Shown: positions 1 to 64,000 of the stretch, piece after piece | Numbering within the stretch: position 1 is the stretch's first letter | How the letters are laid out: the number at the start of each line of letters is the position of its first letter | Assembly: GCA_041740355.1 (NCBI GenBank) | Contig: JBGSMD010000051.1 | Span: forward strand, 64,001-128,000 | Direction of reading: 5' to 3' | DNA from: Bdellovibrionota bacterium | Lineage (GTDB): Bacteria; Bdellovibrionota_C; UBA2361; CALJRW01 | DNA: 64,000 bases | Made by a program: the position numbers and the translations under genes | Notes under the pieces: model-generated | Databases searched by the model: none | Seen by the model: only the letters and a program-made list of their open reading frames with translations | Told to the model about the DNA's origin: nothing

Positions 1-197
1 CGATCCGCTTCACCGCCAAGTGCTTGTACGTGCTTCTTAATGGTCATCGCACTTTTTTGATGATCTTTTAAAATATCGCGCAGTTCTTCTTTCCAAGGTT
101 GCTCGACTAATTCAATCGCCTGAACATAAGTCTCAATTGCCGAGATTTCACCTCTTAACAATTTATTAAATTCGTTAATACAATTTTCATTTTCCAT
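1..197 (-). CDS. DUF2383/PA2169-like ferritin-fold protein (partial, runs off window start)
   Basis: Not in ORF track. Manual translation from ATG at 197: MENENCINEFNKLLRGEISAIETYVQAIE...ILKDHQKSAMTIKKHVQALGGEAD. LLRGExSAxETY and H...LGGE motifs; AAGGAG RBS upstream. Confidence 0.75.
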   Translation of the reverse strand, partial: MENENCINEFNKLLRGEISAIETYVQAIELVEQPWKEELRDILKDHQKSAMTIKKHVQALGGEAD

Positions 198-426
198 AGA
201 ATTCTCCTTTAAAATAAAATCAAAAATTTAGTCCCAAAATCTTAGGGAATATAAATGCTAAAGTCCGAGCCTTAAACATCTTTTCCTTTTAGGTCATAAG
301 TTTTGGGACTCGCTATAAATTTGATTATTATTGATTAAGAAATTAATCGTTATGACTTCTGTCATATATGAAATGAGAACTAAAATGGCTTAAGGCCGCT
401 AAACTTTCACTCTAAAATAAGGATTG

Positions 427-1683
427 TTAGAATTGAGTCCGTAGCAGGGACCAAAAACTATCACTCATCTTTTGAAAACTGGAACGATTTTGCCAATCTT
501 TAAGGCGAACTTCGCGCGACTCCTGAAGGTCTAACTGAAACTGACGATCAAGTTCGCTAGCAACCTCAGGGTCAAAGAAATTTAAATTTGTTTCATAATT
601 TAAATGAAAGGAACGATAATCAAAATTCATGGAACCAATAGAACAAAAGTTTTGATCAATTACTAATGATTTAACATGCATCATTGTAGGCAAATATTCG
701 AAGATCTGTATACCAGCAGCTAACAATAATCCCCATGATGCACGAGAAGCTGCCTTTACTGCTTTGGCATCATTGTGAAATCCGGGCAATAATATTTTAA
801 CATCCACTCCCCTTCTTCTAGCTGCAATTAACTCATTAATTGCTAATCGATCGGGAACAAAATACCCACTGCTAATAATAATTTTTTTAGTGGCACAAGC
901 AATCGCAAAGAGAAACATTAAATGAGCACTATCACTCCCCCCTGCTGCCGAACTACTAAATCCTTGTGCCGAGGTAGTACCTTTAGTGATTAGTTTCGGG
1001 AAATACTTCTCACCATGAAGAACAATGGATGAAGTTTTTATCCAATTATCGACAAAAGATGATTGTAAATGTCCGACAACGGGGCCCTCTACCCGAAAAT
1101 GAGTGTCCCTCCAATGGTATGGATTTTCAGCATTACCTTCCCACTTATCAGCGATTCCTACTCCTCCTAAATAACCAGTCTGACCATCAATAATTAGTAG
1201 TTTACGATGGGTGCGATTGTTTAGTCGACCAATTGTATGCCATCTTGGCGGATGAAAGATTTGCACGTTTACTCCGGCATTCTTTAATCGTTTCAGATTT
1301 TTTTTAATTAAATAGGAACCAAACCAATCTATGGTTAAGTGAACTGATATTCCATTTTGAGCTTGGATAGCTAGAGCTTCAGTAAAATCCTCTCCGATTT
1401 TTCCCGATAAATAAATATATGTTTCTAAGCAAATAGAATTTTTTGCTTGTCGAATATCAGCTAACATTGCAGGAAAAATTTCCTTTCCATTGACCAGTGG
1501 AATAATTTTATTTCCCTCTAACAATGGAGGTCTTAATAAAGATCCCAAAGAAATCTTAAATTGTGGGTCAGCGACACCATAAAGATGTTTAATTGTATGA
1601 TAAAGTGCTTTTTCGGAACGTGTAAAATTTAATGTTAATAAGGTAATTAATACAGTGCCGAGTATAATTAGAGCAATGATCAT
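427..1683 (-). CDS. cls: Cardiolipin synthase (phospholipase D family)
   Basis: Two HKD motifs (HRKLLIID, HVKSLVID...GSMNFD), WRDTH motif, N-terminal TM helix. Confidence 0.9.
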   Translation of the reverse strand: MIIALIILGTVLITLLTLNFTRSEKALYHTIKHLYGVADPQFKISLGSLLRPPLLEGNKIIPLVNGKEIFPAMLADIRQAKNSICLETYIYLSGKIGEDFTEALAIQAQNGISVHLTIDWFGSYLIKKNLKRLKNAGVNVQIFHPPRWHTIGRLNNRTHRKLLIIDGQTGYLGGVGIADKWEGNAENPYHWRDTHFRVEGPVVGHLQSSFVDNWIKTSSIVLHGEKYFPKLITKGTTSAQGFSSSAAGGSDSAHLMFLFAIACATKKIIISSGYFVPDRLAINELIAARRRGVDVKILLPGFHNDAKAVKAASRASWGLLLAAGIQIFEYLPTMMHVKSLVIDQNFCSIGSMNFDYRSFHLNYETNLNFFDPEVASELDRQFQLDLQESREVRLKDWQNRSSFQKMSDSFWSLLRTQF

Positions 1684-2093
1684 TCTTTATTTCCAGAACT
1701 AAAGACAAAAGCTTCTTTATCCGCTCTTTGCCTAATCCAATTTAGTTCCTTACGAAGAGTTTGATTACTTAAAAAATAATTTTTGAGTTTCTTTTTGCTA
1801 GGAAAGGACATCAACATTAGACCAATTAGCATTACTATTATTCCGGGACCTGGGAGAATCAGCATTAGTGCTCCGATAATTATTAATATTACTCCAAGGA
1901 TATTTTTAATAATCAATTTCCATAAAGAACCGGAATTTTCTTTCTTTGATTCCTTTCTAATAAAATAATTTTTAGGTAAAGAAATTATTAAGAGCGGAAA
2001 TAAGATCAAAGAAACAATAAAAACTGAAACTGAAGAAATTAGGATTAATTCAGCATTATCTTCTAAAAGCTTAGTTAGGTATTTAATCGACAT
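1680..2093 (-). CDS. PGPGW-domain membrane protein
   Basis: LMLILPGPGII motif in hydrophobic hairpin; 4-nt overlap with cls. Confidence 0.75.
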   Translation of the reverse strand: MSIKYLTKLLEDNAELILISSVSVFIVSLILFPLLIISLPKNYFIRKESKKENSGSLWKLIIKNILGVILIIIGALMLILPGPGIIVMLIGLMLMSFPSKKKLKNYFLSNQTLRKELNWIRQRADKEAFVFSSGNKE

Positions 2094-2196
2094 AATAATA
2101 GAGCAGTTAATGTTTATTAATCCTTAATAACTTACTTCCATCTAGAGAACGTGGCGTATGATCCAAATCATTCCGAATTCGTTCTTGTAGGGCTAC

Positions 2197-2342
2197 TATT
2201 GTATGTGCAAAAAGTTGTTTCCGTAGGGAATTACTTTTTCGGGGCTTAATATCCATCGGAGGGATAATAAAATCATATAGTTATGACAAAAATTAGAAAG
2301 TTACCTTTTAATATTCGAAAATTAATTTCTGTCATAAATATA
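2197..2342 (+). repeat. Dispersed three-hairpin intergenic element, copy 1
   Basis: Shares GGAGGGATAATAAAATCATATAGTTATG exactly with copies 2 and 4; ATGAC...GTCAT distal hairpin; first hairpin degenerate. Confidence 0.9.
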
Positions 2343-2387
2343 TAAAAACCAAACTGGATTTTATAAATTACAGCACAAGATGCAATC

Positions 2388-3179
2388 ATGCCAATTACAA
2401 CAGATAATATTGATTTTGAGAGTACCCTAACTAAAAAATTAACTCTATTCTCATTAAATATCGCTCATGGAAGATGTAATAGCGTTCATCAACTTTTACA
2501 ATCTTCCAATCAAATTCACTTCAACCTAGATCAAATTGCCGAAGTCCTAATTCGCGAATCTCCGGACATCGTTGCTTTGCAAGAAGTTGATTATAATTCT
2601 TTTTGGAATGGCAGATTTGATCACATTACTTACCTCGCTGAAAAAGCGGGCTATCAGTATTATTTTAGCGGAAACCACACAAACCGACTTCAACTTTCAT
2701 ATGGCACTGCTTTGCTTTCAAAATATCCGCTTACAAATCAGGTTTCACTTAACTTGGTAAATTATCGATTACTTCCCGCTAAAGGTCTAGTGTCTGCTAC
2801 GATTCTTGTTAATGACCTAGAAATTGACGTGACCTCGCTCCATCTAGATTTCACTAGTAATCTGCTAAGAAAAAAACAGATTGAACAGTTAACGGAGCAC
2901 CAACAATCAAGAAAGCGAACCTGTATTATTATGGGTGATTTCAATGCAGACTATCAGAGTTCAAATTCTGTGATTCGAAAAATTAGTGAAATTTTAAAAT
3001 TAACTTCCTTTAAGCCCGAGAATAGTTTTGGAGGTACATTTAGATTTACTAAAAAACGTTTGGATTGGATCCTTGTTCCAGAAGAAATACAATTTCTTAG
3101 CTACAGGCATTTAGATGACATACTCTCCGATCACATGGCAATCGTGGCGGATCTTAGCATTAAAGTAAAAGATAATTAG
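2388..3179 (+). CDS. Endonuclease/exonuclease/phosphatase (EEP) family protein
   Basis: NIAHG, PDIVALQEVD, HLD, MGDFN, LDWI and SDH catalytic motifs. Confidence 0.9.
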   Translation: MPITTDNIDFESTLTKKLTLFSLNIAHGRCNSVHQLLQSSNQIHFNLDQIAEVLIRESPDIVALQEVDYNSFWNGRFDHITYLAEKAGYQYYFSGNHTNRLQLSYGTALLSKYPLTNQVSLNLVNYRLLPAKGLVSATILVNDLEIDVTSLHLDFTSNLLRKKQIEQLTEHQQSRKRTCIIMGDFNADYQSSNSVIRKISEILKLTSFKPENSFGGTFRFTKKRLDWILVPEEIQFLSYRHLDDILSDHMAIVADLSIKVKDN

Positions 3180-3301
3180 ATGAAAGTTTAAATCGAAGCA
3201 TAAAAAGAAGAATGTAAATATTCTTTGTGGGTACTAACTCATTCCAGAATTATTACTAAATTCGTATTGGGTAGGATGTTTTAACTTTGGACTTCATGAA
3301 T

Positions 3302-3449
3302 TATAGAAAGTCCAAAAAGTAATTTACGTAAGAAAATTACTTTTGGGGGCTTTCTATCCCCCGGAGGGATAATAAAATCATATAGTTATGACAAAAAAGC
3401 AAATTAATTTATATACTTTTTACGTAATTTATTTTTTGTCATCACTATA
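3302..3449 (+). repeat. Dispersed three-hairpin intergenic element, copy 2 (reference copy)
   Basis: TATAGAAAGTCCAAAAAGTAATTT..AAATTACTTTTGGGGGCTTTCTA, then ATCCC-CCGGA-GGGAT, then TATAGTTATGACAAAAAA..TTTTTTGTCATCACTATA. Confidence 0.92.
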
Positions 3450-3450
3450 A

Positions 3451-4218
3451 CTATAAAAGAGCGTGACTAACTAATTCAACTTTAACCTTAATCGCTGGAT
3501 CAATCATTTCCATAGCTTCTTCAAAATGTCTGATACATTTATTTTCCATTTCAACTTCATGGATATCTCTAGGAATAAAAAGATGCAGAGAATGATGCTT
3601 TCTAGAATATAAAAAGGAAGATGTCAGAAGTTGATAAGATTTTGTTTCTACACCACAGACTATCCTTTCTTGGTTCAGGCAGTCGATGGCATTGTTATGT
3701 GTACTCCAAAGGCTATACCTCGAGGCGTTAACTCCCGTTGTTTCTGAATGATAAAAGACCATTCGAGTACGAGCATTAAATTCTTGCAAGTCCGGTATGC
3801 GGGCTAGAGGAACGTTCTCGGGAAATACCTCACCTGAATTGAAACGAAAGAATTTTAATGCCTGATTAAGTTGATGCAGAGATGGACTAGTATTCTTAGC
3901 TATTTTCGAAAATGTAGCCAAATTTTTAGAACACCAAAGTGCTGTAGTGCAAACAGTGCCTAAAACGATTTCAGTTTTAACATCTGCTGATTCCATCAAA
4001 TATATTTTCACTGCTGCTACAGGATCCTTGGTATCATTAATTAAATTAGTTAAATGTAGAACTTCAGTCTCTTTATCTAACGGAGCATTTTGAATCCTTA
4101 TGACTCCTGCTTTGAGTTGCTCTCCATAGCACAAGATACCGTGCTGAAGGTGAAGATAATGGCCACTGGCTAATTCAGCTTTAAGTTCAAATCTTATTTT
4201 TGCTAATGGCTCGTGCAT
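3451..4218 (-). CDS. Hypothetical protein
   Basis: 255-aa ORF, no recognised motif. Confidence 0.6.
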   Translation of the reverse strand: MHEPLAKIRFELKAELASGHYLHLQHGILCYGEQLKAGVIRIQNAPLDKETEVLHLTNLINDTKDPVAAVKIYLMESADVKTEIVLGTVCTTALWCSKNLATFSKIAKNTSPSLHQLNQALKFFRFNSGEVFPENVPLARIPDLQEFNARTRMVFYHSETTGVNASRYSLWSTHNNAIDCLNQERIVCGVETKSYQLLTSSFLYSRKHHSLHLFIPRDIHEVEMENKCIRHFEEAMEMIDPAIKVKVELVSHALL

Positions 4219-4269
4219 TGCCTTTATTTATCATTTTTTGATTTGTTAAGAAAATATTTGAGTACTTAT

Positions 4270-4608
4270 TTAGGATAGGAGAATCTTTTCCAGAAGCGGA
4301 AGATGAAAGGCAAGTTCGTTAGCACTAGTTACCGAATCAAGATATTGTCCTTCCAAAGTTTGGACATTCATAATACTTAGCTTGTTTCCTTCAAAGTGAT
4401 ATCGGGAGAGGCTTTGAACTAAATTGCCGCAGTGCTTAACATTTAAAACTAGCTCTTTACCAAGAGAAGCAACTTGAAAGGACTTATCGGGATCAATAAC
4501 AATCCAATTTTCGGAGGCTTCTATTGCAAATTGCTGCAAACGCTGAAGAGCTTGCGCTGATATGACGGGATGCTGGCTTAAATCTCTTGAGAAAATAATT
4601 AATAACAT
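4270..4608 (-). CDS. Hypothetical protein
   Basis: 112-aa ORF, co-oriented with neighbours, no motif. Confidence 0.45.
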   Translation of the reverse strand: MLLIIFSRDLSQHPVISAQALQRLQQFAIEASENWIVIDPDKSFQVASLGKELVLNVKHCGNLVQSLSRYHFEGNKLSIMNVQTLEGQYLDSVTSANELAFHLPLLEKILLS

Positions 4609-4755
4609 AACTAATAATTATGAACAAAAAACATGTAGTGATACTAATATGGGAGAATCATGCCAGCAATCCAACACAACAGAAGCTTCGGTTATAGTAT
4701 GTCGGCTAAGGTGCAATTAGAATAAACTCAGTTTAATAAATAAAATGAGATTATT

Positions 4756-6525
4756 CTAATCTTGAATGAATCCACTTACTTGTCGCTCCCAAATTCGTGA
4801 ATATAGACCTTGTTGGGCTAATAACTCTTGATGAGTTCCCGACTCCATCAGTTGACCTTGATCGATAACTAAAATCCGATCCATCATCTGAAGTGTAGAT
4901 AAGCGATGAGCAATGGCAATAACGGTTTTCCCCTTCATAAGTTTTGATAAGGCCGTTTGAATCACCGCCTCACTCTCACTATCAAGTGCACTAGTAGCTT
5001 CATCTAAGACAAGAATTGGGGAGTTCTTTAAAAAAGCGCGCGCAATAGCAATCCTTTGCCTCTGCCCCCCCGAAAGTTTGACTCCCCGTTCACCGACATA
5101 AGTAAAATATTTTTGCGGAAATGATTCAATAAAGTCGGCAGCAAATGCCTGTTCAGCTGCTTCTCGCACATTTGATTCCGTGGCTTTAAAACTTCCGTAA
5201 CGAATATTATCAAAAATTGTACGATGAAATAATTCAGTATTCTGAGGGACATACCCAATGTTCGTTCGTAGGCTATCCAAACTTACTTTAGCGATATCCT
5301 GTTGATCAATTAAGATTTGACCAGAATCTAGATTATGTTGGCGAAGCAATAAACTGACTAATGTTGATTTGCCTGCACCGCTTAGCCCAACTAATCCTAC
5401 TTTTTCGCCGGGATTAACTTTTATATTTAAATGCTTAAAAACTTTATCTTGATTGTAGCCAAAACTAAGATCCCTAAATTCAATTCCACCACTTGCGACT
5501 ATTAATTGCTGATCACTAAATTTATCTTGAATTTCGTATGGCAACAAAATATCATCTAAACCTTCTTGCATTTGCCCATAGTTCTGCAAAGTCGTAGTGA
5601 TGGCATTCCCCAGAAAAAACAATCCCCGCTCTAATGAAACTAAAATTGCCACAATCATCACAATACTTCCTACGCTGATTAGATTTGCTTGCAATAAATA
5701 AACGCAGGCACAAAGCATCATCAACATGAAAACTGCGATTAAGATCGCGTTATAAACTAAGACCCATTCTGCTTCATACCAACTTTTTAAATGTCGTAGT
5801 TGGGAAATTTTAACATAACGACTAATATGCTTTTGTTCAAAAAATACTCCGGGAGCAGTTTGGACTGAGAGAATATTCCCAGTACTATCAATCATTTTGC
5901 CCTTTAACTTGGAGCCAGAATTAGCATCTTGGTAATAATATCTTTTCAATTTAACACCAAGAAAAATATTTATGGCAACAAATAAAATCATCCATCCCGA
6001 AAGGATTAGACTTAGCAAATAATGAGTATTATATGTTAGATATAAATCAGCGAATAATCCGATTAGTAATGGAAAAAAGTTCCACATTGCTTCTCCGGCA
6101 ATAGAGGCAAAGCCATTAGCAACATTGGAGATTTTATTAGCAAGTGCCCCAGCAAACCGGTTGTGGAAATAACTGACAGAATGTCGACTTAGATAATTAA
6201 ATAAATTTTGATTGATATTGGCTTTCGTTTTCGTAATCCAACGCATCCCGGCAAATCCACTAAAGCGCCAGATAATACTATTTAAGAATTGAACCACAGC
6301 ATAAATCACAGCCAATTTCCAAAGGGTAGAATATGGAACTTGCGAATTAGAAGCAGCAATTGCCGTATTAGTAATTGATTGGACCAGAAATATTTTCACA
6401 CGACCAAAAACTGTCGCGATAATCACCCCAAAAACACACAATAAAATCCAAAGTCTTACTGACTTCGTCGATAGGAGTGTAAATTTCCAAGGAGAGTGGA
6501 CAATTGGAGGCTGGGTCATTCCCAC
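4756..6525 (-). CDS. ABC exporter, fused permease/ATP-binding protein (MsbA/Atm1-like)
   Basis: TM domain plus Walker A GLSGAGKST, signature LSGGQRQR, Walker B ILVLDEATSALD, AHRLST. Confidence 0.93.
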   Translation of the reverse strand: MGMTQPPIVHSPWKFTLLSTKSVRLWILLCVFGVIIATVFGRVKIFLVQSITNTAIAASNSQVPYSTLWKLAVIYAVVQFLNSIIWRFSGFAGMRWITKTKANINQNLFNYLSRHSVSYFHNRFAGALANKISNVANGFASIAGEAMWNFFPLLIGLFADLYLTYNTHYLLSLILSGWMILFVAINIFLGVKLKRYYYQDANSGSKLKGKMIDSTGNILSVQTAPGVFFEQKHISRYVKISQLRHLKSWYEAEWVLVYNAILIAVFMLMMLCACVYLLQANLISVGSIVMIVAILVSLERGLFFLGNAITTTLQNYGQMQEGLDDILLPYEIQDKFSDQQLIVASGGIEFRDLSFGYNQDKVFKHLNIKVNPGEKVGLVGLSGAGKSTLVSLLLRQHNLDSGQILIDQQDIAKVSLDSLRTNIGYVPQNTELFHRTIFDNIRYGSFKATESNVREAAEQAFAADFIESFPQKYFTYVGERGVKLSGGQRQRIAIARAFLKNSPILVLDEATSALDSESEAVIQTALSKLMKGKTVIAIAHRLSTLQMMDRILVIDQGQLMESGTHQELLAQQGLYSRIWERQVSGFIQD

Positions 6526-6593
6526 TTTATAACAAACAGAACTTAGATTTGCAAAAATTACTAAGCGAAGAAATCGATCCGTGCGTTAGAAAT

Positions 6594-7424
6594 CTAAAGG
6601 GGATCATCAAGATTAATCTGCAGATCGGGTACTATCTCCGCAGGAGCAATTTTGAATGTTCCCACAGTTAAAATTTTACCTTTTCTTAAGTTGGCAACTT
6701 TGGCTTTGCTTCTTTTGCCAAGGCTACCTTCTAATTTTTTAGCTTTCCCCTGCCCATAGATAACTTCAACCTGATTGGAGTAGACTCCCAGCGCTGTCCA
6801 AACGGGATCATTAGTTGGAATGATGTAAGCTTCAATTAAATCCTCAATCTCGAAATATTCAATTTTGAAAGGTAGATTATAATTAATTTCTGGACAGATT
6901 TCCGCTAGCTTGGAATCCTTAGTTAAGTTTAAAAAACAATTGGAATTAAAAATTCCTAAATCTGCGACAATTAAACTTAAGTCTAATGCTTGAATATTAT
7001 CTAAGTTGTTAGAATTAAGCTGATAAAGTGATCTTAATCCAATCGCAGCAATTTTTTCAAATTTCTTTTTTCCATTAACTTTTGTGCGCTTTTCTAATAT
7101 TTTTAGTTCTTCTTGATTGCCGGGATTAATAATTGTCTCTCCCAGATAGTAAACATTACTGGCAAGATCGCTGAGGCTCGCAAAATCAATTTTATTAGTA
7201 GCACTACTTAAATTAAAAACTGGTACTGAATTTTTTTTAAGGCCGGTTAATTTGGTTAAATAACTACCATCTGCTAATTTTTGAATTTTGAATTCTCGAA
7301 AATCAGCACCTTTATTGAAAGTAGTAAAACCCTTATAAAAACCGGGTATCCCAATTAAAGTTAAAATAAAAAGAACTAATAACAATAAATTAAGTTTGTG
7401 AATAATTTTTTTTGACATAGACAA
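6594..7424 (-). CDS. Hypothetical membrane-anchored/exported protein
   Basis: 276 aa with N-terminal basic-hydrophobic segment. Confidence 0.6.
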   Translation of the reverse strand: MSMSKKIIHKLNLLLLVLFILTLIGIPGFYKGFTTFNKGADFREFKIQKLADGSYLTKLTGLKKNSVPVFNLSSATNKIDFASLSDLASNVYYLGETIINPGNQEELKILEKRTKVNGKKKFEKIAAIGLRSLYQLNSNNLDNIQALDLSLIVADLGIFNSNCFLNLTKDSKLAEICPEINYNLPFKIEYFEIEDLIEAYIIPTNDPVWTALGVYSNQVEVIYGQGKAKKLEGSLGKRSKAKVANLRKGKILTVGTFKIAPAEIVPDLQINLDDPL

Positions 7425-7543
7425 CGACAGATTAAACTAACTTGGAGTTCTAATTTAGATGTTGTGAATGGGTAAATGGATTTATTCAGGAGGTTAATTG
7501 TTTTAAAAATTGTATAAGATATTTTCTGAATGAATTTAGATAG

Positions 7544-8257
7544 TTATGCGTTCAGTTGGCCTAATCCATAAGCCATAGCCTGTTCTATTCGAAGCATTCG
7601 CGGACCATAATTTACTGGCAGAAAACCATTATCCAGAAAAATTGTTTCCTCTTCAAGTTTCCAACCTTTCTCCGGTCCAATCGCCAAAATAGTTTTATCT
7701 AAGCTTGGTATGCTTACTAAGCGAGACTCAACTTTGGTAGTCGCTAAAAATTTGCCACTTGTTTGATTCAAAGGATCAAGTAAAAAACTATTAAAATAAT
7801 CAGTAAAGTTACGTTCAATAATAATTCTTGGCGCCAGATAATCCCCCGACTGTGCCATACCTAAAGATAAATCATGTTTAAGTTGGCGCTCTTCCCAAAT
7901 TTTAGAATACAAATAATTCTTTTCGGAATTTGCTGAGAAAAGAAAAATGATTTCAGCTATTCCCAAAGTCATTGAGAGCTGTAAGACTTTTTTTACCGTC
8001 TGAGGTCGACATAATCCAATAATAAGCGAAACTGGATTTTTTGCTAATTGATAAGTCGATTCTTGATATGTAATTTCTACCGAATTTTTACTGATCGATT
8101 TTATATGTGCGGTGCCACGACTTTGATTATAAAGGATCGCCGAAATATTCAAACCAAGCTTCAAATCATGTTGCTTGATTAATTCGCGAGCTTCCGCATC
8201 TTGATATGAGTAGTAATCACTGACAAAATGTTCTGAATCTAAAACTAAATAATTCAT
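7544..8257 (-). CDS. rsmE: 16S rRNA m3U1498 methyltransferase RsmE
   Basis: SPOUT motifs LAIGPEKGW and GPRMLRIEQA; GLCRP motif. Confidence 0.85.
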   Translation of the reverse strand: MNYLVLDSEHFVSDYYSYQDAEARELIKQHDLKLGLNISAILYNQSRGTAHIKSISKNSVEITYQESTYQLAKNPVSLIIGLCRPQTVKKVLQLSMTLGIAEIIFLFSANSEKNYLYSKIWEERQLKHDLSLGMAQSGDYLAPRIIIERNFTDYFNSFLLDPLNQTSGKFLATTKVESRLVSIPSLDKTILAIGPEKGWKLEEETIFLDNGFLPVNYGPRMLRIEQAMAYGLGQLNA

Positions 8258-9369
8258 AACTTTGATCTTAATACTTGTTGAATAATTTTTCGTCCAAATT
8301 GACGATAGGTAGTATACTTAGCGGCATAAACTTGGAAATAGGAATCAGCTTGTAAGATTAGATCAGCACTTAGAAAATCTGCATCACTTGTAAATTCAGA
8401 CTTAGCTGGCAAGACGCCCTGCTCTAATTGAACTAAATTTTCAAATTCAAATGAAAATTCTGGACAGGCCTGATTAAAACTTTGAATTGCGGCCAGTTGA
8501 TCTGTTTTCGTAATTTCTTGATTCGCTTTAGCGGTAAATGTTCCTAGGGCAATTAGATTGTTACCACGTGGAACTACAAAAAATTGTCGTCCTTCGCTAC
8601 TGGCAACGGCAAAAGCACTTTCTAAAAGGCGATTATCTTTAAAAATTAAATTAAAAGATTTGCCCCAAAAAATCCTTTTCGGAAAACTTGGAATATTATG
8701 CTTAAGGATCGATTCACTTCCAATTGCAGCTGAGTTCACAACACTTTTAGCTTTGATTTTATTACCATAGCTATCGATTAACTGATAGTAGTCTGGCATT
8801 TTAAAAACCTCAGTAATCTTAGTCGCAGTCACAATCTCAACAAATTCTGTTAAATTGGCTAACTCACGAGTTACTAGTTCTCTGGGATTAAGCATTTGCG
8901 CATCATGCCAAACTAATGCCCAGTGTGAAAATCTCTGCGCTAAAAATGGCAAATAAAGACTCGCAGCGGACTCAGATTTAACATCCGGTCTTGGTAAAGG
9001 GGATTTTAAAAAACGTTGTAGCAGATGATAAATTTTTGCACCGATTATTGCTGGGTATTTACTTTTTAACCCACTAGCGTTTAGCGGCATTAAACAACGA
9101 AGTGCTACAATTAAATCCGGATAAGTAATGAATAACTCACTTTGCGCTTGAATCGACTTAAGGGTCCTCGGGAAATTTAACTTTTGTAGATAACGAAATC
9201 CGCCGTGGATTATTCTTAAACTATTGTCAGAAGTTTCACTGGCAACTTCTGCCTGACTTTCGATTAAAACAGTTTTGATTTTATTTTGGTTAGCAGCGAC
9301 AGCAATACCAATCCCAGTAATTCCAGCACCAATAATTGCTAAATCAAAGATGTGTTCTTCTTTAGACAT
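8254..9369 (-). CDS. FAD-dependent oxidoreductase, glycerol-3-phosphate dehydrogenase (GlpD)-like, short form
   Basis: IIGAGITG, SLRIIHGGFRYL, KYTTYR; shorter than canonical GlpD. Confidence 0.75.
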   Translation of the reverse strand: MSKEEHIFDLAIIGAGITGIGIAVAANQNKIKTVLIESQAEVASETSDNSLRIIHGGFRYLQKLNFPRTLKSIQAQSELFITYPDLIVALRCLMPLNASGLKSKYPAIIGAKIYHLLQRFLKSPLPRPDVKSESAASLYLPFLAQRFSHWALVWHDAQMLNPRELVTRELANLTEFVEIVTATKITEVFKMPDYYQLIDSYGNKIKAKSVVNSAAIGSESILKHNIPSFPKRIFWGKSFNLIFKDNRLLESAFAVASSEGRQFFVVPRGNNLIALGTFTAKANQEITKTDQLAAIQSFNQACPEFSFEFENLVQLEQGVLPAKSEFTSDADFLSADLILQADSYFQVYAAKYTTYRQFGRKIIQQVLRSKL

Positions 9370-9373
9370 CAGT

Positions 9374-9994
9374 TTATCTTTTTAAAACTAGTAAACCTAG
9401 GTTCATTCGAGAAAGCTGTCGTTCCAGTGGATAATACTTTGGCATATAATCTTGATCTGCTTTAATAAATGAAGGCCGATCGCTTAAGAAGAATTCCGCG
9501 GGAACCGCTTGATCTTGATCAGCAGAATTGCTTTTAAGATTGTGTATTTGTCGCTTAGTAGCTCTCGGTTCTAGGAGTCCAAATCGTCCGTAGTTTAACA
9601 TCTGTAAAAAATAAGCTAAATTACCAATAACTGCAGCACCAAGAGTATCTTTTGGATCAAAATACCTTTTCTGTGGCAGTCCTAATTCTTGAATAAAAAG
9701 ATATAATACTCGAAGTAAGGCTAAACCAGTTAAAGTGGAAAAGATGGTGTTCCAAAAATCAATTTTTAATCCAAGATATTTAATCCCCACTCCAATTATT
9801 ATAACCAGGAAATTACTATATCTTTCTATGGGAATCTGCCCATTAATATTACTGGTTAAACCTAATCCAACTGTTAGATTTTTGGAATCTTGAAAAGAAA
9901 GATAGGCGTCATTGCAAACAAAGGAAAACTGGTAAACCAAAAAAAGGTATAAAATTGTAGCCATGCCAATTATAAATTGGTGCTTAAACTTCAA
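9374..9994 (-). pseudogene. Probable internally deleted GT-C fold membrane glycosyltransferase
   Basis: N-terminus (NDAYLSF..KNL..GLGL..N....IERYSNFL) is a degraded DDAYISFRYARNL..G.GL..N...VEGYSNFLW motif. It is joined almost directly to C-terminal-type motifs (AAVIGNLAYF, RFGLLEP). Only 206 aa, versus about 500 aa typical. Confidence 0.5.
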
Positions 9995-10143
9995 AATCCC
10001 TCCGCGGGTTTTTGTGTGATTTCCTTAGGCTCAGACTGGTGTTTTGGGAGATGTTCGGAATTATCCTTTGTAAGATACAACATCAGGATTCCTAAAAGGA
10101 TTAGGGCAATCATCTGTAATATTTCTTTAAGTTTTTGAGACAC
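9991..10143 (-). CDS. Possible 50-aa single-TM small protein
   Basis: Manual translation from GTG: VSQKLKEILQMIALILLGILMLYLTKDNSEHLPKHQSEPKEITQKPAEGF*; TTGA stop/start overlap with downstream ORF. Confidence 0.35.
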   Translation of the reverse strand: MSQKLKEILQMIALILLGILMLYLTKDNSEHLPKHQSEPKEITQKPAEGF

Positions 10144-10421
10144 AGTTCTGTTCTTTATTGTTTTAGATCCTAGATGAAAATTAAATTGACCGTTTTAAAA
10201 TCTGTCGGCTAGCATCTCAAGCACTAAGTGTTTGGAGCAATCCTAAGGAACGCTTAGGTTAAAAAGCCTATCAGATAAGCATTTTAACTGGGGAAAACAC
10301 ATATACTAAAACTCGATAGGCGTAATCAGTTACTAGCTTTTTTCCAACCAGTTCGGTAGAACTTAGTGGGTATTAGTACATTACATACTATAACAGAAAA
10401 AATAAATCATCCTTCGGCAAT

Positions 10422-11915
10422 ATGTTCATATTACAGAAACTAAAAGATTATTGGATCCATTGCTTACTGTTAATATTAAGCTTCTGCTACAATGGGTACA
10501 TTGCGTCCGAAAGACTGATTACAAGAGATGAAGGCTTTTATCTTTATGCCAGTCAGTTAGTGTCACAAGGGCTACACACCTACCAAGACTTCTTCTACCC
10601 TCAGATGCCTTTACTACCCCTGATTTATAGTTTGTTTTTTAAAATCTTTGGGTCAAGTTGGGAAAATGCGCGCCTACTTAATGCCTTTTTTGCCAGCTGT
10701 TTAGGAATCACAATTTTTAGCTATGTAAAATTGAAATTTAAATTAAGCTATGCCCTGCTAGCATTGTTACTTTTTCTAACTTCTAATTATACGATAGCTT
10801 GGCTAAGTGTTTCCCAAACATATGCGCCAGCACTTCTTTGCTTGCTAATCAGCTTTTATTATTTAAGCCGTGGTAAATTGTCACAGGTTGATGTGATGAC
10901 CGCGGCTGCCTTCTTGGCTTATGCTGTTCAAATTCGTTTATTCTTCGTCGCAATTATTCCAATTTACCTGGGGGCATTAATCTTTAACTCCAAATCATTC
11001 TCCGACAAGCAAAAGGATTTGCTTATTTTCATCGGCGTAATGTTAGTTTTTTCAATTCCAACATTATCTTTAGCGTGGTCTAACTGGGACTCTTTTTATT
11101 TTAACAATTTAGGCTATCACTTAGATCGAAGCAACCTCTCAGCTGCCGATGTTACTGCTAATAAATTACAAGTTTTTCTTGTTACATTGGGACTCACTCC
11201 AACACTCAAATTCTCTGCTTGGCAGTTACCACTATTAATTTACTGCTCAACAGCAGCGACAATATTTATTTTCATCAAAGATCGTCGAGTTCCATTAGCA
11301 TTTATCTTAATGACTAGTTTATTTTTCTTAAATCTTTTGCCGAACCCTGTTTATGTCCAATATTTTGCAACATTATTACCTTTTGCAATAATTGGTGCAG
11401 TTACGCTAATCTCTTTAATTCCTAAAAACTCCCTGAAAATTGGACTGACAATCCTATTGCTCGCTATTTATTTTTATCAATTACCAGCAGATTACCTGCG
11501 CCATCTTAAAACTGGAGAAAACCTAATTGGGATTATGAATCAAAATCAAGCCGATCATTATAATTTAAAGAATCTAAAAGTAATTACAAAAAACCTTCAA
11601 GTAGCATGTGATGCTAAACAAGAAGTAATTGGATTTTGGCCAGGCTACCTGGTTGGCACAAGCTGTCGTGCTTACCCTGGCACTGAAAATCATTTCGGAA
11701 TCCAAATTGCTGACAAACTTACTTTAGAGCAACAAACAAAATATTTAGTACTAAGTAATCAGAGGATAAATCAAGCCATCTTGGACGAGAAAGCTCCCCT
11801 TGTCCTCCTTGGTAAAAGAGAAGAGAATAGCGTCAAGCTCCGACAGCTTCTAGACCAAGCTAAGTATCAAAGCATCTGGAAAGATGCAGGAGTCGAATTA
11901 TTTGAAAGAAGCTAA
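10422..11915 (+). CDS. ArnT/PMT-like (GT-C) membrane glycosyltransferase
   Basis: DEGFY...G...YQDFFYPQMPL motif, multiple TM helices, periplasmic C-domain. Confidence 0.8.
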   Translation: MFILQKLKDYWIHCLLLILSFCYNGYIASERLITRDEGFYLYASQLVSQGLHTYQDFFYPQMPLLPLIYSLFFKIFGSSWENARLLNAFFASCLGITIFSYVKLKFKLSYALLALLLFLTSNYTIAWLSVSQTYAPALLCLLISFYYLSRGKLSQVDVMTAAAFLAYAVQIRLFFVAIIPIYLGALIFNSKSFSDKQKDLLIFIGVMLVFSIPTLSLAWSNWDSFYFNNLGYHLDRSNLSAADVTANKLQVFLVTLGLTPTLKFSAWQLPLLIYCSTAATIFIFIKDRRVPLAFILMTSLFFLNLLPNPVYVQYFATLLPFAIIGAVTLISLIPKNSLKIGLTILLLAIYFYQLPADYLRHLKTGENLIGIMNQNQADHYNLKNLKVITKNLQVACDAKQEVIGFWPGYLVGTSCRAYPGTENHFGIQIADKLTLEQQTKYLVLSNQRINQAILDEKAPLVLLGKREENSVKLRQLLDQAKYQSIWKDAGVELFERS

Positions 11916-12052
11916 GATACTAAAATCCATTAAGAATTGACCTGACTGCTTGGTAAAATGCAGGATGAATTTTTCAGTTTATTAGGGTTTTATTATATTT
12001 CGTCGGTATTACTCCAATTGAGATAATAATTTACGTAAAGGAAAAAAATAAA

Positions 12053-13111
12053 ATGACTAACACAAAAGCTTATGCCGCCTTCGAAGCAAAAAGTGACCTT
12101 AAGCCCTTCTCTTTAGAACGTCGAAATCCTACTGATCAAGATGTACAAATTGAAATTTTATATTGTGGTGTTTGCCACTCCGACTTACACACTGCTCTTG
12201 GTGAATGGCCAGGAAGTGTTTATCCGGTTGTTCCAGGACATGAGATTGTTGGTCGGGTTACAACTTTAGGTTCAAAAGTTAGTAACTTTAAAATCGGTGA
12301 ATTAGTCGGAGTTGGTTGCTTAGTTGATTCCTGTCAAGACTGCGCCAGTTGCAATGAAGGATATGAACAATTTTGTGACCAAGGTGGAATGGTATTCACT
12401 TACAATAGTCCTGACAAACATTTGCCTGGTAAAATGACCTATGGTGGCTACTCGACAGAAATAGTTGTAAATCAAAAATTTGTTCTAAAGGTTTCTGATA
12501 AACTGGATGCGGCCGCTGTTGCTCCACTACTTTGCGCCGGTATTACGACATATTCCCCACTTCGTCATTGGAAAGTTGGTAAAGGACAAAAAGTTGGGAT
12601 TGTTGGGCTCGGAGGGCTTGGGCATATGGGTCTTAAATTTGCTCATGCCTTTGGCGCAGAAACAGTTTTATTTACGACTTCCGAAAGTAAAATAGCCGAT
12701 GCTAAAAGATTTGGAGCAGATCATGTGGTGATTTCTAAAAACCAAGATCAAATGAACAAGCATGCCAATAGTTTTGATTTTATTTTAAATACAGTTGCTG
12801 CCTCACACAACTTGGATGATTATACTGCATTATTAAAGAGAGACGGAACTATGTGTTTAGTTGGTGTTCCCGAACATGCCCATCCAAGTCCAAATGTTGG
12901 TAATTTAATTTTTCGTCGTCGTAGTATTGCTGGTTCATTAATTGGTGGCATTAAAGAAACTCAAGAAATGTTAGATTTCTGTGCGGAACATAATATTGTT
13001 TCTGATATTGAAATGATTTCCATGTCGGAAATTAACGAAGCTTATACACGGATGGTTAAAAGTGATGTTAAGTATCGATTTGTGATCGATCTGGCATCAC
13101 TAAAGAATTAG
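12053..13111 (+). CDS. Zn-dependent NAD(P) alcohol/aldehyde dehydrogenase (CAD/YahK family)
   Basis: CGVCHSD, GHE, four-Cys structural Zn site, GLGGLG, VKYRFVID. Confidence 0.93.
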   Translation: MTNTKAYAAFEAKSDLKPFSLERRNPTDQDVQIEILYCGVCHSDLHTALGEWPGSVYPVVPGHEIVGRVTTLGSKVSNFKIGELVGVGCLVDSCQDCASCNEGYEQFCDQGGMVFTYNSPDKHLPGKMTYGGYSTEIVVNQKFVLKVSDKLDAAAVAPLLCAGITTYSPLRHWKVGKGQKVGIVGLGGLGHMGLKFAHAFGAETVLFTTSESKIADAKRFGADHVVISKNQDQMNKHANSFDFILNTVAASHNLDDYTALLKRDGTMCLVGVPEHAHPSPNVGNLIFRRRSIAGSLIGGIKETQEMLDFCAEHNIVSDIEMISMSEINEAYTRMVKSDVKYRFVIDLASLKN

Positions 13112-13191
13112 TTATTTTTTAGAATTCAATTTTTGCTAAATCCATATTTTTTAGGTTACAGTAGCGTAAATTAGAATTGTAAATAGGAATT

Positions 13192-14541
13192 ATGACTGTA
13201 AAAATTATTGGAGCAGGACTTGCTGGAAGCGAGGCAGCTTGGCAATTAGTAAAACGAAATATCCCGGTAAAAATTTTTGAAATGCGTCCGACAGTTTCTA
13301 CTAAAGCCCATCATACGGGACTTTGCGCGGAACTAGTTTGCTCTAATTCACTTAAAAATTCCAAACTAGATAATGCGGCTGGCTTGATGAAAGAAGAGAT
13401 GCGGCTTTTAGGTTCATTAATCTTAGAAGCTGCTGCCTTTGCCGAAGTTCCAGCCGGAGGTGCCTTAGCTGTCGATCGATTAGTATTTGCCGAGTACATC
13501 GATCAAAAAATTAAAAGTCATCCCCTAATTACTTTTGTAGAAAAAGAATTGCAAGAAATTCCGGAATCAAGTTTAGAAAACCCTGTTATTATTGCAACGG
13601 GGCCGCTTACTTCCAAAGCAATGACAAATTCTATTGCTAAGCTAATTGATTCTCCGAACTTAGCTTTTTTTGATGCAATTGCACCAATCTTTTTTAGGGA
13701 ATCACTGGATTTAAATTTACTATTTAAAATGTCTCGCTACGGTAAAGGTGGTGACGATTATTACAACATTCCCTTAGAGAAAGATCATTACAATTCCTTT
13801 ATTGATCAAATTATCCAAGCCGAAAAGTACAGCGGGAATCAATTAGTGGAGAGTGACTCCCCCGAGGAATTGCGTCCTTTTGAAGGTTGTATGCCGATTG
13901 AAGATATTATTTTAAGAGGAAGAGAAACACTTCGCCATGGACCATTAAAACCAAAAGGCCTGATTGATCCACGAACAGACAGACCTCCTTACGCCGCAGT
14001 CCAACTGCGACAAGACGATCTGCAAGGAAATACTTGGAGTATGGTAGGCATGCAAACTCGGATGAAACGCCATGAACAGGAACGAATTATTCGTCAGCTA
14101 CCAGGAATGGAAAATGCCGAATTTGTTCGCTACGGTTCATTCCATCGCAATACTTTTATTGACTCACCAAATTGCTTAAATGCGACTTTAGAACTTCGTA
14201 AAAAACCAGGGTTGTTTTTTGCAGGGCAAATCAATGGAACTGAAGGCTACATTGAATCGGCAATTGGAGGAATTCTGGCTGGAATTAATGCAGCCCGACG
14301 AATACAAAATCTGGAGCCAGTAATCTTACCAATTGAAACCGCAGGTGGGAGTATCTTTAATTATATTAGCGACCCTACTCGCAAAGACTTTCAACCAATG
14401 AATATAACTTACGGAGTAATGCCTAGTTATCATCAGCTTCTGGCCGAATTTCCAAAGATGAATAAACACGACAAGCGAATGCGATGTAGTAACCAGGCAC
14501 TCGATACTTTAAAAACTTTTATCTCTGCGAATAATATTTAA
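13192..14541 (+). CDS. trmFO: tRNA m5U54 methyltransferase TrmFO
   Basis: GAGLAGSEAAWQ, AELVCSNS, VPAGGALAVDR, FEGCMPIE, GPLKP, AGQ..G.EGY. Confidence 0.95.
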   Translation: MTVKIIGAGLAGSEAAWQLVKRNIPVKIFEMRPTVSTKAHHTGLCAELVCSNSLKNSKLDNAAGLMKEEMRLLGSLILEAAAFAEVPAGGALAVDRLVFAEYIDQKIKSHPLITFVEKELQEIPESSLENPVIIATGPLTSKAMTNSIAKLIDSPNLAFFDAIAPIFFRESLDLNLLFKMSRYGKGGDDYYNIPLEKDHYNSFIDQIIQAEKYSGNQLVESDSPEELRPFEGCMPIEDIILRGRETLRHGPLKPKGLIDPRTDRPPYAAVQLRQDDLQGNTWSMVGMQTRMKRHEQERIIRQLPGMENAEFVRYGSFHRNTFIDSPNCLNATLELRKKPGLFFAGQINGTEGYIESAIGGILAGINAARRIQNLEPVILPIETAGGSIFNYISDPTRKDFQPMNITYGVMPSYHQLLAEFPKMNKHDKRMRCSNQALDTLKTFISANNI

Positions 14542-14542
14542 A

Positions 14543-14875
14543 ATGGATACACAGAAAACTTCCCCGACAACATTTAATTGGTTTCGAAAAATTGCTTATA
14601 TCGAAGGTTGGTCCTACTTATTATTACTAGGCATCGCTATGCCACTAAAGTATTTTGCAGGCTACCCATTTGCAGTTAAAATTGTAGGGGCACTTCACGG
14701 CATGCTATTTGTGGTCATGGCATTACTAGGAATACTAGTGCTCATTCAGTACAAAAAAAATATCCTTTGGCTAGCAAAAGCCTTTATTGCTTCAATTATA
14801 CCTTTTGGTACTTTCTACCAAGATCGTGAATGGAAAAATGAAGTAAATAGCCTAATTCCAAAAAAAACTAGCTAA
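14543..14875 (+). CDS. DUF3817 family membrane protein
   Basis: FR.IAYIEGWSYLLLLGIAMPLKY, G.LHG, ASIIPFGTF. Confidence 0.85.
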   Translation: MDTQKTSPTTFNWFRKIAYIEGWSYLLLLGIAMPLKYFAGYPFAVKIVGALHGMLFVVMALLGILVLIQYKKNILWLAKAFIASIIPFGTFYQDREWKNEVNSLIPKKTS

Positions 14876-14952
14876 ATTACAATAAAATTAGCCTAAAGTT
14901 CTATAGCTATTTCACCGAATACTATTAAGTTAATTATTTTTAGGAGTAGCCA

Positions 14953-15384
14953 ATGGGGATTACAACAGAAGTACAAAAAGCACCTGACATAGCGGCTTTT
15001 TATCGCAATGCACCTGGCACAGACCACGTAAATAAACTGGAAAAAGCAGGGAATTCTTCAACAGAAGATTTATTTTTTAGTGCTTCTCGCCAAAGGACAG
15101 ATGCTTTAAAGAATCTGGTCGAAGTTGGACGAATCTTAATTGTAGATGATGGAAATCGTCTTCAAAAAGGTAATGTTGTTGAAGTTAGACTATCAGAGAG
15201 AAGTGACCATCAATATAAACTGAGAGTTTTAGAAAATGCCGGGACAGCCTCTGGCGATAAAGTCTCTTGGGTGCATGTTCGACCTAACACCACAGTAAAT
15301 GGACATGCTCCTAATTTTGATAGCTATTTACTAGAAACAGTTATGGCCGCAAAAACAGCAGCTGCTGTATTGAAAGCTAGTTAA
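14953..15384 (+). CDS. Hypothetical protein
   Basis: 143 aa, AGGAG RBS upstream. Confidence 0.65.
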   Translation: MGITTEVQKAPDIAAFYRNAPGTDHVNKLEKAGNSSTEDLFFSASRQRTDALKNLVEVGRILIVDDGNRLQKGNVVEVRLSERSDHQYKLRVLENAGTASGDKVSWVHVRPNTTVNGHAPNFDSYLLETVMAAKTAAAVLKAS

Positions 15385-15455
15385 GACTAGTTAGTAAGCA
15401 AGTTAGCTTAAGATCAACATCTATACTATAAAAGGTCGAGCTCTATCTTTCTATC

Positions 15456-16730
15456 TTGATGTTAACGCGTGATTTTTTAAAGTTACTAGGCAAAGCAACA
15501 ATTGCACTTACGGCACCACCTGTCACAACTTCCGCATTAAAATCTACAATCTTTCCAGCAATTGCAGAACTATTTCCTAAGGATTTACTAGATAGTTTTC
15601 TAGATTATAAACTTGTTAGATCTTTAAGACTTGGACAAAAAGAAACGGATCCACACCCTTATGAAGCATTAGAAAAGGCTTCTCGAAACATTACAGATTT
15701 GCTCGACTGTATTCAAAATCCAAGTCCCACAAAATATCGCTTTATTCCCCCTAATTTTCGCTTATTACAACTTCTCGGAAGTGAGTCACTTTGGGGAAGA
15801 GGTTTGTCAGAAAAGATATCATTAGAAGCATGGGCTCAATTTGGAGAAGCCGTTGAAAATCATGTGAAGTCAGTAAAAAGTCTGCCGGATCTCGAATTAC
15901 TAAAGTTATTTCCGGAAACTAAATCGGAAGCAAAACGTAAATTGAACTTGTCTGAATTTGAAGACCCACTTTTACTCAAAATGGCTGAATTACATCGAGA
16001 GAAAGTTATGGGAAAGGATGGAGTGGCATCAGGAATTAGAACTTTAATTGGATATCGACAAGAATTTAATCAGGGGATACGCCCAACACTAACCGGGATT
16101 AATGCCATTCTAAATTCTGATCCAACTGGCTTATTTGCCAAGAATCCAGATGCATTAGCTTTACTGCAACATCTGCAGGAATTTGGATTTAGTCCTTTCC
16201 CTGTTGGGAGTCGTCTGGCTCAAATTCAGTCAATCGCCAGAGCTTTTCGACAGTTCAATTCCCTACAAGGTAAAAAAGCACTTTTTGAAAAGCAAAAAAC
16301 TTTAGCAGAGCAATTATACAAAGAAAGCAAGGAATTAGGATTTGATCTACCACTCGATGAAACAATTAATTCTGCTCGATTCAGTAGTCAATTTGAAGAC
16401 CACCAGTCACGTTCCACTCGCCCCGGACGGAAGAATCCTTCCTACCAGAATGATATCTTACATCGCGAAGGCTTTATTGAAGATCTATATCTAATTTACA
16501 ACTTTACTCCACAAGGTCCGATTGTGAATATTCTAATGGCAAATCGCCAAGAATTTCGCCCGCTTCACGTCCAGTTTAGCGCTTTATCAATAGGTGTTAT
16601 TATGGATGCTCTGTGGGAGAACCTTGAACCGGAAAAACTCTTGAGTAAAGAAACACTACTTTTAAAGATGCATTGCAACTTAAATGAAATTATTATTGAA
16701 GCAAGCGAAATTGGCAATTTTCGTTGTTAG
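15456..16730 (+). CDS. Hypothetical protein with degenerate Tat-like N-terminus
   Basis: 424 aa; LTRDFLKLLG resembles SRRxFLK but has a single Arg. Confidence 0.6.
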   Translation: MMLTRDFLKLLGKATIALTAPPVTTSALKSTIFPAIAELFPKDLLDSFLDYKLVRSLRLGQKETDPHPYEALEKASRNITDLLDCIQNPSPTKYRFIPPNFRLLQLLGSESLWGRGLSEKISLEAWAQFGEAVENHVKSVKSLPDLELLKLFPETKSEAKRKLNLSEFEDPLLLKMAELHREKVMGKDGVASGIRTLIGYRQEFNQGIRPTLTGINAILNSDPTGLFAKNPDALALLQHLQEFGFSPFPVGSRLAQIQSIARAFRQFNSLQGKKALFEKQKTLAEQLYKESKELGFDLPLDETINSARFSSQFEDHQSRSTRPGRKNPSYQNDILHREGFIEDLYLIYNFTPQGPIVNILMANRQEFRPLHVQFSALSIGVIMDALWENLEPEKLLSKETLLLKMHCNLNEIIIEASEIGNFRC

Positions 16731-17419
16731 ATTTTGCTTGCCAAATAGCAGTTTACAATTTGAAATGTGTATGTCTGATGCTTTAGGTTCTTAAAACCGT
16801 TTTGAGTTAAGATTTCTTGAAACTCTTTACCAGCAGGGAAGGCCTTAGCTGTTTCCGGTAAATACTCGTAGGCCGAGCGATTTCCAGTTAACAATTTGCC
16901 AATGAAAGGCATGATAAACTTAGAATAAAATAAGTAAAAAGGCGCAAACCAATTCTTTGGTTTTCCAAATTCTAGTATTAATATTTTCCCTCCAGGCTTA
17001 ATCACCCGATGAACTTCTTTTAAGCCCGAATTCAAGTTAGCAAAATTTCTTACTCCATATGCAATCGTGACAACATCAAAAGAATTATCAGCAAAAGATA
17101 AATTTAAGGCATCATCCACTTTTAATTTTAGATTAGGATATAACTCTGGGGGAAAGCGCTTGGCAGCAAATTCCAACATTTCCGGACAGAAATCTGCTCC
17201 TGTTACCTGACCGAATTTTTTGAGTAATTTTTTAAGTAAGGCGCCAGTTCCTGTACACAGATCCAAACAACTTGCTACTTTATTATCAGCAAGCATAGTT
17301 AAGGCTTGATTCTCCCAGTAGCGATGACAGCCAAGACTGAGCACATCGTTACTAAGGTCATAACGACCCGCAATATCTGCAAACATTGATTTTACCAGTT
17401 GAGGATTTTTATCAGTCAT
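16727..17419 (-). CDS. menG: Demethylmenaquinone/ubiquinone methyltransferase (MenG/UbiE); start probably 17419 rather than 17452
   Basis: MF..IA.RYD..ND.LS.G.H..W, LDLCTGTG, AYGVRN, EVHRVIKPGG, AYEYLPET. Confidence 0.9.
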   Translation of the reverse strand: MTDKNPQLVKSMFADIAGRYDLSNDVLSLGCHRYWENQALTMLADNKVASCLDLCTGTGALLKKLLKKFGQVTGADFCPEMLEFAAKRFPPELYPNLKLKVDDALNLSFADNSFDVVTIAYGVRNFANLNSGLKEVHRVIKPGGKILILEFGKPKNWFAPFYLFYSKFIMPFIGKLLTGNRSAYEYLPETAKAFPAGKEFQEILTQNGFKNLKHQTYTFQIVNCYLASKI

Positions 17420-17434
17420 TGCTATTATGCTTAT

Positions 17435-18256
17435 ATGAATCAACTTCGCCAAAAAATAACTAGCTATCTTTTAAACAATAATTTGTTTTTTGTCGAAATT
17501 ATTGCGCTAGCCCTACCAATATTAATGTTTAGTGTGCGAAACGATGCTGTTATTGACCTGATTTTAATAAAAAACTTACTATTTATTTGGATATCTTTAC
17601 TCAGTATTCAAATTCTTGCCCCTGCTATCTATAAGGCATATGAGCCAAATTCAAAATTTAAAAAAGAATCCTTACTTAAAAAAATAGAATTTTATTTTAA
17701 GATTTTATTCTTCTTTGCTTTAATCGTAGTCAGCACTAAGTTACTCAAAAACTATCTTAGTCCTCATAATTTTACATTATTATTAATAACATTATTTCTA
17801 AAGATTTTAGTTATTAAATCTAGACTAGATAGTTTCTCCATTTTGAAAATTGCTATAATTCGTTTTTGCCTCCTTACTACTTTGTCCTTTTTAGCCTCAT
17901 TAGTTTTTCTCGAGCTAATCTTACTTCCAGCAAGCTTACTAGCCATCAGCGTGGGTTGCCTACTTACTGGATTCTCACTAATAGATCTTTATCTTCCAAG
18001 CAAAAATTGCTCGGCTAAAACATTAAGACTTCCTGGTATGTTTTATTTACTCCATGCTGGTCTGCAATCAATCTATGTAATCTTGGAACTAACATACCCC
18101 TGGCATTTTTTAGGACTGTTTTTGACTCCGCTAATTGTTAAAATGACACCAATTCCGAATTCTGAAATATCGCTACAAATTCTGAATAAGTTCCTCAGAT
18201 TAAACATATTAGTCTTTGTCCTTTTTCTTGGAATTATGCTATTTATGAAAGGCTAA
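17435..18256 (+). CDS. Hypothetical polytopic membrane protein (ATG at 17435)
   Basis: Many hydrophobic segments; no family motif recognised. Confidence 0.6.
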   Translation: MNQLRQKITSYLLNNNLFFVEIIALALPILMFSVRNDAVIDLILIKNLLFIWISLLSIQILAPAIYKAYEPNSKFKKESLLKKIEFYFKILFFFALIVVSTKLLKNYLSPHNFTLLLITLFLKILVIKSRLDSFSILKIAIIRFCLLTTLSFLASLVFLELILLPASLLAISVGCLLTGFSLIDLYLPSKNCSAKTLRLPGMFYLLHAGLQSIYVILELTYPWHFLGLFLTPLIVKMTPIPNSEISLQILNKFLRLNILVFVLFLGIMLFMKG

Positions 18257-18258
18257 AT

Positions 18259-18325
18259 CCCCTACTTCGCTAAAATATCCACCTTTGCGGAAGCCATGGC
18301 TGACGACGAGGTGGAGAAGTCGAAG
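18259..18325. repeat. Degenerate GC-rich REP-like hairpin upstream of glyQS
   Basis: TCCACCT/AGGTGGA and ACTTC/GAAGT arms; CCTACTTCGCTAAA resembles the reverse complement of TTTAGCGTAGACGG at 50742-50755. Confidence 0.4.
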
Positions 18326-18367
18326 AAAAGGACTGTTCCTAAATTTACCAAGCTTTTTTAATTATTT

Positions 18368-19900
18368 ATGACTACTAAACCAGAAATTACTGACAAACTT
18401 GATAAGATTGTTTCGCTCTGTAAGCGACGAGGCTTTATTTTCCAAAGCAGTGAAATATATGGTGGTTTAAAATCAGCCTATGACTATGGCCCACTTGGTG
18501 TTGAATTAAAAAGAAACATCGCTAGCGAATGGTGGAGATCAATGGTTCATGAGCGTGAAGATATTGTGGGAATTGATGCCTCGATCATGATGCATCCAAA
18601 AGTATGGCAAGCAAGTGGACACGCAGCAGGATTTAGCGATCCACTTGTCGATTGTTTAAACTGCAAAGAAAGGTTTCGAGCGGACAAAGCTCCACAGATT
18701 GCACCAGGAACTGCTATTGAATTTAAAATCGGTGGTAAGGAAAAGGGTGAGCTAAAAAAATCAGTAGTTGGTCCTCAAGGTTATGTATGTCCGCTTTGTA
18801 ATTGCTCCGAGCTTTCTGCCGAAAGGGATTTTAACCTAATGTTTTCTACTTCGATTGGGCCTGTCAGTCCAATGGATCAATTTATTACTGAAATTGAGAA
18901 CAAACCCTTAACGCGACAGGAGCTGAAAGAATTACTTGAAGAATCAGTAAGTCGCACTAGAACTTACTTAAGACCAGAAACTGCCCAAGCAATGTTTGTG
19001 CAATTCTTAAATGTTCAACAAACACAAGCAATGAAAATTCCTTTTGGAATTGCGCAACAAGGAAAGTCTTTTAGGAATGAGATAACAACTGAGAAGTATA
19101 TATTCCGAACTTGTGAATTTGAGCAAATGGAAATGGAATACTTCATTGAACCTGGCACCCATGTTGAATCAATTGCTTATTGGAAGGAAGAACGACTTAG
19201 TTGGTGGAAAAAATTTGCTAATTATCCAGAGGATTTTGCCCTGCGTCAACATGAGCCAGATGAACTTGCGCACTACTCTTATGATTGCTACGACGTGGAA
19301 TATCAATACCCGTGGGGATTTGATGAATTAGAGGGTGTTGCCTCCAGAACAGACTATGACCTTAAAAAACACACCGAGTACTCTGGGGTAAAGCTGACCT
19401 ATTTTGATCAAAACAAAAACGATCCGGAAACTGGTAAACCAGGTTGGAGATATGTTCCCTATGTTATTGAACCCGCCGCTGGACTAACCAGAGGTGTGCT
19501 TTGTTACTTACTTGATGCCTACACCGAAGAACATGGAACAGATGCTGATGGTCAGGAGAAACAAAGAGTTGTTCTCAAGTTACATCCTAGATTTGCACCA
19601 ATTAAAGTTGCCGTGTTACCACTATTAAAAAAAGATGGACTACCAGAACAAGCACGGGAAATCGTCAGTCGTTTTTTCAATGCGGGAATTAATGCTAAAT
19701 ATGACGAGCAACATTCGATTGGAAAACGTTATGCTAAACATGATGAAATTGGAACGCCCTATTGCATTACAGTTGATCATCAAAGTTTAGAAGATTTCAC
19801 TGTTACTATTCGAGATCGCGATACTACCAAGCAAGTTAGAGTACCAATGGCCGAAGCGCTAAAAACTGTAACTGATAGACTAACCCTACTTCAAAAATAA
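18368..19900 (+). CDS. glyQS: Glycine--tRNA ligase, alpha2 type
   Basis: KRRGF..SSEIYGG..YDYGP, YLRPETAQ, GKSFRNEI, EFEQME, ELEG.ASRTDYDL, anticodon domain. Confidence 0.96.
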   Translation: MTTKPEITDKLDKIVSLCKRRGFIFQSSEIYGGLKSAYDYGPLGVELKRNIASEWWRSMVHEREDIVGIDASIMMHPKVWQASGHAAGFSDPLVDCLNCKERFRADKAPQIAPGTAIEFKIGGKEKGELKKSVVGPQGYVCPLCNCSELSAERDFNLMFSTSIGPVSPMDQFITEIENKPLTRQELKELLEESVSRTRTYLRPETAQAMFVQFLNVQQTQAMKIPFGIAQQGKSFRNEITTEKYIFRTCEFEQMEMEYFIEPGTHVESIAYWKEERLSWWKKFANYPEDFALRQHEPDELAHYSYDCYDVEYQYPWGFDELEGVASRTDYDLKKHTEYSGVKLTYFDQNKNDPETGKPGWRYVPYVIEPAAGLTRGVLCYLLDAYTEEHGTDADGQEKQRVVLKLHPRFAPIKVAVLPLLKKDGLPEQAREIVSRFFNAGINAKYDEQHSIGKRYAKHDEIGTPYCITVDHQSLEDFTVTIRDRDTTKQVRVPMAEALKTVTDRLTLLQK

Positions 19901-19906
19901 ATTACT

Positions 19907-20764
19907 ATGACACTTATTCGTTTTGCTGTTCAAAAATCTGGTCGCTTAAGAGATAACTCCCTTGATATAATCAAACGTTTAGGAGTTAAGATCCCACACA
20001 ATAAAGAAATGCTACGACTTGAGAGCTCTAACTTTCCCATCGAGTTTTTATTTTTAAGAGATGATGACATTCCTGGTTATGTAGAACAAGGAGTTGCTGA
20101 TGTTGGAATTGTTGGTGAAAACGTCCTAAAAGAGACAGGCGCAAAAGTAAAAATTGCTCGACGTTTAGACTTTTCTCATTGCCGACTTAGTATTGCAGTT
20201 GCTCATGCTAATCCAGCAAAATCCTTGAAAGATCTCGAAGGTAAGTCTATTGCTACAAGTTATCCAAACATTTTAAAAAAATATGCTAAGAAGCAGGATG
20301 TTAATTTAGATATTCGTTTTATTAGTGGTTCCGTAGAAGTTGCCCCGGGGATTAAATTAGCCGATGGGATTTTTGATATTGTCAGCACTGGAAGTACTTT
20401 AATTCAAAATGGTCTGAGAGAAATTGAAGTTGTGATGCAGTCTCAAGCTGTCTTAGCAGCAAGTCCAAATCTGTCTCCGGAAAAACAACAAATTCTAGAT
20501 AATTTATTGTTTCGCTTAGATGCGATATTAAAAGCTGGGGATTATAAGTATATAGTGATGAATGTACCAAAATCCGTCTTGCCTGATGTCCAAAAATTAC
20601 TACCTGGATTAAAACACCCAACAATTACACAACTCTATGACCCTGATTGGTATTCCATCTCTACCGTTGTTAAAGAAGCAGAATTTTGGACTAGCATCGA
20701 AAAATTAAAAATTGCCGGTGCTCAAGATATTCTAGTGATGCCAATTGAAAAATTAGTCATCTAA
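19907..20764 (+). CDS. hisG: ATP phosphoribosyltransferase, long form
   Basis: QKSGRL, RDDDIP, ATSYP, GSVEVAP, DIVSTGSTL, C-terminal regulatory domain. Confidence 0.95.
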   Translation: MTLIRFAVQKSGRLRDNSLDIIKRLGVKIPHNKEMLRLESSNFPIEFLFLRDDDIPGYVEQGVADVGIVGENVLKETGAKVKIARRLDFSHCRLSIAVAHANPAKSLKDLEGKSIATSYPNILKKYAKKQDVNLDIRFISGSVEVAPGIKLADGIFDIVSTGSTLIQNGLREIEVVMQSQAVLAASPNLSPEKQQILDNLLFRLDAILKAGDYKYIVMNVPKSVLPDVQKLLPGLKHPTITQLYDPDWYSISTVVKEAEFWTSIEKLKIAGAQDILVMPIEKLVI

Positions 20765-20859
20765 AAATTCCACCAGTGTAGATGGTACAAATTGTAGTTG
20801 CTCACTTGAAAGCTGCCATCTTGTTCCTAGAATTAGTTTTCTAAAATGCTTTTTGAAAT

Positions 20860-22164
20860 ATGTCTCGCAACCTAAACTTAATCTACAAAGAGGTATTCTT
20901 CTTTGCTCTAATGCTTGGCGCTGGCGAGTCCTACTTAGGGGCCTATGCCCTATTTCTTGGAGCCTCTCCCTTACTAGTTGGAATGGTTGGAGCGGCACCG
21001 GTAGTTTTTGCTTCAGCGGGACAATTTTTAGCATTCTATCTTAATCAAGTTTATAAAATTCGGACGATTCTTTTAAGTACAATAACTTTAGAAATTTTAA
21101 GTTTTGGCTGCTTAGCAACACCTCTTTTTTTCCCTAATTATGCCATCCCGACATTTGTAGCGAGCACAGCTTTCTATTTTATTATTAGGAACGTAACAGC
21201 CCCAACACAAAATCTGTTCTTCAAAAATACCATTCCACAGGATATTCGCGGAACCTTTTCTGGGAAACGACAAAAGGCTAGTTTTTTGGTAATTCTAATC
21301 TGCTTAGTTATTCTGGGAGGGATTTTAGAACTTGCAAAAAATTATCATCAGGAATTTTATGCCTACTTAGGTTTTTGCCTGATTGCGGCCTTAGCCAGAG
21401 TTAGAAGTTTTTTCCTTTTTCTTCAAATGGATATTCCCAATATCTCTTTAGAAAAACCAAGTAGTTTTAGCTTCTTAGATTTTACGCGTAAACTTTCTCA
21501 AAATAATTTTGGACGATTCGTTTTACTAACAACAATGATGGGCTTTGCTTCCAACTTTATTGGTGGCTACTTAGCGGTTTATTTCTTGAAAGAATTACAG
21601 GTTAGTTATTTAGTTTTTGCCCTACTAATTAGCATCTCTTGGTTGGCACAATACTTCTCCGTGACATTCTGGGGACAATTAACTGATAAAATTGGTTCTC
21701 GGGCAATTGTCATCGTTACCTCTTATGGACTAACAGCGATTCCCCTCTTTTGGCTATGCGGAACTAATTTAGCATGGATGTGCTTTGTACAAATTTTTTC
21801 GGGAATTGCTTGGTCGGGATACAACCTGGCAACATCGGACTATACTTTTGATGCTGTAGAAGGAAAAAATTACGTGAAATGCCAAGCCTATCAAGCGACG
21901 ATTAATTCAGTCGGTGTGATACTTGCCGTTGTTATTTCTGGACTTTTTCAGAACTATGCTTACGCGGGAGACCTAATTACAAATCCATTTGTGATTGTTT
22001 TTGCTGTTTCATTTCTGCTGAGAGTCTTAACAGTTTTTTTACTAACTTCCAGAATAAACGAAGTTAAGAAGTTTCCCGATGACCACAAGGTAAATATAAA
22101 TTTTAATTTTGCAGGTTTAAATGTTGTTGCCCGTGCCAACCTAAACTTTTTTCGGAAAGAATAA
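20860..22164 (+). CDS. MFS transporter
   Basis: About 12 TM segments, WGQLTDKIGSR motif. Confidence 0.8.
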   Translation: MSRNLNLIYKEVFFFALMLGAGESYLGAYALFLGASPLLVGMVGAAPVVFASAGQFLAFYLNQVYKIRTILLSTITLEILSFGCLATPLFFPNYAIPTFVASTAFYFIIRNVTAPTQNLFFKNTIPQDIRGTFSGKRQKASFLVILICLVILGGILELAKNYHQEFYAYLGFCLIAALARVRSFFLFLQMDIPNISLEKPSSFSFLDFTRKLSQNNFGRFVLLTTMMGFASNFIGGYLAVYFLKELQVSYLVFALLISISWLAQYFSVTFWGQLTDKIGSRAIVIVTSYGLTAIPLFWLCGTNLAWMCFVQIFSGIAWSGYNLATSDYTFDAVEGKNYVKCQAYQATINSVGVILAVVISGLFQNYAYAGDLITNPFVIVFAVSFLLRVLTVFLLTSRINEVKKFPDDHKVNINFNFAGLNVVARANLNFFRKE

Positions 22165-22168
22165 TCTC

Positions 22169-22228
22169 CCTCGAGAGCCTCGGGACACAGCCTCGAGAGC
22201 CTCGGGACAAAGCCTCGAGAGCCTCGGG
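22169..22228. repeat. GC-rich 22-nt tandem REP-like repeat (2.7 copies of CCTCGAGAGCCTCGGGACAMAG)
   Basis: Units at 22169, 22191 and 22213, each an imperfect palindrome (CGAG-AGC-CTCG), between convergent genes. Confidence 0.85.
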
Positions 22229-22247
22229 GGATTGCTAGAATATTAAA

Positions 22248-23276
22248 CTATTGAAAATCCTTGGCGTAATTCAAAACCTCGGCAATCTCTTTAATTTGAA
22301 TACGAATTTTTCTTTTTTGTTTTGCTCTTGTTGACCTTAAAAGTTTTGATTTCAATTTACTCTTCTGTTTTTTTAGCTTAAGTAATTCTTTGGTATCCCA
22401 AGATTCCAATCCACAGGCAGTTAAAGAACTTAAACATTCATAGCGCTGACAGCCATTAGGAATACGAATAATTCTAAATTCAGCTAATGATGTAACTGCT
22501 ACCAGTACATCTTCGCCAAAGCTACAACCAGATTTAGAGGCACGGGATGTTGTACAACGTCCATTACTAGGACCATTATCACTTAATGTCTCCCCATCAA
22601 CTACTAAAGATGTTGTTGGATTTGTAAGAATTACTAACTTGCCATTACTTTCAGAAACTGGCTTCCATAAAAAATGTGTCAAATCGCTATAAGGGCTTGT
22701 TGTACAGACTCCCGGATCTTCCTCTTCTTCCTCTGGAATTAGTTCTTCTTCAATCGGATCATCCGCTCCAAGATCTGCGCCACAAATATCAAAGAGTGTC
22801 TCAATCGATTCAATAAATTCTGTAGTTAATTTGCTCGACACAATCCTTTTAATTTCCTGTGTCTCGGGACCAGAACTGAAATTAATGATTGCCTTGGCTG
22901 TTAAAGCCAAACTTACTAAATCACGAACCTTTGTTGGTCTAATCTGAGGGCAAGCTTGTTTCTTATAACCTTCGGCTATGTTTTCCGGAAGATTGCCATA
23001 ACAAAAACCAGCAATGGCCATCACGGGATTTAAACTTTCACTTGTGACGTTAGCTAGCTTGGCACTTAAGGTATTGTAAGAGACCAATAGACCTTCAATT
23101 TGAGTACGATTTTCTCTTTGATGAAGCGCTACTTGAATTGCTTCTCGATTATCAGCGATATAAAGCACATCATCGAAATTTGTCGCTGGAATATCATCGC
23201 AAAAATTATTAATATCAGCTGCAAAAGCCTGAATTGAAGTAAGGGAAATAAGAAGTAAACCTGTTAAGAATCGCAT
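22248..23276 (-). CDS. Secreted Cys-rich hypothetical protein with acidic linker and basic C-terminal tail
   Basis: Signal peptide (..QAFA), about 9 Cys, EEELIPEEEEED linker, FLWKPVSESNGKLVIL motif, Lys/Arg-rich tail. Confidence 0.7.
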   Translation of the reverse strand: MRFLTGLLLISLTSIQAFAADINNFCDDIPATNFDDVLYIADNREAIQVALHQRENRTQIEGLLVSYNTLSAKLANVTSESLNPVMAIAGFCYGNLPENIAEGYKKQACPQIRPTKVRDLVSLALTAKAIINFSSGPETQEIKRIVSSKLTTEFIESIETLFDICGADLGADDPIEEELIPEEEEEDPGVCTTSPYSDLTHFLWKPVSESNGKLVILTNPTTSLVVDGETLSDNGPSNGRCTTSRASKSGCSFGEDVLVAVTSLAEFRIIRIPNGCQRYECLSSLTACGLESWDTKELLKLKKQKSKLKSKLLRSTRAKQKRKIRIQIKEIAEVLNYAKDFQ

Positions 23277-23361
23277 AGTGGAATTAGTAGTAAAATAACC
23301 TTACATGCTAATCCACCTAAGTCGGCTGTTTGCTTCTTATTATCTGAGAATCAGAAAAGCA

Positions 23362-23985
23362 CTAAGTGTCTGATTTTACAATTAATTCCCCAGAGGAATT
23401 AAAATACTTTTGAAAGTTTGTAACTCCTTCTAGTAAATACTGTCCTTCCTTAGTTCCTACTATCCAAGCAGGTGATTTTTTAACTGAAAACTCAGAGGGT
23501 ATTTCTGCAGAGAAGAAGATAGCACCTCCCCGTCCATCAATCATCGCACTTACTTTGTTCATTTCCTTAGAACTAAAATCTTTACCAACGGCATAGACCG
23601 GTCCAAGATCATAATCATGCTCCACTGCAAATTGTAAGAAGTTTCCAATTTCAGTAAAAAAGTGCGCTTGATCATGGGCATTAATAATAATTCCCAACCA
23701 ACTTACTTTATGTTTTCCACTTGGCGGCTTGAGTTCTGTTGTATTTAGAATCGAACCTGATTTTACGACTTCTGCCGGAGAATTCTTTATTACCTCCTGC
23801 TGTTCAATAATATTACTTTTCTGATTTGTTGGGGCTACTACTTCACCATCAATCTTTTCACCCTTTCGAGGTTTAAAGACGTTCATGTCATATTCATTGC
23901 CAAAGAATCCAGTTTCCTCTGCAAGTAAATTTGCAGAAGAAAATAGTGCCAATAATAAAATGAGCTTAATAGAAAATTGTTTCAT
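23362..23985 (-). CDS. trbC: TrbC-like (F-type conjugative pilus assembly, thioredoxin-like) periplasmic protein; likely start 23985
   Basis: Signal peptide MKQFSIKLILLLALFSSANLLA; C-terminus PSEFSVKKSPAWIV....YLLEG resembles TrbC P.LF..YGI..VPAFVV....D.I.G; directly downstream of traU-like gene as in F. Confidence 0.5.
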   Translation of the reverse strand: MKQFSIKLILLLALFSSANLLAEETGFFGNEYDMNVFKPRKGEKIDGEVVAPTNQKSNIIEQQEVIKNSPAEVVKSGSILNTTELKPPSGKHKVSWLGIIINAHDQAHFFTEIGNFLQFAVEHDYDLGPVYAVGKDFSSKEMNKVSAMIDGRGGAIFFSAEIPSEFSVKKSPAWIVGTKEGQYLLEGVTNFQKYFNSSGELIVKSDT

Positions 23986-25543
23986 TCTCAATTGGTAAAT
24001 AACAAACTGGACAAGCTTGAACAAAGCGATAATGTGCTGAAACAAAACGCTCGCCATCAGCATTTACATTAGCATCCTTATACCTTTCTCCCATAATCCT
24101 TGGTAAATAGTATTGGCCATCTGTAATACAACTTTGGTTGCCATTTCGAGCAACATTGCGACTACGATTAAATGGTTGCCCACGATGAAGATCTAAGAAT
24201 TGTAGTCGGTCACGCTTATGCTCACCTTCATCTTCAAATTGTACATCATGGAATTTCCCAATTTCTTGACTCTGATTCGGATTTAACATACCAAGATTTT
24301 CTCCCATAAGATAGGCTAATTTAATGGCAACATAGTCTCTCTTAGTAGCAGCTTGAGTGGCATAAAGTGTTTCTTTATCAAAGTTAATTGGGACTGAAAA
24401 TAATCGTCCATAAAATGAAATATTTCCAGGAGCACACTTGTAGGCTCCACTAAATTTACTGTTATCATTACTCGGATCAATCAAAGTATGCAGGCTCGGT
24501 TTATTGGCTCCTTCATTTTTAAAAATAGTATCTAAGCTTCCCAGATCTTGTTTTTGCTGTCGACAATTATCCATTTTATTTTCGGCCTGCAATAGCTTTT
24601 GAAGTATGGTATTACCATAGGCTTGCTCGGCAAAACGCATTGTCATCAAGGCTTCTGGAAACTCACTAAACCAAATTGGCACCGGATTTTTAATCGGAAC
24701 CCAAGAATTCACTGCTCCCTGATGAGTCCAAATATCTTCGAAATAGTCTTCTCTATTTCTTTGATTAACATCAAAGCCTGTTGGATAGACGTGCATTTCC
24801 ATAAAACGTCCATTCTTGGAAATCGCATGACGAAGAGTAGCATCATCCATGGAAACTTTTTTACCATCTATCTCAATCTCTAATGTTTTAAATTCCTTAA
24901 TCGAATCAATCACCCCTTGATCCTTCGATATTTGCTCTTGTAAGATATTTTTAATTTCATTGATATCTTGTTGCTCAAGATGTTTAGAGCCATCGGCAAA
25001 TTTATTTTTTACTGCAGCCAATCGATCGATCTCACCTTTCGCAGGTTCAGTCGATCCACCCTGTGCTTGAACTAACATTCCTAAATGCAAAAACTGTTCT
25101 GCTTTTGCTTTTAAATTCCTCGCAATGTCTGCTGTCATAAACTCCGTATCATAGGGAGTTTGTGTTGTTTCAGTTAATTGAAAGGGAACATAATAACTAT
25201 GAAGTGGTATAGTATCTTCTAATTCGCCAGCATAGGAATTTTCAGAATAATCACGACAGAGATAAAATGAATACTCTCCAATTCCAACTTGTAAATTTCT
25301 AGCCAGTTTACATCCAGAACCTTGTACTCGCTTTCGTCCTAAACAACTATTAGGATTATCAGTATAATGATCCAACATACGATCCGCAGCTTTTGTAAAA
25401 GAATCCTCTACATCAGAATTACTAATCTCACTAATTAATCGATCCGTTGGGCTAAGTGGTGTTCCCACCTTGATCTTCAGATCTTCGGCCTGGAGTAATA
25501 AAGGAACTAATAGAATTAAACCTAAAATTTTAAAAACCTTCAT
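23966..25543 (-). CDS. traU: TraU-like periplasmic protein (F-type T4SS)
   Basis: Signal peptide; TraU-like blocks in order: SYYVPFQLTETTQTPY, RFMEMHVYP, IWFSEFP, KCAPG...YG, RLQFL, terminal HYRFVQACPVC. Confidence 0.55.
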   Translation of the reverse strand: MKVFKILGLILLVPLLLQAEDLKIKVGTPLSPTDRLISEISNSDVEDSFTKAADRMLDHYTDNPNSCLGRKRVQGSGCKLARNLQVGIGEYSFYLCRDYSENSYAGELEDTIPLHSYYVPFQLTETTQTPYDTEFMTADIARNLKAKAEQFLHLGMLVQAQGGSTEPAKGEIDRLAAVKNKFADGSKHLEQQDINEIKNILQEQISKDQGVIDSIKEFKTLEIEIDGKKVSMDDATLRHAISKNGRFMEMHVYPTGFDVNQRNREDYFEDIWTHQGAVNSWVPIKNPVPIWFSEFPEALMTMRFAEQAYGNTILQKLLQAENKMDNCRQQKQDLGSLDTIFKNEGANKPSLHTLIDPSNDNSKFSGAYKCAPGNISFYGRLFSVPINFDKETLYATQAATKRDYVAIKLAYLMGENLGMLNPNQSQEIGKFHDVQFEDEGEHKRDRLQFLDLHRGQPFNRSRNVARNGNQSCITDGQYYLPRIMGERYKDANVNADGERFVSAHYRFVQACPVCYLPIENETIFY

Positions 25544-27665
25544 CTTGTTTATCCTTTAAGACATCTGTGATCTTTCGATCATCAGATAAAATATCTAGAA
25601 TTTCATTTAGTTTTTCAGGGACTACTAAGTTCTGATTACTACTCGCACTAAATGACTGGATTAGCTTTTTAATTCGCTGTTCTTTGATTTTGGGAGTCGC
25701 CCCATCATTAATATGTTCGTAGGCCTCACGGAGAGCAGTTTTTTCATCTTGGGGGCCAAAATTTTCGGGAACCCGTAATTTAAATTCACCTTTAATCAAT
25801 TTCCATCTTTCATAAGCTGACTGATTATTCTTAAATAGTGGTGTAATAATTTTTACTAATTCTTGATTAAAAAACTTGTTAGTGCTTGGATACAATTCAA
25901 TCACACCAGTTCCGCGTAGGCCTTTTAATACTTCAGCTAATGTAATTGATTTTGCTAGTACAGCATCTACTAATAGCTGACGTAGATGACGATCGGTTTT
26001 AAATAATTTTAAATCAATTTCAAAATATCCTTTGAAAGCTAGATTAACCTGCGGTTGTAACTCTGCTACTAGCTCTTGAAACAGCTTAACTTTTACTGGC
26101 TCCTCTGTAGTTAATACCACCCGGCGCTGAAGATCAAAACTTTCTTGAGTTAGAATATTATATTTTATACTACCTAGAAGCTGATCTGTTTCCGGTGTTG
26201 GAGCAAATTCTAAATAAAGTTTAAAGGTTGGCTTTGGATTATGCTTTTCCACAAAGGCTACAGCAGCTTCAATCATGCCGGGCAATCTGGAAAACTGTTC
26301 TTCCGGCAAATCAACAGGAAAAAGAAATTTACCAATACCTTTAACATTCGATAATGAGTAAATCAGTAGTCGATCGGCTTCAATTTTCTTTAGCACATCA
26401 ACATATGTTGCTTCAACATCCTCACCTAAACTCTCCAGCTTGAGAGCAAAAGCAGCCTCAACAGTCGTGCCAGGAGCAAAAACTTTCTGTTCAGCAAAAC
26501 TATGTGAAACTTCGGCCATGGAACTAGAGAATCTTAAAAGGCGATCACCATTAATCTCTAGCGGTACATCCAAATAAGTTTGATAGGCTGGTGCTATAAA
26601 TTTACCTTCAGCTATTAGTGTTTTTTGATCTTCCAGGTTTTTATGATGAGTCTTCAGCATATCTTTTAAATCAAATTGATGACTAAAGGCTCCAGTGGAA
26701 GATTGATCTAATTGCATACCGCTAGCTGCTAGCTTATCTAAATCGATTAGCGTTCCCAATTCGCTTTGATAAAGTGCGATGGTCTCCAAATCTAACAGAA
26801 CAAGTCCATCAACTTTAAGTCCGGAAATAAACTTTGCTAGTTGCTCAGATAGCTTTAGATCGATAATTATTTGATATAAATTATCTGGTAAAGCTCGCAA
26901 AGAGCTTAGCATAATTGCTAAATTTCCATCAGCAGTAATGACTGCCGGTTTAAAATCTCTAGCATGTCTTTTAAAAAAAGTATTTAATTTCTGACTATCC
27001 TGTAGGCTAAGGTGGTAACCTGAAAAATTTAGATCGATCTTTAAAGTATCATCACTAATTAAGCTAATAAAATTTGGGGCCAATGCTAAAAGTTTAAGAT
27101 CGTTCGTTAGCTTTTCTCGAAGACCTGGAACCTTAAAATAAACTTGTCCTGCACCAGCGAATTCACTCCAAAAAAAATCTGGTAAATTTATGGTAGCAAA
27201 CTTATCAAATAAAATTTGGGCGAACTTTGGATAATATGTTTCAATCTCGTCAGCATTAAAACTTACATACCCATGACCTTGTAATCCTAGTATTGCTTCC
27301 CGTAATGAATGAATTTGAATTAATCGATTTAATATTGGTTCTGTCAGTGGCTGAAGTGCCACTACTGGGACAGCAACTTTGCGTGTTAAGGGATTAAAAT
27401 CTTTAAAAATGAATGTATCTTTAGTGGACACCTTGATTTTTTCTTTCTCTGAAGAATCTTCTTCTTTCACAGCTTGTTCAAGAGGAGCAATAGGGTCAGG
27501 TATAACCATACTTTTTGTTGTTGCCTCAGGTGCAACATCTTGCTCGCTGGTTGGGGAACTAGTGACACTTGTAGTGTTAACTTTGGAATTAGTTCCGGAC
27601 ATTACCCAGTAAACATACCCAATAATAATTACAGCTAAGAGACCTAATTTCTTTAATGATTTCAT
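25530..27665 (-). CDS. Large membrane-anchored hypothetical protein
   Basis: 711 aa, N-terminal TM followed by Thr/Ser/Pro linker; overlaps start of traU-like gene. Confidence 0.7.
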   Translation of the reverse strand: MKSLKKLGLLAVIIIGYVYWVMSGTNSKVNTTSVTSSPTSEQDVAPEATTKSMVIPDPIAPLEQAVKEEDSSEKEKIKVSTKDTFIFKDFNPLTRKVAVPVVALQPLTEPILNRLIQIHSLREAILGLQGHGYVSFNADEIETYYPKFAQILFDKFATINLPDFFWSEFAGAGQVYFKVPGLREKLTNDLKLLALAPNFISLISDDTLKIDLNFSGYHLSLQDSQKLNTFFKRHARDFKPAVITADGNLAIMLSSLRALPDNLYQIIIDLKLSEQLAKFISGLKVDGLVLLDLETIALYQSELGTLIDLDKLAASGMQLDQSSTGAFSHQFDLKDMLKTHHKNLEDQKTLIAEGKFIAPAYQTYLDVPLEINGDRLLRFSSSMAEVSHSFAEQKVFAPGTTVEAAFALKLESLGEDVEATYVDVLKKIEADRLLIYSLSNVKGIGKFLFPVDLPEEQFSRLPGMIEAAVAFVEKHNPKPTFKLYLEFAPTPETDQLLGSIKYNILTQESFDLQRRVVLTTEEPVKVKLFQELVAELQPQVNLAFKGYFEIDLKLFKTDRHLRQLLVDAVLAKSITLAEVLKGLRGTGVIELYPSTNKFFNQELVKIITPLFKNNQSAYERWKLIKGEFKLRVPENFGPQDEKTALREAYEHINDGATPKIKEQRIKKLIQSFSASSNQNLVVPEKLNEILDILSDDRKITDVLKDKQDEGF

Positions 27666-27827
27666 AGATTCAACTTAACTTAGATCCACGAGTTAAAACA
27701 GTTATAAGTTTTTATTTCAACATCAATTAAAACACTGGTTTTAATATTAAACTAACAATCCTCGATCCTGCTAACTTTCTCCTACAAATAATTTAAAGTT
27801 TAATTCCCCTATTAAACTAAATAGCGA

Positions 27828-27876
27828 TAACCCAAGAATGAATTCTGAAGTAAATCTTCGAAACATTCTTGGGTTA
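27828..27876 (-). terminator. Long hairpin/probable terminator after transglycosylase gene
   Basis: 13-bp perfect arms TAACCCAAGAATG/CATTCTTGGGTTA, 16 nt past the stop codon. Confidence 0.6.
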
Positions 27877-27892
27877 ATCATCTTTTATTCTT

Positions 27893-29311
27893 TTAGCCTC
27901 CAACTGGTGTCCATCCTCTCTGTAATGGGCCCCAATACCTAGAAGCTCCCAGTGCATTTCCACTAGCACTTGTACCAGCAATCACACCATCTTGCTTAAC
28001 TAAGCTTGAGGTAATTGAAATTGCCGCATTGGCATTGGTGTATGGATTAGAAAGCTGATCATGTGAAAAACCAGTGCTCTGTAATCCATAGTTAGTGGCA
28101 TCGGCTGTCGACAACTGAAACAAGCCTCGAGATCCCGATCCAAACTGACCTACATCTCCAACTGTGCCAGTATTGTACGAGGATTCTTTTCCAGCCAACT
28201 CTGTAAAGTATCTCGCCCAAGATTCTGAACTACCATCGATACCATATTTGGCTCCATCAGCAGGTACATATCCATTTAAATCAGAATTCTTCACTTGATT
28301 ATTCATGTAAGCAAACAAATCATCTTTGCTGACAGACCCAGAAGTAGAAACTGGCATCGATCCATCACCACCAAGATACTGGCTATAATCGGCATTCCCA
28401 ATATTTGTTCCTAATGGATTGGAGTTTGTTCCTAAAGGATTATTTCCAACAGCAGTCCATGGGTTTTGTTGATCCTGTGGAACACCACCTTGTGTTGGCA
28501 TCATCTGGTTCTGCTGATTCATGGCATTTAATGTGTTCAATACTTGCCCAGCCATAATCAGACTAGTGTTACCAGTTAGTGTGCCAACTGTAGTTAAGAT
28601 TGTTCCCAACCAACTTCCATTTTGGTTATTATTTGATCCAAAAATTCCGAAAATTCCATTACCATTACCACCTCCAATTAAGCCTGGAATACCTCCACCT
28701 GTGTTTCCGGATCCAACGTTATAACCACCGAACATTGAACCTCCGATATTACCAATGTTGCCCATGTTCCCAAAATTACCCATTCCAGGGATTGATTGAT
28801 TATATGCAGCTGGGGCTAGAAAAGTAGCAATACAATGACGGTAGTCATAGTAACAGCTTTGATCGGGATAATAATTTTGAGAATTATTTGTTAAGTAAGA
28901 CTGGACACCTGTAGAATTTAAATTCTGAAACATTGAACCAATGTTACCGGCACTACCTTGTAAATAACCAGTAAGTACGCCTAATAAAATTCCTAAGAAG
29001 GGATTATCTTGAGTGACATCACTAAGACTCACATTAGAAACTGTACGCGTCAGTCCGGCGGCAGCACCGATATTACCATCAAGATCATCTATCCTCTCGG
29101 CTTGCAGGATATCTTCGGGAGTTAAATCTAAACGATCAACATCTGTCCCTTGTTGTTGCAATGCTCGCTGACAAATCTGCTGTCCTAATGGATGGTTTGC
29201 GCAGGGATTTCCATTTTGAGCGAAGACAACTGCGGCAGGTTGTAGAAAAGTTGTTAAGAGACAAACAACAACTGTGATACTACGCGGAGATAAGATTAAT
29301 TTTCTTTTCAT
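27893..29311 (-). CDS. Secreted Gly/Asn-rich protein with C-terminal lytic transglycosylase (SLT/lysozyme-like) domain
   Basis: Catalytic ESSYN, SRGLFQLS, NPYTN, ASRYWG; signal peptide; long low-complexity G/N/Q region. Confidence 0.8.
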   Translation of the reverse strand: MKRKLILSPRSITVVVCLLTTFLQPAAVVFAQNGNPCANHPLGQQICQRALQQQGTDVDRLDLTPEDILQAERIDDLDGNIGAAAGLTRTVSNVSLSDVTQDNPFLGILLGVLTGYLQGSAGNIGSMFQNLNSTGVQSYLTNNSQNYYPDQSCYYDYRHCIATFLAPAAYNQSIPGMGNFGNMGNIGNIGGSMFGGYNVGSGNTGGGIPGLIGGGNGNGIFGIFGSNNNQNGSWLGTILTTVGTLTGNTSLIMAGQVLNTLNAMNQQNQMMPTQGGVPQDQQNPWTAVGNNPLGTNSNPLGTNIGNADYSQYLGGDGSMPVSTSGSVSKDDLFAYMNNQVKNSDLNGYVPADGAKYGIDGSSESWARYFTELAGKESSYNTGTVGDVGQFGSGSRGLFQLSTADATNYGLQSTGFSHDQLSNPYTNANAAISITSSLVKQDGVIAGTSASGNALGASRYWGPLQRGWTPVGG

Positions 29312-29396
29312 ATTAAAACCCTAACTTAAGTAAGTATAAAATAAATCACGTTAAAAATTAACGTTTTGTTTTAACTCACTCTTAATGTTGTTCTAG

Positions 29397-29506
29397 TTAT
29401 GCAAATTAGAAAAATCATCCCTACCAATTTCGGTAGGTTAAGAACCTAGTTTGCATAAGCCATTATGACAATGTTCAATTTGCTTTAGTAAATTAATTAT
29501 TGTCAT
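29397..29506. promoter_or_regulatory. Two long hairpins in the traW-like/transglycosylase intergenic region
   Basis: TTATGCAAATTAG..CCTACC/GGTAGG..CTAGTTTGCATAA (29397-29458) and ATGACAAT..ATTGTCAT (29465-29506). Confidence 0.5.
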
Positions 29507-29572
29507 TTCAATAAAACCCTTCATTAAATGTTATGGTTAGATTATCTAACTTGATACACTCGCAGTGGGTTT

Positions 29573-30361
29573 TCATTTAAAAAAGGGATGGAGGACGCCC
29601 GACGCATGGTAATCCTCATCATAGTTCTTTAATGCATTAATCCCGCGATCTATGAAAAATGCTTCAGTTGTTGTGCGAAATCTTGTAGGTAGGCATTCCA
29701 CCGCTAAACCCTTAGCAATACGATGTATTTCAGTTTTTTTGTTCGGATAGTATACTAAGAGAGTAACTTTTTCCCCCAAAAACTCATTAATATCCTGATC
29801 TTTAGGTGCTTTTTCAGGGCTTATAAACAGTAAATCTTGAACAGGTGTATTTCCTGATTGGTCATTCGTTTTGGAAATATTTTTTCTGATAGTTTTAGAT
29901 TCAGTACAATTTGGTAGAGGAATGGCTTGTTCCATCTGGATTACCTGTTTTTTCAACTGCGGCAAATATTCTTCATTGACATACTTTCGTACTGCATCTT
30001 TATCCAATTCAAATTTGCGGTAGGACTTATTAATCAACTCCGGATCTGGATAATCTACTCCAGATTTACCTTGAATATGACCAAAAATTTTCGGCTCAAC
30101 AAGCTCTTGATTCCAAGGATTTTTAGGGACTTGTCCCATCATCCGTAAAATATGTCGACTGCCTGGTTCCACTCCAAACCTAGGTGCAGATTCATTTAAC
30201 TCTGCTTCTGAAAATTTATAGGAAGTAATCTGCTTCTGTAGTGATATTTGTTGTTCGTAAGTTAAACCTTTTAAGATCTCCCGTGGATCTCCTTGAGCAA
30301 AAAGAGAATTTGCTACTATGGTTAGCAGGCAGACAAGAACAAGAATTTTAAGTTTCATCAT
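29573..30361 (-). CDS. traW: TraW-like periplasmic protein (F-type T4SS pilus assembly)
   Basis: Signal peptide; G...DYPDPELI..helical..PLPNCTESKT resembles TraW N-part; RIAKGLAVECLPTRF resembles TraW C-terminal L...FGI..VP. Confidence 0.45.
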   Translation of the reverse strand: MMKLKILVLVCLLTIVANSLFAQGDPREILKGLTYEQQISLQKQITSYKFSEAELNESAPRFGVEPGSRHILRMMGQVPKNPWNQELVEPKIFGHIQGKSGVDYPDPELINKSYRKFELDKDAVRKYVNEEYLPQLKKQVIQMEQAIPLPNCTESKTIRKNISKTNDQSGNTPVQDLLFISPEKAPKDQDINEFLGEKVTLLVYYPNKKTEIHRIAKGLAVECLPTRFRTTTEAFFIDRGINALKNYDEDYHASGVLHPFFK

Positions 30362-30423
30362 AAGCCTAGTCTATATAACCCTGACTATTGCTTCAAGAAT
30401 GAAACTAATTGTATAACTAAAGA

Positions 30424-30885
30424 TTACTGCAGGGCCTTAATATATTTTAAGACCTGATCAGGATGACCAATAGGTTTAACAGGATCAAAAATCTCAATTA
30501 TTGTCCGTTTGGCATCTAAAAGATAAGTAATCCGATTGATTCCCATATATTTTCTACCCATGAAACTCTTTTCACCATAAATTCCTAACTGCGTAGAAAG
30601 CTTAAAATCCGTATCAGACAACATCACAGTCTCTAAGTCATTATTCTTACAAAACTTTGTTTTAGTTTTTTGATCGCCACCAGACACTCCAATTAGTGCT
30701 GTATCAAGACTGGCAAACTTTTGCTTTAATTTTGAAAAGCCCTTCGATTCGATCGTACATCCTGGAGTACTATCTTTAGGATAAAAAAAGATGACTAGAA
30801 ATTTCTCTTTAAATGAATTCAAACTATGATTCAGACCGTCCTTGTCACCAAGTTCGAAGTGTGGAAATTGTTCACCAATCTGCAT
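30424..30885 (-). CDS. bcp: Peroxiredoxin Bcp
   Basis: FFYPKDSTPGCTIE, GEKSFMGRKYMGINR. Confidence 0.93.
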   Translation of the reverse strand: MQIGEQFPHFELGDKDGLNHSLNSFKEKFLVIFFYPKDSTPGCTIESKGFSKLKQKFASLDTALIGVSGGDQKTKTKFCKNNDLETVMLSDTDFKLSTQLGIYGEKSFMGRKYMGINRITYLLDAKRTIIEIFDPVKPIGHPDQVLKYIKALQ

Positions 30886-30940
30886 ATAATTCCAATTTAT
30901 AAATAAAGATGATAGACTTTAATAACTTCAAGTCCTGACG

Positions 30941-31534
30941 ATGAAAGTAGTAATTATAAAATACAACGCTGGTAATATTTTCTCAGTCCAAACTGCCTTA
31001 GAGCGTCTGACTGTAGAACTTTCTGGTGCTGAAATCCAGCTTTCTGATCAAACTTCAGATATCTTATCAGCAGATAAAATTATTTTTCCAGGAGTCGGAG
31101 AAGCTAGCAGCGCAATGAACGATCTAAAAAGAAATAAATTAGATCAACTAATTCCAACTCTTACCCAACCATTTCTTGGTATTTGCCTTGGATTACAGTT
31201 AATGTGTGATTTCTCCGATGAAAATGATACCAAATGCTTAGGTATTATTCCCGTCCAAGTAAAGAAGTTTCAGCAATTAAAGGTTCCTCAAATTGGATGG
31301 AATAATATCAACAATTATAAATCTGAGTTATTCCACAACTTAAAACAAGACGAATATGTTTATTTTGTTCATAGTTATTACGCCGAGCTTTCGCCTTACA
31401 CTATTGCCACTACTGACTATGGACTAGAGTATAGTGCTGCCTTAAATAAGGATAATTTTTATGCGGTGCAATTCCACCCGGAGAAAAGTGCTTTAGTTGG
31501 GTCGCAAATTCTACAAAATTTCTTAACAATTTAA
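30941..31534 (+). CDS. hisH: Imidazole glycerol phosphate synthase glutaminase subunit
   Basis: YNAGN, PGVG, GICLGLQ, YFVHSY, QFHPEKS. Confidence 0.95.
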   Translation: MKVVIIKYNAGNIFSVQTALERLTVELSGAEIQLSDQTSDILSADKIIFPGVGEASSAMNDLKRNKLDQLIPTLTQPFLGICLGLQLMCDFSDENDTKCLGIIPVQVKKFQQLKVPQIGWNNINNYKSELFHNLKQDEYVYFVHSYYAELSPYTIATTDYGLEYSAALNKDNFYAVQFHPEKSALVGSQILQNFLTI

Positions 31535-31544
31535 ACGACAAGAT

Positions 31545-31958
31545 TTAATACGTATCTAAATACCGATCTTCGATCTTCAATTCCTCTAATACATAGTTAA
31601 TTACTTGTTTATCATCGGTCATACCGGAAGCAAATGTATGATCACAGAAGGGATCATCAGAAGATGCAGCATAACGGACAGCTCCCACAATTAATTTTTG
31701 TTCGGCGGGATTTCGACTGGGGTAAAGTGTTAATAAGTACTTACAGACTTCAAAAACATCTCTAGCTTCTTTGTCGCTATAATGCGTTTCAGGACCATCA
31801 TTCGCTGCGGAATTACTAGAGAAGTGTGTCTGCAAAGCTTTGCCCAAAAGCTTTAATCCATCACTATCTAGCTCGGCACAATAACTTTCAAAGGCCGGTC
31901 GCACAAAAGGTGGAAACTTCGGTAATTTATGTTTTCGCTTTTTTCCAAAAAATATCAT
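31545..31958 (-). CDS. Hypothetical protein
   Basis: 137 aa; GAVRY...DD..D.....G..DD..V motif reminiscent of DUF1232-like proteins. Confidence 0.6.
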   Translation of the reverse strand: MIFFGKKRKHKLPKFPPFVRPAFESYCAELDSDGLKLLGKALQTHFSSNSAANDGPETHYSDKEARDVFEVCKYLLTLYPSRNPAEQKLIVGAVRYAASSDDPFCDHTFASGMTDDKQVINYVLEELKIEDRYLDTY

Positions 31959-31972
31959 AATAATTAACTAGC

Positions 31973-33592
31973 ATGTCTAATGAAATCTTAAAAGGTACTA
32001 CACTTATCAGTTTACTAACTCTAGTAAGTCGTCTGTTAGGGTTTATCTGGAATTTAGTCTTTGCTAAACTATTCGGGGCAGGCCTTTTAGCTGACTGTTT
32101 TTTTGTAGCCTTTAAGATTCCAAACCTACTTCGTAGTATTTTGGGCGAAGGTGCACTTTCTGCCGCATTTATTCCTGTATTCTCAGCCGAGTTGGAAAAA
32201 AATCGGCAACAAGCAGAAAGGACCTTGAAATCAGTCTCGGGTCTACTTTTAATTGCCAGCATCCTAATTACAATCTTAGGAGTAATTTTCACTCCCTTAA
32301 TTATTGATTTTATTGCACCTGGGTACTTAGAAGATCCTGAAAGATATCAACTCTGCATCACTCTTACTCAAATAACCCTTCCTTACATAATCTTTGTAAG
32401 TCTAATTGCTTTAATCAGTGGCGCACTAAATTCAGTTAAGAAATATGGGGCAGCTCCCCTTTCCCAAATAGTGATGAACATTGTTCTAATTATTACTTGT
32501 TACTTAGTAAGCTTTTGGGAACCAGAAACAGGAATTAAATTATTATCTATTGGTGTTCTAGTTGGAGGGTTTGCACAAATCATTATACAGCTTCCCGCTT
32601 TGAAAGCTGCCAAACTTTCAATCTTTCCGAATGTAAAACTATTGAATCCGAGTAGTAAAAAAGTATTATTTCTAATGATTCCGGCGTGCTTTGGAGCGGC
32701 AATCTATCAGATATCTATTTTTATAAATACGATGCTCGCTACGTTACTACCAACGGGCAGTGTCTCTTGGCTTTTTTACGCAGACCGTCTGTCACAATTA
32801 CCTATCGGCGTCTTAACAATTGCGATTATGTCCGTACTCCTGCCAGAGTTATCAAAATCACAAGCAAATAATAATTCACTTGGATTTCAACACAACATGA
32901 ATAACTCTTTGCGATATATTAGTTTTCTAATTATCCCCTCCTCTGCTGGATTAATAATCTTAGCGGAGCCGCTAATTCAATTATTATTTGAACGTGGTGA
33001 GTTTACCTCGTTTGATACATTTCAAACTGCAGGCGCATTACAGGCAACAGCTTTTGGACTTTGGGGAATTAGTTGCAGCTCAATTGTCAGTCGGGGATTT
33101 TTAGCAAAACAAGATACCCTGACACCCAGTCTACTGGGAATTTTTACACTATTATTGAATGTCCTCTTAGCGTTGCTGCTAATGGGCAAAATGGATTTCC
33201 AAGCTGATCTCTTTCTTTTAAATGTAATTGCGGACATACAAAATTATTTGATAATCATTTTTCCACATCTCGATTACTTCCATGTCGGATTAGCTCTCGC
33301 TTCCGGCTTAGCACTTACTTTTACTTTAGTAATCAGTATGTTTGTTTTGGACAGACGCCTAGAAAATTGGAGTTTTCAACCATTCTTGAAAGCTAGCTTC
33401 ACTTCATTACTAGCGTCTTTAGTTATGATGTTAGCAATTTATTATTTAAAAACCCTAATTAGTAATAACTTGATTTTAATTATTGCGGCTTGCCCAGTTG
33501 CCTTTATCAGCTATGGAATTGCCTATCATATATTTGGGGGACAAGAGATTCGAGAACTAACTAAATTAATTCGCCGCAAAACAAAAATATAG
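31973..33592 (+). CDS. murJ: Lipid II flippase MurJ/MviN
   Basis: SRLLG, AFKIPNLLR..GEGALSAAFIP, YADRL.QLP.G, LFERGEF. Confidence 0.95.
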   Translation: MSNEILKGTTLISLLTLVSRLLGFIWNLVFAKLFGAGLLADCFFVAFKIPNLLRSILGEGALSAAFIPVFSAELEKNRQQAERTLKSVSGLLLIASILITILGVIFTPLIIDFIAPGYLEDPERYQLCITLTQITLPYIIFVSLIALISGALNSVKKYGAAPLSQIVMNIVLIITCYLVSFWEPETGIKLLSIGVLVGGFAQIIIQLPALKAAKLSIFPNVKLLNPSSKKVLFLMIPACFGAAIYQISIFINTMLATLLPTGSVSWLFYADRLSQLPIGVLTIAIMSVLLPELSKSQANNNSLGFQHNMNNSLRYISFLIIPSSAGLIILAEPLIQLLFERGEFTSFDTFQTAGALQATAFGLWGISCSSIVSRGFLAKQDTLTPSLLGIFTLLLNVLLALLLMGKMDFQADLFLLNVIADIQNYLIIIFPHLDYFHVGLALASGLALTFTLVISMFVLDRRLENWSFQPFLKASFTSLLASLVMMLAIYYLKTLISNNLILIIAACPVAFISYGIAYHIFGGQEIRELTKLIRRKTKI

Positions 33593-33670
33593 CGTTCGGT
33601 TTGCAGGATTAGTAAAAGAGAGCCTAAAGGAATAGTGATAAAATTTCAGAAATCACTTCTTGGATTTACC

Positions 33671-34498
33671 TTATTTAGATAATTTGACGCTTCTATTAAA
33701 AGCGGCCAAGAAAGCTTGTTGTAAAGATTGATTAATCTTTTTACTTTTAAAAATATCGAGTGCCGCTTCGGTTGTTCCACCTTTTGATTTAACTTTTACA
33801 ATTAATTCAGAAGGAGTCAGTTTGCTGTAATTTAAATAATCTATTGTTCCAAAAAAAGTTTGCCAAACAATCTTCTCTGCTAACTCCTTAGGGAAACCAA
33901 AACGTCTAGCAGATTCTTCCAAGGAGCTCATAAAAAAGGCAACATAGGCTGGTCCACTTCCGGCTAGTGCTGTGATCTGATTAATTTTCTTTTCATCAGC
34001 AACTTCTAAGAACAATCCTTGTGGGGCAAAAATTCGCTTAATAAACTTTTGCTCTGTGGTAATAACTGCGGTGTCGTAAACACAAGCAATCACAGCTTGT
34101 TGAAGTTCAATTGCTAAGTTGGGCATTACTCGGACAACCTTCTTAACTCCCAAAGCCTTTTGAATTTTGGCAATTGAGATGCCAGCCATCACAGAAACTA
34201 CAACTGTATTTTTAACTAATTTGTCTCTTAGCGATATTGCTAAGCTTGGAAAATCTTGCGGTTTGACGGCTATGATTATGTAATCAGGTGAATCTAACTG
34301 TTCAACATTAGAATAAAATTTAATTGCCGGATATCCAGGCTTAATTTTTTGGGAATTCACCGAGCTTCGACTCACTACTGTAAGTGATGAAAGCGGAACA
34401 ATTTTTTCCGCAATAAGCGCTTTAAGTATCGGCTGACCCATATTACCTAGGCCAATAATTGTAAGCTTAACGGGCTTTGCCACGGGTTGGATCTTCAA
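33671..34498 (-). CDS. proC: Pyrroline-5-carboxylate reductase
   Basis: IGLGNMG, AVKPQ, RVMPN, AGSGPAY, SKGGTTEAAL. Confidence 0.93.
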   Translation of the reverse strand: MKIQPVAKPVKLTIIGLGNMGQPILKALIAEKIVPLSSLTVVSRSSVNSQKIKPGYPAIKFYSNVEQLDSPDYIIIAVKPQDFPSLAISLRDKLVKNTVVVSVMAGISIAKIQKALGVKKVVRVMPNLAIELQQAVIACVYDTAVITTEQKFIKRIFAPQGLFLEVADEKKINQITALAGSGPAYVAFFMSSLEESARRFGFPKELAEKIVWQTFFGTIDYLNYSKLTPSELIVKVKSKGGTTEAALDIFKSKKINQSLQQAFLAAFNRSVKLSK

Positions 34499-34757
34499 CA
34501 GAAAAAGTTTCGCCAGATTTAAGATTTAAAAACAACATCATTTGCTCAACAAGCATATTGTAATCTTCTTTTTTGCCCATATTTAATCGATACTCATTGA
34601 TGATTTTAATTTGCATATCATCTTTCCACATCAACCAAGCTTGAGCTGATATTTTTTCAAAAATTTCCTGACCAACAGGCCCAGAGAATGGAGGTTTAGT
34701 AAGCCCCGGAAGATCCTTTCCAAGTTTAATACATTTTATAATTCTTTCTTCCGTCAT
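34467..34757 (-). CDS. yggX: Fe(II)-trafficking/oxidative damage protection protein
   Basis: C.KLG....GL..PP..G..G..I...IS..AW..W.....IINEYRL. Confidence 0.9.
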   Translation of the reverse strand: MTEERIIKCIKLGKDLPGLTKPPFSGPVGQEIFEKISAQAWLMWKDDMQIKIINEYRLNMGKKEDYNMLVEQMMLFLNLKSGETFSVEDPTRGKAR

Positions 34758-34787
34758 AATATTTTTGATTGTTATAATTGAACTTAA

Positions 34788-34934
34788 TCTAGTTATTCCA
34801 AAAAATAAATTACCTAATAATAAAATAGAGCAACTTGTTTTTTGTAATAACTATACGATTTTACTATCCCTCTGGGGATTAGAAAGCCCCAAAAAGTAGT
34901 TTCCTTCAGTAAATTACTTTTTGGACTTTCTATA
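34788..34934 (-). repeat. Dispersed three-hairpin intergenic element, copy 3 (inverted)
   Basis: TAGAAAGCCCCAAAAAGTAGTTT..AAATTACTTTTTGGACTTTCTATA, ATCCCTCTGGGGAT, TAGTTATT..AATAACTA. Confidence 0.88.
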
Positions 34935-35167
34935 ATAGACGAAACTAATAAATGATTCAAATTACGGTAGATTTTAGAAGGTTAGTAATGGAATATTCTA
35001 AAACTCATCATGTATTGACTTGGCATGATTTCATTTTTATCAACTCTTAAGGAAAGTATTCAAATTTTTGCCATTTTTACAAAACATTTACATTTAAATT
35101 ACACAAGCATGACACAAAGCTCTTCATAACATGAGATAAGGGTATTACAACTCAGCCATTAAGGAGA

Positions 35168-35806
35168 ATGCACATGACTAAGAAACTTACGGATCTGGAA
35201 TTGGTGATAGAACTGCAAAACGGCGAAAAATCCGCTTTTGAAGAACTTTTTAAACGTTATAGTGAAAAAGCCTACCACCTTGCTTATCGAATAACTCGAA
35301 AAGAAGAGGATGCGGAGGAAATTATCCAAGAGACATTTATCAATGTTTTCTCTAAAATTAACTCTTTTCAAGGAAAGTCAGCATTTTCCAGTTGGTTGTA
35401 TAGAATTACTTTCAATACTTCTCTCATGAAACTAAGAAAAAGAAAGCAACATTTAACATTACCTTTAGAAGTAAATAATCACTCGGAAGAAGCTTTTAAT
35501 GTAGAATATTGCTCTGAAGAAGAACATCATCGTTGTGAGGTATTCCCTTTCAGACATGAGCTTCGTGGACATATTGAGAAAGCAGTGAACTCTTTACCCG
35601 AAGAATATCGTTCAATTTTTGTGCTTCGAGATATTGATGGTTTAAGCAATCAAGAGGTTAGTGAAATGTTGGACTTAACAATTCCAGCAATTAAATCACG
35701 CCTACATAGAGCTCGATTAATGTTACAATCAAGATTAGAGAACTATTATAATGACTTTTCTAATGAGACATTAATCCTTGAAGGCAGTCAGAAGTTAGCC
35801 GCCTAG
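35168..35806 (+). CDS. ECF sigma-70 factor (RpoE/SigW-like)
   Basis: DAEEIIQETF, SAFSSWLYRI, LPEEYRSIFVLRD, KSRLHRAR; AAGGAG RBS. Confidence 0.92.
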   Translation: MHMTKKLTDLELVIELQNGEKSAFEELFKRYSEKAYHLAYRITRKEEDAEEIIQETFINVFSKINSFQGKSAFSSWLYRITFNTSLMKLRKRKQHLTLPLEVNNHSEEAFNVEYCSEEEHHRCEVFPFRHELRGHIEKAVNSLPEEYRSIFVLRDIDGLSNQEVSEMLDLTIPAIKSRLHRARLMLQSRLENYYNDFSNETLILEGSQKLAA

Positions 35807-35817
35807 TCCAGAGTAAA

Positions 35818-35851
35818 TGCCTTTACTACCATTTCTGAGGTAGTAAAGGCA
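35818..35851 (+). terminator. Probable terminator hairpin after ECF sigma gene
   Basis: 13-bp perfect stem TGCCTTTACTACC/GGTAGTAAAGGCA with 8-nt loop; no strong U-tract. Confidence 0.6.
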
Positions 35852-36266
35852 CTCAACAATTACTCTCATATCAATACTAGTTGTTTCAGGGTCAAAATCT
35901 GAATGATTTTGTTTAATAGTGCTCACGGCTAATATTTTCTCCCCCCTTCTGTTCCTCTTTTGCTAAAGCTACAAGCAGACAATAAAGCTTCGCAGGACCA
36001 GGCTACCCTCAATTTACTTTATAAATTGATCTTTAAAGGAGATTTGAACTTTCTTGCAAAGATTACCTGAACGCTTACTTAAGCCTCAATGAAATGCTTA
36101 TTCTATAAAAAATTGCAGAACTAGTGGCGATTGCTCGTGGTTTTCGCATACTTAGTCCTTGTTATGTCCGGGATTTAAAATGTAATCCGATATTTTAACC
36201 TTCCCCACGAATACTTCTTAAATCACTAGAAGCATTACAACTAAATACCTTGATAGTTATTGTAAT

Positions 36267-37016
36267 ATGTTGAAATTAGTATCCCCGACATTTACCGTAT
36301 CCAACTCTGGAAAAATATCAAAATATTTATTTCCGATTGACTTAAGTTCCTTAAATAGCAATCTAAGGTTGGATGTAATCAATACCTTTTTATCATCAAA
36401 TGGACTTTTGCCACTTACCAGATTAGGCGAAGCAGAAAAAGGCGAATTAGAATTTATTGGGATTAATGGATTTTATTCTGATCCCTTTGTCTCCCGGATA
36501 GATTTTCAGACGAAAAGCTTTAATCGCGAATTTAACCACCTTTGCCTGCTAAGCCCGGCGTTAGAAGGATGCTCAGGAACCATGGTCGTACCAATTGTTA
36601 ATAATCAGTATGTCCTACTTGTTGAACAATTTCGCCCAACAATTGGCGAAATGACTTTAGAGGTACCTCGGGGTTTTATAAACCCAGAAGAATCACTGCG
36701 GGTTAATAATTCCTTTGGTAATGCCTTACGTGAACTTGCCGAGGAAACTGGATTAGATCAAAGCCGACTGATCTACTTTCCAAATTTAGTAGGTGAAGTT
36801 TATGAAAACTCGGGAGTCTCAACCAATAGAAATAAAGTATTTCGTGTCTCGATAACAATTCCCGATGAACAACTAAACAATCTAATTAAAACCAATCACT
36901 TAGACCAAGGTGAAGTCGATCAGCTTGTTAATACAAAACTAATCGCAATTAAAGATTTGAAACATAAGATTAAAGATCAGCACTCTGCTACTGCCCTATG
37001 GTTAGCACTAGATTAG
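36267..37016 (+). CDS. NUDIX hydrolase (ADP-ribose pyrophosphatase-like) with N-terminal extension
   Basis: LVEQFRP.....LEVPRG and [10 protein letters not shown] Nudix box. Confidence 0.8.
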
Positions 37017-37895
37017 ATTGTCTTGAGTAAGAATATTTAATAAGTATTGACCATAAGAATTCTTTCTAAGTTGATTAGCATTTTCCAGTAATTTTTCTTT
37101 ACTGATAAACTTCATGAAATAAGCAATCTCTTCTGGGCAAGAAATCATTGACCCCTGTCTTTCTTCTAATGTTTGAATGTAATTACAAGCTTGTAGGTAA
37201 GATTCAAAAGTACCAGTGTCTAACCAGGCAAAGCCACGCCCCAATACTTCCAACGACAACTCACCTCGCTCAACATAGACTTTATTTAAATCAGTAATTT
37301 CCAACTCCCCGCGAGGAGATGGCTTTAGACTTTTGGCATATTCACAAACGTGATTGTCATAGAAATAAAGTCCAGTAATCGCAAAGCTGGAAGTAGGCTT
37401 GGTAGGCTTTTCAACCAACTCGGTAACTTTTCCATCTTTTCCAAATGTGGCCACGCCGTATCTTTCCGGATCCTTTACATGATAAGCAAAGATCGTTGCA
37501 CCTTTAGTTCGCGCTGAAGCCCTACCCATAGTTTCCGGTAGACCATGTCCATAAAAAAGATTATCTCCAAGAACCATGGCGACAGGTCGACCGGCCATGA
37601 ATTCTTCCCCGATAATAAAAGCTTGGGCCAGGCCATCTGGATTTGGCTGAACAGCATAAGAAATTTTGATACCAAATTGAGAGCCATCATCAAGCAGATT
37701 TTGAAAGGCATCTCTATCTTGTGGAGTAGTAATGATCAGGATGTCCCTAATCCCAGCCAACATTAATGTCGACAAGGGGTAATAGATCATTGGTTTATTG
37801 TAAATGGGAAGAAGCTGTTTACTTACAGACTTGGTAACAGGAAAAAGACGAGTTCCAGAGCCACCAGCTAGGATAATTCCACAATAGTTGTTCAT
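37008..37895 (-). CDS. rfbA: Glucose-1-phosphate thymidylyltransferase
   Basis: [46 protein letters not shown]. Confidence 0.96.
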
Positions 37896-38097
37896 TAGTT
37901 TATACCAAAATATTTTGGATAATTTTTTAGCACAAAAAAGACTTTACTCAAAATAATAGAATTTAGTGGCCTTTTTCTATTCGCTTTTCAACTAGACTAC
38001 CGAATAATAAACAAAATACTCGCGCTAGATTTACCTTATGCTTGATCTTGGACTGAAGACCCGGAAAATTGCCGTTTAAGAATTTATTCAGTTTTTA

Positions 38098-38652
38098 TCA
38101 AAATTTTGAATTTAGTAATTGTTCACGCACACGCTTACTTAGTGGATACTCTGATAGCCAAATTCCCAGATAATATTTGGCAAACTCTGGGTCCTTAATC
38201 GTCGAAAGATTTTGTTTGTTATTACTAAGTGTTAATCCTTTGTCAGGAAGGTAGGTCAAATAATATTCTGATTGATCATCAACATCTTCGTAATACTGAT
38301 TAATTTGCTGGGCTTCAACTTTAAATTTTTCATAATTAAAATTGGGGTTCTTTTGAAGTGTGTCCACAGCCCCATCGACGATTCGCTTCTTTTCTATTTT
38401 TCGATGATATTTAAAGTGTAAAAACTTCGCCACTTTAGGATTGAGTACATCACCAGTAAAGTTTGCTTGATCTACATAAAGTGCCACTGAGTAGATATCC
38501 ATAAAAAGATAAGTGAAATCAGATTTACCTACCAGATGGAACTGAAGATCCGCTTTAAGAATAGTTTTGGGATAACAGCTAGTCTTAGAACAAAGTTCAT
38601 CAGCAGAAACCGAATTTAAAAATATAAATAATAAAAACACTAATTGCTTCAT
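38098..38652 (-). CDS. Chalcone isomerase-like exported protein
   Basis: Signal peptide, FMDIYSVALY, FAKYYLGIWLS..P....R..LL. Confidence 0.8.
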   Translation of the reverse strand: MKQLVFLLFIFLNSVSADELCSKTSCYPKTILKADLQFHLVGKSDFTYLFMDIYSVALYVDQANFTGDVLNPKVAKFLHFKYHRKIEKKRIVDGAVDTLQKNPNFNYEKFKVEAQQINQYYEDVDDQSEYYLTYLPDKGLTLSNNKQNLSTIKDPEFAKYYLGIWLSEYPLSKRVREQLLNSKF

Positions 38653-39377
38653 TAATTTGTCTTTAAACTTCCCAAGCCACCATCAACAGCAATAATTTGA
38701 CCAGTGATCCAAGTGGCTTTATCAGATATTAAAAATTCTACTAAGTTAACTAAATCTTCTGGCTCACCCAGGCGTTTTAAGGCATGCATTTTTTCAGAGA
38801 ACTTCAAACTATTTTCATTACTAAAAATTGCTGCCGTCATTGGAGTTCGAGTTAGGCCCGGAGCAATCGCGTTAAATCTTAAATTTTTTGAGGCGTAAGT
38901 TGCTGCCGCTGAGAGTACCAAGCCATTAACTGCCGCTTTTGCTACTGAAATTAGTTCGTGATTGGGAAGGCCAATTTGCGAGGCAGCGGAACTAAAAAGC
39001 ACTACACTTCCACCGGAAGTCATAAATTTTCCGGCTGAGCGTACCGCAGCAAAAGCTGTAGTGATGTTCTGGCTAATAATCCTCTCAAACTCCTCACTAC
39101 TAATCATGTGAGCTGGCTTTAGAAGTACGGACCCACAGCAATTAACAACTGCATCGATACTGCCAAGGGCCTCAATCGCTTGTTCAAAGGCCAAATTAAC
39201 TTCAATAAAATTGCTACAATCTGCAATTGAATATTTTGACTGAAGACTATTTGCTAAACTTACTAATTCAGATTCCTTTCTGGCAACTAAAAAACAATTC
39301 CAGCCAGAGGATACCAGTTGGCCGGAGAGTATTTTCCCCACACCGCCTGTCGCGCCTAAGATAATTACATTTTTCAT
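38652..39377 (-). CDS. Short-chain dehydrogenase/reductase
   Basis: GATGGVG, NAIAPG, ITGQIIAVDGG; catalytic Y replaced (ISVAK). Confidence 0.88.
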   Translation of the reverse strand: MKNVIILGATGGVGKILSGQLVSSGWNCFLVARKESELVSLANSLQSKYSIADCSNFIEVNLAFEQAIEALGSIDAVVNCCGSVLLKPAHMISSEEFERIISQNITTAFAAVRSAGKFMTSGGSVVLFSSAASQIGLPNHELISVAKAAVNGLVLSAAATYASKNLRFNAIAPGLTRTPMTAAIFSNENSLKFSEKMHALKRLGEPEDLVNLVEFLISDKATWITGQIIAVDGGLGSLKTN

Positions 39378-39382
39378 TTTAA

Positions 39383-39820
39383 TTAATGTTTGCTAAGTCG
39401 AGCTTTAATTAATTTAATAAGTAACGATAATACTGGTATTCGCTCGTAAATAAATTCACCGAGATCATAGTAATCACGATGAAATATAACTAAATCTGAG
39501 GTGGTATCGAAATGCAGCTGAGAAATACCTGGAACGTTAAATGGTTTCCCTTTATTTAATTTCGGTGCTTGCAATCGCATAGTCCAAAAAGCAGCAACCT
39601 TATGATCTTCACAAATAAAATCTGTAAATTCGAATTCTATTGATTCCACTGGTTGATAAATATTCTTATAATAACTCTTAATTTTTTCGGAACCATGCAA
39701 ATTCACCAAGGGGTCAATAAATTGAGCATCGGGATGATAAAACTCATCAACAATTTCTACGGTATCAACAGAAAGATTATCAAAAAAATTGGTTACTTTT
39801 TTTATTTTAGGATTTTGCAT
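39383..39820 (-). CDS. SnoaL/NTF2-like protein
   Basis: FY...A.F.DP, HRDYYD.GE..YE.IP.L motif. Confidence 0.85.
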   Translation of the reverse strand: MQNPKIKKVTNFFDNLSVDTVEIVDEFYHPDAQFIDPLVNLHGSEKIKSYYKNIYQPVESIEFEFTDFICEDHKVAAFWTMRLQAPKLNKGKPFNVPGISQLHFDTTSDLVIFHRDYYDLGEFIYERIPVLSLLIKLIKARLSKH

Positions 39821-41888
39821 TTATTGATCGTTGCAGGTAAAATTTTTCAGTAAAAATTTGTTGGTCTTCGGCACATAATAATTGGTTATTCGGTCGTGTT
39901 AGAGTCAAATGAAGGACATTTAATGTGCGTGTAGCAAATGCTGATTCACAATAACAGAGATAATAATTCCAAGCTCTAATAAAACGTTGATCAAATCCAA
40001 GCTTTAAAACTTTAGAGATATTACGATTAAATCTTTTTCGCCATTCAGCTAAAGTTGGCGCATAATGCGGACCAATGTTGACAACTTCTTCGATTTCCAA
40101 ATCTGAACTTTCACGTAATGCTATTTGCATGGCTTCTAAAGATGGTAATAATGAGCCAGGGAAAATATGTTTTTGGATCCAGTCACAACGGCTTTTTAAT
40201 CGTTCAAAATATTGGTCATGAATAGTAATCACTTGAAGTGCAATTAAACCATTCGGAGCAAGAAGGCTTTCACATTTTGCAAAAAAATTTTGATAGTTTT
40301 TATGCCCAACAGCTTCTAACATTTCAATAGAAACAATTTTATCATACTTGCCAGTTAGTTCACGATAGTCAGAAAATTTAATCTCGACTAAGTTTTCTAA
40401 CTTAGCTTCTTTTATGCGTTCCGTTGCTAAATTAAATTGCTCTTTGGAAATAGTAACTGTTGTAACTCGACACCCTGTTTGCTTTGCAACCGCAATAGCG
40501 AAAGAGCCCCACCCACTTCCAATCTCTAAAACATGATCGTCTTTGGTAATTCTAGCCTTAGCAATTAAAGCTTGAATTTTGTTAGCTTGCGCTGCTTCTA
40601 ATGTTTGGCATTCAGGGCTGTATAATGCTGAAGAGTACATCAAACTATCATCCAAAAATGTTTTGAATAAATCATTACTTAAATCATAGTGGGCAGATAT
40701 GTTTTTCTTCGCACCTTCCAAAGAATTAAATCTAAACAAGTGTCTAAGATATTCAACTTTTTCAAAAAAATAATTTAATAGTCTGTTCCGCTTTTCAACG
40801 TGTTGCTTATTAGCAATAAAGAAATCGATCACGGCTGTTAAATTGGCAGTTTTCCAAAGCTCATCAGTGTAAGACTCTCCCAGACCAATTGCTCCATCAC
40901 GCACCAATCTCCAGAAAAATTCATAATGCTGAACTTGAATCTCGGCTTGTGGCGACTGTTGGGAATCGCCAAAGAAAATAATCCGATTATCAGGTAGGAT
41001 TATCTTAAGAAACCCTTGATCGAAGGTTTTAAATAATTTTACTATTTTAGTCTGAGACCAAGCATGTAAAAAATTAGCTGGTCCAGTGAATAGTGTATGA
41101 ATGCTAACCGGCTTAGGCTTTCGAAATACTGGCAATTTTTTAATGTAATACATCTTTGCGGCTTGGTAGATAATCCTTGGATAAGTTAGACTAGCTGTGA
41201 GCGGGAACTTAACAAAAATTTTTAATAAATTAGCGGTATTAAACTCGACTCCCTTCCCCCAGACACGAGAATAAAAATCGACCTTTGAAATTCCGTCTTT
41301 TTCTCTCAGAACATTCAGGCGGATATCTAAATCTGTTGTTATTTCTGAAAACCAGAAGTCATACATCCCATCCATCGGATAAAAAGGGGAGACATGAAAT
41401 GACTTGGGGACAGTGTAATGTTTAGTGAATTTGCTTTGATCGGCTATGCTTTGCTCTTGGTCAAGTAAGTAAATATGACGTTCTTGAAAAGTATTGTTTA
41501 CCTCTGCAACGACATAAACTAATTGTCGATCTTCTCCATAACAATAAAAAAAACTTACTGGATTAAAAACATAATTAAAATAACGAGCACTAGTAATGAG
41601 CATCACTCGTTCAATTTTTTGGTTCAACTGATTTTTTGTTAAATACTTTAGTAGCTTTTCTTTGATAGTGAGACTAGAATTATCGAGGTAGTCTTGATCA
41701 AAAATGGCAGTAATCCGTTTTTTGTTGTATCCAAAAATCCAGGAATTTAATATTGGTAACTCATCCAAATCTAAGGCATAAAAATATATTGGATAGGCAA
41801 AAGAATAATCAACTGGCCCCGTTCGACTGTGCATAACTCGGCCATCAAATATTTTTGACTGTTTACTATGACCTACAAGATCAGCCAT
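39807..41888 (-). CDS. Fusion of DUF1365 (UfaO-like) and cyclopropane-fatty-acyl synthase-family methyltransferase (UfaM/Cfa-like)
   Basis: N-terminal: H.R..P..Y.F.Y, FNPVSFFYC, AEVNNTF.ERH.Y, KSFHVSPF. C-terminal: HYDLSN, YSSA, LEIGSGWG, SIEMLEAVG, IFPG, W.YYL.YCE. Confidence 0.88.
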   Translation of the reverse strand: MADLVGHSKQSKIFDGRVMHSRTGPVDYSFAYPIYFYALDLDELPILNSWIFGYNKKRITAIFDQDYLDNSSLTIKEKLLKYLTKNQLNQKIERVMLITSARYFNYVFNPVSFFYCYGEDRQLVYVVAEVNNTFQERHIYLLDQEQSIADQSKFTKHYTVPKSFHVSPFYPMDGMYDFWFSEITTDLDIRLNVLREKDGISKVDFYSRVWGKGVEFNTANLLKIFVKFPLTASLTYPRIIYQAAKMYYIKKLPVFRKPKPVSIHTLFTGPANFLHAWSQTKIVKLFKTFDQGFLKIILPDNRIIFFGDSQQSPQAEIQVQHYEFFWRLVRDGAIGLGESYTDELWKTANLTAVIDFFIANKQHVEKRNRLLNYFFEKVEYLRHLFRFNSLEGAKKNISAHYDLSNDLFKTFLDDSLMYSSALYSPECQTLEAAQANKIQALIAKARITKDDHVLEIGSGWGSFAIAVAKQTGCRVTTVTISKEQFNLATERIKEAKLENLVEIKFSDYRELTGKYDKIVSIEMLEAVGHKNYQNFFAKCESLLAPNGLIALQVITIHDQYFERLKSRCDWIQKHIFPGSLLPSLEAMQIALRESSDLEIEEVVNIGPHYAPTLAEWRKRFNRNISKVLKLGFDQRFIRAWNYYLCYCESAFATRTLNVLHLTLTRPNNQLLCAEDQQIFTEKFYLQRSINAKS

Positions 41889-43135
41889 TAGTTTAACGCC
41901 TTAACTTTAAAATGTGAGGCAAGATTATTGGAAGAGACAACAGCATCTTCATGAAACCCATATCCTAAATAACTTCCGGCATAAAAAATATTAGAACGAC
42001 CATTAAAGGACTTGATTATTTTTTGAGTTAGTAAACTTTCACTGGTATAAAGTGGATGATAATATTCATACTCTTTAATAATCTTACGCGGATCAATTTG
42101 ATGATTAGGACTGAGCGTTACTAAATATCTCTCTTTGGTCGTCAGTCCTTGTAATCGATTCATATCATAAGTAACTGATAGTGACTGTCCATCCTCAGTT
42201 TCTTCAGCATTATAGTTCCAGGAAGCCCAAGCCCGAGGATTTTTTGGTAAGACACTTAAATCGGTGTGCAGAACTGTATGATTATAATTATAGGTCCACT
42301 TTGAAAAACAATTAGTTTCTTCAATAGAAGGATTACTAAAAATTGGTAAAATTTGATCGGCATGCAAAGCAAAAATCAGATAATCAAATTTATCTTCTGA
42401 GCTTATTGTCTTTACAGTCACACCAATATCGCCGCGAGTAATTAGCTCCACTGGGCTATCAAGTAATATTTCCCCTTTGAAGTTTTGCTTAAATTTCTTG
42501 ACATATTCCTGACTTCCACCGACTACCGTTTGCCATTTTGGACGATCTTGAAGTGACAATAATCCGTGATTCTTGAAGAAATTAATAAATGTTAAGGCTG
42601 GGAACTTGAGCATCTCAATACTAGGCGTTGACCAAATCGAGGCCCCAATGGGCAAAATGTAATCATTAATCAAAGTCTTGCTATATTTTTTTGACTTTAA
42701 GTAGTCTCCCAGAGTCAATTCTAAGAGACCATTTCCCCTTAAATCTTCTGAGGAATTCTTACAAAACAATTGCAACTCAAACAAAAATCTATAAAATTTT
42801 GGGCGTAAAAGATTAAGCCGGTCCGCAAAAAATCCATTCAGTCCAGTTCCGGCATATGCCAGCTTCCGAGATTTAGAGTGAAAGGCAAATGACATATCAG
42901 AATATCGTATTGGTACATCAAGGATCTCTAAAAACTTAGTAAAGGTTGGATAAGTTTGATCGTTAAGAACAATAAATCCCGTGTCTACTGCAATGCCCGG
43001 CGAAACTTCCACAGTATTAGTATGCCCACCCAAATAGGAGTTGGCTTCGAATATCGTTACTTGGTAACTATCTTGAAGCAACTGAGCAGAGACAATCCCA
43101 GCGACACCTCCTCCAATTATTGCAACTCTTTTCAT
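41888..43135 (-). CDS. FAD-dependent oxidoreductase (UfaD/RSP_1091-like fatty acyl desaturase)
   Basis: IIGGGVAG, LGGHTNT, VDTGFIVLN..TYP, FFKNHGLL, AWASWNY, GFHEDA. Confidence 0.85.
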   Translation of the reverse strand: MKRVAIIGGGVAGIVSAQLLQDSYQVTIFEANSYLGGHTNTVEVSPGIAVDTGFIVLNDQTYPTFTKFLEILDVPIRYSDMSFAFHSKSRKLAYAGTGLNGFFADRLNLLRPKFYRFLFELQLFCKNSSEDLRGNGLLELTLGDYLKSKKYSKTLINDYILPIGASIWSTPSIEMLKFPALTFINFFKNHGLLSLQDRPKWQTVVGGSQEYVKKFKQNFKGEILLDSPVELITRGDIGVTVKTISSEDKFDYLIFALHADQILPIFSNPSIEETNCFSKWTYNYNHTVLHTDLSVLPKNPRAWASWNYNAEETEDGQSLSVTYDMNRLQGLTTKERYLVTLSPNHQIDPRKIIKEYEYYHPLYTSESLLTQKIIKSFNGRSNIFYAGSYLGYGFHEDAVVSSNNLASHFKVKALN

Positions 43136-43177
43136 AATACTAGACCTGGTTAAAATTACTATTTTAAAAAATTCCGC

Positions 43178-44203
43178 CTAGTATCTTTTCTTAGGTTTAA
43201 ATAAATAATGACTCACGAGCCATTCCTGACCATCTTTAAACCCAAATAATTCAGCACAAGATAAGAAAAAGATTAACCAGCGTCGATACCATACTTTAGC
43301 TAATTTTTTACCGTATGTCTTTTCTAATATTGGCATTACATCATTTCGATGATTTTTAATGTTCTCCGCCCATGCATTAGCAGTTTTCTGATAATTTGTG
43401 CCTAAGACATCCCATTGTTCAATTATTTGAAGATCTTGATCATATTGATAGAATAGTTTTTTGCTAGGCATGGTACCGCCAGCAAAGAAATATTTGGCCA
43501 TCCACTGATCACTCCGATCTTCATTAAAAAAATAAGTTAGGTTTTGATGACAAAAAACATGCACAAACATTAAGCCTTCAGGCACTAGCCAGCCAGCAAT
43601 TTTTTTAAAAAGCTCCGAATAATTACGCAAATGCTCAAACATTTCTACCGATACAATGCGATCATATTTTTTATTTAATTCTAAATCGTTAATATCAGCT
43701 GTAATCACTTGGATGTTTTCTAGGCCGCGAGCTTCCGCTGTTGCCATGATAAATTCACGTTGAATCCGAGAGTTAGAAACAGAAGTGATTTGAGAATCGG
43801 GGAAATGCTTGGCGGCATATAGTGAAAATGATCCCCACCCACAACCTAATTCTAAAATACTTTGTCCATTTATTATTTGTGCACGAGTGGCAATTTCTGC
43901 AAGAGAATCAGTCTCTGCTTGGGCTAGACCGTTTACTCCAGGATAAAATGTTGATCCGCTATATTTAAGATTAGGACCTAAAACTTTAATAAAAAACTCA
44001 TACGGTAATTCATAATGTTGTTGATTCGCTTCTTTGCTTGCTAGAGAAATTTTTCCTGATTGCAAATGCTGTAGTTCCTTAGCCACCAAAGTTTGTTGAT
44101 TACTTTCGTGCCCCAATCTTTTTCTTAAAAGATTTCTAATACCCATGCGAATCAATCGATCTGGGACAGGAAAATTTTCAGCAATTTGGATACTTAAACT
44201 CAT
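43178..44203 (-). CDS. SAM-dependent methyltransferase, Cfa/coclaurine N-methyltransferase-like
   Basis: ANQQHYELP, LELGCGWGS, VSNS..Q, SVEMFEH, WMAKYFF.GG.MPS, CAELFG. Confidence 0.88.
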   Translation of the reverse strand: MSLSIQIAENFPVPDRLIRMGIRNLLRKRLGHESNQQTLVAKELQHLQSGKISLASKEANQQHYELPYEFFIKVLGPNLKYSGSTFYPGVNGLAQAETDSLAEIATRAQIINGQSILELGCGWGSFSLYAAKHFPDSQITSVSNSRIQREFIMATAEARGLENIQVITADINDLELNKKYDRIVSVEMFEHLRNYSELFKKIAGWLVPEGLMFVHVFCHQNLTYFFNEDRSDQWMAKYFFAGGTMPSKKLFYQYDQDLQIIEQWDVLGTNYQKTANAWAENIKNHRNDVMPILEKTYGKKLAKVWYRRWLIFFLSCAELFGFKDGQEWLVSHYLFKPKKRY

Positions 44204-44211
44204 AACAAAAT

Positions 44212-44994
44212 CTATTTGGACTCAAACCAAGGGAAAAACTTACTAGTTTTTTGCTGATATGCCCGATAGGCCTCACCTCGAGTTGCCAGTGCCTGTTTCT
44301 CAGAGGGGGGAACTCCCGTCACAAATAACAGCAATAAAAACATTAATAATGGCGAAATTAAGGAAATTATAAATCCTGAAGTCCCTATAATAAAAATAGG
44401 ATAACTAAGCCAGATGATCCATTCAAAAAAGTAATTAGGGTGTCTGGAATATTTCCACAGTCCTAAATTACAGACTGGGCCCGCCTCAGCCCCTAGACTT
44501 CTAAATTTTGCTAGTTGAGAATCAGCTAAAGCTACACCTTGATATCCTATAAAGAATATCGTTAGGCCTAAATAGTCCCAAAAACTAAAATCTATCTTAT
44601 TAAAGATGTAACGAAACGGAAGAGCTAATATTCCAGCTATTAAAATCTGAGCTAAGAACAAAAGATAGAACTTACTTTTTGCTTTAACTCCCCACTTTGT
44701 TCGAAGCGTTTGATAGCGTCGATCTTCACCCTTTTTGAGGATGCGCCCAAATAAAATTAATTGTCCTAATCTTAAGGCCCAAATAAAAATTAGCACGAAG
44801 ATAATTACATTTCTTGTCTCAAAAGAATTATGAAGGAAATAAAATAATCCCCAGGAGAGAACTAAGCAGGTCCAAGCAAAATCAGCTAAATCACCTTTAT
44901 GATACTTTTGTGCTAAAAAATATAAACCATGAATTAAAAGTAATTGAGCAAATAATAAATATATAATATTAATCATCTCGATATTGTGCTGCAA
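44212..44994 (-). CDS. DUF1295 (steroid 5-alpha-reductase-like) membrane protein
   Basis: EDRRY, ADSQL, GLWKYSRHPNYFFE, Y..YQ..TS.F.PW. Confidence 0.88.
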   Translation of the reverse strand: MQHNIEMINIIYLLFAQLLLIHGLYFLAQKYHKGDLADFAWTCLVLSWGLFYFLHNSFETRNVIIFVLIFIWALRLGQLILFGRILKKGEDRRYQTLRTKWGVKAKSKFYLLFLAQILIAGILALPFRYIFNKIDFSFWDYLGLTIFFIGYQGVALADSQLAKFRSLGAEAGPVCNLGLWKYSRHPNYFFEWIIWLSYPIFIIGTSGFIISLISPLLMFLLLLFVTGVPPSEKQALATRGEAYRAYQQKTSKFFPWFESK

Positions 44995-46234
44995 AATAAA
45001 TTGCTAAAAAATAGCAAAGTGCTGGAATACCAGCATATAATATAATTAAGCCAATTTTTATTGTACTTGAGGGAGCGACTTCTGTCTGATAACCAATTAG
45101 CTCTAATATTGGAAAGGCACAACCAGCTGCGACAGCTGCTGATAGTTTTTTTGCCAGAGACCAATAACCAATCATTTGGGCGTCTAAATTCTGATCAGCT
45201 GTTTTACTAGCTTCTTCGGCGACATCAGCTTGTAAGGTTGCCGGGACAATAATTGCCCCTCCCAGCGCAAAGCTAGAAAGGACGATAATTGTTAAATAAT
45301 AATATTGGTCACCTGCTCCCAAGAAAATCACAGCTAAAAACGAGACAGAGGATAATGTTAGACTTTGTAACCAAGCCCGACGTTTACCCATTTTTTTTGT
45401 CCAATAAATCCAGAAGGGAATAAAGATTAGTACCCCTAGAAAATAAAGCAAAATTAGTTGATTACCCAAATCACTTTCTAAGACATGATCGATATAAAAT
45501 AAAATCATTGCTCCCGATAAAGTCGAGCCAAAACTTATCAAAGCATAGGTTATTAATAGGATTTTAAACCCTGGTATCTGGAGCAAAGTTTTTAAAGAAT
45601 TTTGATTAGGATTTGAACTAGTAGTTTGTGTGAAGGTATTATTAGGCAAAAAATAGTAAATCAGGAGTGCCCCAATCAACAACAATATTCCATAAAAAAT
45701 GCTGCTTACTGACAAATGCGTAAAACTTGTATTTGATTCGGAATAGAATTTCGTAATTAGGACAGGCAATAAGGCCGCCAATACTGTTCCTAATAATAAA
45801 AATGCCTCCCTAGTTCCTAATATTTTAGTCCTTGCTTCGGAGTTGGAACTAAGACTTAAACCAAGACTCTGATACGGTACTGAAAAACCACTCCAGGAAA
45901 CATAAAAAAGAACTGAAAATAGAAAAAACCACAATAATTGATTAGTACCTATTAGCGGATTGGATAAGGCGTAAAAACTTATCGCCAAGGGTAGAGCAAC
46001 TATCAAAATCAATAACTTTCGAAACTTTTGATGTAGATCTACAAACTTACCAATTAGAGGATCTATGACAGCATCACCAACTCTAGTAAGGATAACAATA
46101 ATTCCAAACCAAAAAGCTGAAACTCCTAAAGTATCAACATAATATTTTGGTAAAAATACATAATAACTAAAAGCAACAGCCGACAAACCTAGTGCCGAGA
46201 AGGCATAAAGGAGGGTAGTTTTAAGAATATTCAT
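44969..46234 (-). CDS. MFS transporter, GPH (MelB-like) family
   Basis: DAVIDPLIG, VPYQSL, multiple TMs. Confidence 0.85.
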   Translation of the reverse strand: MNILKTTLLYAFSALGLSAVAFSYYVFLPKYYVDTLGVSAFWFGIIVILTRVGDAVIDPLIGKFVDLHQKFRKLLILIVALPLAISFYALSNPLIGTNQLLWFFLFSVLFYVSWSGFSVPYQSLGLSLSSNSEARTKILGTREAFLLLGTVLAALLPVLITKFYSESNTSFTHLSVSSIFYGILLLIGALLIYYFLPNNTFTQTTSSNPNQNSLKTLLQIPGFKILLITYALISFGSTLSGAMILFYIDHVLESDLGNQLILLYFLGVLIFIPFWIYWTKKMGKRRAWLQSLTLSSVSFLAVIFLGAGDQYYYLTIIVLSSFALGGAIIVPATLQADVAEEASKTADQNLDAQMIGYWSLAKKLSAAVAAGCAFPILELIGYQTEVAPSSTIKIGLIILYAGIPALCYFLAIYFAAQYRDD

Positions 46235-46245
46235 TATCTTTGTGA

Positions 46246-46542
46246 CTATTCCGGCTTGTAAACTTCTTCTTCCAGCTTACTAGTAATTTTATGACGGCAA
46301 GATTCAGACATTTTTTTATTCGGTAATTGTTGTTTGAAATTATCTGATTTAGCAACAACATCCAAAGACTTGATCTGACGAAAAAAGCGTCGACAAAATG
46401 TGCAATGAAAATGATGGAGATAGAAGGTTACTTTTTCTTTAAAACTAAGTTTGCGATCTAAATAATGTGAAGACAGCTCAGAATATCGCTGACAAGATAC
46501 AATCAAAAATAATCCTAAAAATTTTGATATCCGACTTCTCAT
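46246..46542 (-). CDS. Zinc-finger (ZAS/zf-HC2) anti-sigma factor
   Basis: SC....LSS...D..L......H..HC..C motif; 4-nt overlap with upstream sigma. Confidence 0.8.
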   Translation of the reverse strand: MRSRISKFLGLFLIVSCQRYSELSSHYLDRKLSFKEKVTFYLHHFHCTFCRRFFRQIKSLDVVAKSDNFKQQLPNKKMSESCRHKITSKLEEEVYKPE

Positions 46543-47102
46543 TTTTTATACCAATTTTTTTGTAAGCAGTTCCTTAAGCGAGCTCTAATCCGATAAAGTA
46601 TCGTCCAATAGTTAGACGGAGATATATCTAACACTTGGCAAACTTCTTCCGCCTCTTTTTCTTCTAAGTATTTCAAAACGAATACTCGGCGCATGTTTTC
46701 TGGGAGTTTCTCCATACAACTCTGAAAGGCTTGAAGAAATTCTTCATTTTCAATCACTAAATCAGGATGTTCTAGCCAATTTGGAACATAAGTCTTCCAA
46801 ATACCCCAAGCATTAAAATTTCCATCATCGTCATTACCAGGTTCTAAATTGAAATTATAACTTACGGTATCTTCCTTACTGGTCTTACGAAAATTATCAA
46901 TAATTTTGTTACGAAGAATACTGGTTAACCAAGTTTTCTCTGTGGATCGACCTGCAAAACCCTCTCTGGCCCGCCAAGCTGACATTAATGTTTCCTGAAC
47001 TAGATCCTCAGCTAACTCAGGGCTTTTAACTCGTGAAAGCGCATAATTATAAAGATAATCGCCATAATTCTCTAGCCAAGTTTTAGGATTAAAATCATTC
47101 AT
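46539..47102 (-). CDS. ECF sigma-70 factor
   Basis: YGDYLYNYA, AEDLVQET, KTWLTSILRNKIID, region 4 EVCQVLDIS...LYR.R.RLR.CL. Confidence 0.92.
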   Translation of the reverse strand: MNDFNPKTWLENYGDYLYNYALSRVKSPELAEDLVQETLMSAWRAREGFAGRSTEKTWLTSILRNKIIDNFRKTSKEDTVSYNFNLEPGNDDDGNFNAWGIWKTYVPNWLEHPDLVIENEEFLQAFQSCMEKLPENMRRVFVLKYLEEKEAEEVCQVLDISPSNYWTILYRIRARLRNCLQKNWYKK

Positions 47103-47199
47103 CGGTGCAAATTAGAGTATGCAATTCTTACTGTGATGGAAAGAGGTTAAACAATAATATTTTAAAGATTGTAAGTTTTAACGCACTAAGGAAGCTTTA

Positions 47200-47343
47200 T
47201 ATAGTTATGACAAAAACTAATTTCCGAATATTTAAAAGTTAGTTTTGTGATTTTTGCCATAACTATATGATTTTATTATCCCTCCGTGGGATAGTAAGTC
47301 CCAAAAAATAATTTCCAACGGAAGTTACTTTTGACTTACTATA
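47200..47343 (-). repeat. Dispersed three-hairpin intergenic element, copy 4 (inverted)
   Basis: TATAGTTATGACAAAAA..TTTTTGCCATAACTATA, ATCCCTCCGTGGGAT, ATAGTAAGTC..GACTTACTAT. Confidence 0.9.
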
Positions 47344-47393
47344 TATGTCTAACTTACTTTTAAAGAGAAAAATAATTTAATCTAGGATCTATG

Positions 47394-48047
47394 TTACGGT
47401 TTTTTCTTAAAGATTCGAGCGTTGAGTACCTCATGTGCAAGTTTGGAGAGTTCTGTCTTACCAATCGATCTTATCTCGGAACCTAGTTCTTGTAACTCTT
47501 TAAAGAATTCTGCCGCACTCCATTTATAAACTTGATGGTCATACTTAGTTCCAACCCCAACACGAATCTCGCCACTTAGTTTCTCTCCCACAAAATGGCA
47601 GAGTAGCTCTGCCGCAGACTGCTTGGCTAGGAATGCTTCCTGCAGATCCACATCATTCTCGTGTGAAACATGTTTGGTATATCCACTAAGTAATTCATCC
47701 GAACAAAGTTTAGCAGCGAATGAGCCATACGCGCAGATCAAGCTTGATAAGACATCAAATGACTTAGAAAAGGAGTATTCGTGGTTAGCCGCAATAATTA
47801 AGATAACTGTGGCACTGGCAATAAATTGTGAGGCTTCTTTAAGCAAGTCTTTTTCATCCCGAGAAAGATTAGGAAGGCCTGTTTTAATTTCTAACTGAGC
47901 ATCCCGAATTGTCTTGGATAGATGTGTTAATGCTAAAACAAGTGGCTGATGATTTTCGATAGTTGAACGTAGCCGATGCTGCACCAAGAGTGAGTCTACT
48001 TCAATAAAAGAATTTGCAGGCTTTTCTATAAGCTGGGCGATATGCAT
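47394..48047 (-). CDS. Hypothetical helical protein
   Basis: 217-aa ORF, no motif. Confidence 0.6.
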   Translation of the reverse strand: MHIAQLIEKPANSFIEVDSLLVQHRLRSTIENHQPLVLALTHLSKTIRDAQLEIKTGLPNLSRDEKDLLKEASQFIASATVILIIAANHEYSFSKSFDVLSSLICAYGSFAAKLCSDELLSGYTKHVSHENDVDLQEAFLAKQSAAELLCHFVGEKLSGEIRVGVGTKYDHQVYKWSAAEFFKELQELGSEIRSIGKTELSKLAHEVLNARIFKKKP

Positions 48048-48159
48048 ATAATTTTGCTCGGAAAGTCCAAACTATAGCTTTGGATAAACCACAAATGTTA
48101 TGATCTATATAATATAACTGTGTCGATACTTATTTCAATTATAATTTAATGATCAGCAA

Positions 48160-48540
48160 CTAGGCTGCTTGACGCCATTCATATTGAATTCGCTCAATTG
48201 TGCCTGGTAAAGTACGATCTACTAATTCAAGAATTTTAATTAAGGTATCCTGTTCAACAACATTTAAAGCACTAGGATGAGGAAATAATGATAATAAAGT
48301 ATCCACAACCCCTTCTGGGCTTAAACGAAACATTCCAGCTTCACAAAATTTTTCGGCAATATCTAAAATATCAAAAGCATACTCATACTTTAATGCCTCA
48401 ACAAACATTGGCTCTAAATCTTTAAGAAAGATGTAAATTAATTCATCATATACTTCCCCGGGATATGACCTAATTCCTGCCGCGTAGGCAGAGATAATTG
48501 TTTGAAAATTTTCTTGGTATAATTTTAACTTGTTACTCAT
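48160..48540 (-). CDS. Hypothetical protein
   Basis: 126 aa; TAATG coupling to upstream ORF. Confidence 0.6.
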   Translation of the reverse strand: MSNKLKLYQENFQTIISAYAAGIRSYPGEVYDELIYIFLKDLEPMFVEALKYEYAFDILDIAEKFCEAGMFRLSPEGVVDTLLSLFPHPSALNVVEQDTLIKILELVDRTLPGTIERIQYEWRQAA

Positions 48541-48755
48541 TATAGTTTCTCTGAAAGATTGCGGAACACTTCATTCATCCCTGGAGTGATTGAACCAGAG
48601 TCGATTTTTGCACTTTTAAGAAATCTTGCAGTCTCAGTGGCTAAACCTTGTAATTGTCTTTCCAAAACTTCTGGTGAGTGCCGAAATGCAGCTGTAGCAA
48701 GTGGAGTCCGATTACCACTCTTGCCACCATTTACTAATCCATTTCCCTTAGACAT
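48540..48755 (-). CDS. Small hypothetical protein
   Basis: 71 aa; stop overlaps next start. Confidence 0.55.
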   Translation of the reverse strand: MSKGNGLVNGGKSGNRTPLATAAFRHSPEVLERQLQGLATETARFLKSAKIDSGSITPGMNEVFRNLSEKL

Positions 48756-48901
48756 TTTTGAGCCATTAAAGAATAAAACTCTCTAACTCTCTATTCTTTA
48801 ATTTTTAAGCTTATGCTTCTTAAATTGCCCTGATTACCGATTCTACAGAATGAGCTTTCTATAGTTTGCAATTAAGATTTATTCTGTTATTTTAATAGCT
48901 T

Positions 48902-50641
48902 ATGAATGACCTGCGAACTAAACTGATAATTACCCTAGAAAGTACCTGCAATTTATCAAAAGTAGAGCTTGATAAGTTAATTAGCCTGCCGAAAGAAATT
49001 AAAAATGGTGATTATTCATTTCCTTGTTTTTTATTAGCCAAACAAACGGGAGAAAACCCAGCTGCTCTAGCTCAAAAACTTAAAATTACCCTTGAACTAC
49101 CTACAGGGTTCCATAAAGTAGAGGCAGTAGGACCATACTTAAATTTCTTTATCGATCGACAAGTTGAAACAAATCGAGTTATTCAAGAAATCCTGACCAA
49201 GAAACTGAACTACGGTAAAGGAGATCATCAGGCTGAAACAATTATCATTGATTACTCGGGACCAAACATAGCTAAGCCCTTTCACGTCGGCCATCTACGA
49301 ACAACAATTATTGGCTTTGCTCTTTATAATGTTTTTAAACATCTGGGCTTTCAAACTTTTGGTATCAATCACTTAGGTGATTGGGGAACTCAATTTGGAT
49401 TTGTGTATGCTGGTTGTAAGATTTGGGGACGGCCAAGCGAAGATTCAATCGAGGCATTAGTTAAACTTTACATTGAAGCTAATACCCTGCGGAAAGCTCA
49501 AGATGAAAATCAATTAACTGCTGAACAAACAGAATATCCTAATGTTAATGAAATGGCCCGGGACTATTTTATTCGTTTGGAAAACGGAGACAAGGAAGCC
49601 GTTGAGTTTTGGCAATGGTGTTTAGATATTAGCTTAGTTTATCTAAAAGCAACCTATAAAACATTAGGTATAGATTTTGATTTCTACACAGGTGAATCTT
49701 TTTACATTCCAATGTTTCCGCAGATTAAAGAAACTTTAGAAGCGAGCGGTTTACTAACAGAGTCCCGAGGAGCAATTGGGATTGAGTTAGATGAAAAATT
49801 AGGTTTTGCTAGATTACTAACTCCTGATGGACGCTCACTTTATTTAACTAGAGATGTAATTACCGCCGACTACCGCGAAAAAACTTTTCAACCTAAAAAA
49901 ATCATTTACGTCGTGGGAGCTCCTCAAACTCTTCATTTTCAACAGCTTGTTGCCGTAATGCAAAAGATGAGTCACCCAGTTGCGGATAAGATTATTCACA
50001 TTCCTTACGGACACGTTCCTGGAATTAGCACACGAGCTCTGAAAGATAGTGATGGCAGTTTATCCTTGACAGCTTTAATTGAGGAAGGAAGTTCTCGTGC
50101 CCTAGAAACATATCAACAAAGTGTCAGCTCAAGACCAGAGAACATAGATGAAAATGCGATTGCTAAATCTGTTTCGCTAGGAGCAATTTATTTTAATTAT
50201 TTATCACGAACTAATAATAAGGATTTCCATTTTAATTGGGAAGAAGCCTTAAGTTTTCAAGGAGATACGGGGCCATATTTGCTTTATGCCTTAGCTCGAA
50301 TCAATAGCATGATTCAGAAAGCCAGTAATAGTGCTATTACTTTTAATCCAGAGACGGACTTCAAAGTATTAAACACTGATGAAACCTACGAAACTATCAA
50401 ACACTTAAATAGCTTCCAAGATATTCTCTACAAAATATCGGAAGACTACGAGCCAAACCACTTAGCGCAATATGCACTAAGTTTGGCAAAACTAGTTTCT
50501 CGCAATTACAATCAACTTAGAGTAGTTGGAGAAACAGATAAGAATCTAGCAGAAGCACGATTAGGACTTTTTACTGCATGTAAATATGTGTTAGAAATAT
50601 CAATCAAACTGCTTGGAATTCCACCACTTGAAAGAATGTAG
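48902..50641 (+). CDS. argS: Arginine--tRNA ligase
   Basis: GDYSFP, PNIAKPFHVGHLR (HIGH), NHLGDWGTQFG, GDTGPYL.Y..AR, C-terminal ERM. Confidence 0.96.
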   Translation: MNDLRTKLIITLESTCNLSKVELDKLISLPKEIKNGDYSFPCFLLAKQTGENPAALAQKLKITLELPTGFHKVEAVGPYLNFFIDRQVETNRVIQEILTKKLNYGKGDHQAETIIIDYSGPNIAKPFHVGHLRTTIIGFALYNVFKHLGFQTFGINHLGDWGTQFGFVYAGCKIWGRPSEDSIEALVKLYIEANTLRKAQDENQLTAEQTEYPNVNEMARDYFIRLENGDKEAVEFWQWCLDISLVYLKATYKTLGIDFDFYTGESFYIPMFPQIKETLEASGLLTESRGAIGIELDEKLGFARLLTPDGRSLYLTRDVITADYREKTFQPKKIIYVVGAPQTLHFQQLVAVMQKMSHPVADKIIHIPYGHVPGISTRALKDSDGSLSLTALIEEGSSRALETYQQSVSSRPENIDENAIAKSVSLGAIYFNYLSRTNNKDFHFNWEEALSFQGDTGPYLLYALARINSMIQKASNSAITFNPETDFKVLNTDETYETIKHLNSFQDILYKISEDYEPNHLAQYALSLAKLVSRNYNQLRVVGETDKNLAEARLGLFTACKYVLEISIKLLGIPPLERM

Positions 50642-50660
50642 TGTCGCTTAGCGACACTAC
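50638..50660. terminator. Perfect hairpin overlapping argS stop
   Basis: GTAGTGTCGC-TTA-GCGACACTAC, 10-bp stem. Confidence 0.5.
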
Positions 50661-50756
50661 CACGTCGTAGCCTTTGGCGAACGAGACGGGCTTGCCATGT
50701 CGAAGCTTTAGGCGAATGAGACGGGCTTGCCACGTCGAAGCTTTAGCGTAGACGGG
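50660..50756. repeat. GC-rich 35-nt tandem REP-like repeat (about 2.8 copies)
   Basis: CCACGTCGTAGCCTTTGGCGAACGAGACGGGCTTG / CCATGTCGAAGCTTTAGGCGAATGAGACGGGCTTG / CCACGTCGAAGCTTTAGCGTAGACGGG. Confidence 0.85.
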
Positions 50757-50790
50757 TTGTAATGAAATTCTAGCTTTAATAAAAAGTATT

Positions 50791-53232
50791 ATGCAAATCA
50801 TCAAATTCGGCGGATCCTCAGTTGGTAGTGCCATCCGCATCTTAGCAGTTAAAGACATTATCAAAGATAAACTTTCTCAAGATCCGCTCTGCTTAGTAGT
50901 CGTTTCCGCTCTTTCAGGCACCACAGATTTACTTAAAAAATCTGCTGAATTTGCGGTTCAAAAAAAAGGGTTTTCAGAGTTTGTTGAAGAAATCAAAAAC
51001 AAACATTTTAATTGTATTGCCGACTTAGGAATTGATAACCCTGCTTTAATCCTAAGAATCCAGGAAGAAATAAATAATCTAAATGAAAAACTTGTTAGCA
51101 TTAGCTTACTGCAAGATCTAACCAACAAAACTTTAGATCAACTCCTTTGCCTTGGAGAAATCTTTTCCTCGGAAATCGTGGCCAGCCTGTTAACGAAATT
51201 TGACATGCCCGCAGAAGCAATTAATGCTCGAGAGATTATTAAAACTGATAATTCATACTCCTGTGGAATTGTTGACTTTAAATTAAGCAATGAATTAATC
51301 ATTAAGCGTTTTGAAGCTGAGACTGGAGTCAAGGTTATTACTGGCTTTGTTGCTGAAAGTGCTGAAGGAAATTTAATTACTTTAGGTCGTGGAGGATCAG
51401 ACTATACAGCTTCAATTATTGGCGCGGCACTTAATGCCAAAGTAATTGAAATCTGGACCGATGTTGACGGGATGTACACAGCTAATCCTGCAACTGTTAG
51501 TAAAGCTTTTCCGCAAGCCCATCTAACATTTGCCGAAGCAATGGAATTATCACACTTTGGTGCCAAGGTAATTTATCCACCTTCGATTCAGCCTGCGATG
51601 ATTAAGAACATTCCAATCTTAATCAAAAATAGTTTCAATCCTTCTGCTTTAGGAACTGAAATAAGCAATAACAAGCAGGCGAGTCGCCAAAGTATCTGTG
51701 GAATTACTTCCATTGGGCAAACCTCACTTCTTAGATTAGAAGGCTCCGGTTTAGTTGGGGTAAGTGGTACAGCTAGCAGGCTTTTTGCGACCTTAGCCAC
51801 TAGTAAAATTAATGTCATCTTAATTACCCAAGCTTCCTCTGAGCATACAATATGTTTTGCCGTTCAACCCGATCAAGCTTTTCGAGCGAAGGAAACTGTT
51901 GATCAAGAATTTGCACTAGAAATTCAGAGCAACTTAATTAATCCCTTAGTAATCGATCGTGACTTAAGCATTATTTCTATTGTCGGTGAAAACATGAGAA
52001 CGGTTCCTGGCACTGCTGGCAAAATGTTTAATGCCCTCGGTAACAATGGTATAAATATTAACGCCATTGCTCAAGGTTCTTCAGAAATTAATATCTCGGC
52101 AGTAATTGCTCAGAAAGACGAAGACAAGGCACTGAAGGTATTACATGAAGAATTCTTCTTTCCAGATCATAAAACGGTTAATGCCTTTTTAATCGGAACG
52201 GGTTTAATCGGCGAAGAATTAATCAAGCAAATAAAAAATCATAGCGATACACTAGCAACAGAACATGGACATCAAGTCCGAGTTATTGGTTTAGCTAATA
52301 GTCGAAAAATGATTCTAGCAGAAGCTGGTATTAAACCAACAGAATTATCATTAGAGTTACTACTTGCTGGTCAAGATTCTAATCTGGACGAAATTCGTAA
52401 GTTTATTGTTTCTTGTAACTTACCAAACAGCTTAATTGTTGATTGTACAGCCAGCGATGAAATTGCCAGTCATTATCAAAGTTTTCTGGAATCAAAGATT
52501 TCCGTAGTAACTCCTAATAAAAAAGCACAAAGTACTGATTATCTACAATACCTTGAGTTACAGAGAGTTGCTGCTAAACGTGGAGCTAGCTTTATATATG
52601 AAACCAGTGTTGGTGCCGGATTGCCGGTAATTAGTAGTCTAAAGGACTTAATTAAAAGTGGTGATCAGATCCAAAGAATTGAAGCAGTTCTTTCGGGAAC
52701 ATTAAGTTTTATTTTCAATTCATTTGATGGCAGTAAAAGTTTCTCTGCTGTTGTGCTTGATGCGCAAAAAGCTGGATTTACTGAACCAGATCCACGTGAT
52801 GATTTAAATGGACTTGATGTCGCTCGAAAAATTTTGATTCTTGCTCGTGAATGTGGTGCAAATCTAAACTTAAAAGATGTGGTAATAGAAAATTTAGTGC
52901 CTGAAAATTGCCGGGCAACAAATTCAACTGCAGAGTTCTTCCAATTACTTCAGGAATCCGATAGTTACTTCCTAGATAAACTATCCACAGCTCAGAAAAG
53001 AAATTGCAAACTTTGTTACATTGCCAGCTTTGCTGATGGCCAAGCTAAAGTAGAATTAAAAGAAGTAGATCAGGATCACCCCTTTTATAATCTATCTGGT
53101 AGCGACAATATAATTTCGTTTACAAGCGATCGTTACAAACTTCGCCCGCTTGTTGTAAAAGGTCCTGGAGCAGGTGCGGCCGTTACGGCAGCAGGAGTTT
53201 TTGCTGATATCATTAGATTAGCTGGACATTAA
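50791..53232 (+). CDS. thrA: Bifunctional aspartokinase/homoserine dehydrogenase I
   Basis: KFGGSSV, LGRGGSDY, WTDVDG, two ACT domains, YETSVGAGLP, EPDPRDDL, GPGAGA.VTA. Confidence 0.96.
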   Translation: MQIIKFGGSSVGSAIRILAVKDIIKDKLSQDPLCLVVVSALSGTTDLLKKSAEFAVQKKGFSEFVEEIKNKHFNCIADLGIDNPALILRIQEEINNLNEKLVSISLLQDLTNKTLDQLLCLGEIFSSEIVASLLTKFDMPAEAINAREIIKTDNSYSCGIVDFKLSNELIIKRFEAETGVKVITGFVAESAEGNLITLGRGGSDYTASIIGAALNAKVIEIWTDVDGMYTANPATVSKAFPQAHLTFAEAMELSHFGAKVIYPPSIQPAMIKNIPILIKNSFNPSALGTEISNNKQASRQSICGITSIGQTSLLRLEGSGLVGVSGTASRLFATLATSKINVILITQASSEHTICFAVQPDQAFRAKETVDQEFALEIQSNLINPLVIDRDLSIISIVGENMRTVPGTAGKMFNALGNNGININAIAQGSSEINISAVIAQKDEDKALKVLHEEFFFPDHKTVNAFLIGTGLIGEELIKQIKNHSDTLATEHGHQVRVIGLANSRKMILAEAGIKPTELSLELLLAGQDSNLDEIRKFIVSCNLPNSLIVDCTASDEIASHYQSFLESKISVVTPNKKAQSTDYLQYLELQRVAAKRGASFIYETSVGAGLPVISSLKDLIKSGDQIQRIEAVLSGTLSFIFNSFDGSKSFSAVVLDAQKAGFTEPDPRDDLNGLDVARKILILARECGANLNLKDVVIENLVPENCRATNSTAEFFQLLQESDSYFLDKLSTAQKRNCKLCYIASFADGQAKVELKEVDQDHPFYNLSGSDNIISFTSDRYKLRPLVVKGPGAGAAVTAAGVFADIIRLAGH

Positions 53233-53263
53233 CCTACACTAATAAAGTAATCTGAGTTCAAAC

Positions 53264-54559
53264 ATGAAAACCTTTAGTACCAATAACCATTCTGTCTTGT
53301 TTGAGATTGCCGATGCCGTAATGTTAGGGCAAGCTCCAGATGGTGGGCTTTTTATGCCGGAGAATATTCCACAATTATCCTTGGGGCAGTTAAATAGTTT
53401 TAGAAATTCATCCTTCAATGAGATTGCCCTACAAATAAGTAAGCAGTTTTTTTGTCCTGAAATCCCAGAAAACGATCTTAAAAAATTAATTGATCAGGCT
53501 TATGATTTTGATGCTCCTTTAAAAACTGTTGCGAGTGACTTACATTTTCTGGAACTATTTCATGGACCAACTTTAGCTTTCAAAGATTTTGGTGCGCGCT
53601 TTATGGCGCAGTTGATGTCTTATTACCTTAGCCAGAATAATCACAAACTTAATATCTTAGTAGCAACCTCGGGCGATACAGGTAGCGCGGTTGCCGCGGC
53701 ATTCCATAAAGTACCTAATATTAATGTTGTAATTTTATTTCCTAGTGGACGAGTAAGTAAAATTCAGGAAATGCAGTTAACGACTTGGGGAGAGAATATT
53801 CAAGCTTTGGAAATTGATGGAACTTTTGATGATTGCCAACAATTTGTTAAGTCCGCTTTCCAAGATCGAGAATTTAAAAGCAACTTTCAGTTAACTTCTG
53901 CGAACTCAATTAACATTTCTAGATTAATACCTCAGAGTTTTTATTATTTTTATGCTTGGTCAAGACTCTCCGAAAAAAAATCATGTTTTATTGTTCCTAG
54001 TGGGAACTTAGGAAATGTATCAGCCGGAGTCATCGCTCAAAGGATGGGCCTACCTGTTGATCAGTTTATTATCGCAACAAATTCCAATCGAGTTGTTCCT
54101 GATTATTTCGAGTCGGGTAATTTTGAACCAAAGCCCTCTGTTGCTACAATTTCCAATGCTATGGATGTAGGTAATCCCAGCAATCTAATTAGGTTGCAAA
54201 ATATTTTTAAAGGAGAATTTACTAAACTAAAGGAGCTAGTCTCAACTTGCTCTTTTAACGATCAGGAAACCAGCGAAGCAATTAATGAAGTTTATCAAAA
54301 ATATAATTATTTAATCTGCCCGCACACCGCAGTTGGATATCTGGCGGCAAAGGAAGTGCCCTCTGATTATCAGAAGATAGTTCTAGCTACGGCACATCCC
54401 AATAAATTTGCCGATGTCTTAGAAAATGTTCTTGGATTCGAACTTCCAACAAACGAACTATTAGCGCAAGTCGCTCTAAAGCCAACAAGTGCTACAAAGC
54501 TTCCAGCGAACTATCTTACAATTAAGAATTACATTCAGCTCTCTTTAACTGAAAGATAA
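53264..54559 (+). CDS. thrC: Threonine synthase
   Basis: ELFHGPTLAFKDFG, ATSGDTG, SANSIN, VPSGN.GN, ATAHP.KF. Confidence 0.95.
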   Translation: MKTFSTNNHSVLFEIADAVMLGQAPDGGLFMPENIPQLSLGQLNSFRNSSFNEIALQISKQFFCPEIPENDLKKLIDQAYDFDAPLKTVASDLHFLELFHGPTLAFKDFGARFMAQLMSYYLSQNNHKLNILVATSGDTGSAVAAAFHKVPNINVVILFPSGRVSKIQEMQLTTWGENIQALEIDGTFDDCQQFVKSAFQDREFKSNFQLTSANSINISRLIPQSFYYFYAWSRLSEKKSCFIVPSGNLGNVSAGVIAQRMGLPVDQFIIATNSNRVVPDYFESGNFEPKPSVATISNAMDVGNPSNLIRLQNIFKGEFTKLKELVSTCSFNDQETSEAINEVYQKYNYLICPHTAVGYLAAKEVPSDYQKIVLATAHPNKFADVLENVLGFELPTNELLAQVALKPTSATKLPANYLTIKNYIQLSLTER

Positions 54560-54597
54560 ATTTTCTTGGCAATAGATCTCTGATCAAGTAAGTTAGT

Positions 54598-54744
54598 TAT
54601 AGTGATGACAAAAGATTAATTTCGTAAAAATAAATTAACGAAACTTATTTTTATCATCACCATATGATTTTAATTTCCCTCCGAGGGATAGGAAAGCCCC
54701 AAAAAGTAATTTCCTTAGGTAATTAACTTTTTGGACTTTCTATA
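54598..54744 (-). repeat. Dispersed three-hairpin intergenic element, copy 5 (inverted)
   Basis: TATAGTGATGACAAAA..TTTTATCATCAC, TCCCTCCGAGGGA, GAAAGCCCCAAAAAGT..ACTTTTTGGACTTTCTATA. Confidence 0.9.
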
Positions 54745-54773
54745 TAGATTCTAACTTTAATTCCTAATCAGCA

Positions 54774-55334
54774 ATGAAAATTTTAGCTTTCTCAGGTAGT
54801 ACGCGTAAACAATCTTATAATTCCCAACTAATTGCAGTAGCGGCAACGCTGGCTAAAAATGCTGGTGCAGAAGTCACATTGCTTAACTTTGCTGACTACG
54901 AATTGCCGCTTTACAATCAGGATCTAGAAACAGAATCGGGGCTACCTGAAAATTGCTTGAAACTAAAAGAAATTTTTAAAGCACACGAGGGACTACTAAT
55001 CTCCTCACCTGAATATAACTCAGCTATCACACCATTACTGCTAAATACTTTTGATTGGATCTCTCGAAGTTCAGGAGCACAGGATCCGGGACTATCCGCT
55101 TTTAAAGATAAGAAGTGTAGTTTACTCTCCGCCTCACCCGGCCAGCTTGGAGGATTAAGAAGTTTAGTTTTTCTCAAAATGTTTTTAGGAAATATTGGTG
55201 TAACAGTACTTCCAGTTCAGTTTGCGCTAGGCAATGCACACGAAGCATTTAATGACTCGGGTTTACTAATTAATCCGACAGTCGAAAAGAAAGTAAGTAG
55301 TGTTGTAAATGATCTAGTAAAGTCCTTGTCTTAG
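54774..55334 (+). CDS. NADPH-dependent FMN reductase
   Basis: GSTRKQSYN, SPEYN, DWISR, SASPG.LGG.R. Confidence 0.9.
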   Translation: MKILAFSGSTRKQSYNSQLIAVAATLAKNAGAEVTLLNFADYELPLYNQDLETESGLPENCLKLKEIFKAHEGLLISSPEYNSAITPLLLNTFDWISRSSGAQDPGLSAFKDKKCSLLSASPGQLGGLRSLVFLKMFLGNIGVTVLPVQFALGNAHEAFNDSGLLINPTVEKKVSSVVNDLVKSLS

Positions 55335-55359
55335 TTCACACTAGCCATTAACCTGATTT

Positions 55360-55968
55360 TTATTCGCAACGATCAACATCTCTAAATACTAAAGCAATCT
55401 TGCCTACTGATTTGACTGGCTGACCAGATGTATTTATACCTTTTAAGATAAACTTAACATTAGTTGCGCCCGACTCTATTGGTAATGGTCCACGATTTGG
55501 GTATAAAAACTTACTGGCATCTTTGGCTTGTAATAATAAAGCCAACAAGCGGGTCGTCGCTCCTGTATCCACAAAACCGATATTAGCCAAAGAAAGTTTT
55601 TTAGATTTATAAGATTTTTTATTTAACTTAGTAATAAAGAATCTTACGCTGTCAAATCGAATTGCTTGCAGCGAATTATTATAAATGTAAATTCCTGCTA
55701 GCGTATCAAAGAATGGTTCTGGTTTTGGTTTCAGTGGATCATCTGACTGACATAAATTTTGCAAGGTATCAATTGCTAAGTCATGAGATCCTTCACTAAT
55801 CATCCCTTGATCATAAAGTTCTATTTTCATGATTCGAATCGGACGGACTTGTTCAAAGAGTGAATTATCGGAAGGACCAGCAAAAGATAGGCCTGGCAAT
55901 AAGGAAATCGATAGGATTATTAGGAATGCTTTGATTTTCATAAATAATAATATCGACCGCTTAATCAA
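55360..55968 (-). CDS. Exported hypothetical protein
   Basis: Signal peptide ending SFA; two Cys. Confidence 0.6.
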   Translation of the reverse strand: MIKRSILLFMKIKAFLIILSISLLPGLSFAGPSDNSLFEQVRPIRIMKIELYDQGMISEGSHDLAIDTLQNLCQSDDPLKPKPEPFFDTLAGIYIYNNSLQAIRFDSVRFFITKLNKKSYKSKKLSLANIGFVDTGATTRLLALLLQAKDASKFLYPNRGPLPIESGATNVKFILKGINTSGQPVKSVGKIALVFRDVDRCE

Positions 55969-56155
55969 AAAACTTTATACCCTTTAAAGGTATCTTTTAG
56001 GCTTAGCTCCAATGTTAACAACTTAATATAACTGGAATTTTTACCTCAAAGGATTGTTTTAAGATATCAATCGTTGGTAAGTTCAGCTTGTACTAAACTT
56101 AAGTGATTGAAAATCATCTTTTTTTGATTGACTAGGACAAAGGTTCCTCACTATA

Positions 56156-59149
56156 TTGCTTCCCAGTTGTAAATTATGTTGTATTCACATGGTTAGTACC
56201 CCCGAAAGAAGTTCTGTCCCAGATAATGTTAGCCACGCTGACCTATTAAGCTTACTTAACGATCCCAATTCAGCATTACCTGATGTTAATGAGATATTAA
56301 CCAAAGTTCTTGCTACTCTTTCACCAGACAAGCAAAGGGAAATATTAAAAGGCATAATATTTAAAGCAGAAGAAACTCAATTAGAATTTCCTAGACATGA
56401 TTCAATCTTAGCGGATGAAAAGTTGCCAGGTTTTACAGTTGTTAAAGACAATTCTGAAGCCGAAAGTCAAACACCCTCGACCAATTCATTCCCAGAAAAA
56501 TCCAACGGGACAAGTCCTACTTACGAATTAAATGAGCACGGATATATTCCAAGAATCAGTGGACACTTTGTTAACTGGTGTACGCCACTAGCTAAGGTTT
56601 TAGTGGAGCAAGGTAACTTAGCTAATAATCCAAAGCTTAGGAATGAACTTCGTGATTTAATGTATGGATTTCAAAGTGATATTCCAGCTAAGCAAGTTAA
56701 AAAGCATTTAGCTAACCGTATTAACTTCATGCGTGACGCCTCCCCGGAAACGCTTTCTAAAGTTTTTCTAAGACTAAGAGAACTTGCTAATAATTATGAA
56801 ATTCAACCCGTTGAAGCTTCGCCAGTAATAAATCCCAGGTACAGTAAGGTTAATACTGATAGTCAATTTCGTAATGACGTTAGATATTCTGATTATATGA
56901 ACCAGGCAATTAGATTTATTCATCAAATTGATGATAAGGGCGGATTAAGTAAATCAAATATCCGAATCCAGGTTTGTCAGGCAATTCCCGAAGCAAATCC
57001 AGAAATTGGTGAAAGATTTATTAAACGTCATTTAATTGCCAAACTTAAACGTGCGGCTGAAATTCTGCCTGCAGATCGAGAACAAACACTGTTTAGAAAA
57101 CTTGAAAAGATTCACAGTGAGATTCCAGATGATGTAGTAGTCATAAAAAAATCCAGCGGCAGTTATGTGCCAATAAATCAACAATCTATTTCCAAAGAAA
57201 TTGCGCAAGGAATACAACTGATTGAAACAATTAGTGAGCGCGGAGGCTTAAAATTATCAGCAACAGTTATGGCGCTTTGCTCAATTATTCCAAAAACTGA
57301 CAGTAGTAGCGATCCCCGCACGATTAAGCGTCACCTAATTTCTAAGCTCCGAGAAGCGGGAGCTGAAACTCCACCTGCCGAACATCAAACATTTCTTACC
57401 AAATTAGAAGCGGTTCTTATCACAGTTCCCGAGATCCCAGGTCGTCCTGCAAAGATTAGTAAATTAGAAAATAAGCCACTCAGTGTGGAAATCATATCTG
57501 CCTTAGAAACAATCGAAGCTATGAAAGACAAAGGCTGCTTCGATGATAAAAATGTGCTCGGATTAATCGCTGAAGTGATTCCTAATGTAAATAGAGATAC
57601 CCATCGCAGAGGTTTGAAAGGTCACTTTGATAAATTACTAAAACTTGCTAACTACTTACCAGAAGATCAGCAAGCAGGGATTGCCCGCAACCTTAAGAAA
57701 ATTTTAGAACAAGCGCCTGAAAATCAGATTCCAACTCCTAGTGTAAGAGTCAAATCGACTACAAGTGTAATTACTAAAGTCAGCTCCGCTAATTTTCCAA
57801 CTCAACTTTTTAATTCTGCAAGTGATATAATCATAGAGATTGATCGCAAAGCTGGACTTAGTAATAAAGCAACAGTAGCAGAACTCTGTCAGTTGATTCC
57901 GGGGACAATTCCAGAAACTAACGTTAAGGCAATTAAAAGACACATAATAGCTAAACTTAGATTGGCCTTAACAAGCGAACCCGAAACTTTTCAACAATCA
58001 CTTCTTGCAAAATTAAAAAGTGTGGATGAACAGGTAGTCGTTGTTGATAAAAAAACACGCACTATTACCAGAAAAATTCTTCCAAATAAAAATATTGAAC
58101 TTGCTACAGCTTTAATAAATAGAATAGCTGAAGAGGTAGGTCTTAATAAAGCAGAGATTCGGGCCAAGATTTGTGCGATTATTCCTGATACCAATCCAAA
58201 AATAATAGCAATGTTATTAAAAAAACATTTAATTGCTAAGGTGAAGATTGCCCTCACCATTCGTCCGGCATCAGAGCAACTGAGTATTATTGAAAAATTA
58301 CAAGACTTACAGGCTAATGCTGCAACATTTAACGATTCAAGTAAAACTGAGACTACCCCTAGAATAAGTCGTCCTGCTAGACCCACACTAGAAAAGACTC
58401 CAAGAGTATTGCAGACAAAGGACTCAATAAGATCTAAGAAAACACCAGACGTAACCGCAGCGCCTGTCAAAGTAACTAAACCAGAGAGAGTAGTGAGACC
58501 TCCCGTTTCTCATGTTGTTTTAACTGCTGACATGGGTGTCGATCTAGCACTTGGAATGAGTTTTTTAGGAAATGCTTTTCAAACTTTAAAATTATATCCT
58601 GGTGTAATACCCCCAATCCCAAAAGAACTGACCTTAGAATTACTATCCTCCCCCTGTCCATTTTTCCCTACTATGAGAATTTTAGATACCCATGTTCTAT
58701 CTTTAATTCCAGCAACCTTAAATCAAAAACCTCTTTCAATTACTCAAGCTACTAACTTAATCAGACCCGCAATGTCTTATGGTTATCGAGAAGGAAAAGT
58801 TCTAAATAACTTTCCATTTGAAAAGTTGGCGTTTCTAAACGAAACAAAAACAGAAAGTTACTGGGCTTTGATACCAATGTATGCTCCAAAAGATCCTAAC
58901 TTTGAGAATTATGAAATTGCCTCGGCCCGAGAGCTTTTTATTACTGCCGCTATAATGTTAAAGTTTGCTGATCGCCAAATATTTGGAGGAAAGGTTGCTT
59001 GTACTTCTACCCAAGTAACAGATTCAAAATATCCGATTATAACCGTTGGTTCCAATGAGAAGAAATTAAATGTAAATTTTACAAATTTACCTTCATTAAA
59101 TATGTCCAGCTTCTCTTACTTAGGTTGGGGACTTAAGAGAATTTTATAG
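56156..59149 (+). CDS. Large orphan protein with six ~95-aa internal repeats and a distinct C-terminal domain (ATG alternative at 56189)
   Basis: Repeated motif G.L......(C)..IP........IK(R/K)HLI.KL; C-terminal PPIP..LLSSPCPF...DTHVL.LIP.TLN.KPL. Confidence 0.75.
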   Translation: MLPSCKLCCIHMVSTPERSSVPDNVSHADLLSLLNDPNSALPDVNEILTKVLATLSPDKQREILKGIIFKAEETQLEFPRHDSILADEKLPGFTVVKDNSEAESQTPSTNSFPEKSNGTSPTYELNEHGYIPRISGHFVNWCTPLAKVLVEQGNLANNPKLRNELRDLMYGFQSDIPAKQVKKHLANRINFMRDASPETLSKVFLRLRELANNYEIQPVEASPVINPRYSKVNTDSQFRNDVRYSDYMNQAIRFIHQIDDKGGLSKSNIRIQVCQAIPEANPEIGERFIKRHLIAKLKRAAEILPADREQTLFRKLEKIHSEIPDDVVVIKKSSGSYVPINQQSISKEIAQGIQLIETISERGGLKLSATVMALCSIIPKTDSSSDPRTIKRHLISKLREAGAETPPAEHQTFLTKLEAVLITVPEIPGRPAKISKLENKPLSVEIISALETIEAMKDKGCFDDKNVLGLIAEVIPNVNRDTHRRGLKGHFDKLLKLANYLPEDQQAGIARNLKKILEQAPENQIPTPSVRVKSTTSVITKVSSANFPTQLFNSASDIIIEIDRKAGLSNKATVAELCQLIPGTIPETNVKAIKRHIIAKLRLALTSEPETFQQSLLAKLKSVDEQVVVVDKKTRTITRKILPNKNIELATALINRIAEEVGLNKAEIRAKICAIIPDTNPKIIAMLLKKHLIAKVKIALTIRPASEQLSIIEKLQDLQANAATFNDSSKTETTPRISRPARPTLEKTPRVLQTKDSIRSKKTPDVTAAPVKVTKPERVVRPPVSHVVLTADMGVDLALGMSFLGNAFQTLKLYPGVIPPIPKELTLELLSSPCPFFPTMRILDTHVLSLIPATLNQKPLSITQATNLIRPAMSYGYREGKVLNNFPFEKLAFLNETKTESYWALIPMYAPKDPNFENYEIASARELFITAAIMLKFADRQIFGGKVACTSTQVTDSKYPIITVGSNEKKLNVNFTNLPSLNMSSFSYLGWGLKRIL

Positions 59150-59198
59150 AACGCAACCAGAATTGATTCTATACTAATTAGAAATGGACTAGGTAAAA

Positions 59199-59639
59199 TT
59201 AATTTAAATTTAGATTAATTAGCACTTGGGCAGAGATTGTGGACCCAGCAATCTTCTGGGCAGCTTGTAAATGTTCCGGATGAAAAACAGCCTTGCCGTT
59301 TGTTTGGGTTAGCATTTTTTGTGTGGGACTTCCATCTAATACAATACTCACCTCTAATCCCTGTAGAACATCAGCTTCATTCAATCGCCGGTCGCGGGCA
59401 ATTGTTCCTCCAATCGCCCGATGCAAATCACTGGAAACCTGCCTCAGTTCACTTTCAATGTCAGTAATTTCTTTCGGTATTTGCAACTTTCGATTTGCTA
59501 GCAAAGTACTGTATCCCATGGTTCCAGGGCGTAGAACTCGCAATCCACTTTCTGATGTAATTTCTTCAAAAACATCGCCAACCTTAAAAACATCTGGCGC
59601 TCTTAATTCTAGAGACCTTTTAGTAAATAAACTTAACAT
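59199..59639 (-). CDS. Hypothetical protein
   Basis: 146 aa with ATG start; preferred over the overlapping + strand ORFs. Confidence 0.5.
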   Translation of the reverse strand: MLSLFTKRSLELRAPDVFKVGDVFEEITSESGLRVLRPGTMGYSTLLANRKLQIPKEITDIESELRQVSSDLHRAIGGTIARDRRLNEADVLQGLEVSIVLDGSPTQKMLTQTNGKAVFHPEHLQAAQKIAGSTISAQVLINLNLN

Positions 59640-59836
59640 ATTCTACTTTCCAATAAAGAAATCACCCAACTCGGGAAATTTAACGACTATTGGATCTCGG
59701 ACGGAACTTAGGAATTCTAAAGTAAAAAATTTGGCGCAGTGGACTCAATTGATCAAAGTACCTGATAAGGAGAAATTAGATAAGTATTTTTCGTTTACTA
59801 TCGAAAAGCTAAGATAAAATACTAAAGAACTCTGAA

Positions 59837-61075
59837 TTATTCCTTTTCTGGGAAATGCCCGTGTAGGCTAGCCAAAGCAAGCTGTTGATACTCTAGTATA
59901 GTGGCAGTTTTTATGACTTTACCATCAACTTCTTTTGGTATCGTTACGGCTAGAAGTGCACTATCCCAATCAACACCGATAAATTTAGTATTAAAAACTT
60001 CAGAAAGAATTAACTTATCCGAGCTTATTCCCGTAGCGATTAAGGAGCCATCAGTCAACTGAAACGTCTCTCCAGTTAACAATCCATTAGTAGACGATAG
60101 TTTTGCTAATAAAATCCCTCCAGGATCCAAAACCTCTATAAGATCGCCGGGCTTGCCATTGCCAGCAGGGCCAGTTTCGGCATGTTGAAATGATAGCCCT
60201 GTTAAATCTTTTAGCTCTAAGCGAAATGGATAAACTAACTGTCCAGATTTAGTTTCACGTAAGTAGTAAAAATTACCATGTTGCAATTCTTGTCCATCAA
60301 TCAAAAGTTGCTGATCTAACTCTAAACTTGGCAGAAAACTTAAATCATTAGTTGGTTTTAGTTGAAGTGGATTATCAGTTTGATATTTTAAATTATATAG
60401 ATCCTCACCATTACCTTCATATGCTGGTGCAAGATTAATTTTTAGCCTACTACTATCCGCTGAATATTCCATAGTGCCAGTGCTTCCAACCGTAGCCCAA
60501 ATTGCATTATCCGTAGAAGCTTCGATTTGATATGTCTTGGTAGCCTCTTCACCAGTTTGGCTATCTCTTGTTCGGACAATAATTTCCTCACCTAATTCTT
60601 TCAGCGCAGTTTCTAATGCATGTTCCGCAAAGTTTTTAAATACGCCTGGATTTGCTACATCTACATAACCAGAAGGAAGTAATAACATGCCATTTGGTCG
60701 GCGAGCTAAAATCAAATAATCCTCACCAGCAATATCTATTACGACGGCAACTGAAACTCCAACATTAGCTAATGGTAATTTGCGACCAAGTGAAATTTCA
60801 GCATCAATAATAGCATCATTCATTTTCAGATTATCCGTATTCCCCCGATCTTGAGACATCTCCATGAAATTATTCTTTTTGCCAGTTGAATCTAAATGAA
60901 GAACTCCCTCCTTTGCACTTAGCTCAAGTTCTGCATTTAGAAAACTTAGCCCATTGGAACGTCCAAGGATTTGATTTTGATGTGCTGGAAGTGGCACGTT
61001 GGGAATTACAGCTACTGCTGGTAATTGGCTGACAGCATTACCTGTAAGATGAGATGACATAGGAGTTTCATTCAT
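59837..61075 (-). CDS. Hypothetical protein with divergent NUDIX box (likely start 61075)
   Basis: LILARR...LLLPSGYVD...ALKELGEEI. Confidence 0.6.
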   Translation of the reverse strand: MNETPMSSHLTGNAVSQLPAVAVIPNVPLPAHQNQILGRSNGLSFLNAELELSAKEGVLHLDSTGKKNNFMEMSQDRGNTDNLKMNDAIIDAEISLGRKLPLANVGVSVAVVIDIAGEDYLILARRPNGMLLLPSGYVDVANPGVFKNFAEHALETALKELGEEIIVRTRDSQTGEEATKTYQIEASTDNAIWATVGSTGTMEYSADSSRLKINLAPAYEGNGEDLYNLKYQTDNPLQLKPTNDLSFLPSLELDQQLLIDGQELQHGNFYYLRETKSGQLVYPFRLELKDLTGLSFQHAETGPAGNGKPGDLIEVLDPGGILLAKLSSTNGLLTGETFQLTDGSLIATGISSDKLILSEVFNTKFIGVDWDSALLAVTIPKEVDGKVIKTATILEYQQLALASLHGHFPEKE

Positions 61076-61309
61076 AAAATTTTTGGTTGTTATAATTTTG
61101 ATTTTAGTAATCTCAGCTCTAAGTGAAACTTTTGGACAAGCTGAGAGCAAAATTATAACAAGTTTCTATTGTTACTCAAATCAAGTGTAACCTATTGTTT
61201 GCAATAAAAGATATCGCCTAGTTAGTTAAATAAGTTAAGTAAAAGATTTGCCTTTAATAAACCCTTTGCAGGGTGAATTTGCCGAGGGCGAGCGTAATTT
61301 TGTTTTTTA

Positions 61310-61885
61310 TTAACTCAAAAAAAACTGATGCAGTCGATAATCCCCAGTCAGCTCAGGATGAAATGCCGTTACAAAGATATTTTGTTTTTGAGCGATAATA
61401 ATTTTCTGGGGAGCTAGTTGGGCTAGCACTTTAATATCTGCTCCAACTTCTTTAATAATCGGAGCACGAATAAAAACGGCCGGAAAAGGAATTTCTGGAT
61501 TAGTCAGGAAAGGTAAGTTAAGATCTTTGATAAAACTATCACTTTGTCGCCCAAAGGCATTACGTTTTACAGTAACATCTAAAACACCTAGAGTTGTTTG
61601 CTTTGTTCCAACATTTTTTGCGAGAAAGATTAAGCCGGCACAAGTTCCCCAAACTTTTTCTTTAGAACAAAAACTTTTTAGTGGTTCAATTAATTGATAC
61701 TCTTCAGCAATTCGCGCAATAGTTGTGCTCTCACCCCCAGGAATAATTAGAGCATCAATTGATTCTAAATCCTTTGCTAATTTAACTTCCTTGTATTGAT
61801 GTCCAAGCTCAGTAATAACTTTTCCATGTTCCCGGAAAGCCCCCTGTAAAGCCAGAACTCCTACTTTTAGTATTTTACCAACCAC
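61310..61885 (-). CDS. pdxT: PLP synthase glutaminase subunit
   Basis: [40 protein letters not shown]. Confidence 0.96.
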
Positions 61886-62762
61886 GCTGACTTAACTGCT
61901 GAGATTCAATTAAATGATCACAATTAATTCCAACCATTGCTTCACCTAAATTAGCACTAACTTCAGCTAAGATTTCAGGGTTATTAAAATGAGTGGTTGC
62001 TTTTACAATGGCCTTAGCGCGAGCTTCGGGATTGCCACTTTTGAAAATTCCTGAGCCAACAAAAACTCCATCCATACCAAGCTGCATCATTAATGCCGCG
62101 TCCGCCGGGGTAGCAACTCCACCCGCAGCAAAGTTAACTACAGGTAATCGACCTAGTTTTTTTGTTTGTAGTAATAATTCGTATGGTGCGCCTAGATTCT
62201 TAGCATAAGTCATGATTTCTTCATCGCGCATTTGTAACAGGGCATTGATTTCCGTTTGCACTGTGCGTGCATGCTTAACGGCTTGAACAACATCACCAGT
62301 TCCAGCTTCACCCTTAGTACGAATCATTGCGGCACCTTCCCCGATTCTTCGTAGTGCTTCGGCAAGACCAGTACACCCACAAACAAATGGAACTTTAAAT
62401 TTACTTTTTAAAATATGGTATTGATCATCAGCAGGAGTTAAAACTTCACTCTCGTCAATATAATCTACTCCTAGAGCTTCTAAGATTTGCGCTTCCACAA
62501 AATGTCCAATGCGGCACTTAGCCATAACAGGAATACTAACTGCATTAATAATATCTTTAATCATGTCTGGATCAGACATCCTAGCTACTCCTCCATTGGC
62601 ACGAATATCAGCTGGTACTCTTTCTAACGCCATAACTGCTACGGCCCCAGCTTTTTCAGCAATACGTGCTTGATCAGCATTAACCACATCCATGATTACT
62701 CCGCCTTTAAGCATTTGAGCTAAACCACGATTAAGGACAATTTGATTTTCTTGATTGTTCAT
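61875..62762 (-). CDS. pdxS: PLP synthase lyase subunit
   Basis: [49 protein letters not shown]. Confidence 0.97.
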
Positions 62763-63934
62763 AAAAACTTCTGTGTTTCGTAAATTCGCTTATGCTTCTT
62801 AATACCCGCAAGTCGGTAACGAGCAGTAGAAGTTCTAGGACATTGAAAATCCTGTCCATCTTGAGGCAAAGAAAAATCGTAATTCTTCTTATACTCTTCG
62901 TAATTCAGTTCCTTACGATTTTTAAATAAATTTTGATGAAATTCAGTAGATAAATAATTTTTATAGCCACTAACAACCGTTCCAGTGAAAAACTCACCAA
63001 TACTTCCCGACCCATAACTAAATAAGCCAACTTCTTGAGCAGCTAAGTCGGATTTTTGATTATCAAGTAAACTACATATTCCTTGGTATAAAGAGGCTGT
63101 ATAACAATTTCCAGTCTGGCGATTATACATCAAACTAGGATGAACCTTTTTAGCAATATCTTTATCACTAACTTCAACTTCAGATTTTTTAGCGAGGCGA
63201 ACAAAAGCTTTTTCGGCAATTGTAGAAAAAGGTAAATGAAAACAAAAGGCTCCAAATTGGTTAAACTCAGTCTTAACTTTTGCTGCATAATCTTCGTAGG
63301 CATGAAGAAAAGATTTCAAGTAAAGCCTTACAGAATATTGACCATCAACAAAGGCTTCTGTTCTATAATTTGGTCGCCAGAAATCCATCGAATCTTCGGT
63401 ATAAACCCCACTTTGCAAACCAATCTTCATTATTTTTGGATTGCTGGAAATTAGCATGGCACAAGAACCAGCACCTTGAGTTGGCTCACCTGGATTTCCA
63501 AGTCCATAACGAGCAATATCGGAAGCCACAATCAGAGATTTAGTATCAGGATTTAATTCAGAGTCTTGTAGCGCAGAACGCAAAGCAAAAGTAGCGGAGT
63601 AACAAGCTTGTTTTAATTCTACAACTCGACAATCCGATCCCAAGCCAAGTAAGCGGTGTAAATACATGCCTGCTGCCTTGGATTGGTCGATTCCACTTTC
63701 TGTCGCAAAGTACAATGTTTTAATTGACGACTTGTCGGTGTCTTGTAATATTTGCCAGGCGGCATTGGCACCAAGTGTTACTGGATCAGCATCAGGCTCT
63801 GGTACCGCCATCTTTTCCTGACCTAAAACATCATAATAACCCGCCGGATCTTTTTCATATAAGCTCGCTAAAGTTTTTAGATCGAGATAATAACTCGGGC
63901 AATAACAAGCAATTCGGTCAATTCCTACAGACAT
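62759..63934 (-). CDS. mvaS: Hydroxymethylglutaryl-CoA synthase (bacterial type; likely ATG at 63934)
   Basis: [17 protein letters not shown] (catalytic Cys), [31 protein letters not shown]. Confidence 0.93.
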
Positions 63935-64000
63935 TAAGTTTAGTTCTAAAATTGAGTCTTGCAAAAAGAGAATCAGACCCGATTTAAGTCTATTAAAATC

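Follow-up and report, generated by a model that had tools for sequence, protein, structure and literature searches.

RUP is a 107 bp repeat present in 108 copies in Streptococcus pneumoniae, and its pairing with IS630-Spn1 has been argued from the likeness of the terminal inverted repeats (TIRs) and from insertion at TA, as set out in part of PMC2229807. The portion of the same source that concerns the Correia/NEMIS elements describes them as 100–155 bp long, with TIRs of ~24 bp, TA termini, a target duplication and long stem-loops in their transcripts (PMC2229807). For ISY100, the published account gives the transposase alone as sufficient in vitro and the target TA as duplicated.

How does the repeat described here compare with these systems? 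It is an element of 147 bp, found in five copies in the window, by which we mean the whole stretch of 64,000 nucleotides that was analysed. Like RUP, as far as the description of RUP in that source extends, it is a short, intergenic, high-copy repeat whose TIRs resemble the ends of a resident IS630-family insertion sequence (IS) and which inserts at TA; the case for its mobilisation in trans rests on the same two arguments. Unlike RUP, it is longer, each of its TIRs pairs with an inverted copy further in, and it consists of two long hairpins and a G+C-rich one. The two were compared by description only, at which level no sequence relation is evident, and the host of the 147 bp element is an uncultured Bdellovibrionota-like lineage. 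The Correia/NEMIS elements of Neisseria, compared on the general properties given in that source only, are similar in size, TIRs, TA termini and duplication. However, in Correia one TIR pairs with the other over the full length of the element, whereas each TIR of the 147 bp element pairs locally with its inner copy, and for the 147 bp element a transposase partner is evident. As with ISY100 and the IS630/Tc1/mariner group, the partner IS has an NF033545 transposase (HTH plus DDE_3) and TA is duplicated on insertion; the 147 bp element differs in being non-coding and in having only about 30 bp per end in common with the IS. Palindromic MITEs (non-autonomous transposons) derived from Tc1/mariner elements are known from eukaryotes, among them the Stowaway-like elements and MADE1, which comes from Hsmar1. 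The 55 bp derivatives of our family, two terminal repeats placed back to back so as to make one hairpin, are like the minimal mariner MITEs; unlike the eukaryotic elements, the main 147 bp form is a composite of two palindromes with a spacer hairpin, and its host is a bacterium.

We conclude that the 147 bp element is very probably a MITE, most likely moved in trans by a resident IS630-family IS of ~1.2 kb. Because it shares its end sequences with a resident IS630-type IS, it belongs to a commonplace class of bacterial repeat. Its novelty is limited to the family. A blastn search of the PLSDB plasmids gave no match to the element, a literature search for its end motifs returned three occurrences, all unrelated, and one for MITEs in Bdellovibrionota returned nothing relevant.

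Searches with an nhmmer profile and with a covariance model agree in recovering exactly five copies in the window (table 1). The positions given for them by an earlier, sequence-only reading hold good, as does their intergenic placement: each copy falls in a gap between ORFs of 80 aa or longer, and no such ORF overlaps any of them. Alignment also bears out the common layout of three hairpins, H1, H2 and H3, and the imperfect ends described for copies 1 and 3 (entries 1 and 3, table 1). When 20 nt flanks are included in the alignment, conservation extends from TATAG to CTATA.

Table 1. Copies of the 147 bp element, and a remnant of its 229 bp sister family, in the window.
Entry	Feature	Positions	Strand	Recovered by	Ends or stems
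1	MITE copy 1	2197–2342 (end 2341/2)	+	nhmmer 115.7 bits, cmsearch 117.8 bits	ends TATTG...ATATA
2	MITE copy 2	3302–3449	+	nhmmer 131.0 bits, cmsearch 159.6 bits	
3	MITE copy 3	34788–34934 (start 34788/9)	−	nhmmer and covariance model	right end CTAGA; H3 stem GTTATT/GGAATAAC
4	MITE copy 4	47200–47343	−	nhmmer and covariance model	H1 stem TAAG/CTTA
5	MITE copy 5	54598–54744	−	nhmmer and covariance model	
6	sister-family (f2) weak remnant	29338–29484	+	nhmmer f2 profile, 41.1 bits, E 1.9e-10, profile positions 15–168	

Three of the copies were said to stand in sense orientation before genes, and they do. Copy 1, a divergent sequence in a divergent spacer, is 45 nt upstream of an Exo_endo_phos gene (2388–3179, +), copy 3 is 30 nt upstream of a YggX-type gene (PF04362; 34467–34757, −) and copy 4 precedes an ECF-type sigma factor gene (46539–47102, −) by 97 nt. 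Copy 2 occupies a convergent spacer, 122 nt past the stop of ORF 2388–3179 and 1 nt off the stop of ORF 3451–4218 (−). Copy 5 is antisense and lies between a threonine synthase gene (ending at 54559) and an FMN reductase gene (starting at 54774), these gene assignments, like those above, being from Pfam. The weak remnant (entry 6, table 1) is in the spacer between ORFs 27893–29311 and 29573–30361.

The five copies had been extrapolated to hundreds per genome. The 3.27 Mb genome does hold 172 non-overlapping loci of the family, roughly one for every 19 kb; of these, 87 are full length. The element is 144–148 bp long with a G+C content of 26–31%, and its TIRs extend over about 25–30 bp, as in TATAGAAAGTCCAAAAAGTAATTTACGTAA against TATAGTGATGACAAAAAATAAATTACGTAA, both read inward. 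Across 84 full copies, each position of TATAG is retained in 75–83 and each position of CTATA in 79–84, and the flanks are A/T-rich, with no further repeat. Some copies are nearly identical: 22 of 3486 copy pairs reach at least 97% identity, and copy 2 is 99.3% identical to a copy at C38:27406–27553 of the same genome (G000). Clustering at a 17% cut-off places copy 4 in a subfamily of 29 members, copy 2 in one of 18 and copy 3 in one of 15. Since copies 1 and 5 are singletons at this cut-off, the proposed subfamilies '1+4' and '2+5' are only loosely supported; copy 5 does fall near the 18-member subfamily, and the shared 3′ flank on which the grouping drew lies outside the element. A sister MITE family, f2, of about 229 bp, has the same terminal repeats as the 147 bp element.

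Is there a transposase with matching ends? A search for one of the IS630/Tc1 type was positive in the same genome. The DDE_3 profile has a single match there, at 113.8 bits (C8:19378–19791). The gene is intact and its 319 aa product, with an N-terminal HTH followed by DDE_3, scores 184.8 bits against NCBIfam NF033545, 'IS630 family transposase' (cut-off 100), covering profile positions 4–299 of 299. The IS is about 1209 bp long and spans two contigs with an overlap of 141 bp, one end being at C8:19189 and the other at C10:42359. It has four different flanks at each end, and all eight border on TA, which belongs to TATAG. Left ends of the 147 bp element agree with the IS ends at 24–26 of the first 30 nt and right ends at 19–26, while the left end of the 229 bp family agrees at 27. 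The likeness is confined to these ends of ~30 bp; the interiors are unrelated. The pairing recurs in G002, which has the same H1–H2–H3 element and a 70%-identical transposase, with IS ends that also start TATAG. In G021 a 60%-identical transposase gene is interrupted, and the first 12 nt of the IS ends, beginning TATAG, are unchanged. The congeneric G001, a 94%-complete assembly that has the MITE, gave no transposase match with the 319 aa query.

Could another transposase be responsible? The element might be a REP/REPIN-type repeat spread by a RAYT (HUH, IS200-like), or a palindrome-associated derivative of IS200/IS605. Its units are palindromic, and a Y1_Tnp search of the genome finds five ORFs of 324–341 aa, though weakly, at 31.6–36.3 bits. 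However, none of the listed loci of the 147 bp family adjoins any of the five, and the element has true TIRs, equal to the ends of an IS630-type IS, together with a TA duplication. REPs are G+C-rich palindromes of 20–40 bp that cluster round a RAYT gene and lack both TIRs and a target-site duplication; this element is A+T-rich and 147 bp long. IS200/IS605-derived elements have subterminal hairpins without TIRs and insert beside a fixed tetra- or pentanucleotide without duplication. Here terminal hairpins are combined with inverted-repeat ends and a duplicated TA, and an IS200/IS605 derivation is very improbable. The REP/RAYT variant of the sequence-only reading is hardly credible on this evidence. 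A DDE_Tnp_1 search of the genome returned one broken match only, at 27.7 bits.

If the element is a MITE dependent on the IS630-type transposase, what do its insertion sites look like? Filled sites read TA–element–TA. A search on a set of copies turned up two paralogous sites that are empty, and each has a single TA (2/2); their identity to the filled sites is about 84–89% over 43–64 bp. Presence and absence were also compared with G001. Its syntenic sites lack all four of the window copies that could be tested (1, 3, 4 and 5), while the family is present elsewhere in that genome, where positive controls score 128–131 bits. Copy 1 is without counterpart in the syntenic locus L012 and copy 4 in locus L017; copy 3 is absent from a syntenic spacer that measures 74 bp, against 282 bp in the source genome, and copy 5 is absent from the orthologous spacer. 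Because the G001 spacers are too diverged, no orthologous filled/empty junction can be read at base resolution. A search of public reads found four DNA runs of one study, labelled as hot-spring and biofilm metagenomes, and no RNA run. Contigs from the four were compared with a 19.9 kb stretch that carries four 147 bp copies and one 229 bp copy. They end at the repeats, where word depth is 130–300 against about 10, and no joint cleanly removes the element. A scan of metagenome contigs with the gene between copies 1 and 2 found relatives of 25–33% identity only (four loci) and no close strain.

The element is thus small, non-coding and multicopy, with TIRs, a target-site duplication and presence/absence polymorphism, the properties of a MITE; its TIRs match a resident autonomous IS and its TA target is duplicated, as in the RUP-like, IS630/Tc1-mariner-dependent class. 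Of the two readings put forward earlier, it is the MITE that is upheld by these matching ends and by the empty sites, and not its REP variant or a structured RNA. Points that count against the MITE model include a sense-to-antisense ratio of 21:40 in co-directional spacers that it leaves unexplained, the unrelated interior of the IS, the missing transposase match in G001, the limited identity of the two paralogous empty sites, the divergence that hides orthologous junctions, and the upkeep of matched inner arms. The transposase would bind the outer repeats, excise the element and insert it at TA in A+T-rich intergenic DNA, by analogy with the route shown in vitro for ISY100. Insertions into genes would be purged by selection; two copies are inside ORFs.

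What, then, do the hairpins mean? In H1, as in H3, an outer terminal repeat pairs with its own inner inverted copy, and the spacer between the two forms a short G+C-rich hairpin, H2. The double changes reported for the window are present: TAAG/CTTA in H1 of copy 4, GTGATG/CATCAC in H3 of copy 5 and GTTATT/AATAAC in H3 of copy 3. On 65 copies, both-side changes occur in 25 of 48 pairs against a shuffle mean of 12.5 (0/500 shuffles reach 25), and 87.1% of cells are paired against 42–52% when the partners are slid. Within subfamilies the picture is different: 218 single changes in stem pairs break the pair, 91 keep it, and there are 12 pair-keeping double changes. The double changes are real, but what they set apart are subfamilies, read here as lineages of source copies, and they do not indicate selection at each locus. 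Such differences may have arisen between source lineages because elements with matched arms propagate better; alternatively, the inner arm could have been recopied from the outer by fold-back or template switching. Inserted copies would then decay neutrally, mainly by pair-breaking changes. Private divergence is 2.9–3.2% in the outer repeats, 5.0–5.4% in the inner arms and 10–16% in the loops and H2.

A structured multicopy ncRNA or cis-regulatory RNA, its three hairpins under selection at the level of the transcript, would account for covariation above both controls, for the strong fold of copy 2 (z = −9.0; copy 4, z = −6.2; 0/200 shuffles as good for each), for the same layout in three genera, two of them beyond the source genus, and for the sense placement of three of the five window copies 30–97 nt before a start codon. 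But the opposite strands are nearly as foldable (z = −7.0 for copy 2 and −5.3 for copy 4, again with 0/200 shuffles as good), and pair-breaking changes far outnumber compensated ones within subfamilies. Conservation is lowest in H2 and the loops and highest in the outer repeats. Copies are missing at orthologous sites and their ends equal those of the IS. Nor is sense orientation before genes enriched genome-wide, co-directional spacers having 21 sense and 40 antisense copies. In Rfam searches nothing in the whole window reached gathering score, and positions 2150–3500 gave no match at E ≤ 1. The sequence-only reading had also taken a strand preference from a T.G pair in H1 that is T–A in copy 4. 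The difference is there, but private changes do not bear out the preference. Over all cells G.T exceeds A.C (246 against 120), an excess we rejected as evidence for an RNA strand because a few inherited positions account for it. Among private changes there are 76 G.T and 82 A.C cells (p = 0.69), so that neither strand is favoured. We regard the RNA reading as very improbable, and the MITE assignment keeps the repeat from being annotated as an RNA gene or regulator. Promoter-like matches number 6 in window positions 2000–3700 (7.8 expected) and 24 in 47000–55000 (23.8 expected). Copies 1, 2 and 4 contain a few of these matches, and the totals are not above those of shuffles. A scan of the same two intervals for terminator-like sites found none in copies 1, 2, 4 and 5.

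Might some or all copies, as MITEs, have acquired a secondary role in the host through hairpins in read-through transcripts? On the model proposed for Correia/NEMIS, the hairpins could be sites of RNase III processing, stabilise mRNA or act as barriers to transcription. The bias towards antisense in co-directional spacers (two-sided binomial estimate ~0.02, uncorrected) would suit such a role, as would long stable hairpins on both strands and copies near start and stop codons, and there is a precedent in NEMIS RNA and RNase III, as treated in part of PMC2229807. Yet the use of spacer classes is proportional to spacer length, 111 copies being divided 61/31/19 between tandem, divergent and convergent spacers that comprise 245/134/60 kb of DNA. 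The copies decay by pair-breaking changes, and in the sister species not one of the four window copies that could be tested is present at the corresponding position. We consider such a role unlikely.

A further possibility concerns the spread of the MITE itself. Double changes preserve the match between the arms from one subfamily to another and from one genus to another, and a plain TIR model needs no inner arms. The double-hairpin design, each terminal repeat paired with an inner copy and kept so across at least three genera, with a conserved G+C-rich hairpin in the spacer, might itself be functional for spread, for example if an IS630-type transposase or a host factor had as its substrate a folded transcript, or DNA extruded as a cruciform or hairpin. 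This is quite improbable; if true, it would add to Tc1/mariner-type transposition a structure-dependent step that is not known from bacteria. The MITE and its presumptive IS630 partner make a clean natural pair, with an intact transposase, MITE sizes of 55, 147 and 229 bp and near-identical copies, which could serve the study of substrate choice by bacterial Tc1/mariner-type transposases.

MITE copies are about 93% identical between the source species and G001, against 67–84% for syntenic genes, which hints that the element may have been exchanged recently between co-occurring lineages. The 147 bp repeat makes up about 0.7% of the genome, or about 1.1% with the 229 bp sister family. Of the 148 contig ends, 21 stop inside the 147 bp element, and 38, or one in four, are assembly breaks caused by the repeat.

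A profile built from the five window copies, run against the assembly of the source genome, G000 (3.27 Mb, 74 contigs, 36.3% G+C), returned 239 matches at 172 non-overlapping loci, 87 full length and 85 partial, 18 of the latter being cut by a contig end. Within the window, which is C51:64001-128000 of G000, it recovers exactly the five copies first recognized from the sequence alone, and all five sit between ORFs, as had been stated. When these are aligned with 20-nt flanks, conservation spans TATAG to CTATA, with none beyond. In 84 full copies with flanks, the terminal TATAG is retained, per position, in 75–83 copies and CTATA in 79–84; immediately outside, A or T predominates over three bases at each end, and no longer direct repeat flanks the element. 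Read inward, left and right ends form an inverted repeat of ~25–30 nt. In hairpin H1 the left terminal repeat pairs with an inverted copy lying further in, and in H3 the right terminal repeat does likewise with a copy of its own; H2 is a short G+C-rich spacer hairpin, CCCCCGGAGGG. Three main subfamilies (n = 29, 18 and 15; mean identity 86–92%) leave 22 copies in small clusters.

Smaller and larger relatives share these ends. In a family of about 229 bp (78 nhmmer matches in G000 at E ≤ 1e-5) the TATAG terminal repeats recur around an unrelated, G+C-richer interior; together the two families account for 38 of the 148 contig ends. A scan for 55-bp elements, which are only the two terminal repeats back to back, yielded seven short elements: six join a left end to a right end, and the seventh is an H1-like hairpin on its own. 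From their sequence the 55-bp elements look like deletions between direct repeats inside the 147-bp form. Neighbouring elements, the IS described below included, often abut and have the four bases TATA in common, an arrangement expected when the TA at the end of a resident element serves as the target of a new copy.

Has the element moved? We searched both flanks of every copy separately against G000 and found two places where they lie adjacent and the element is absent. In both cases the empty site has one TA and the filled site reads TA-[TAG...CTA]-TA; a four-base duplication would require a two-base alignment gap. The single-TA empty sites anticipated for a MITE thus exist, and since they are paralogous rather than orthologous, at ~84–89% identity, the evidence for TA duplication is good but not perfect. 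In the congeneric genome G001, whose syntenic genes are 67–84% identical to those of G000, the spacers matching copies 1, 3, 4 and 5 fall short by about one element length and give only noise from the profile at E ≤ 10; two G001 copies, as positive controls, score 128–131 bits. G001 does carry the family, with copies up to 93% identical to those of G000, and none of the tested insertion sites is common to both. Such identity, set against that of the genes, suggests either recent exchange of elements or strong constraint on the source copies. Near-identical copies exist within G000: identity is 97% or more in 22 of 3486 copy pairs, and copy 2 has a counterpart at 99.3% on another contig.

What might have moved it? 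A Pfam DDE_3 search of G000 gave a single match (113.8 bits), whose open frame extends to the end of contig C8. From its own ATG the transposase has 319 aa, with weak HTH matches at the N-terminus; it scores 184.8 bits (cut-off 100) against NCBIfam NF033545, ‘IS630 family transposase’, over profile positions 4–299 of 299. A TATAG... repeat lies 110 bp past the stop codon, and the last 141 bp of C8 are the end of C10, where a second repeat is found; joined, these define an IS of ~1209 bp. One IS end has four different flanks (C8, C11, C18, C9), as has the other (C10, C12, C38, C48), indicating that the assembler collapsed about four copies. The sequence-only reading had proposed looking for an IS630/Tc1 or HUH transposase with matching ends, and G000 supplies one of the IS630 family: over the first 30 nt, the left ends of the 147-bp element are identical to the IS ends at 24–26 positions, its right ends at 19–26, and the left end of the 229-bp family at 27. 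Past ~35 nt the small elements bear no relation to the IS. One IS copy adjoins a gene for a long, Cys-rich repeat protein whose start resembles a signal peptide and which has many CxxC-type repeats. G000 also holds five paralogous open frames of 324–341 aa with weak Y1_Tnp (IS200-like/HUH) matches of 31.6–36.3 bits; among the listed loci of the 147-bp element, none adjoins any of the five.

The review PMC2229807 describes bacterial MITEs as repeats of <200 bp, A+T-rich, with TA at the ends, TIRs and a target duplication, and RUP/IS630-Spn1 is singled out as the case in which a transposase is indicated by resemblance of the TIRs and by TA as the target. The 147-bp element shows the same features. 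For ISY100, the IS630-family transposase is reported to excise and integrate on its own, duplicating TA. Our literature searches met the end motifs in no relevant context and found nothing on MITEs in Bdellovibrionota. We conclude that the 147-bp element is a MITE, most likely IS630-dependent; the type is well known and, as far as the literature searches show, the family is new.

What, then, of the structured ncRNA or cis-regulator that had been offered beside a MITE/REP-class family? Both strands of copies 2 and 4 fold far better than shuffled sequence (z of −5.3 to −9.0; 0 of 200 shuffles as good), and the double changes reported in the stems hold in the five-copy alignment. Across the window Rfam gave no match at the gathering score, and the region of copies 1 and 2 gave none at E ≤ 1. 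We aligned 65 copies, 63 of them distinct and all from G000 or G001, to a covariance model, to which the alignment was also fitted. In it 87.1% of cells pair, and both sides have changed at 25 of 48 pairs; shuffles average 12.5, none of 500 reaching 25, and sliding the partners gives 12–18. This signal is mostly subfamily swaps (A-U 29 versus U-A 26 at an H1 pair; G-C 39 versus U-A 13 at an H3 pair). Within the three subfamilies, 218 single changes break a pair and 91 keep it, while 12 double changes keep the pair and five do not; this pattern is decay. Among private changes, G.T and A.C are about equal (76 versus 82 cells, p = 0.69; 33 versus 30 distinct states, p = 0.80), so neither strand is favoured. 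Private divergence is 2.9–3.2% in the outer repeats, 5.0–5.4% in the inner arms and 10–16% in the loops and H2. Decay and divergence together are as expected if end recognition at transposition is what matters.

Placement was followed in 111 copies well inside contigs, with genes called by an ORF heuristic. Co-directional, divergent and convergent spacers hold 61, 31 and 19 copies, in proportion to their DNA (245, 134 and 60 kb), and two copies lie inside long ORFs. Copies 1, 3 and 4 do stand upstream of genes in sense, as noticed earlier; this is no family trait, since co-directional copies are 21 sense to 40 antisense, a modest bias (estimated p ~0.02, uncorrected).

How far does the family reach? 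Counting G000 itself, 41 genomes of the order were searched and six have a match. In G001 it is full length; BLAST aligned the 5′ part alone in G002 and G003, and G007 and G012 gave marginal matches of ~30 nt. The G002 and G003 elements keep the H1-H2-H3 layout with different stem sequences; in H3, for example, TTATCCC/GGGATAA replaces TTATGAC/GTCATAA. The G002 transposase is 70% identical, with TATAGTAAAGACAGAAAGAAATTTCCG at both IS ends; that of G021 has 60% identity and a single stop codon, with IS ends that begin with the same 12 nt. The G000 query found no transposase in the 94%-complete G001 assembly. Scanning 185,579 species genomes for the exact pattern gave 33 stretches, 12 and 16 in two MAGs and five single; only one of the five extends past the 24-mer, in a MAG titled uncultured Bdellovibrionales. 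The noteworthy feature is the local pairing of every terminal repeat with an inverted copy further in, a complementarity that persists between subfamilies and between genera. It may arise from selection at the level of propagation, or from recopying of arms by fold-back or template switching; a structure-dependent transposition step is the boldest reading, and an unlikely one.

Another short intergenic repeat lies in the window between a sigma-factor gene and ORF 36267-37016; it has ~10 places in G001 at 76–83% identity and only three short stretches in G000.

Positions of the 147-bp element and associated features (C, contigs of G000; L, loci)
Feature	Position
Copy 1	window 2197-2342(+)
Copy 2	window 3302-3449(+)
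Copy 3	window 34788-34934(-)
Copy 4	window 47200-47343(-)
Copy 5	window 54598-54744(-)
Copy in the G000–G001 comparison	L002:1501-1647
Copy in the G000–G001 comparison	L008:1501-1647
229-bp family, example	C13:41946-42174
229-bp family, weak remnant	window 29338-29484
55-bp element	C12:11794-11848
55-bp element	C48:69273-69327
55-bp element	C65:8141-8195
55-bp element	C16:103577-103631
55-bp element	C63:64647-64701
55-bp element	C11:64535-64589
Abutting elements	C5:42032-42179 with 42176-42404
Abutting elements	C16:53933-54080 with 54077-54211
Abutting elements	C42:138-284
Abutting elements	C8:19165-19215
DDE_3 match	C8:19378-19791
IS repeat	C8:19189
IS repeat, second	C10:42359
Cys-rich protein gene	L019:3-1190 (C8)
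Y1_Tnp frame	C16:249549-249779
Y1_Tnp frame	C51:14303-14527
Y1_Tnp frame	C51:22273-22503
Y1_Tnp frame	C26:27811-28020
Y1_Tnp frame	C63:206275-206484
Other intergenic repeat	window 35879-36082

What the first reader, a model, noticed from the sequence alone, without database searches (positions are those of the whole stretch)
22248..30361. Orphan F-type T4SS pilus-assembly module (TraW/TraU/TrbC-like plus lytic transglycosylase) among housekeeping genes
Seen: six co-oriented genes, all with signal peptides or N-terminal anchors, in the order traW-like, SLT, 711-aa unknown, traU-like, trbC-like, 342-aa Cys-rich. Established: F plasmids carry traW-traU-trbC-traN, and these proteins are specific to F-type systems with extensible/retractile pili. 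Here the W..U-C order is preserved but the proteins are highly diverged, and two extra genes lie between W and U. No TraC/VirB4, TraD, relaxase, pilin, integrase or att site is visible in 64 kb, and the flanks are glyQS-hisG-MFS and bcp-hisH-murJ. Inference: a chromosomally domesticated, dispersed F-like T4SS/pilus repurposed for host or prey contact, protein delivery or DNA uptake rather than conjugation.
Basis: partly seen in the sequence, partly recalled or inferred. Interest (0 to 1): 0.8.

Follow-up and report, generated by a model that had tools for sequence, protein, structure and literature searches.

The report
Chromosomal F-like pilus-assembly gene trio
Three of these six genes are very distant relatives of the F-plasmid pilus-assembly proteins TraW, TraU and TrbC. 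They are one of three scattered pieces of a conjugation-like machine that this whole uncultured bacterial lineage carries in its chromosome.

Summary
The six co-oriented genes and their housekeeping flanks are real. Pfam and NCBIfam recognise only the SLT domain.

The 262-, 525- and 233-aa genes (W, U, C) form a conserved trio. It is adjacent in 11 of 13 related loci from the same order, and in sister orders it appears as U-C-W or with C and W fused.

- **U is a TraU relative.** The link runs through an intermediate family (hhalign 95% to U, 77% to TraU).
- **W and C are called TraW/TrbC equivalents on indirect evidence only:** position, the fusion, a thioredoxin-like fold and predicted binding.

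The module is not orphan:
- The ancestral layout is gcvTHP, then W-U-C, then a TraF-like, an unassigned and a TraG-like gene.
- In this genome the last three stayed beside gcvP on contig C6.
- A TraK/TraB/TraV/TraC operon lies on contig C16.
- The TraC-like ATPase is single-copy in 121 of 124 genomes of the phylum.

SLT, the 711-aa gene and the 342-aa gene occur only in this genus. TraN homology for the 342-aa gene is not supported.

I found no publication on this. Earlier agents of this scan noted the TraC locus and the TraF/H/G cassette on other genomes. The trio, and the link between the loci, are new here.

The parts
29573..30361 (-). W: 262-aa exported protein, proposed TraW equivalent
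   Evidence: - Family of at least 17 members (A7), always beside the U and C genes.
- Fused C-terminally to the C-like protein in L125 and L117, the same order as the TrbC-TraW fusions of R27, pCAR1 and pRA1.
- Its C-terminal ~40 residues are homologous to the C family (hhalign 94.3%, E 1e-7).
- AF2 pLDDT 80.2. Foldseek gives only weak thioredoxin hits (E 0.2-0.6).
- No Pfam or NCBIfam TraW hit. hhalign against TraW scores 15.5-16.1, which is noise.
27893..29311 (-). 472-aa exported protein with a C-terminal SLT lytic-transglycosylase domain and a long Gly/Asn-rich low-complexity middle
   Evidence: - PF01464 SLT, E 8.9e-8, residues 363-442.
- An E-S ... GLFQ motif is visible in the sequence.
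- Found only in G000 and G001 among all fetched loci. It is absent from the trio of G002 and of the other families.
25530..27665 (-). 711-aa N-terminally anchored protein, Cys-free, function unknown
   Evidence: - No Pfam, NCBIfam or Atlas hit.
- No hhalign signal to any Tra family or cluster family.
- Found only in genus g1, at 57% identity in G001.
- Its stop overlaps the start of U (25530 versus 25543).
23966..25543 (-). U: 525-aa exported Cys-containing protein, distant TraU-family member
   Evidence: - Rare family: 5 proteins among 5.8 billion and 35 among 1.84 billion representatives.
- Direct hhalign of A3 against a TraU alignment scores 26.1 (P 0.019). None of 150 column shuffles reached that score, but comparisons between non-corresponding families score up to 25-27.
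- Transitive link: the sister-order family XU matches TraU at 77.3% (E 2e-5) and matches A3 at 95.3% (E 2.3e-8). One XU member carries a Pfam TraU hit of 25.3 bits.
- Pfam TraU itself gives no hit.
23362..24063 (-). C: exported Cys-free thioredoxin-like protein, about 207 aa from the likely start near 23985, proposed TrbC equivalent
   Evidence: - Family A8 has 17 rows with a conserved SP[TA]W ... EG motif.
- AF2 pLDDT 80.5; the C-terminal domain 116-229 is above 90.
- Foldseek against PDB finds ResA, CcmG, DsbE and TlpA-type thioredoxin folds (E 5e-3 to 3e-2, probability 0.94-0.99).
- It has no Cys.
- hhalign to the TraF-like cl5 family: 44%, E 2.3e-4.
- Predicted to bind W.
- No Pfam TrbC_Ftype hit. 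hhalign against TrbC scores 14.7-17.3, which is noise.
22248..23276 (-). 342-aa exported protein with 10 Cys and a Lys-rich tail; function unknown, no TraN signal
   Evidence: - No Pfam hit.
- hhalign against TraN aligns only the signal peptide (residues 1-15).
- The Pfam TraN search of the genome gives no hit here.
- Found only in genus g1 (75% identity in G001).
- Residues ~192-280 have paralogs on C12, C64 and C39 and a match in L122.

Best explanation
**What it is.** The 262-, 525- and 233-aa genes encode the periplasmic TraW-, TraU- and TrbC-type subunits of a strongly diverged F-like (MPF_F/G-like) type IV secretion machine. This uncultured Bdellovibrionota-like lineage inherits the machine vertically in its chromosome.

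**Layout.** The ancestral arrangement was gcvT-gcvH-gcvP, then W-U-C, then cl5-cl8-cl4. The last three are a TraF-like thioredoxin protein, a ~530-aa protein in the TraH position, and a TraG_N-like multi-pass membrane protein. In this genus the trio moved to a new housekeeping site. There it picked up a lytic transglycosylase and two lineage-specific exported proteins. The cl5-cl8-cl4 genes stayed next to gcvP on contig C6. The core operon (TraK, TraB, TraV, TraC) lies on contig C16.

**How it probably works (inferred).** As in F, the thioredoxin-like W, C and cl5 proteins and the Cys-containing U protein would assemble in the periplasm. W and C would form a complex. Together with the TraG-like protein they would support growth and retraction of a pilus, or stabilise a cell-cell junction, built on the TraB/K/V/C core. 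The SLT enzyme would open the peptidoglycan locally.

No relaxase is linked to the system and it behaves as a single-copy core trait. It therefore most likely serves the cell, for example in contact, secretion or DNA exchange, and not a mobile element.
For: 1. **The trio is conserved.** Both W and C lie adjacent to U in 11 of 13 U-bearing loci of the own order (L075 has C only, L046 neither). In 12 sister-order loci, 5 have separate C and W genes and 2 have them fused.
2. **U links to TraU through the XU family.** XU against TraU: 77.3%, E 2e-5, 165 columns. XU against the U profiles: 95.3%, 96.0% and 90.4%. XU against 11 other families: at most 1.6%. XU members also hit the U HMM directly, with E as low as 1.3e-9. 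One XU member, the G083 664-aa protein, has a Pfam TraU hit of 25.3 bits.
3. **Neighbouring genes match F-type families.** cl5 against TraF: hhalign 93.4%, E 2.5e-7. cl4 against TraG: 43.5%, E 2.4e-4. Pfam TraG_N hits 5 of the 13 cl4 members scanned, best E 1.5e-5. The gene order W-U-C-F-(H)-G equals that of pLPP and F.
4. **The same genome has an F-type core operon.** TraC_F_IV scores 45.9 bits, TrbI 55.7 bits, TraK_C E 3e-5 and TraV E 0.002, in F order.
5. **Inheritance is vertical.**
   - TraC-like gene: 121 of 124 genomes, 73 of 73 high-quality, 55-93% identity.
   - cl4: 112 of 124.
   - U profile A9: 87 of 124.
   - Position: the trio sits directly after gcvP in 5 loci from 3 families.
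   - Close relative: G001 shares all six genes and the flanks.
6. **W, C and cl5 are related to each other.** W against C gives 94.3%, and C against cl5 gives 44%. This parallels the published statement that TraW, TraU, TraF and TrbC are all homologous (PMC4027160, passage seen).
7. **W and C are predicted to bind.** Complex score 0.61, best of 3 controls 0.04. That mark was reached by 58 of 80 solved complexes and 2 of 110 mismatched pairs. The runs share at least 68% of contacts, and the partner pLDDT is at least 79. My own alignments were used, so the calibration counts hold only roughly.
8. **C has a Cys-free thioredoxin-like fold**.
Against: - No direct Pfam or NCBIfam hit to TraW, TraU, TrbC, TraH or TraN for the window proteins. 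A six-frame scan of the genome finds none for TraU, TraH and TraG_N, and none in these genes for TraN. None of 34 W/C family members hits TraW or TrbC.
- Direct hhalign for W-TraW, C-TrbC and cl8-TraH is at noise level.
- The direct U-TraU score depends on the alignment used (26.1, 22.8 or 19.7) and is no better than some comparisons between non-corresponding families (B8-TraU 25.3, BC-TraF 26.7).
- My F-type reference alignments are small (4-11 sequences).
- TraK_C and TraV are below their Pfam cut-offs.
- No pilin was identified.
- The three loci are not shown to be co-expressed, and no function was tested.
- The genome also carries a separate P-type T4SS with TrwC relaxases and coupling proteins. 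The trio could in principle work with that system.
Confidence: 0.78

Rival explanations
1. A decaying remnant of an integrated conjugative element (ICE) or plasmid. The six genes are left over from an F-type transfer region whose other genes were lost.
For: - The proteins are extremely diverged.
- No TraC, coupling protein or relaxase lies on the window's contig.
- The genome does hold mobile conjugation genes elsewhere: VirB4 and TrbI on C33 and C58, and TrwC on C1 and C14, one copy with two in-frame stops.
- An earlier scan note (e1-1115204) describes such an eroded F island in another phylum.
Against: - All six ORFs are intact and conserved with the same flanks in G001.
- The trio is kept across the order and in sister orders. 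The U family is in 87 of 124 genomes.
- The partner genes are near-universal and single-copy.
- The ancestral site is beside gcvTHP in several families.
- GC content equals that of the flanks.
- No integrase or repeats were looked for. That search was not done.
Confidence: 0.04
2. A periplasmic protein-folding or redox module that works independently of any T4SS. It consists of two thioredoxin-like proteins and a Cys-containing partner, shares only ancient ancestry with TraW, TraU and TrbC, and now serves another envelope structure such as type IV pili or the outer membrane.
For: - W, C and cl5 are thioredoxin-like.
- The trio is physically separated from the TraC operon in every genome examined, including this one.
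- The U-like family has many paralogs in some genomes, for example 11 matches in G083.
- One G083 copy sits next to a flagellin gene, with no T4SS genes nearby.
Against: - C has no Cys and therefore no CXXC site.
- The trio is ancestrally contiguous with TraF-like and TraG_N-like genes in F order.
- The phylum-wide co-presence of TraC, cl4 and U is most simply read as one machine.
Confidence: 0.1
3. The machine belongs to the MPF_G class (ICEHin1056/ICEclc type) or to a separate sister class, and not to MPF_F proper.
For: - PMC4027160 (passages seen) states that MPF_G also has TraW, TraU, TrbC and TraF homologs, the only known TraH homolog, and a VirB6/TraG homolog.
- All F-specific matches here are remote.
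- TraN and TraH are not detectable.
Against: - The ATPase passes the Pfam TraC_F_IV cut-off (45.9 against 28.1 bits).
- TraG_N hits are found in cl4 members.
- The gene order L/E-like, K, B, V, C and W, U, C, F, H, G follows F and pLPP.
- No MPF_G profile set was available, so this was not tested directly.
Confidence: 0.15

Closest known systems
traW-traU-trbC(-traN)-traF-(trbB)-traH-traG block of F-type (MPF_F) conjugation systems: plasmid F, Legionella pLPP, pNL1
   Same: - Same order of periplasmic and membrane components: W, U, C, thioredoxin-like F, an H-position gene, and a TraG_N-like multi-pass protein.
- U is a remote TraU homolog. cl5 matches TraF and cl4 matches TraG.
- An F-type TraK/B/V/C operon is present in the same genome.
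   Different: - Chromosomal, single-copy and vertically inherited across a phylum-level lineage.
- Split over three loci in this genome.
- No detectable TraN or TraH, and no linked relaxase.
- Sequences are too diverged for the Pfam TraU, TraW and TrbC models.
- U is 460-700 aa, against about 330 aa for TraU.
TrhW-type TrbC-TraW fusion proteins of MOBH F-like systems: R27, pCAR1, pRA1 (IncA)
   Same: In sister orders the C-like and W-like proteins are fused in the same N-to-C order. In L125, BC covers residues 6-267 and BW covers 276-421. L117 has the same order. This matches F TrbC and F TraW on the pRA1, pCAR1 and R27 fusion proteins.
   Different: - No sequence-profile match between the two sets.
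- In the window's order the genes are separate and flank U.
MPF_G systems (ICEHin1056 Tfc proteins)
   Same: According to PMC4027160, this is the only other class with TraW, TraU, TrbC, TraF and TraH homologs.
   Different: - Those systems are mobile ICEs with relaxases.
- Not compared here, because no profiles were available.
Patescibacteria T4SS (PMC12102498; only the search listing and abstract start were seen)
   Same: A lineage-wide type IV secretion system derived from a conjugation machine, in uncultured bacteria with a contact-dependent lifestyle.
   Different: That system is homologous to the conjugation machinery of monoderm bacteria and is not F-type.

Membership tests
TraU (Pfam PF06834) | Match to the family HMM above its gathering score | tested here: not met
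   - No hit for the 525-aa protein at E up to 10.
- No hit in the six-frame genome scan at E up to 10.
- None of 36 family members hits TraU at E up to 0.01.
TraU (Pfam PF06834) | Profile-profile homology to TraU alignments | tested here: met
   - The direct comparison is inconclusive. The score is 26.1 (P 0.019), and none of 150 shuffles reached it. Noise between non-corresponding families reaches 25-27.
- The link through the intermediate family XU holds. XU against TraU: 77.3%, E 2e-5. XU against A3: 95.3%, E 2.3e-8. XU against 11 other families: at most 1.6%.
TraW (NCBIfam TraW model / Pfam TraW_N; accession names recalled) | Match to the family HMM or profile | tested here: not met
   - No hit.
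- None of 34 W/C members hits it.
- hhalign scores 15.5 and 16.1.
TraW | Partnership with TrbC (fusion in some systems, physical interaction) | tested here: met
   - C-W fusions in L125 and L117, in the TrhW order.
- Complex score 0.61 against a best control of 0.04. That mark was reached by 58 of 80 solved complexes and 2 of 110 mismatched pairs.
- The F TraW-TrbC interaction itself is recalled from the literature and was not read here.
TrbC_Ftype (Pfam PF09673) | Match to the family HMM or profile | tested here: not met
   - No hit.
- hhalign scores 14.7 and 17.3.
TrbC_Ftype | Exported thioredoxin-like fold related to TraF and TraW | tested here: met
   - AF2 model plus Foldseek hits to ResA, CcmG and DsbE.
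- C against cl5: 44%. W against C: 94.3%.
- No Cys.
- The homology of TraW, TraU, TraF and TrbC is stated in PMC4027160.
MPF_F type IV secretion system | VirB4-family ATPase of the TraC_F_IV type | tested here: met
   The 912-aa protein on C16 scores 45.9 bits against PF11130 (cut-off 28.1) and also carries P-loop_TraG.
MPF_F type IV secretion system | Core TraB (VirB10-like), TraK and TraV | tested here: inconclusive
   - TrbI scores 55.7 bits, over its cut-off.
- TraK_C scores 24.5 against a cut-off of 28.5.
- TraV scores 19.5 against a cut-off of 21.
- All three lie in F order.
MPF_F type IV secretion system | F-specific TraF, TraG_N, TraH and TraN | tested here: inconclusive
   - TraF-like: hhalign 93.4%.
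- TraG_N: Pfam hit in 5 of 13 cl4 members and hhalign 43.5%, but no hit in the own genome.
- TraH: none.
- TraN: none.
Conjugative element (MPF plus relaxase plus coupling protein in one unit) | Relaxase and T4CP linked to the MPF genes | tested here: not met
   - Relaxase and TraI_2: 0 hits.
- TrwC hits only on C1 and C14, next to T4CP hits. These are other contigs than C6, C16 and C51.
SLT lytic transglycosylase (PF01464) | Match above the gathering score | tested here: met
   32.2 bits against a cut-off of 21.3, residues 363-442 of the 472-aa protein.

The most novel reading that the evidence does not exclude
A whole class-level lineage of uncultured Bdellovibrionota-like bacteria has turned an F-type conjugation machine into a core chromosomal organelle. 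The machine keeps the W/U/C/F/G set that in F is tied to pilus extension and retraction. These bacteria would use the resulting retractable pilus or junction to seize other cells and to deliver proteins or take up DNA. That would make it a conjugation-derived predation or cell-contact apparatus, and the window trio would be its periplasmic assembly module.
Probability: 0.3. Interest if true: 0.85.

Novelty: new variant of a known kind. Interest (0 to 1): 0.68.

Why it matters
F-specific proteins such as TraU, TraW and TrbC are known almost only from mobile elements, and their mechanism is still poorly understood. No solved structure was found for any of the three.

Here they appear as part of a lineage-wide, vertically inherited machine with no linked relaxase. 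A conjugation apparatus fixed as a cellular organelle in a phylum known for predation would be a clear case of exaptation.

The finding also offers practical material:
- Very diverged natural sequence families that show which residues of these proteins are indispensable.
- A predicted W-C complex and a natural C-W fusion, both of which can be tested.

It is also a warning for annotation. Profile libraries miss these genes completely, so MPF_F systems scored as 'incomplete' in such genomes may be complete but dispersed.

Tried and rejected
**Searches that found nothing useful**
- ESM Atlas look-ups for the 525-aa and 711-aa proteins gave no usable hit.
- tblastn of the G083 TraU-like protein against plasmids gave no match.
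- tblastn of F TraU against plasmids and the 5.8-billion-protein search with F TraU returned only IncF-like sequences of 68-100% identity. They were of little use for a diverse profile. I then took TraU, TraW, TrbC, TraN, TraF, TraH and TraG from five named MPF_F plasmids.
- The search for related loci with A3 failed because no stretch was conserved enough. With A1 it found only G001 and G002.
- The listing of cluster members gave no names.

**Comparisons that gave no signal**
- hhalign with single sequences had no power.
- An HMM of the U family against the G083 TraU-like protein was not significant.
- W against TraW, C against TrbC, cl8 against TraH, the 342-aa protein against TraN, and the 711-aa protein against all families all stayed at noise level.

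**Ideas rejected**
- The 342-aa Cys-rich protein as TraN.
- SLT and the 711-aa gene as conserved parts of the module. Both are genus-specific.

**Rows dropped**
- P0025 (spurious, rubrerythrin) and P0037 (fragment) were dropped from fam33.
- A3 kept 22 of the 36 rows of A2.
- L126 was dropped from A9 after a coordinate error.

**Not done**
- Search for integrases or att sites.
- Search for a pilin.
- dN/dS analysis and gene trees.
- The metagenome-contig scan was not used.
- Supplementary tables of PMC4027160 (profile lists) could not be consulted.

Full report
**Observation.** The window (G000, contig C51, 64001-128000) holds six minus-strand ORFs of 262, 472, 711, 525, 233 and 342 aa at 22248-30361.
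- GC content is the same as in the flanks.
- The flanks are housekeeping genes. One side has a class-II aaRS, HisG and an MFS transporter. The other side has AhpC/TSA, a GATase, MurJ and ProC.
- Pfam and NCBIfam recognise only an SLT domain in the 472-aa protein (E 8.9e-8). The other five proteins match nothing, even at E up to 10.
- The Pfam TraU model finds nothing in the whole genome.

**A conserved trio.**
- *Rarity.* The 525-aa protein (U) is rare. Five proteins match it among 5.8 billion. With a profile, 35 match among 1.84 billion representatives. None of 36 members carries a Pfam TraU hit.
- *Same-genus genome.* G001 has all six genes with the same flanks. Identities are 57-75% for the cluster against 77-94% for the flanks.
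- *Other genomes.* G002 and other families of the order lack the SLT, 711-aa and 342-aa genes. They keep the 262-aa (W), 525-aa (U) and 233-aa (C) genes side by side.
- *Adjacency count.* Both W and C are adjacent to U in 11 of the 13 U-bearing loci of the order that I fetched. L075 has C only and L046 has neither.
- *Position.* In five loci from three families the trio directly follows gcvT-gcvH-gcvP. In L045, L047, L050 and L051 it is followed by three more conserved genes: cl5 (~350-500 aa), cl8 (~530-600 aa) and cl4 (~1000-1150 aa, multi-pass membrane).

**The rest of the machine in this genome.**
- The cl5, cl8 and cl4 genes are on contig C6, still next to gcvH-gcvP and separated from them by a PIN/RHH pair. 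In this genus cl8 is two ORFs.
- Contig C16 carries an operon in F order. It reads: two small ORFs, a 222-aa ORF, TraK_C (E 3e-5), TrbI/TraB (E 7e-15), TraV (E 0.002), a 156-aa ORF, and a 912-aa TraC_F_IV ATPase (E 5e-12).
- The window trio is therefore one of three dispersed parts and is not an orphan.
- The genome also holds separate mobile-type conjugation genes. A VirB4 and TrbI genes lie on C33 and C58. TrwC relaxases lie with coupling proteins on C1 and C14.

**Homology tests.** I built reference alignments of TraW, TraU, TrbC, TraN, TraF, TraH and TraG from F and five named MPF_F plasmids.

The all-against-all hhalign matrix gave these results:

| Comparison | Result |
|---|---|
| cl5 vs TraF | 93.4%, E 2.5e-7 |
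| cl4 vs TraG | 43.5%, E 2.4e-4 |
| W vs TraW | 15.5 (noise) |
| C vs TrbC | 14.7 (noise) |
| cl8 vs TraH | 17.2 (noise) |
| Highest score between non-corresponding families | 25-27 |

- *Pfam on the C6-type families.* I scanned 43 members of cl5, cl8 and cl4. TraG_N hit 5 of the 13 cl4 members (best E 1.5e-5). Thioredoxin models hit 9-10 of the 15 cl5 members.
- *U against TraU, directly.* The score was 26.1 with two collinear segments. None of 150 column shuffles reached it. The score is not above the noise seen between non-corresponding families, and it drops with other alignments.
- *U against TraU, through an intermediate family (XU).*
  - In sister orders a 600-700-aa family is found in 21 of 124 genomes, none of them in the window's order. 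One member has a Pfam TraU hit of 25.3 bits.
  - XU matches TraU at 77.3% (E 2e-5) and the U profiles at 90-96% (E down to 4e-9), over consistent regions. It matches none of 11 control families above 1.6%.
  - XU members also hit the U HMM directly.

**W and C.**
- *Neighbours of XU.* In sister orders XU is followed by C-like and W-like genes as separate genes in 5 of 12 loci. In 2 of 12 it is followed by a single C-W fusion with C at the N-terminus. That is the domain order of the TrbC-TraW fusion proteins of R27, pCAR1 and pRA1.
- *Relations among the families.* W and C share a homologous C-terminal segment (94.3%, E 1e-7). C matches cl5 at 44%. F TraW and F TrbC weakly match each other at the same place (E 0.0019). 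This fits the published statement that TraW, TraU, TraF and TrbC are all homologous (PMC4027160, passage seen).
- *Predicted structures.* The AF2 model of C has a confident domain (pLDDT above 90) that Foldseek places with ResA, CcmG and DsbE thioredoxin folds. C has no cysteine. W gives only weak thioredoxin matches.
- *Predicted binding.*
  - The complex prediction for W(85-262) with C(110-233) scored 0.61, and the best of 3 controls scored 0.04. That mark was reached by 58 of 80 solved complexes and 2 of 110 mismatched pairs.
  - The runs share at least 68% of contacts, and the partner pLDDT is at least 79. My own alignments were used, so the calibration counts hold only roughly.
- *No direct match.* No profile links W to TraW or C to TrbC. 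These two names are inferences from context.

**Distribution.**

| Component | Genomes of the phylum sample | High-quality genomes |
|---|---|---|
| TraC-like ATPase | 121 of 124 (single copy, 55-93% identity) | 73 of 73 |
| cl4 | 112 of 124 | 71 of 73 |
| U family (combined profile A9) | 87 of 124 | 56 of 73 |

The narrower U profile A3 found only 19 genomes. Together with the conserved gcvTHP neighbourhood, this shows vertical inheritance and argues against an ICE remnant.

**Genus-specific extras.** SLT, the 711-aa protein and the 342-aa protein occur only in G000 and G001.
- The 342-aa protein aligns to TraN only over its signal peptide.
- The 711-aa protein matches nothing.
- A lytic transglycosylase beside T4SS genes is usual in conjugation systems. 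This point is recalled and was not tested here.

**Mechanism.** All of this is inferred.
- The trio would be the periplasmic assembly subcomplex of the lineage's F-like machine. W and C would be bound to each other.
- The trio would work with the TraF-like and TraG-like proteins on a TraB/K/V/C core.
- According to PMC4027160, inactivating TraW, TraU, TraF or TrbC in F gives shortened pili.
- The cargo, and whether a pilus is made at all, are unknown.

**Literature.** Five searches found no description of such a system. I also ran term look-ups in three papers:
- a 2025 T4SS nomenclature review (PMC12857230), where 'Bdellovibrio' occurs 0 times;
- a Bdellovibrionota comparative-genomics paper (PMC11656739), with 0 occurrences of 'conjug', 'T4SS', 'TraG' or 'F-type';
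- a predation review (PMC12428579).

Only the matched passages of these papers were read.

**Earlier notes of this scan.** After I had found the C16 and C6 loci myself, a look-up showed that other agents had reported parts of this system on other genomes. They had noted the TraC core locus (e1-975649, e1-3347700, e1-1533036, e1-942039, e1-4527487) and a TraF/H/G cassette (e1-1448313). None had reported the W-U-C trio.

**Caveats.**
- The reference alignments are small.
- The W and C assignments are indirect.
- cl8 as a TraH equivalent rests on gene position alone.
- The taxon label 'Bdellovibrionota-like' comes from earlier notes and from source names of homologs. I did not run a classification.

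Noticed in passing
G000 contig C6 (L052 9502-10155 and 10162-11106); G001 (L082 10829-12441): The cl8 gene (TraH position) is one ORF of 520-600 aa in other genera. In G000 and G001 it is two ORFs of about 217 and 314 aa. In G000 they are separated by a TAA with an ATG two codons later. In G001 the second ORF is in another frame.
   Followed up: partly
G000 contig C6 (L052 7115-7863): A PIN-domain and ribbon-helix-helix (toxin-antitoxin-like) gene pair sits between gcvP and the TraF-like gene. This is where the W-U-C trio lies in other genera.
   Followed up: no
G000 contigs C33, C58, C1, C14, C39: A separate P-type T4SS is present: VirB4 at C33:620, and TrbI at C33:9391 and C58:1221. Two TrwC relaxases sit next to coupling proteins at C1:4122 and C14:9857, and the C14 copy has two in-frame TAA stops. 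A further T4CP lies at C39:67354. These are probably one or two conjugative elements unrelated to the F-like system.
   Followed up: no
L012 14742-16679 (G083): A 645-aa flagellin has seven FG-GAP repeats inserted between its N- and C-terminal helical domains. It lies next to a paralogous TraU-like gene. G083 has 11 matches to the U profile.
   Followed up: no
Sister-order genomes: A ~100-residue segment of the TraG-like cl4 protein (profile positions ~447-580) matches five or more different 600-1100-aa proteins per genome in the other orders of the class. This points to a large paralogous family of TraG_N-like membrane proteins.
   Followed up: no
window 22248-23276 (residues ~192-280 of the 342-aa protein); G000 C12:15787-16050, C64:42262-42552, C39:104881-104958: A ~90-residue domain of the Cys-rich protein has paralogs elsewhere in the genome and a 56%-identical match in a sister-order locus (L122 4289-4486).
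   Followed up: no
G048: This genome has three full-length cl4 copies and four to five U-family matches on different contigs, so the module may be duplicated. Assembly redundancy was not excluded.
   Followed up: no
L075 12869-14899 (G028) and other genus g10 genomes: In the largest genus (g10) the U protein is 660-760 aa, and only its middle part matches the profile. No separate W gene was seen upstream in L075, so W may be fused to U there or lie elsewhere.
   Followed up: no
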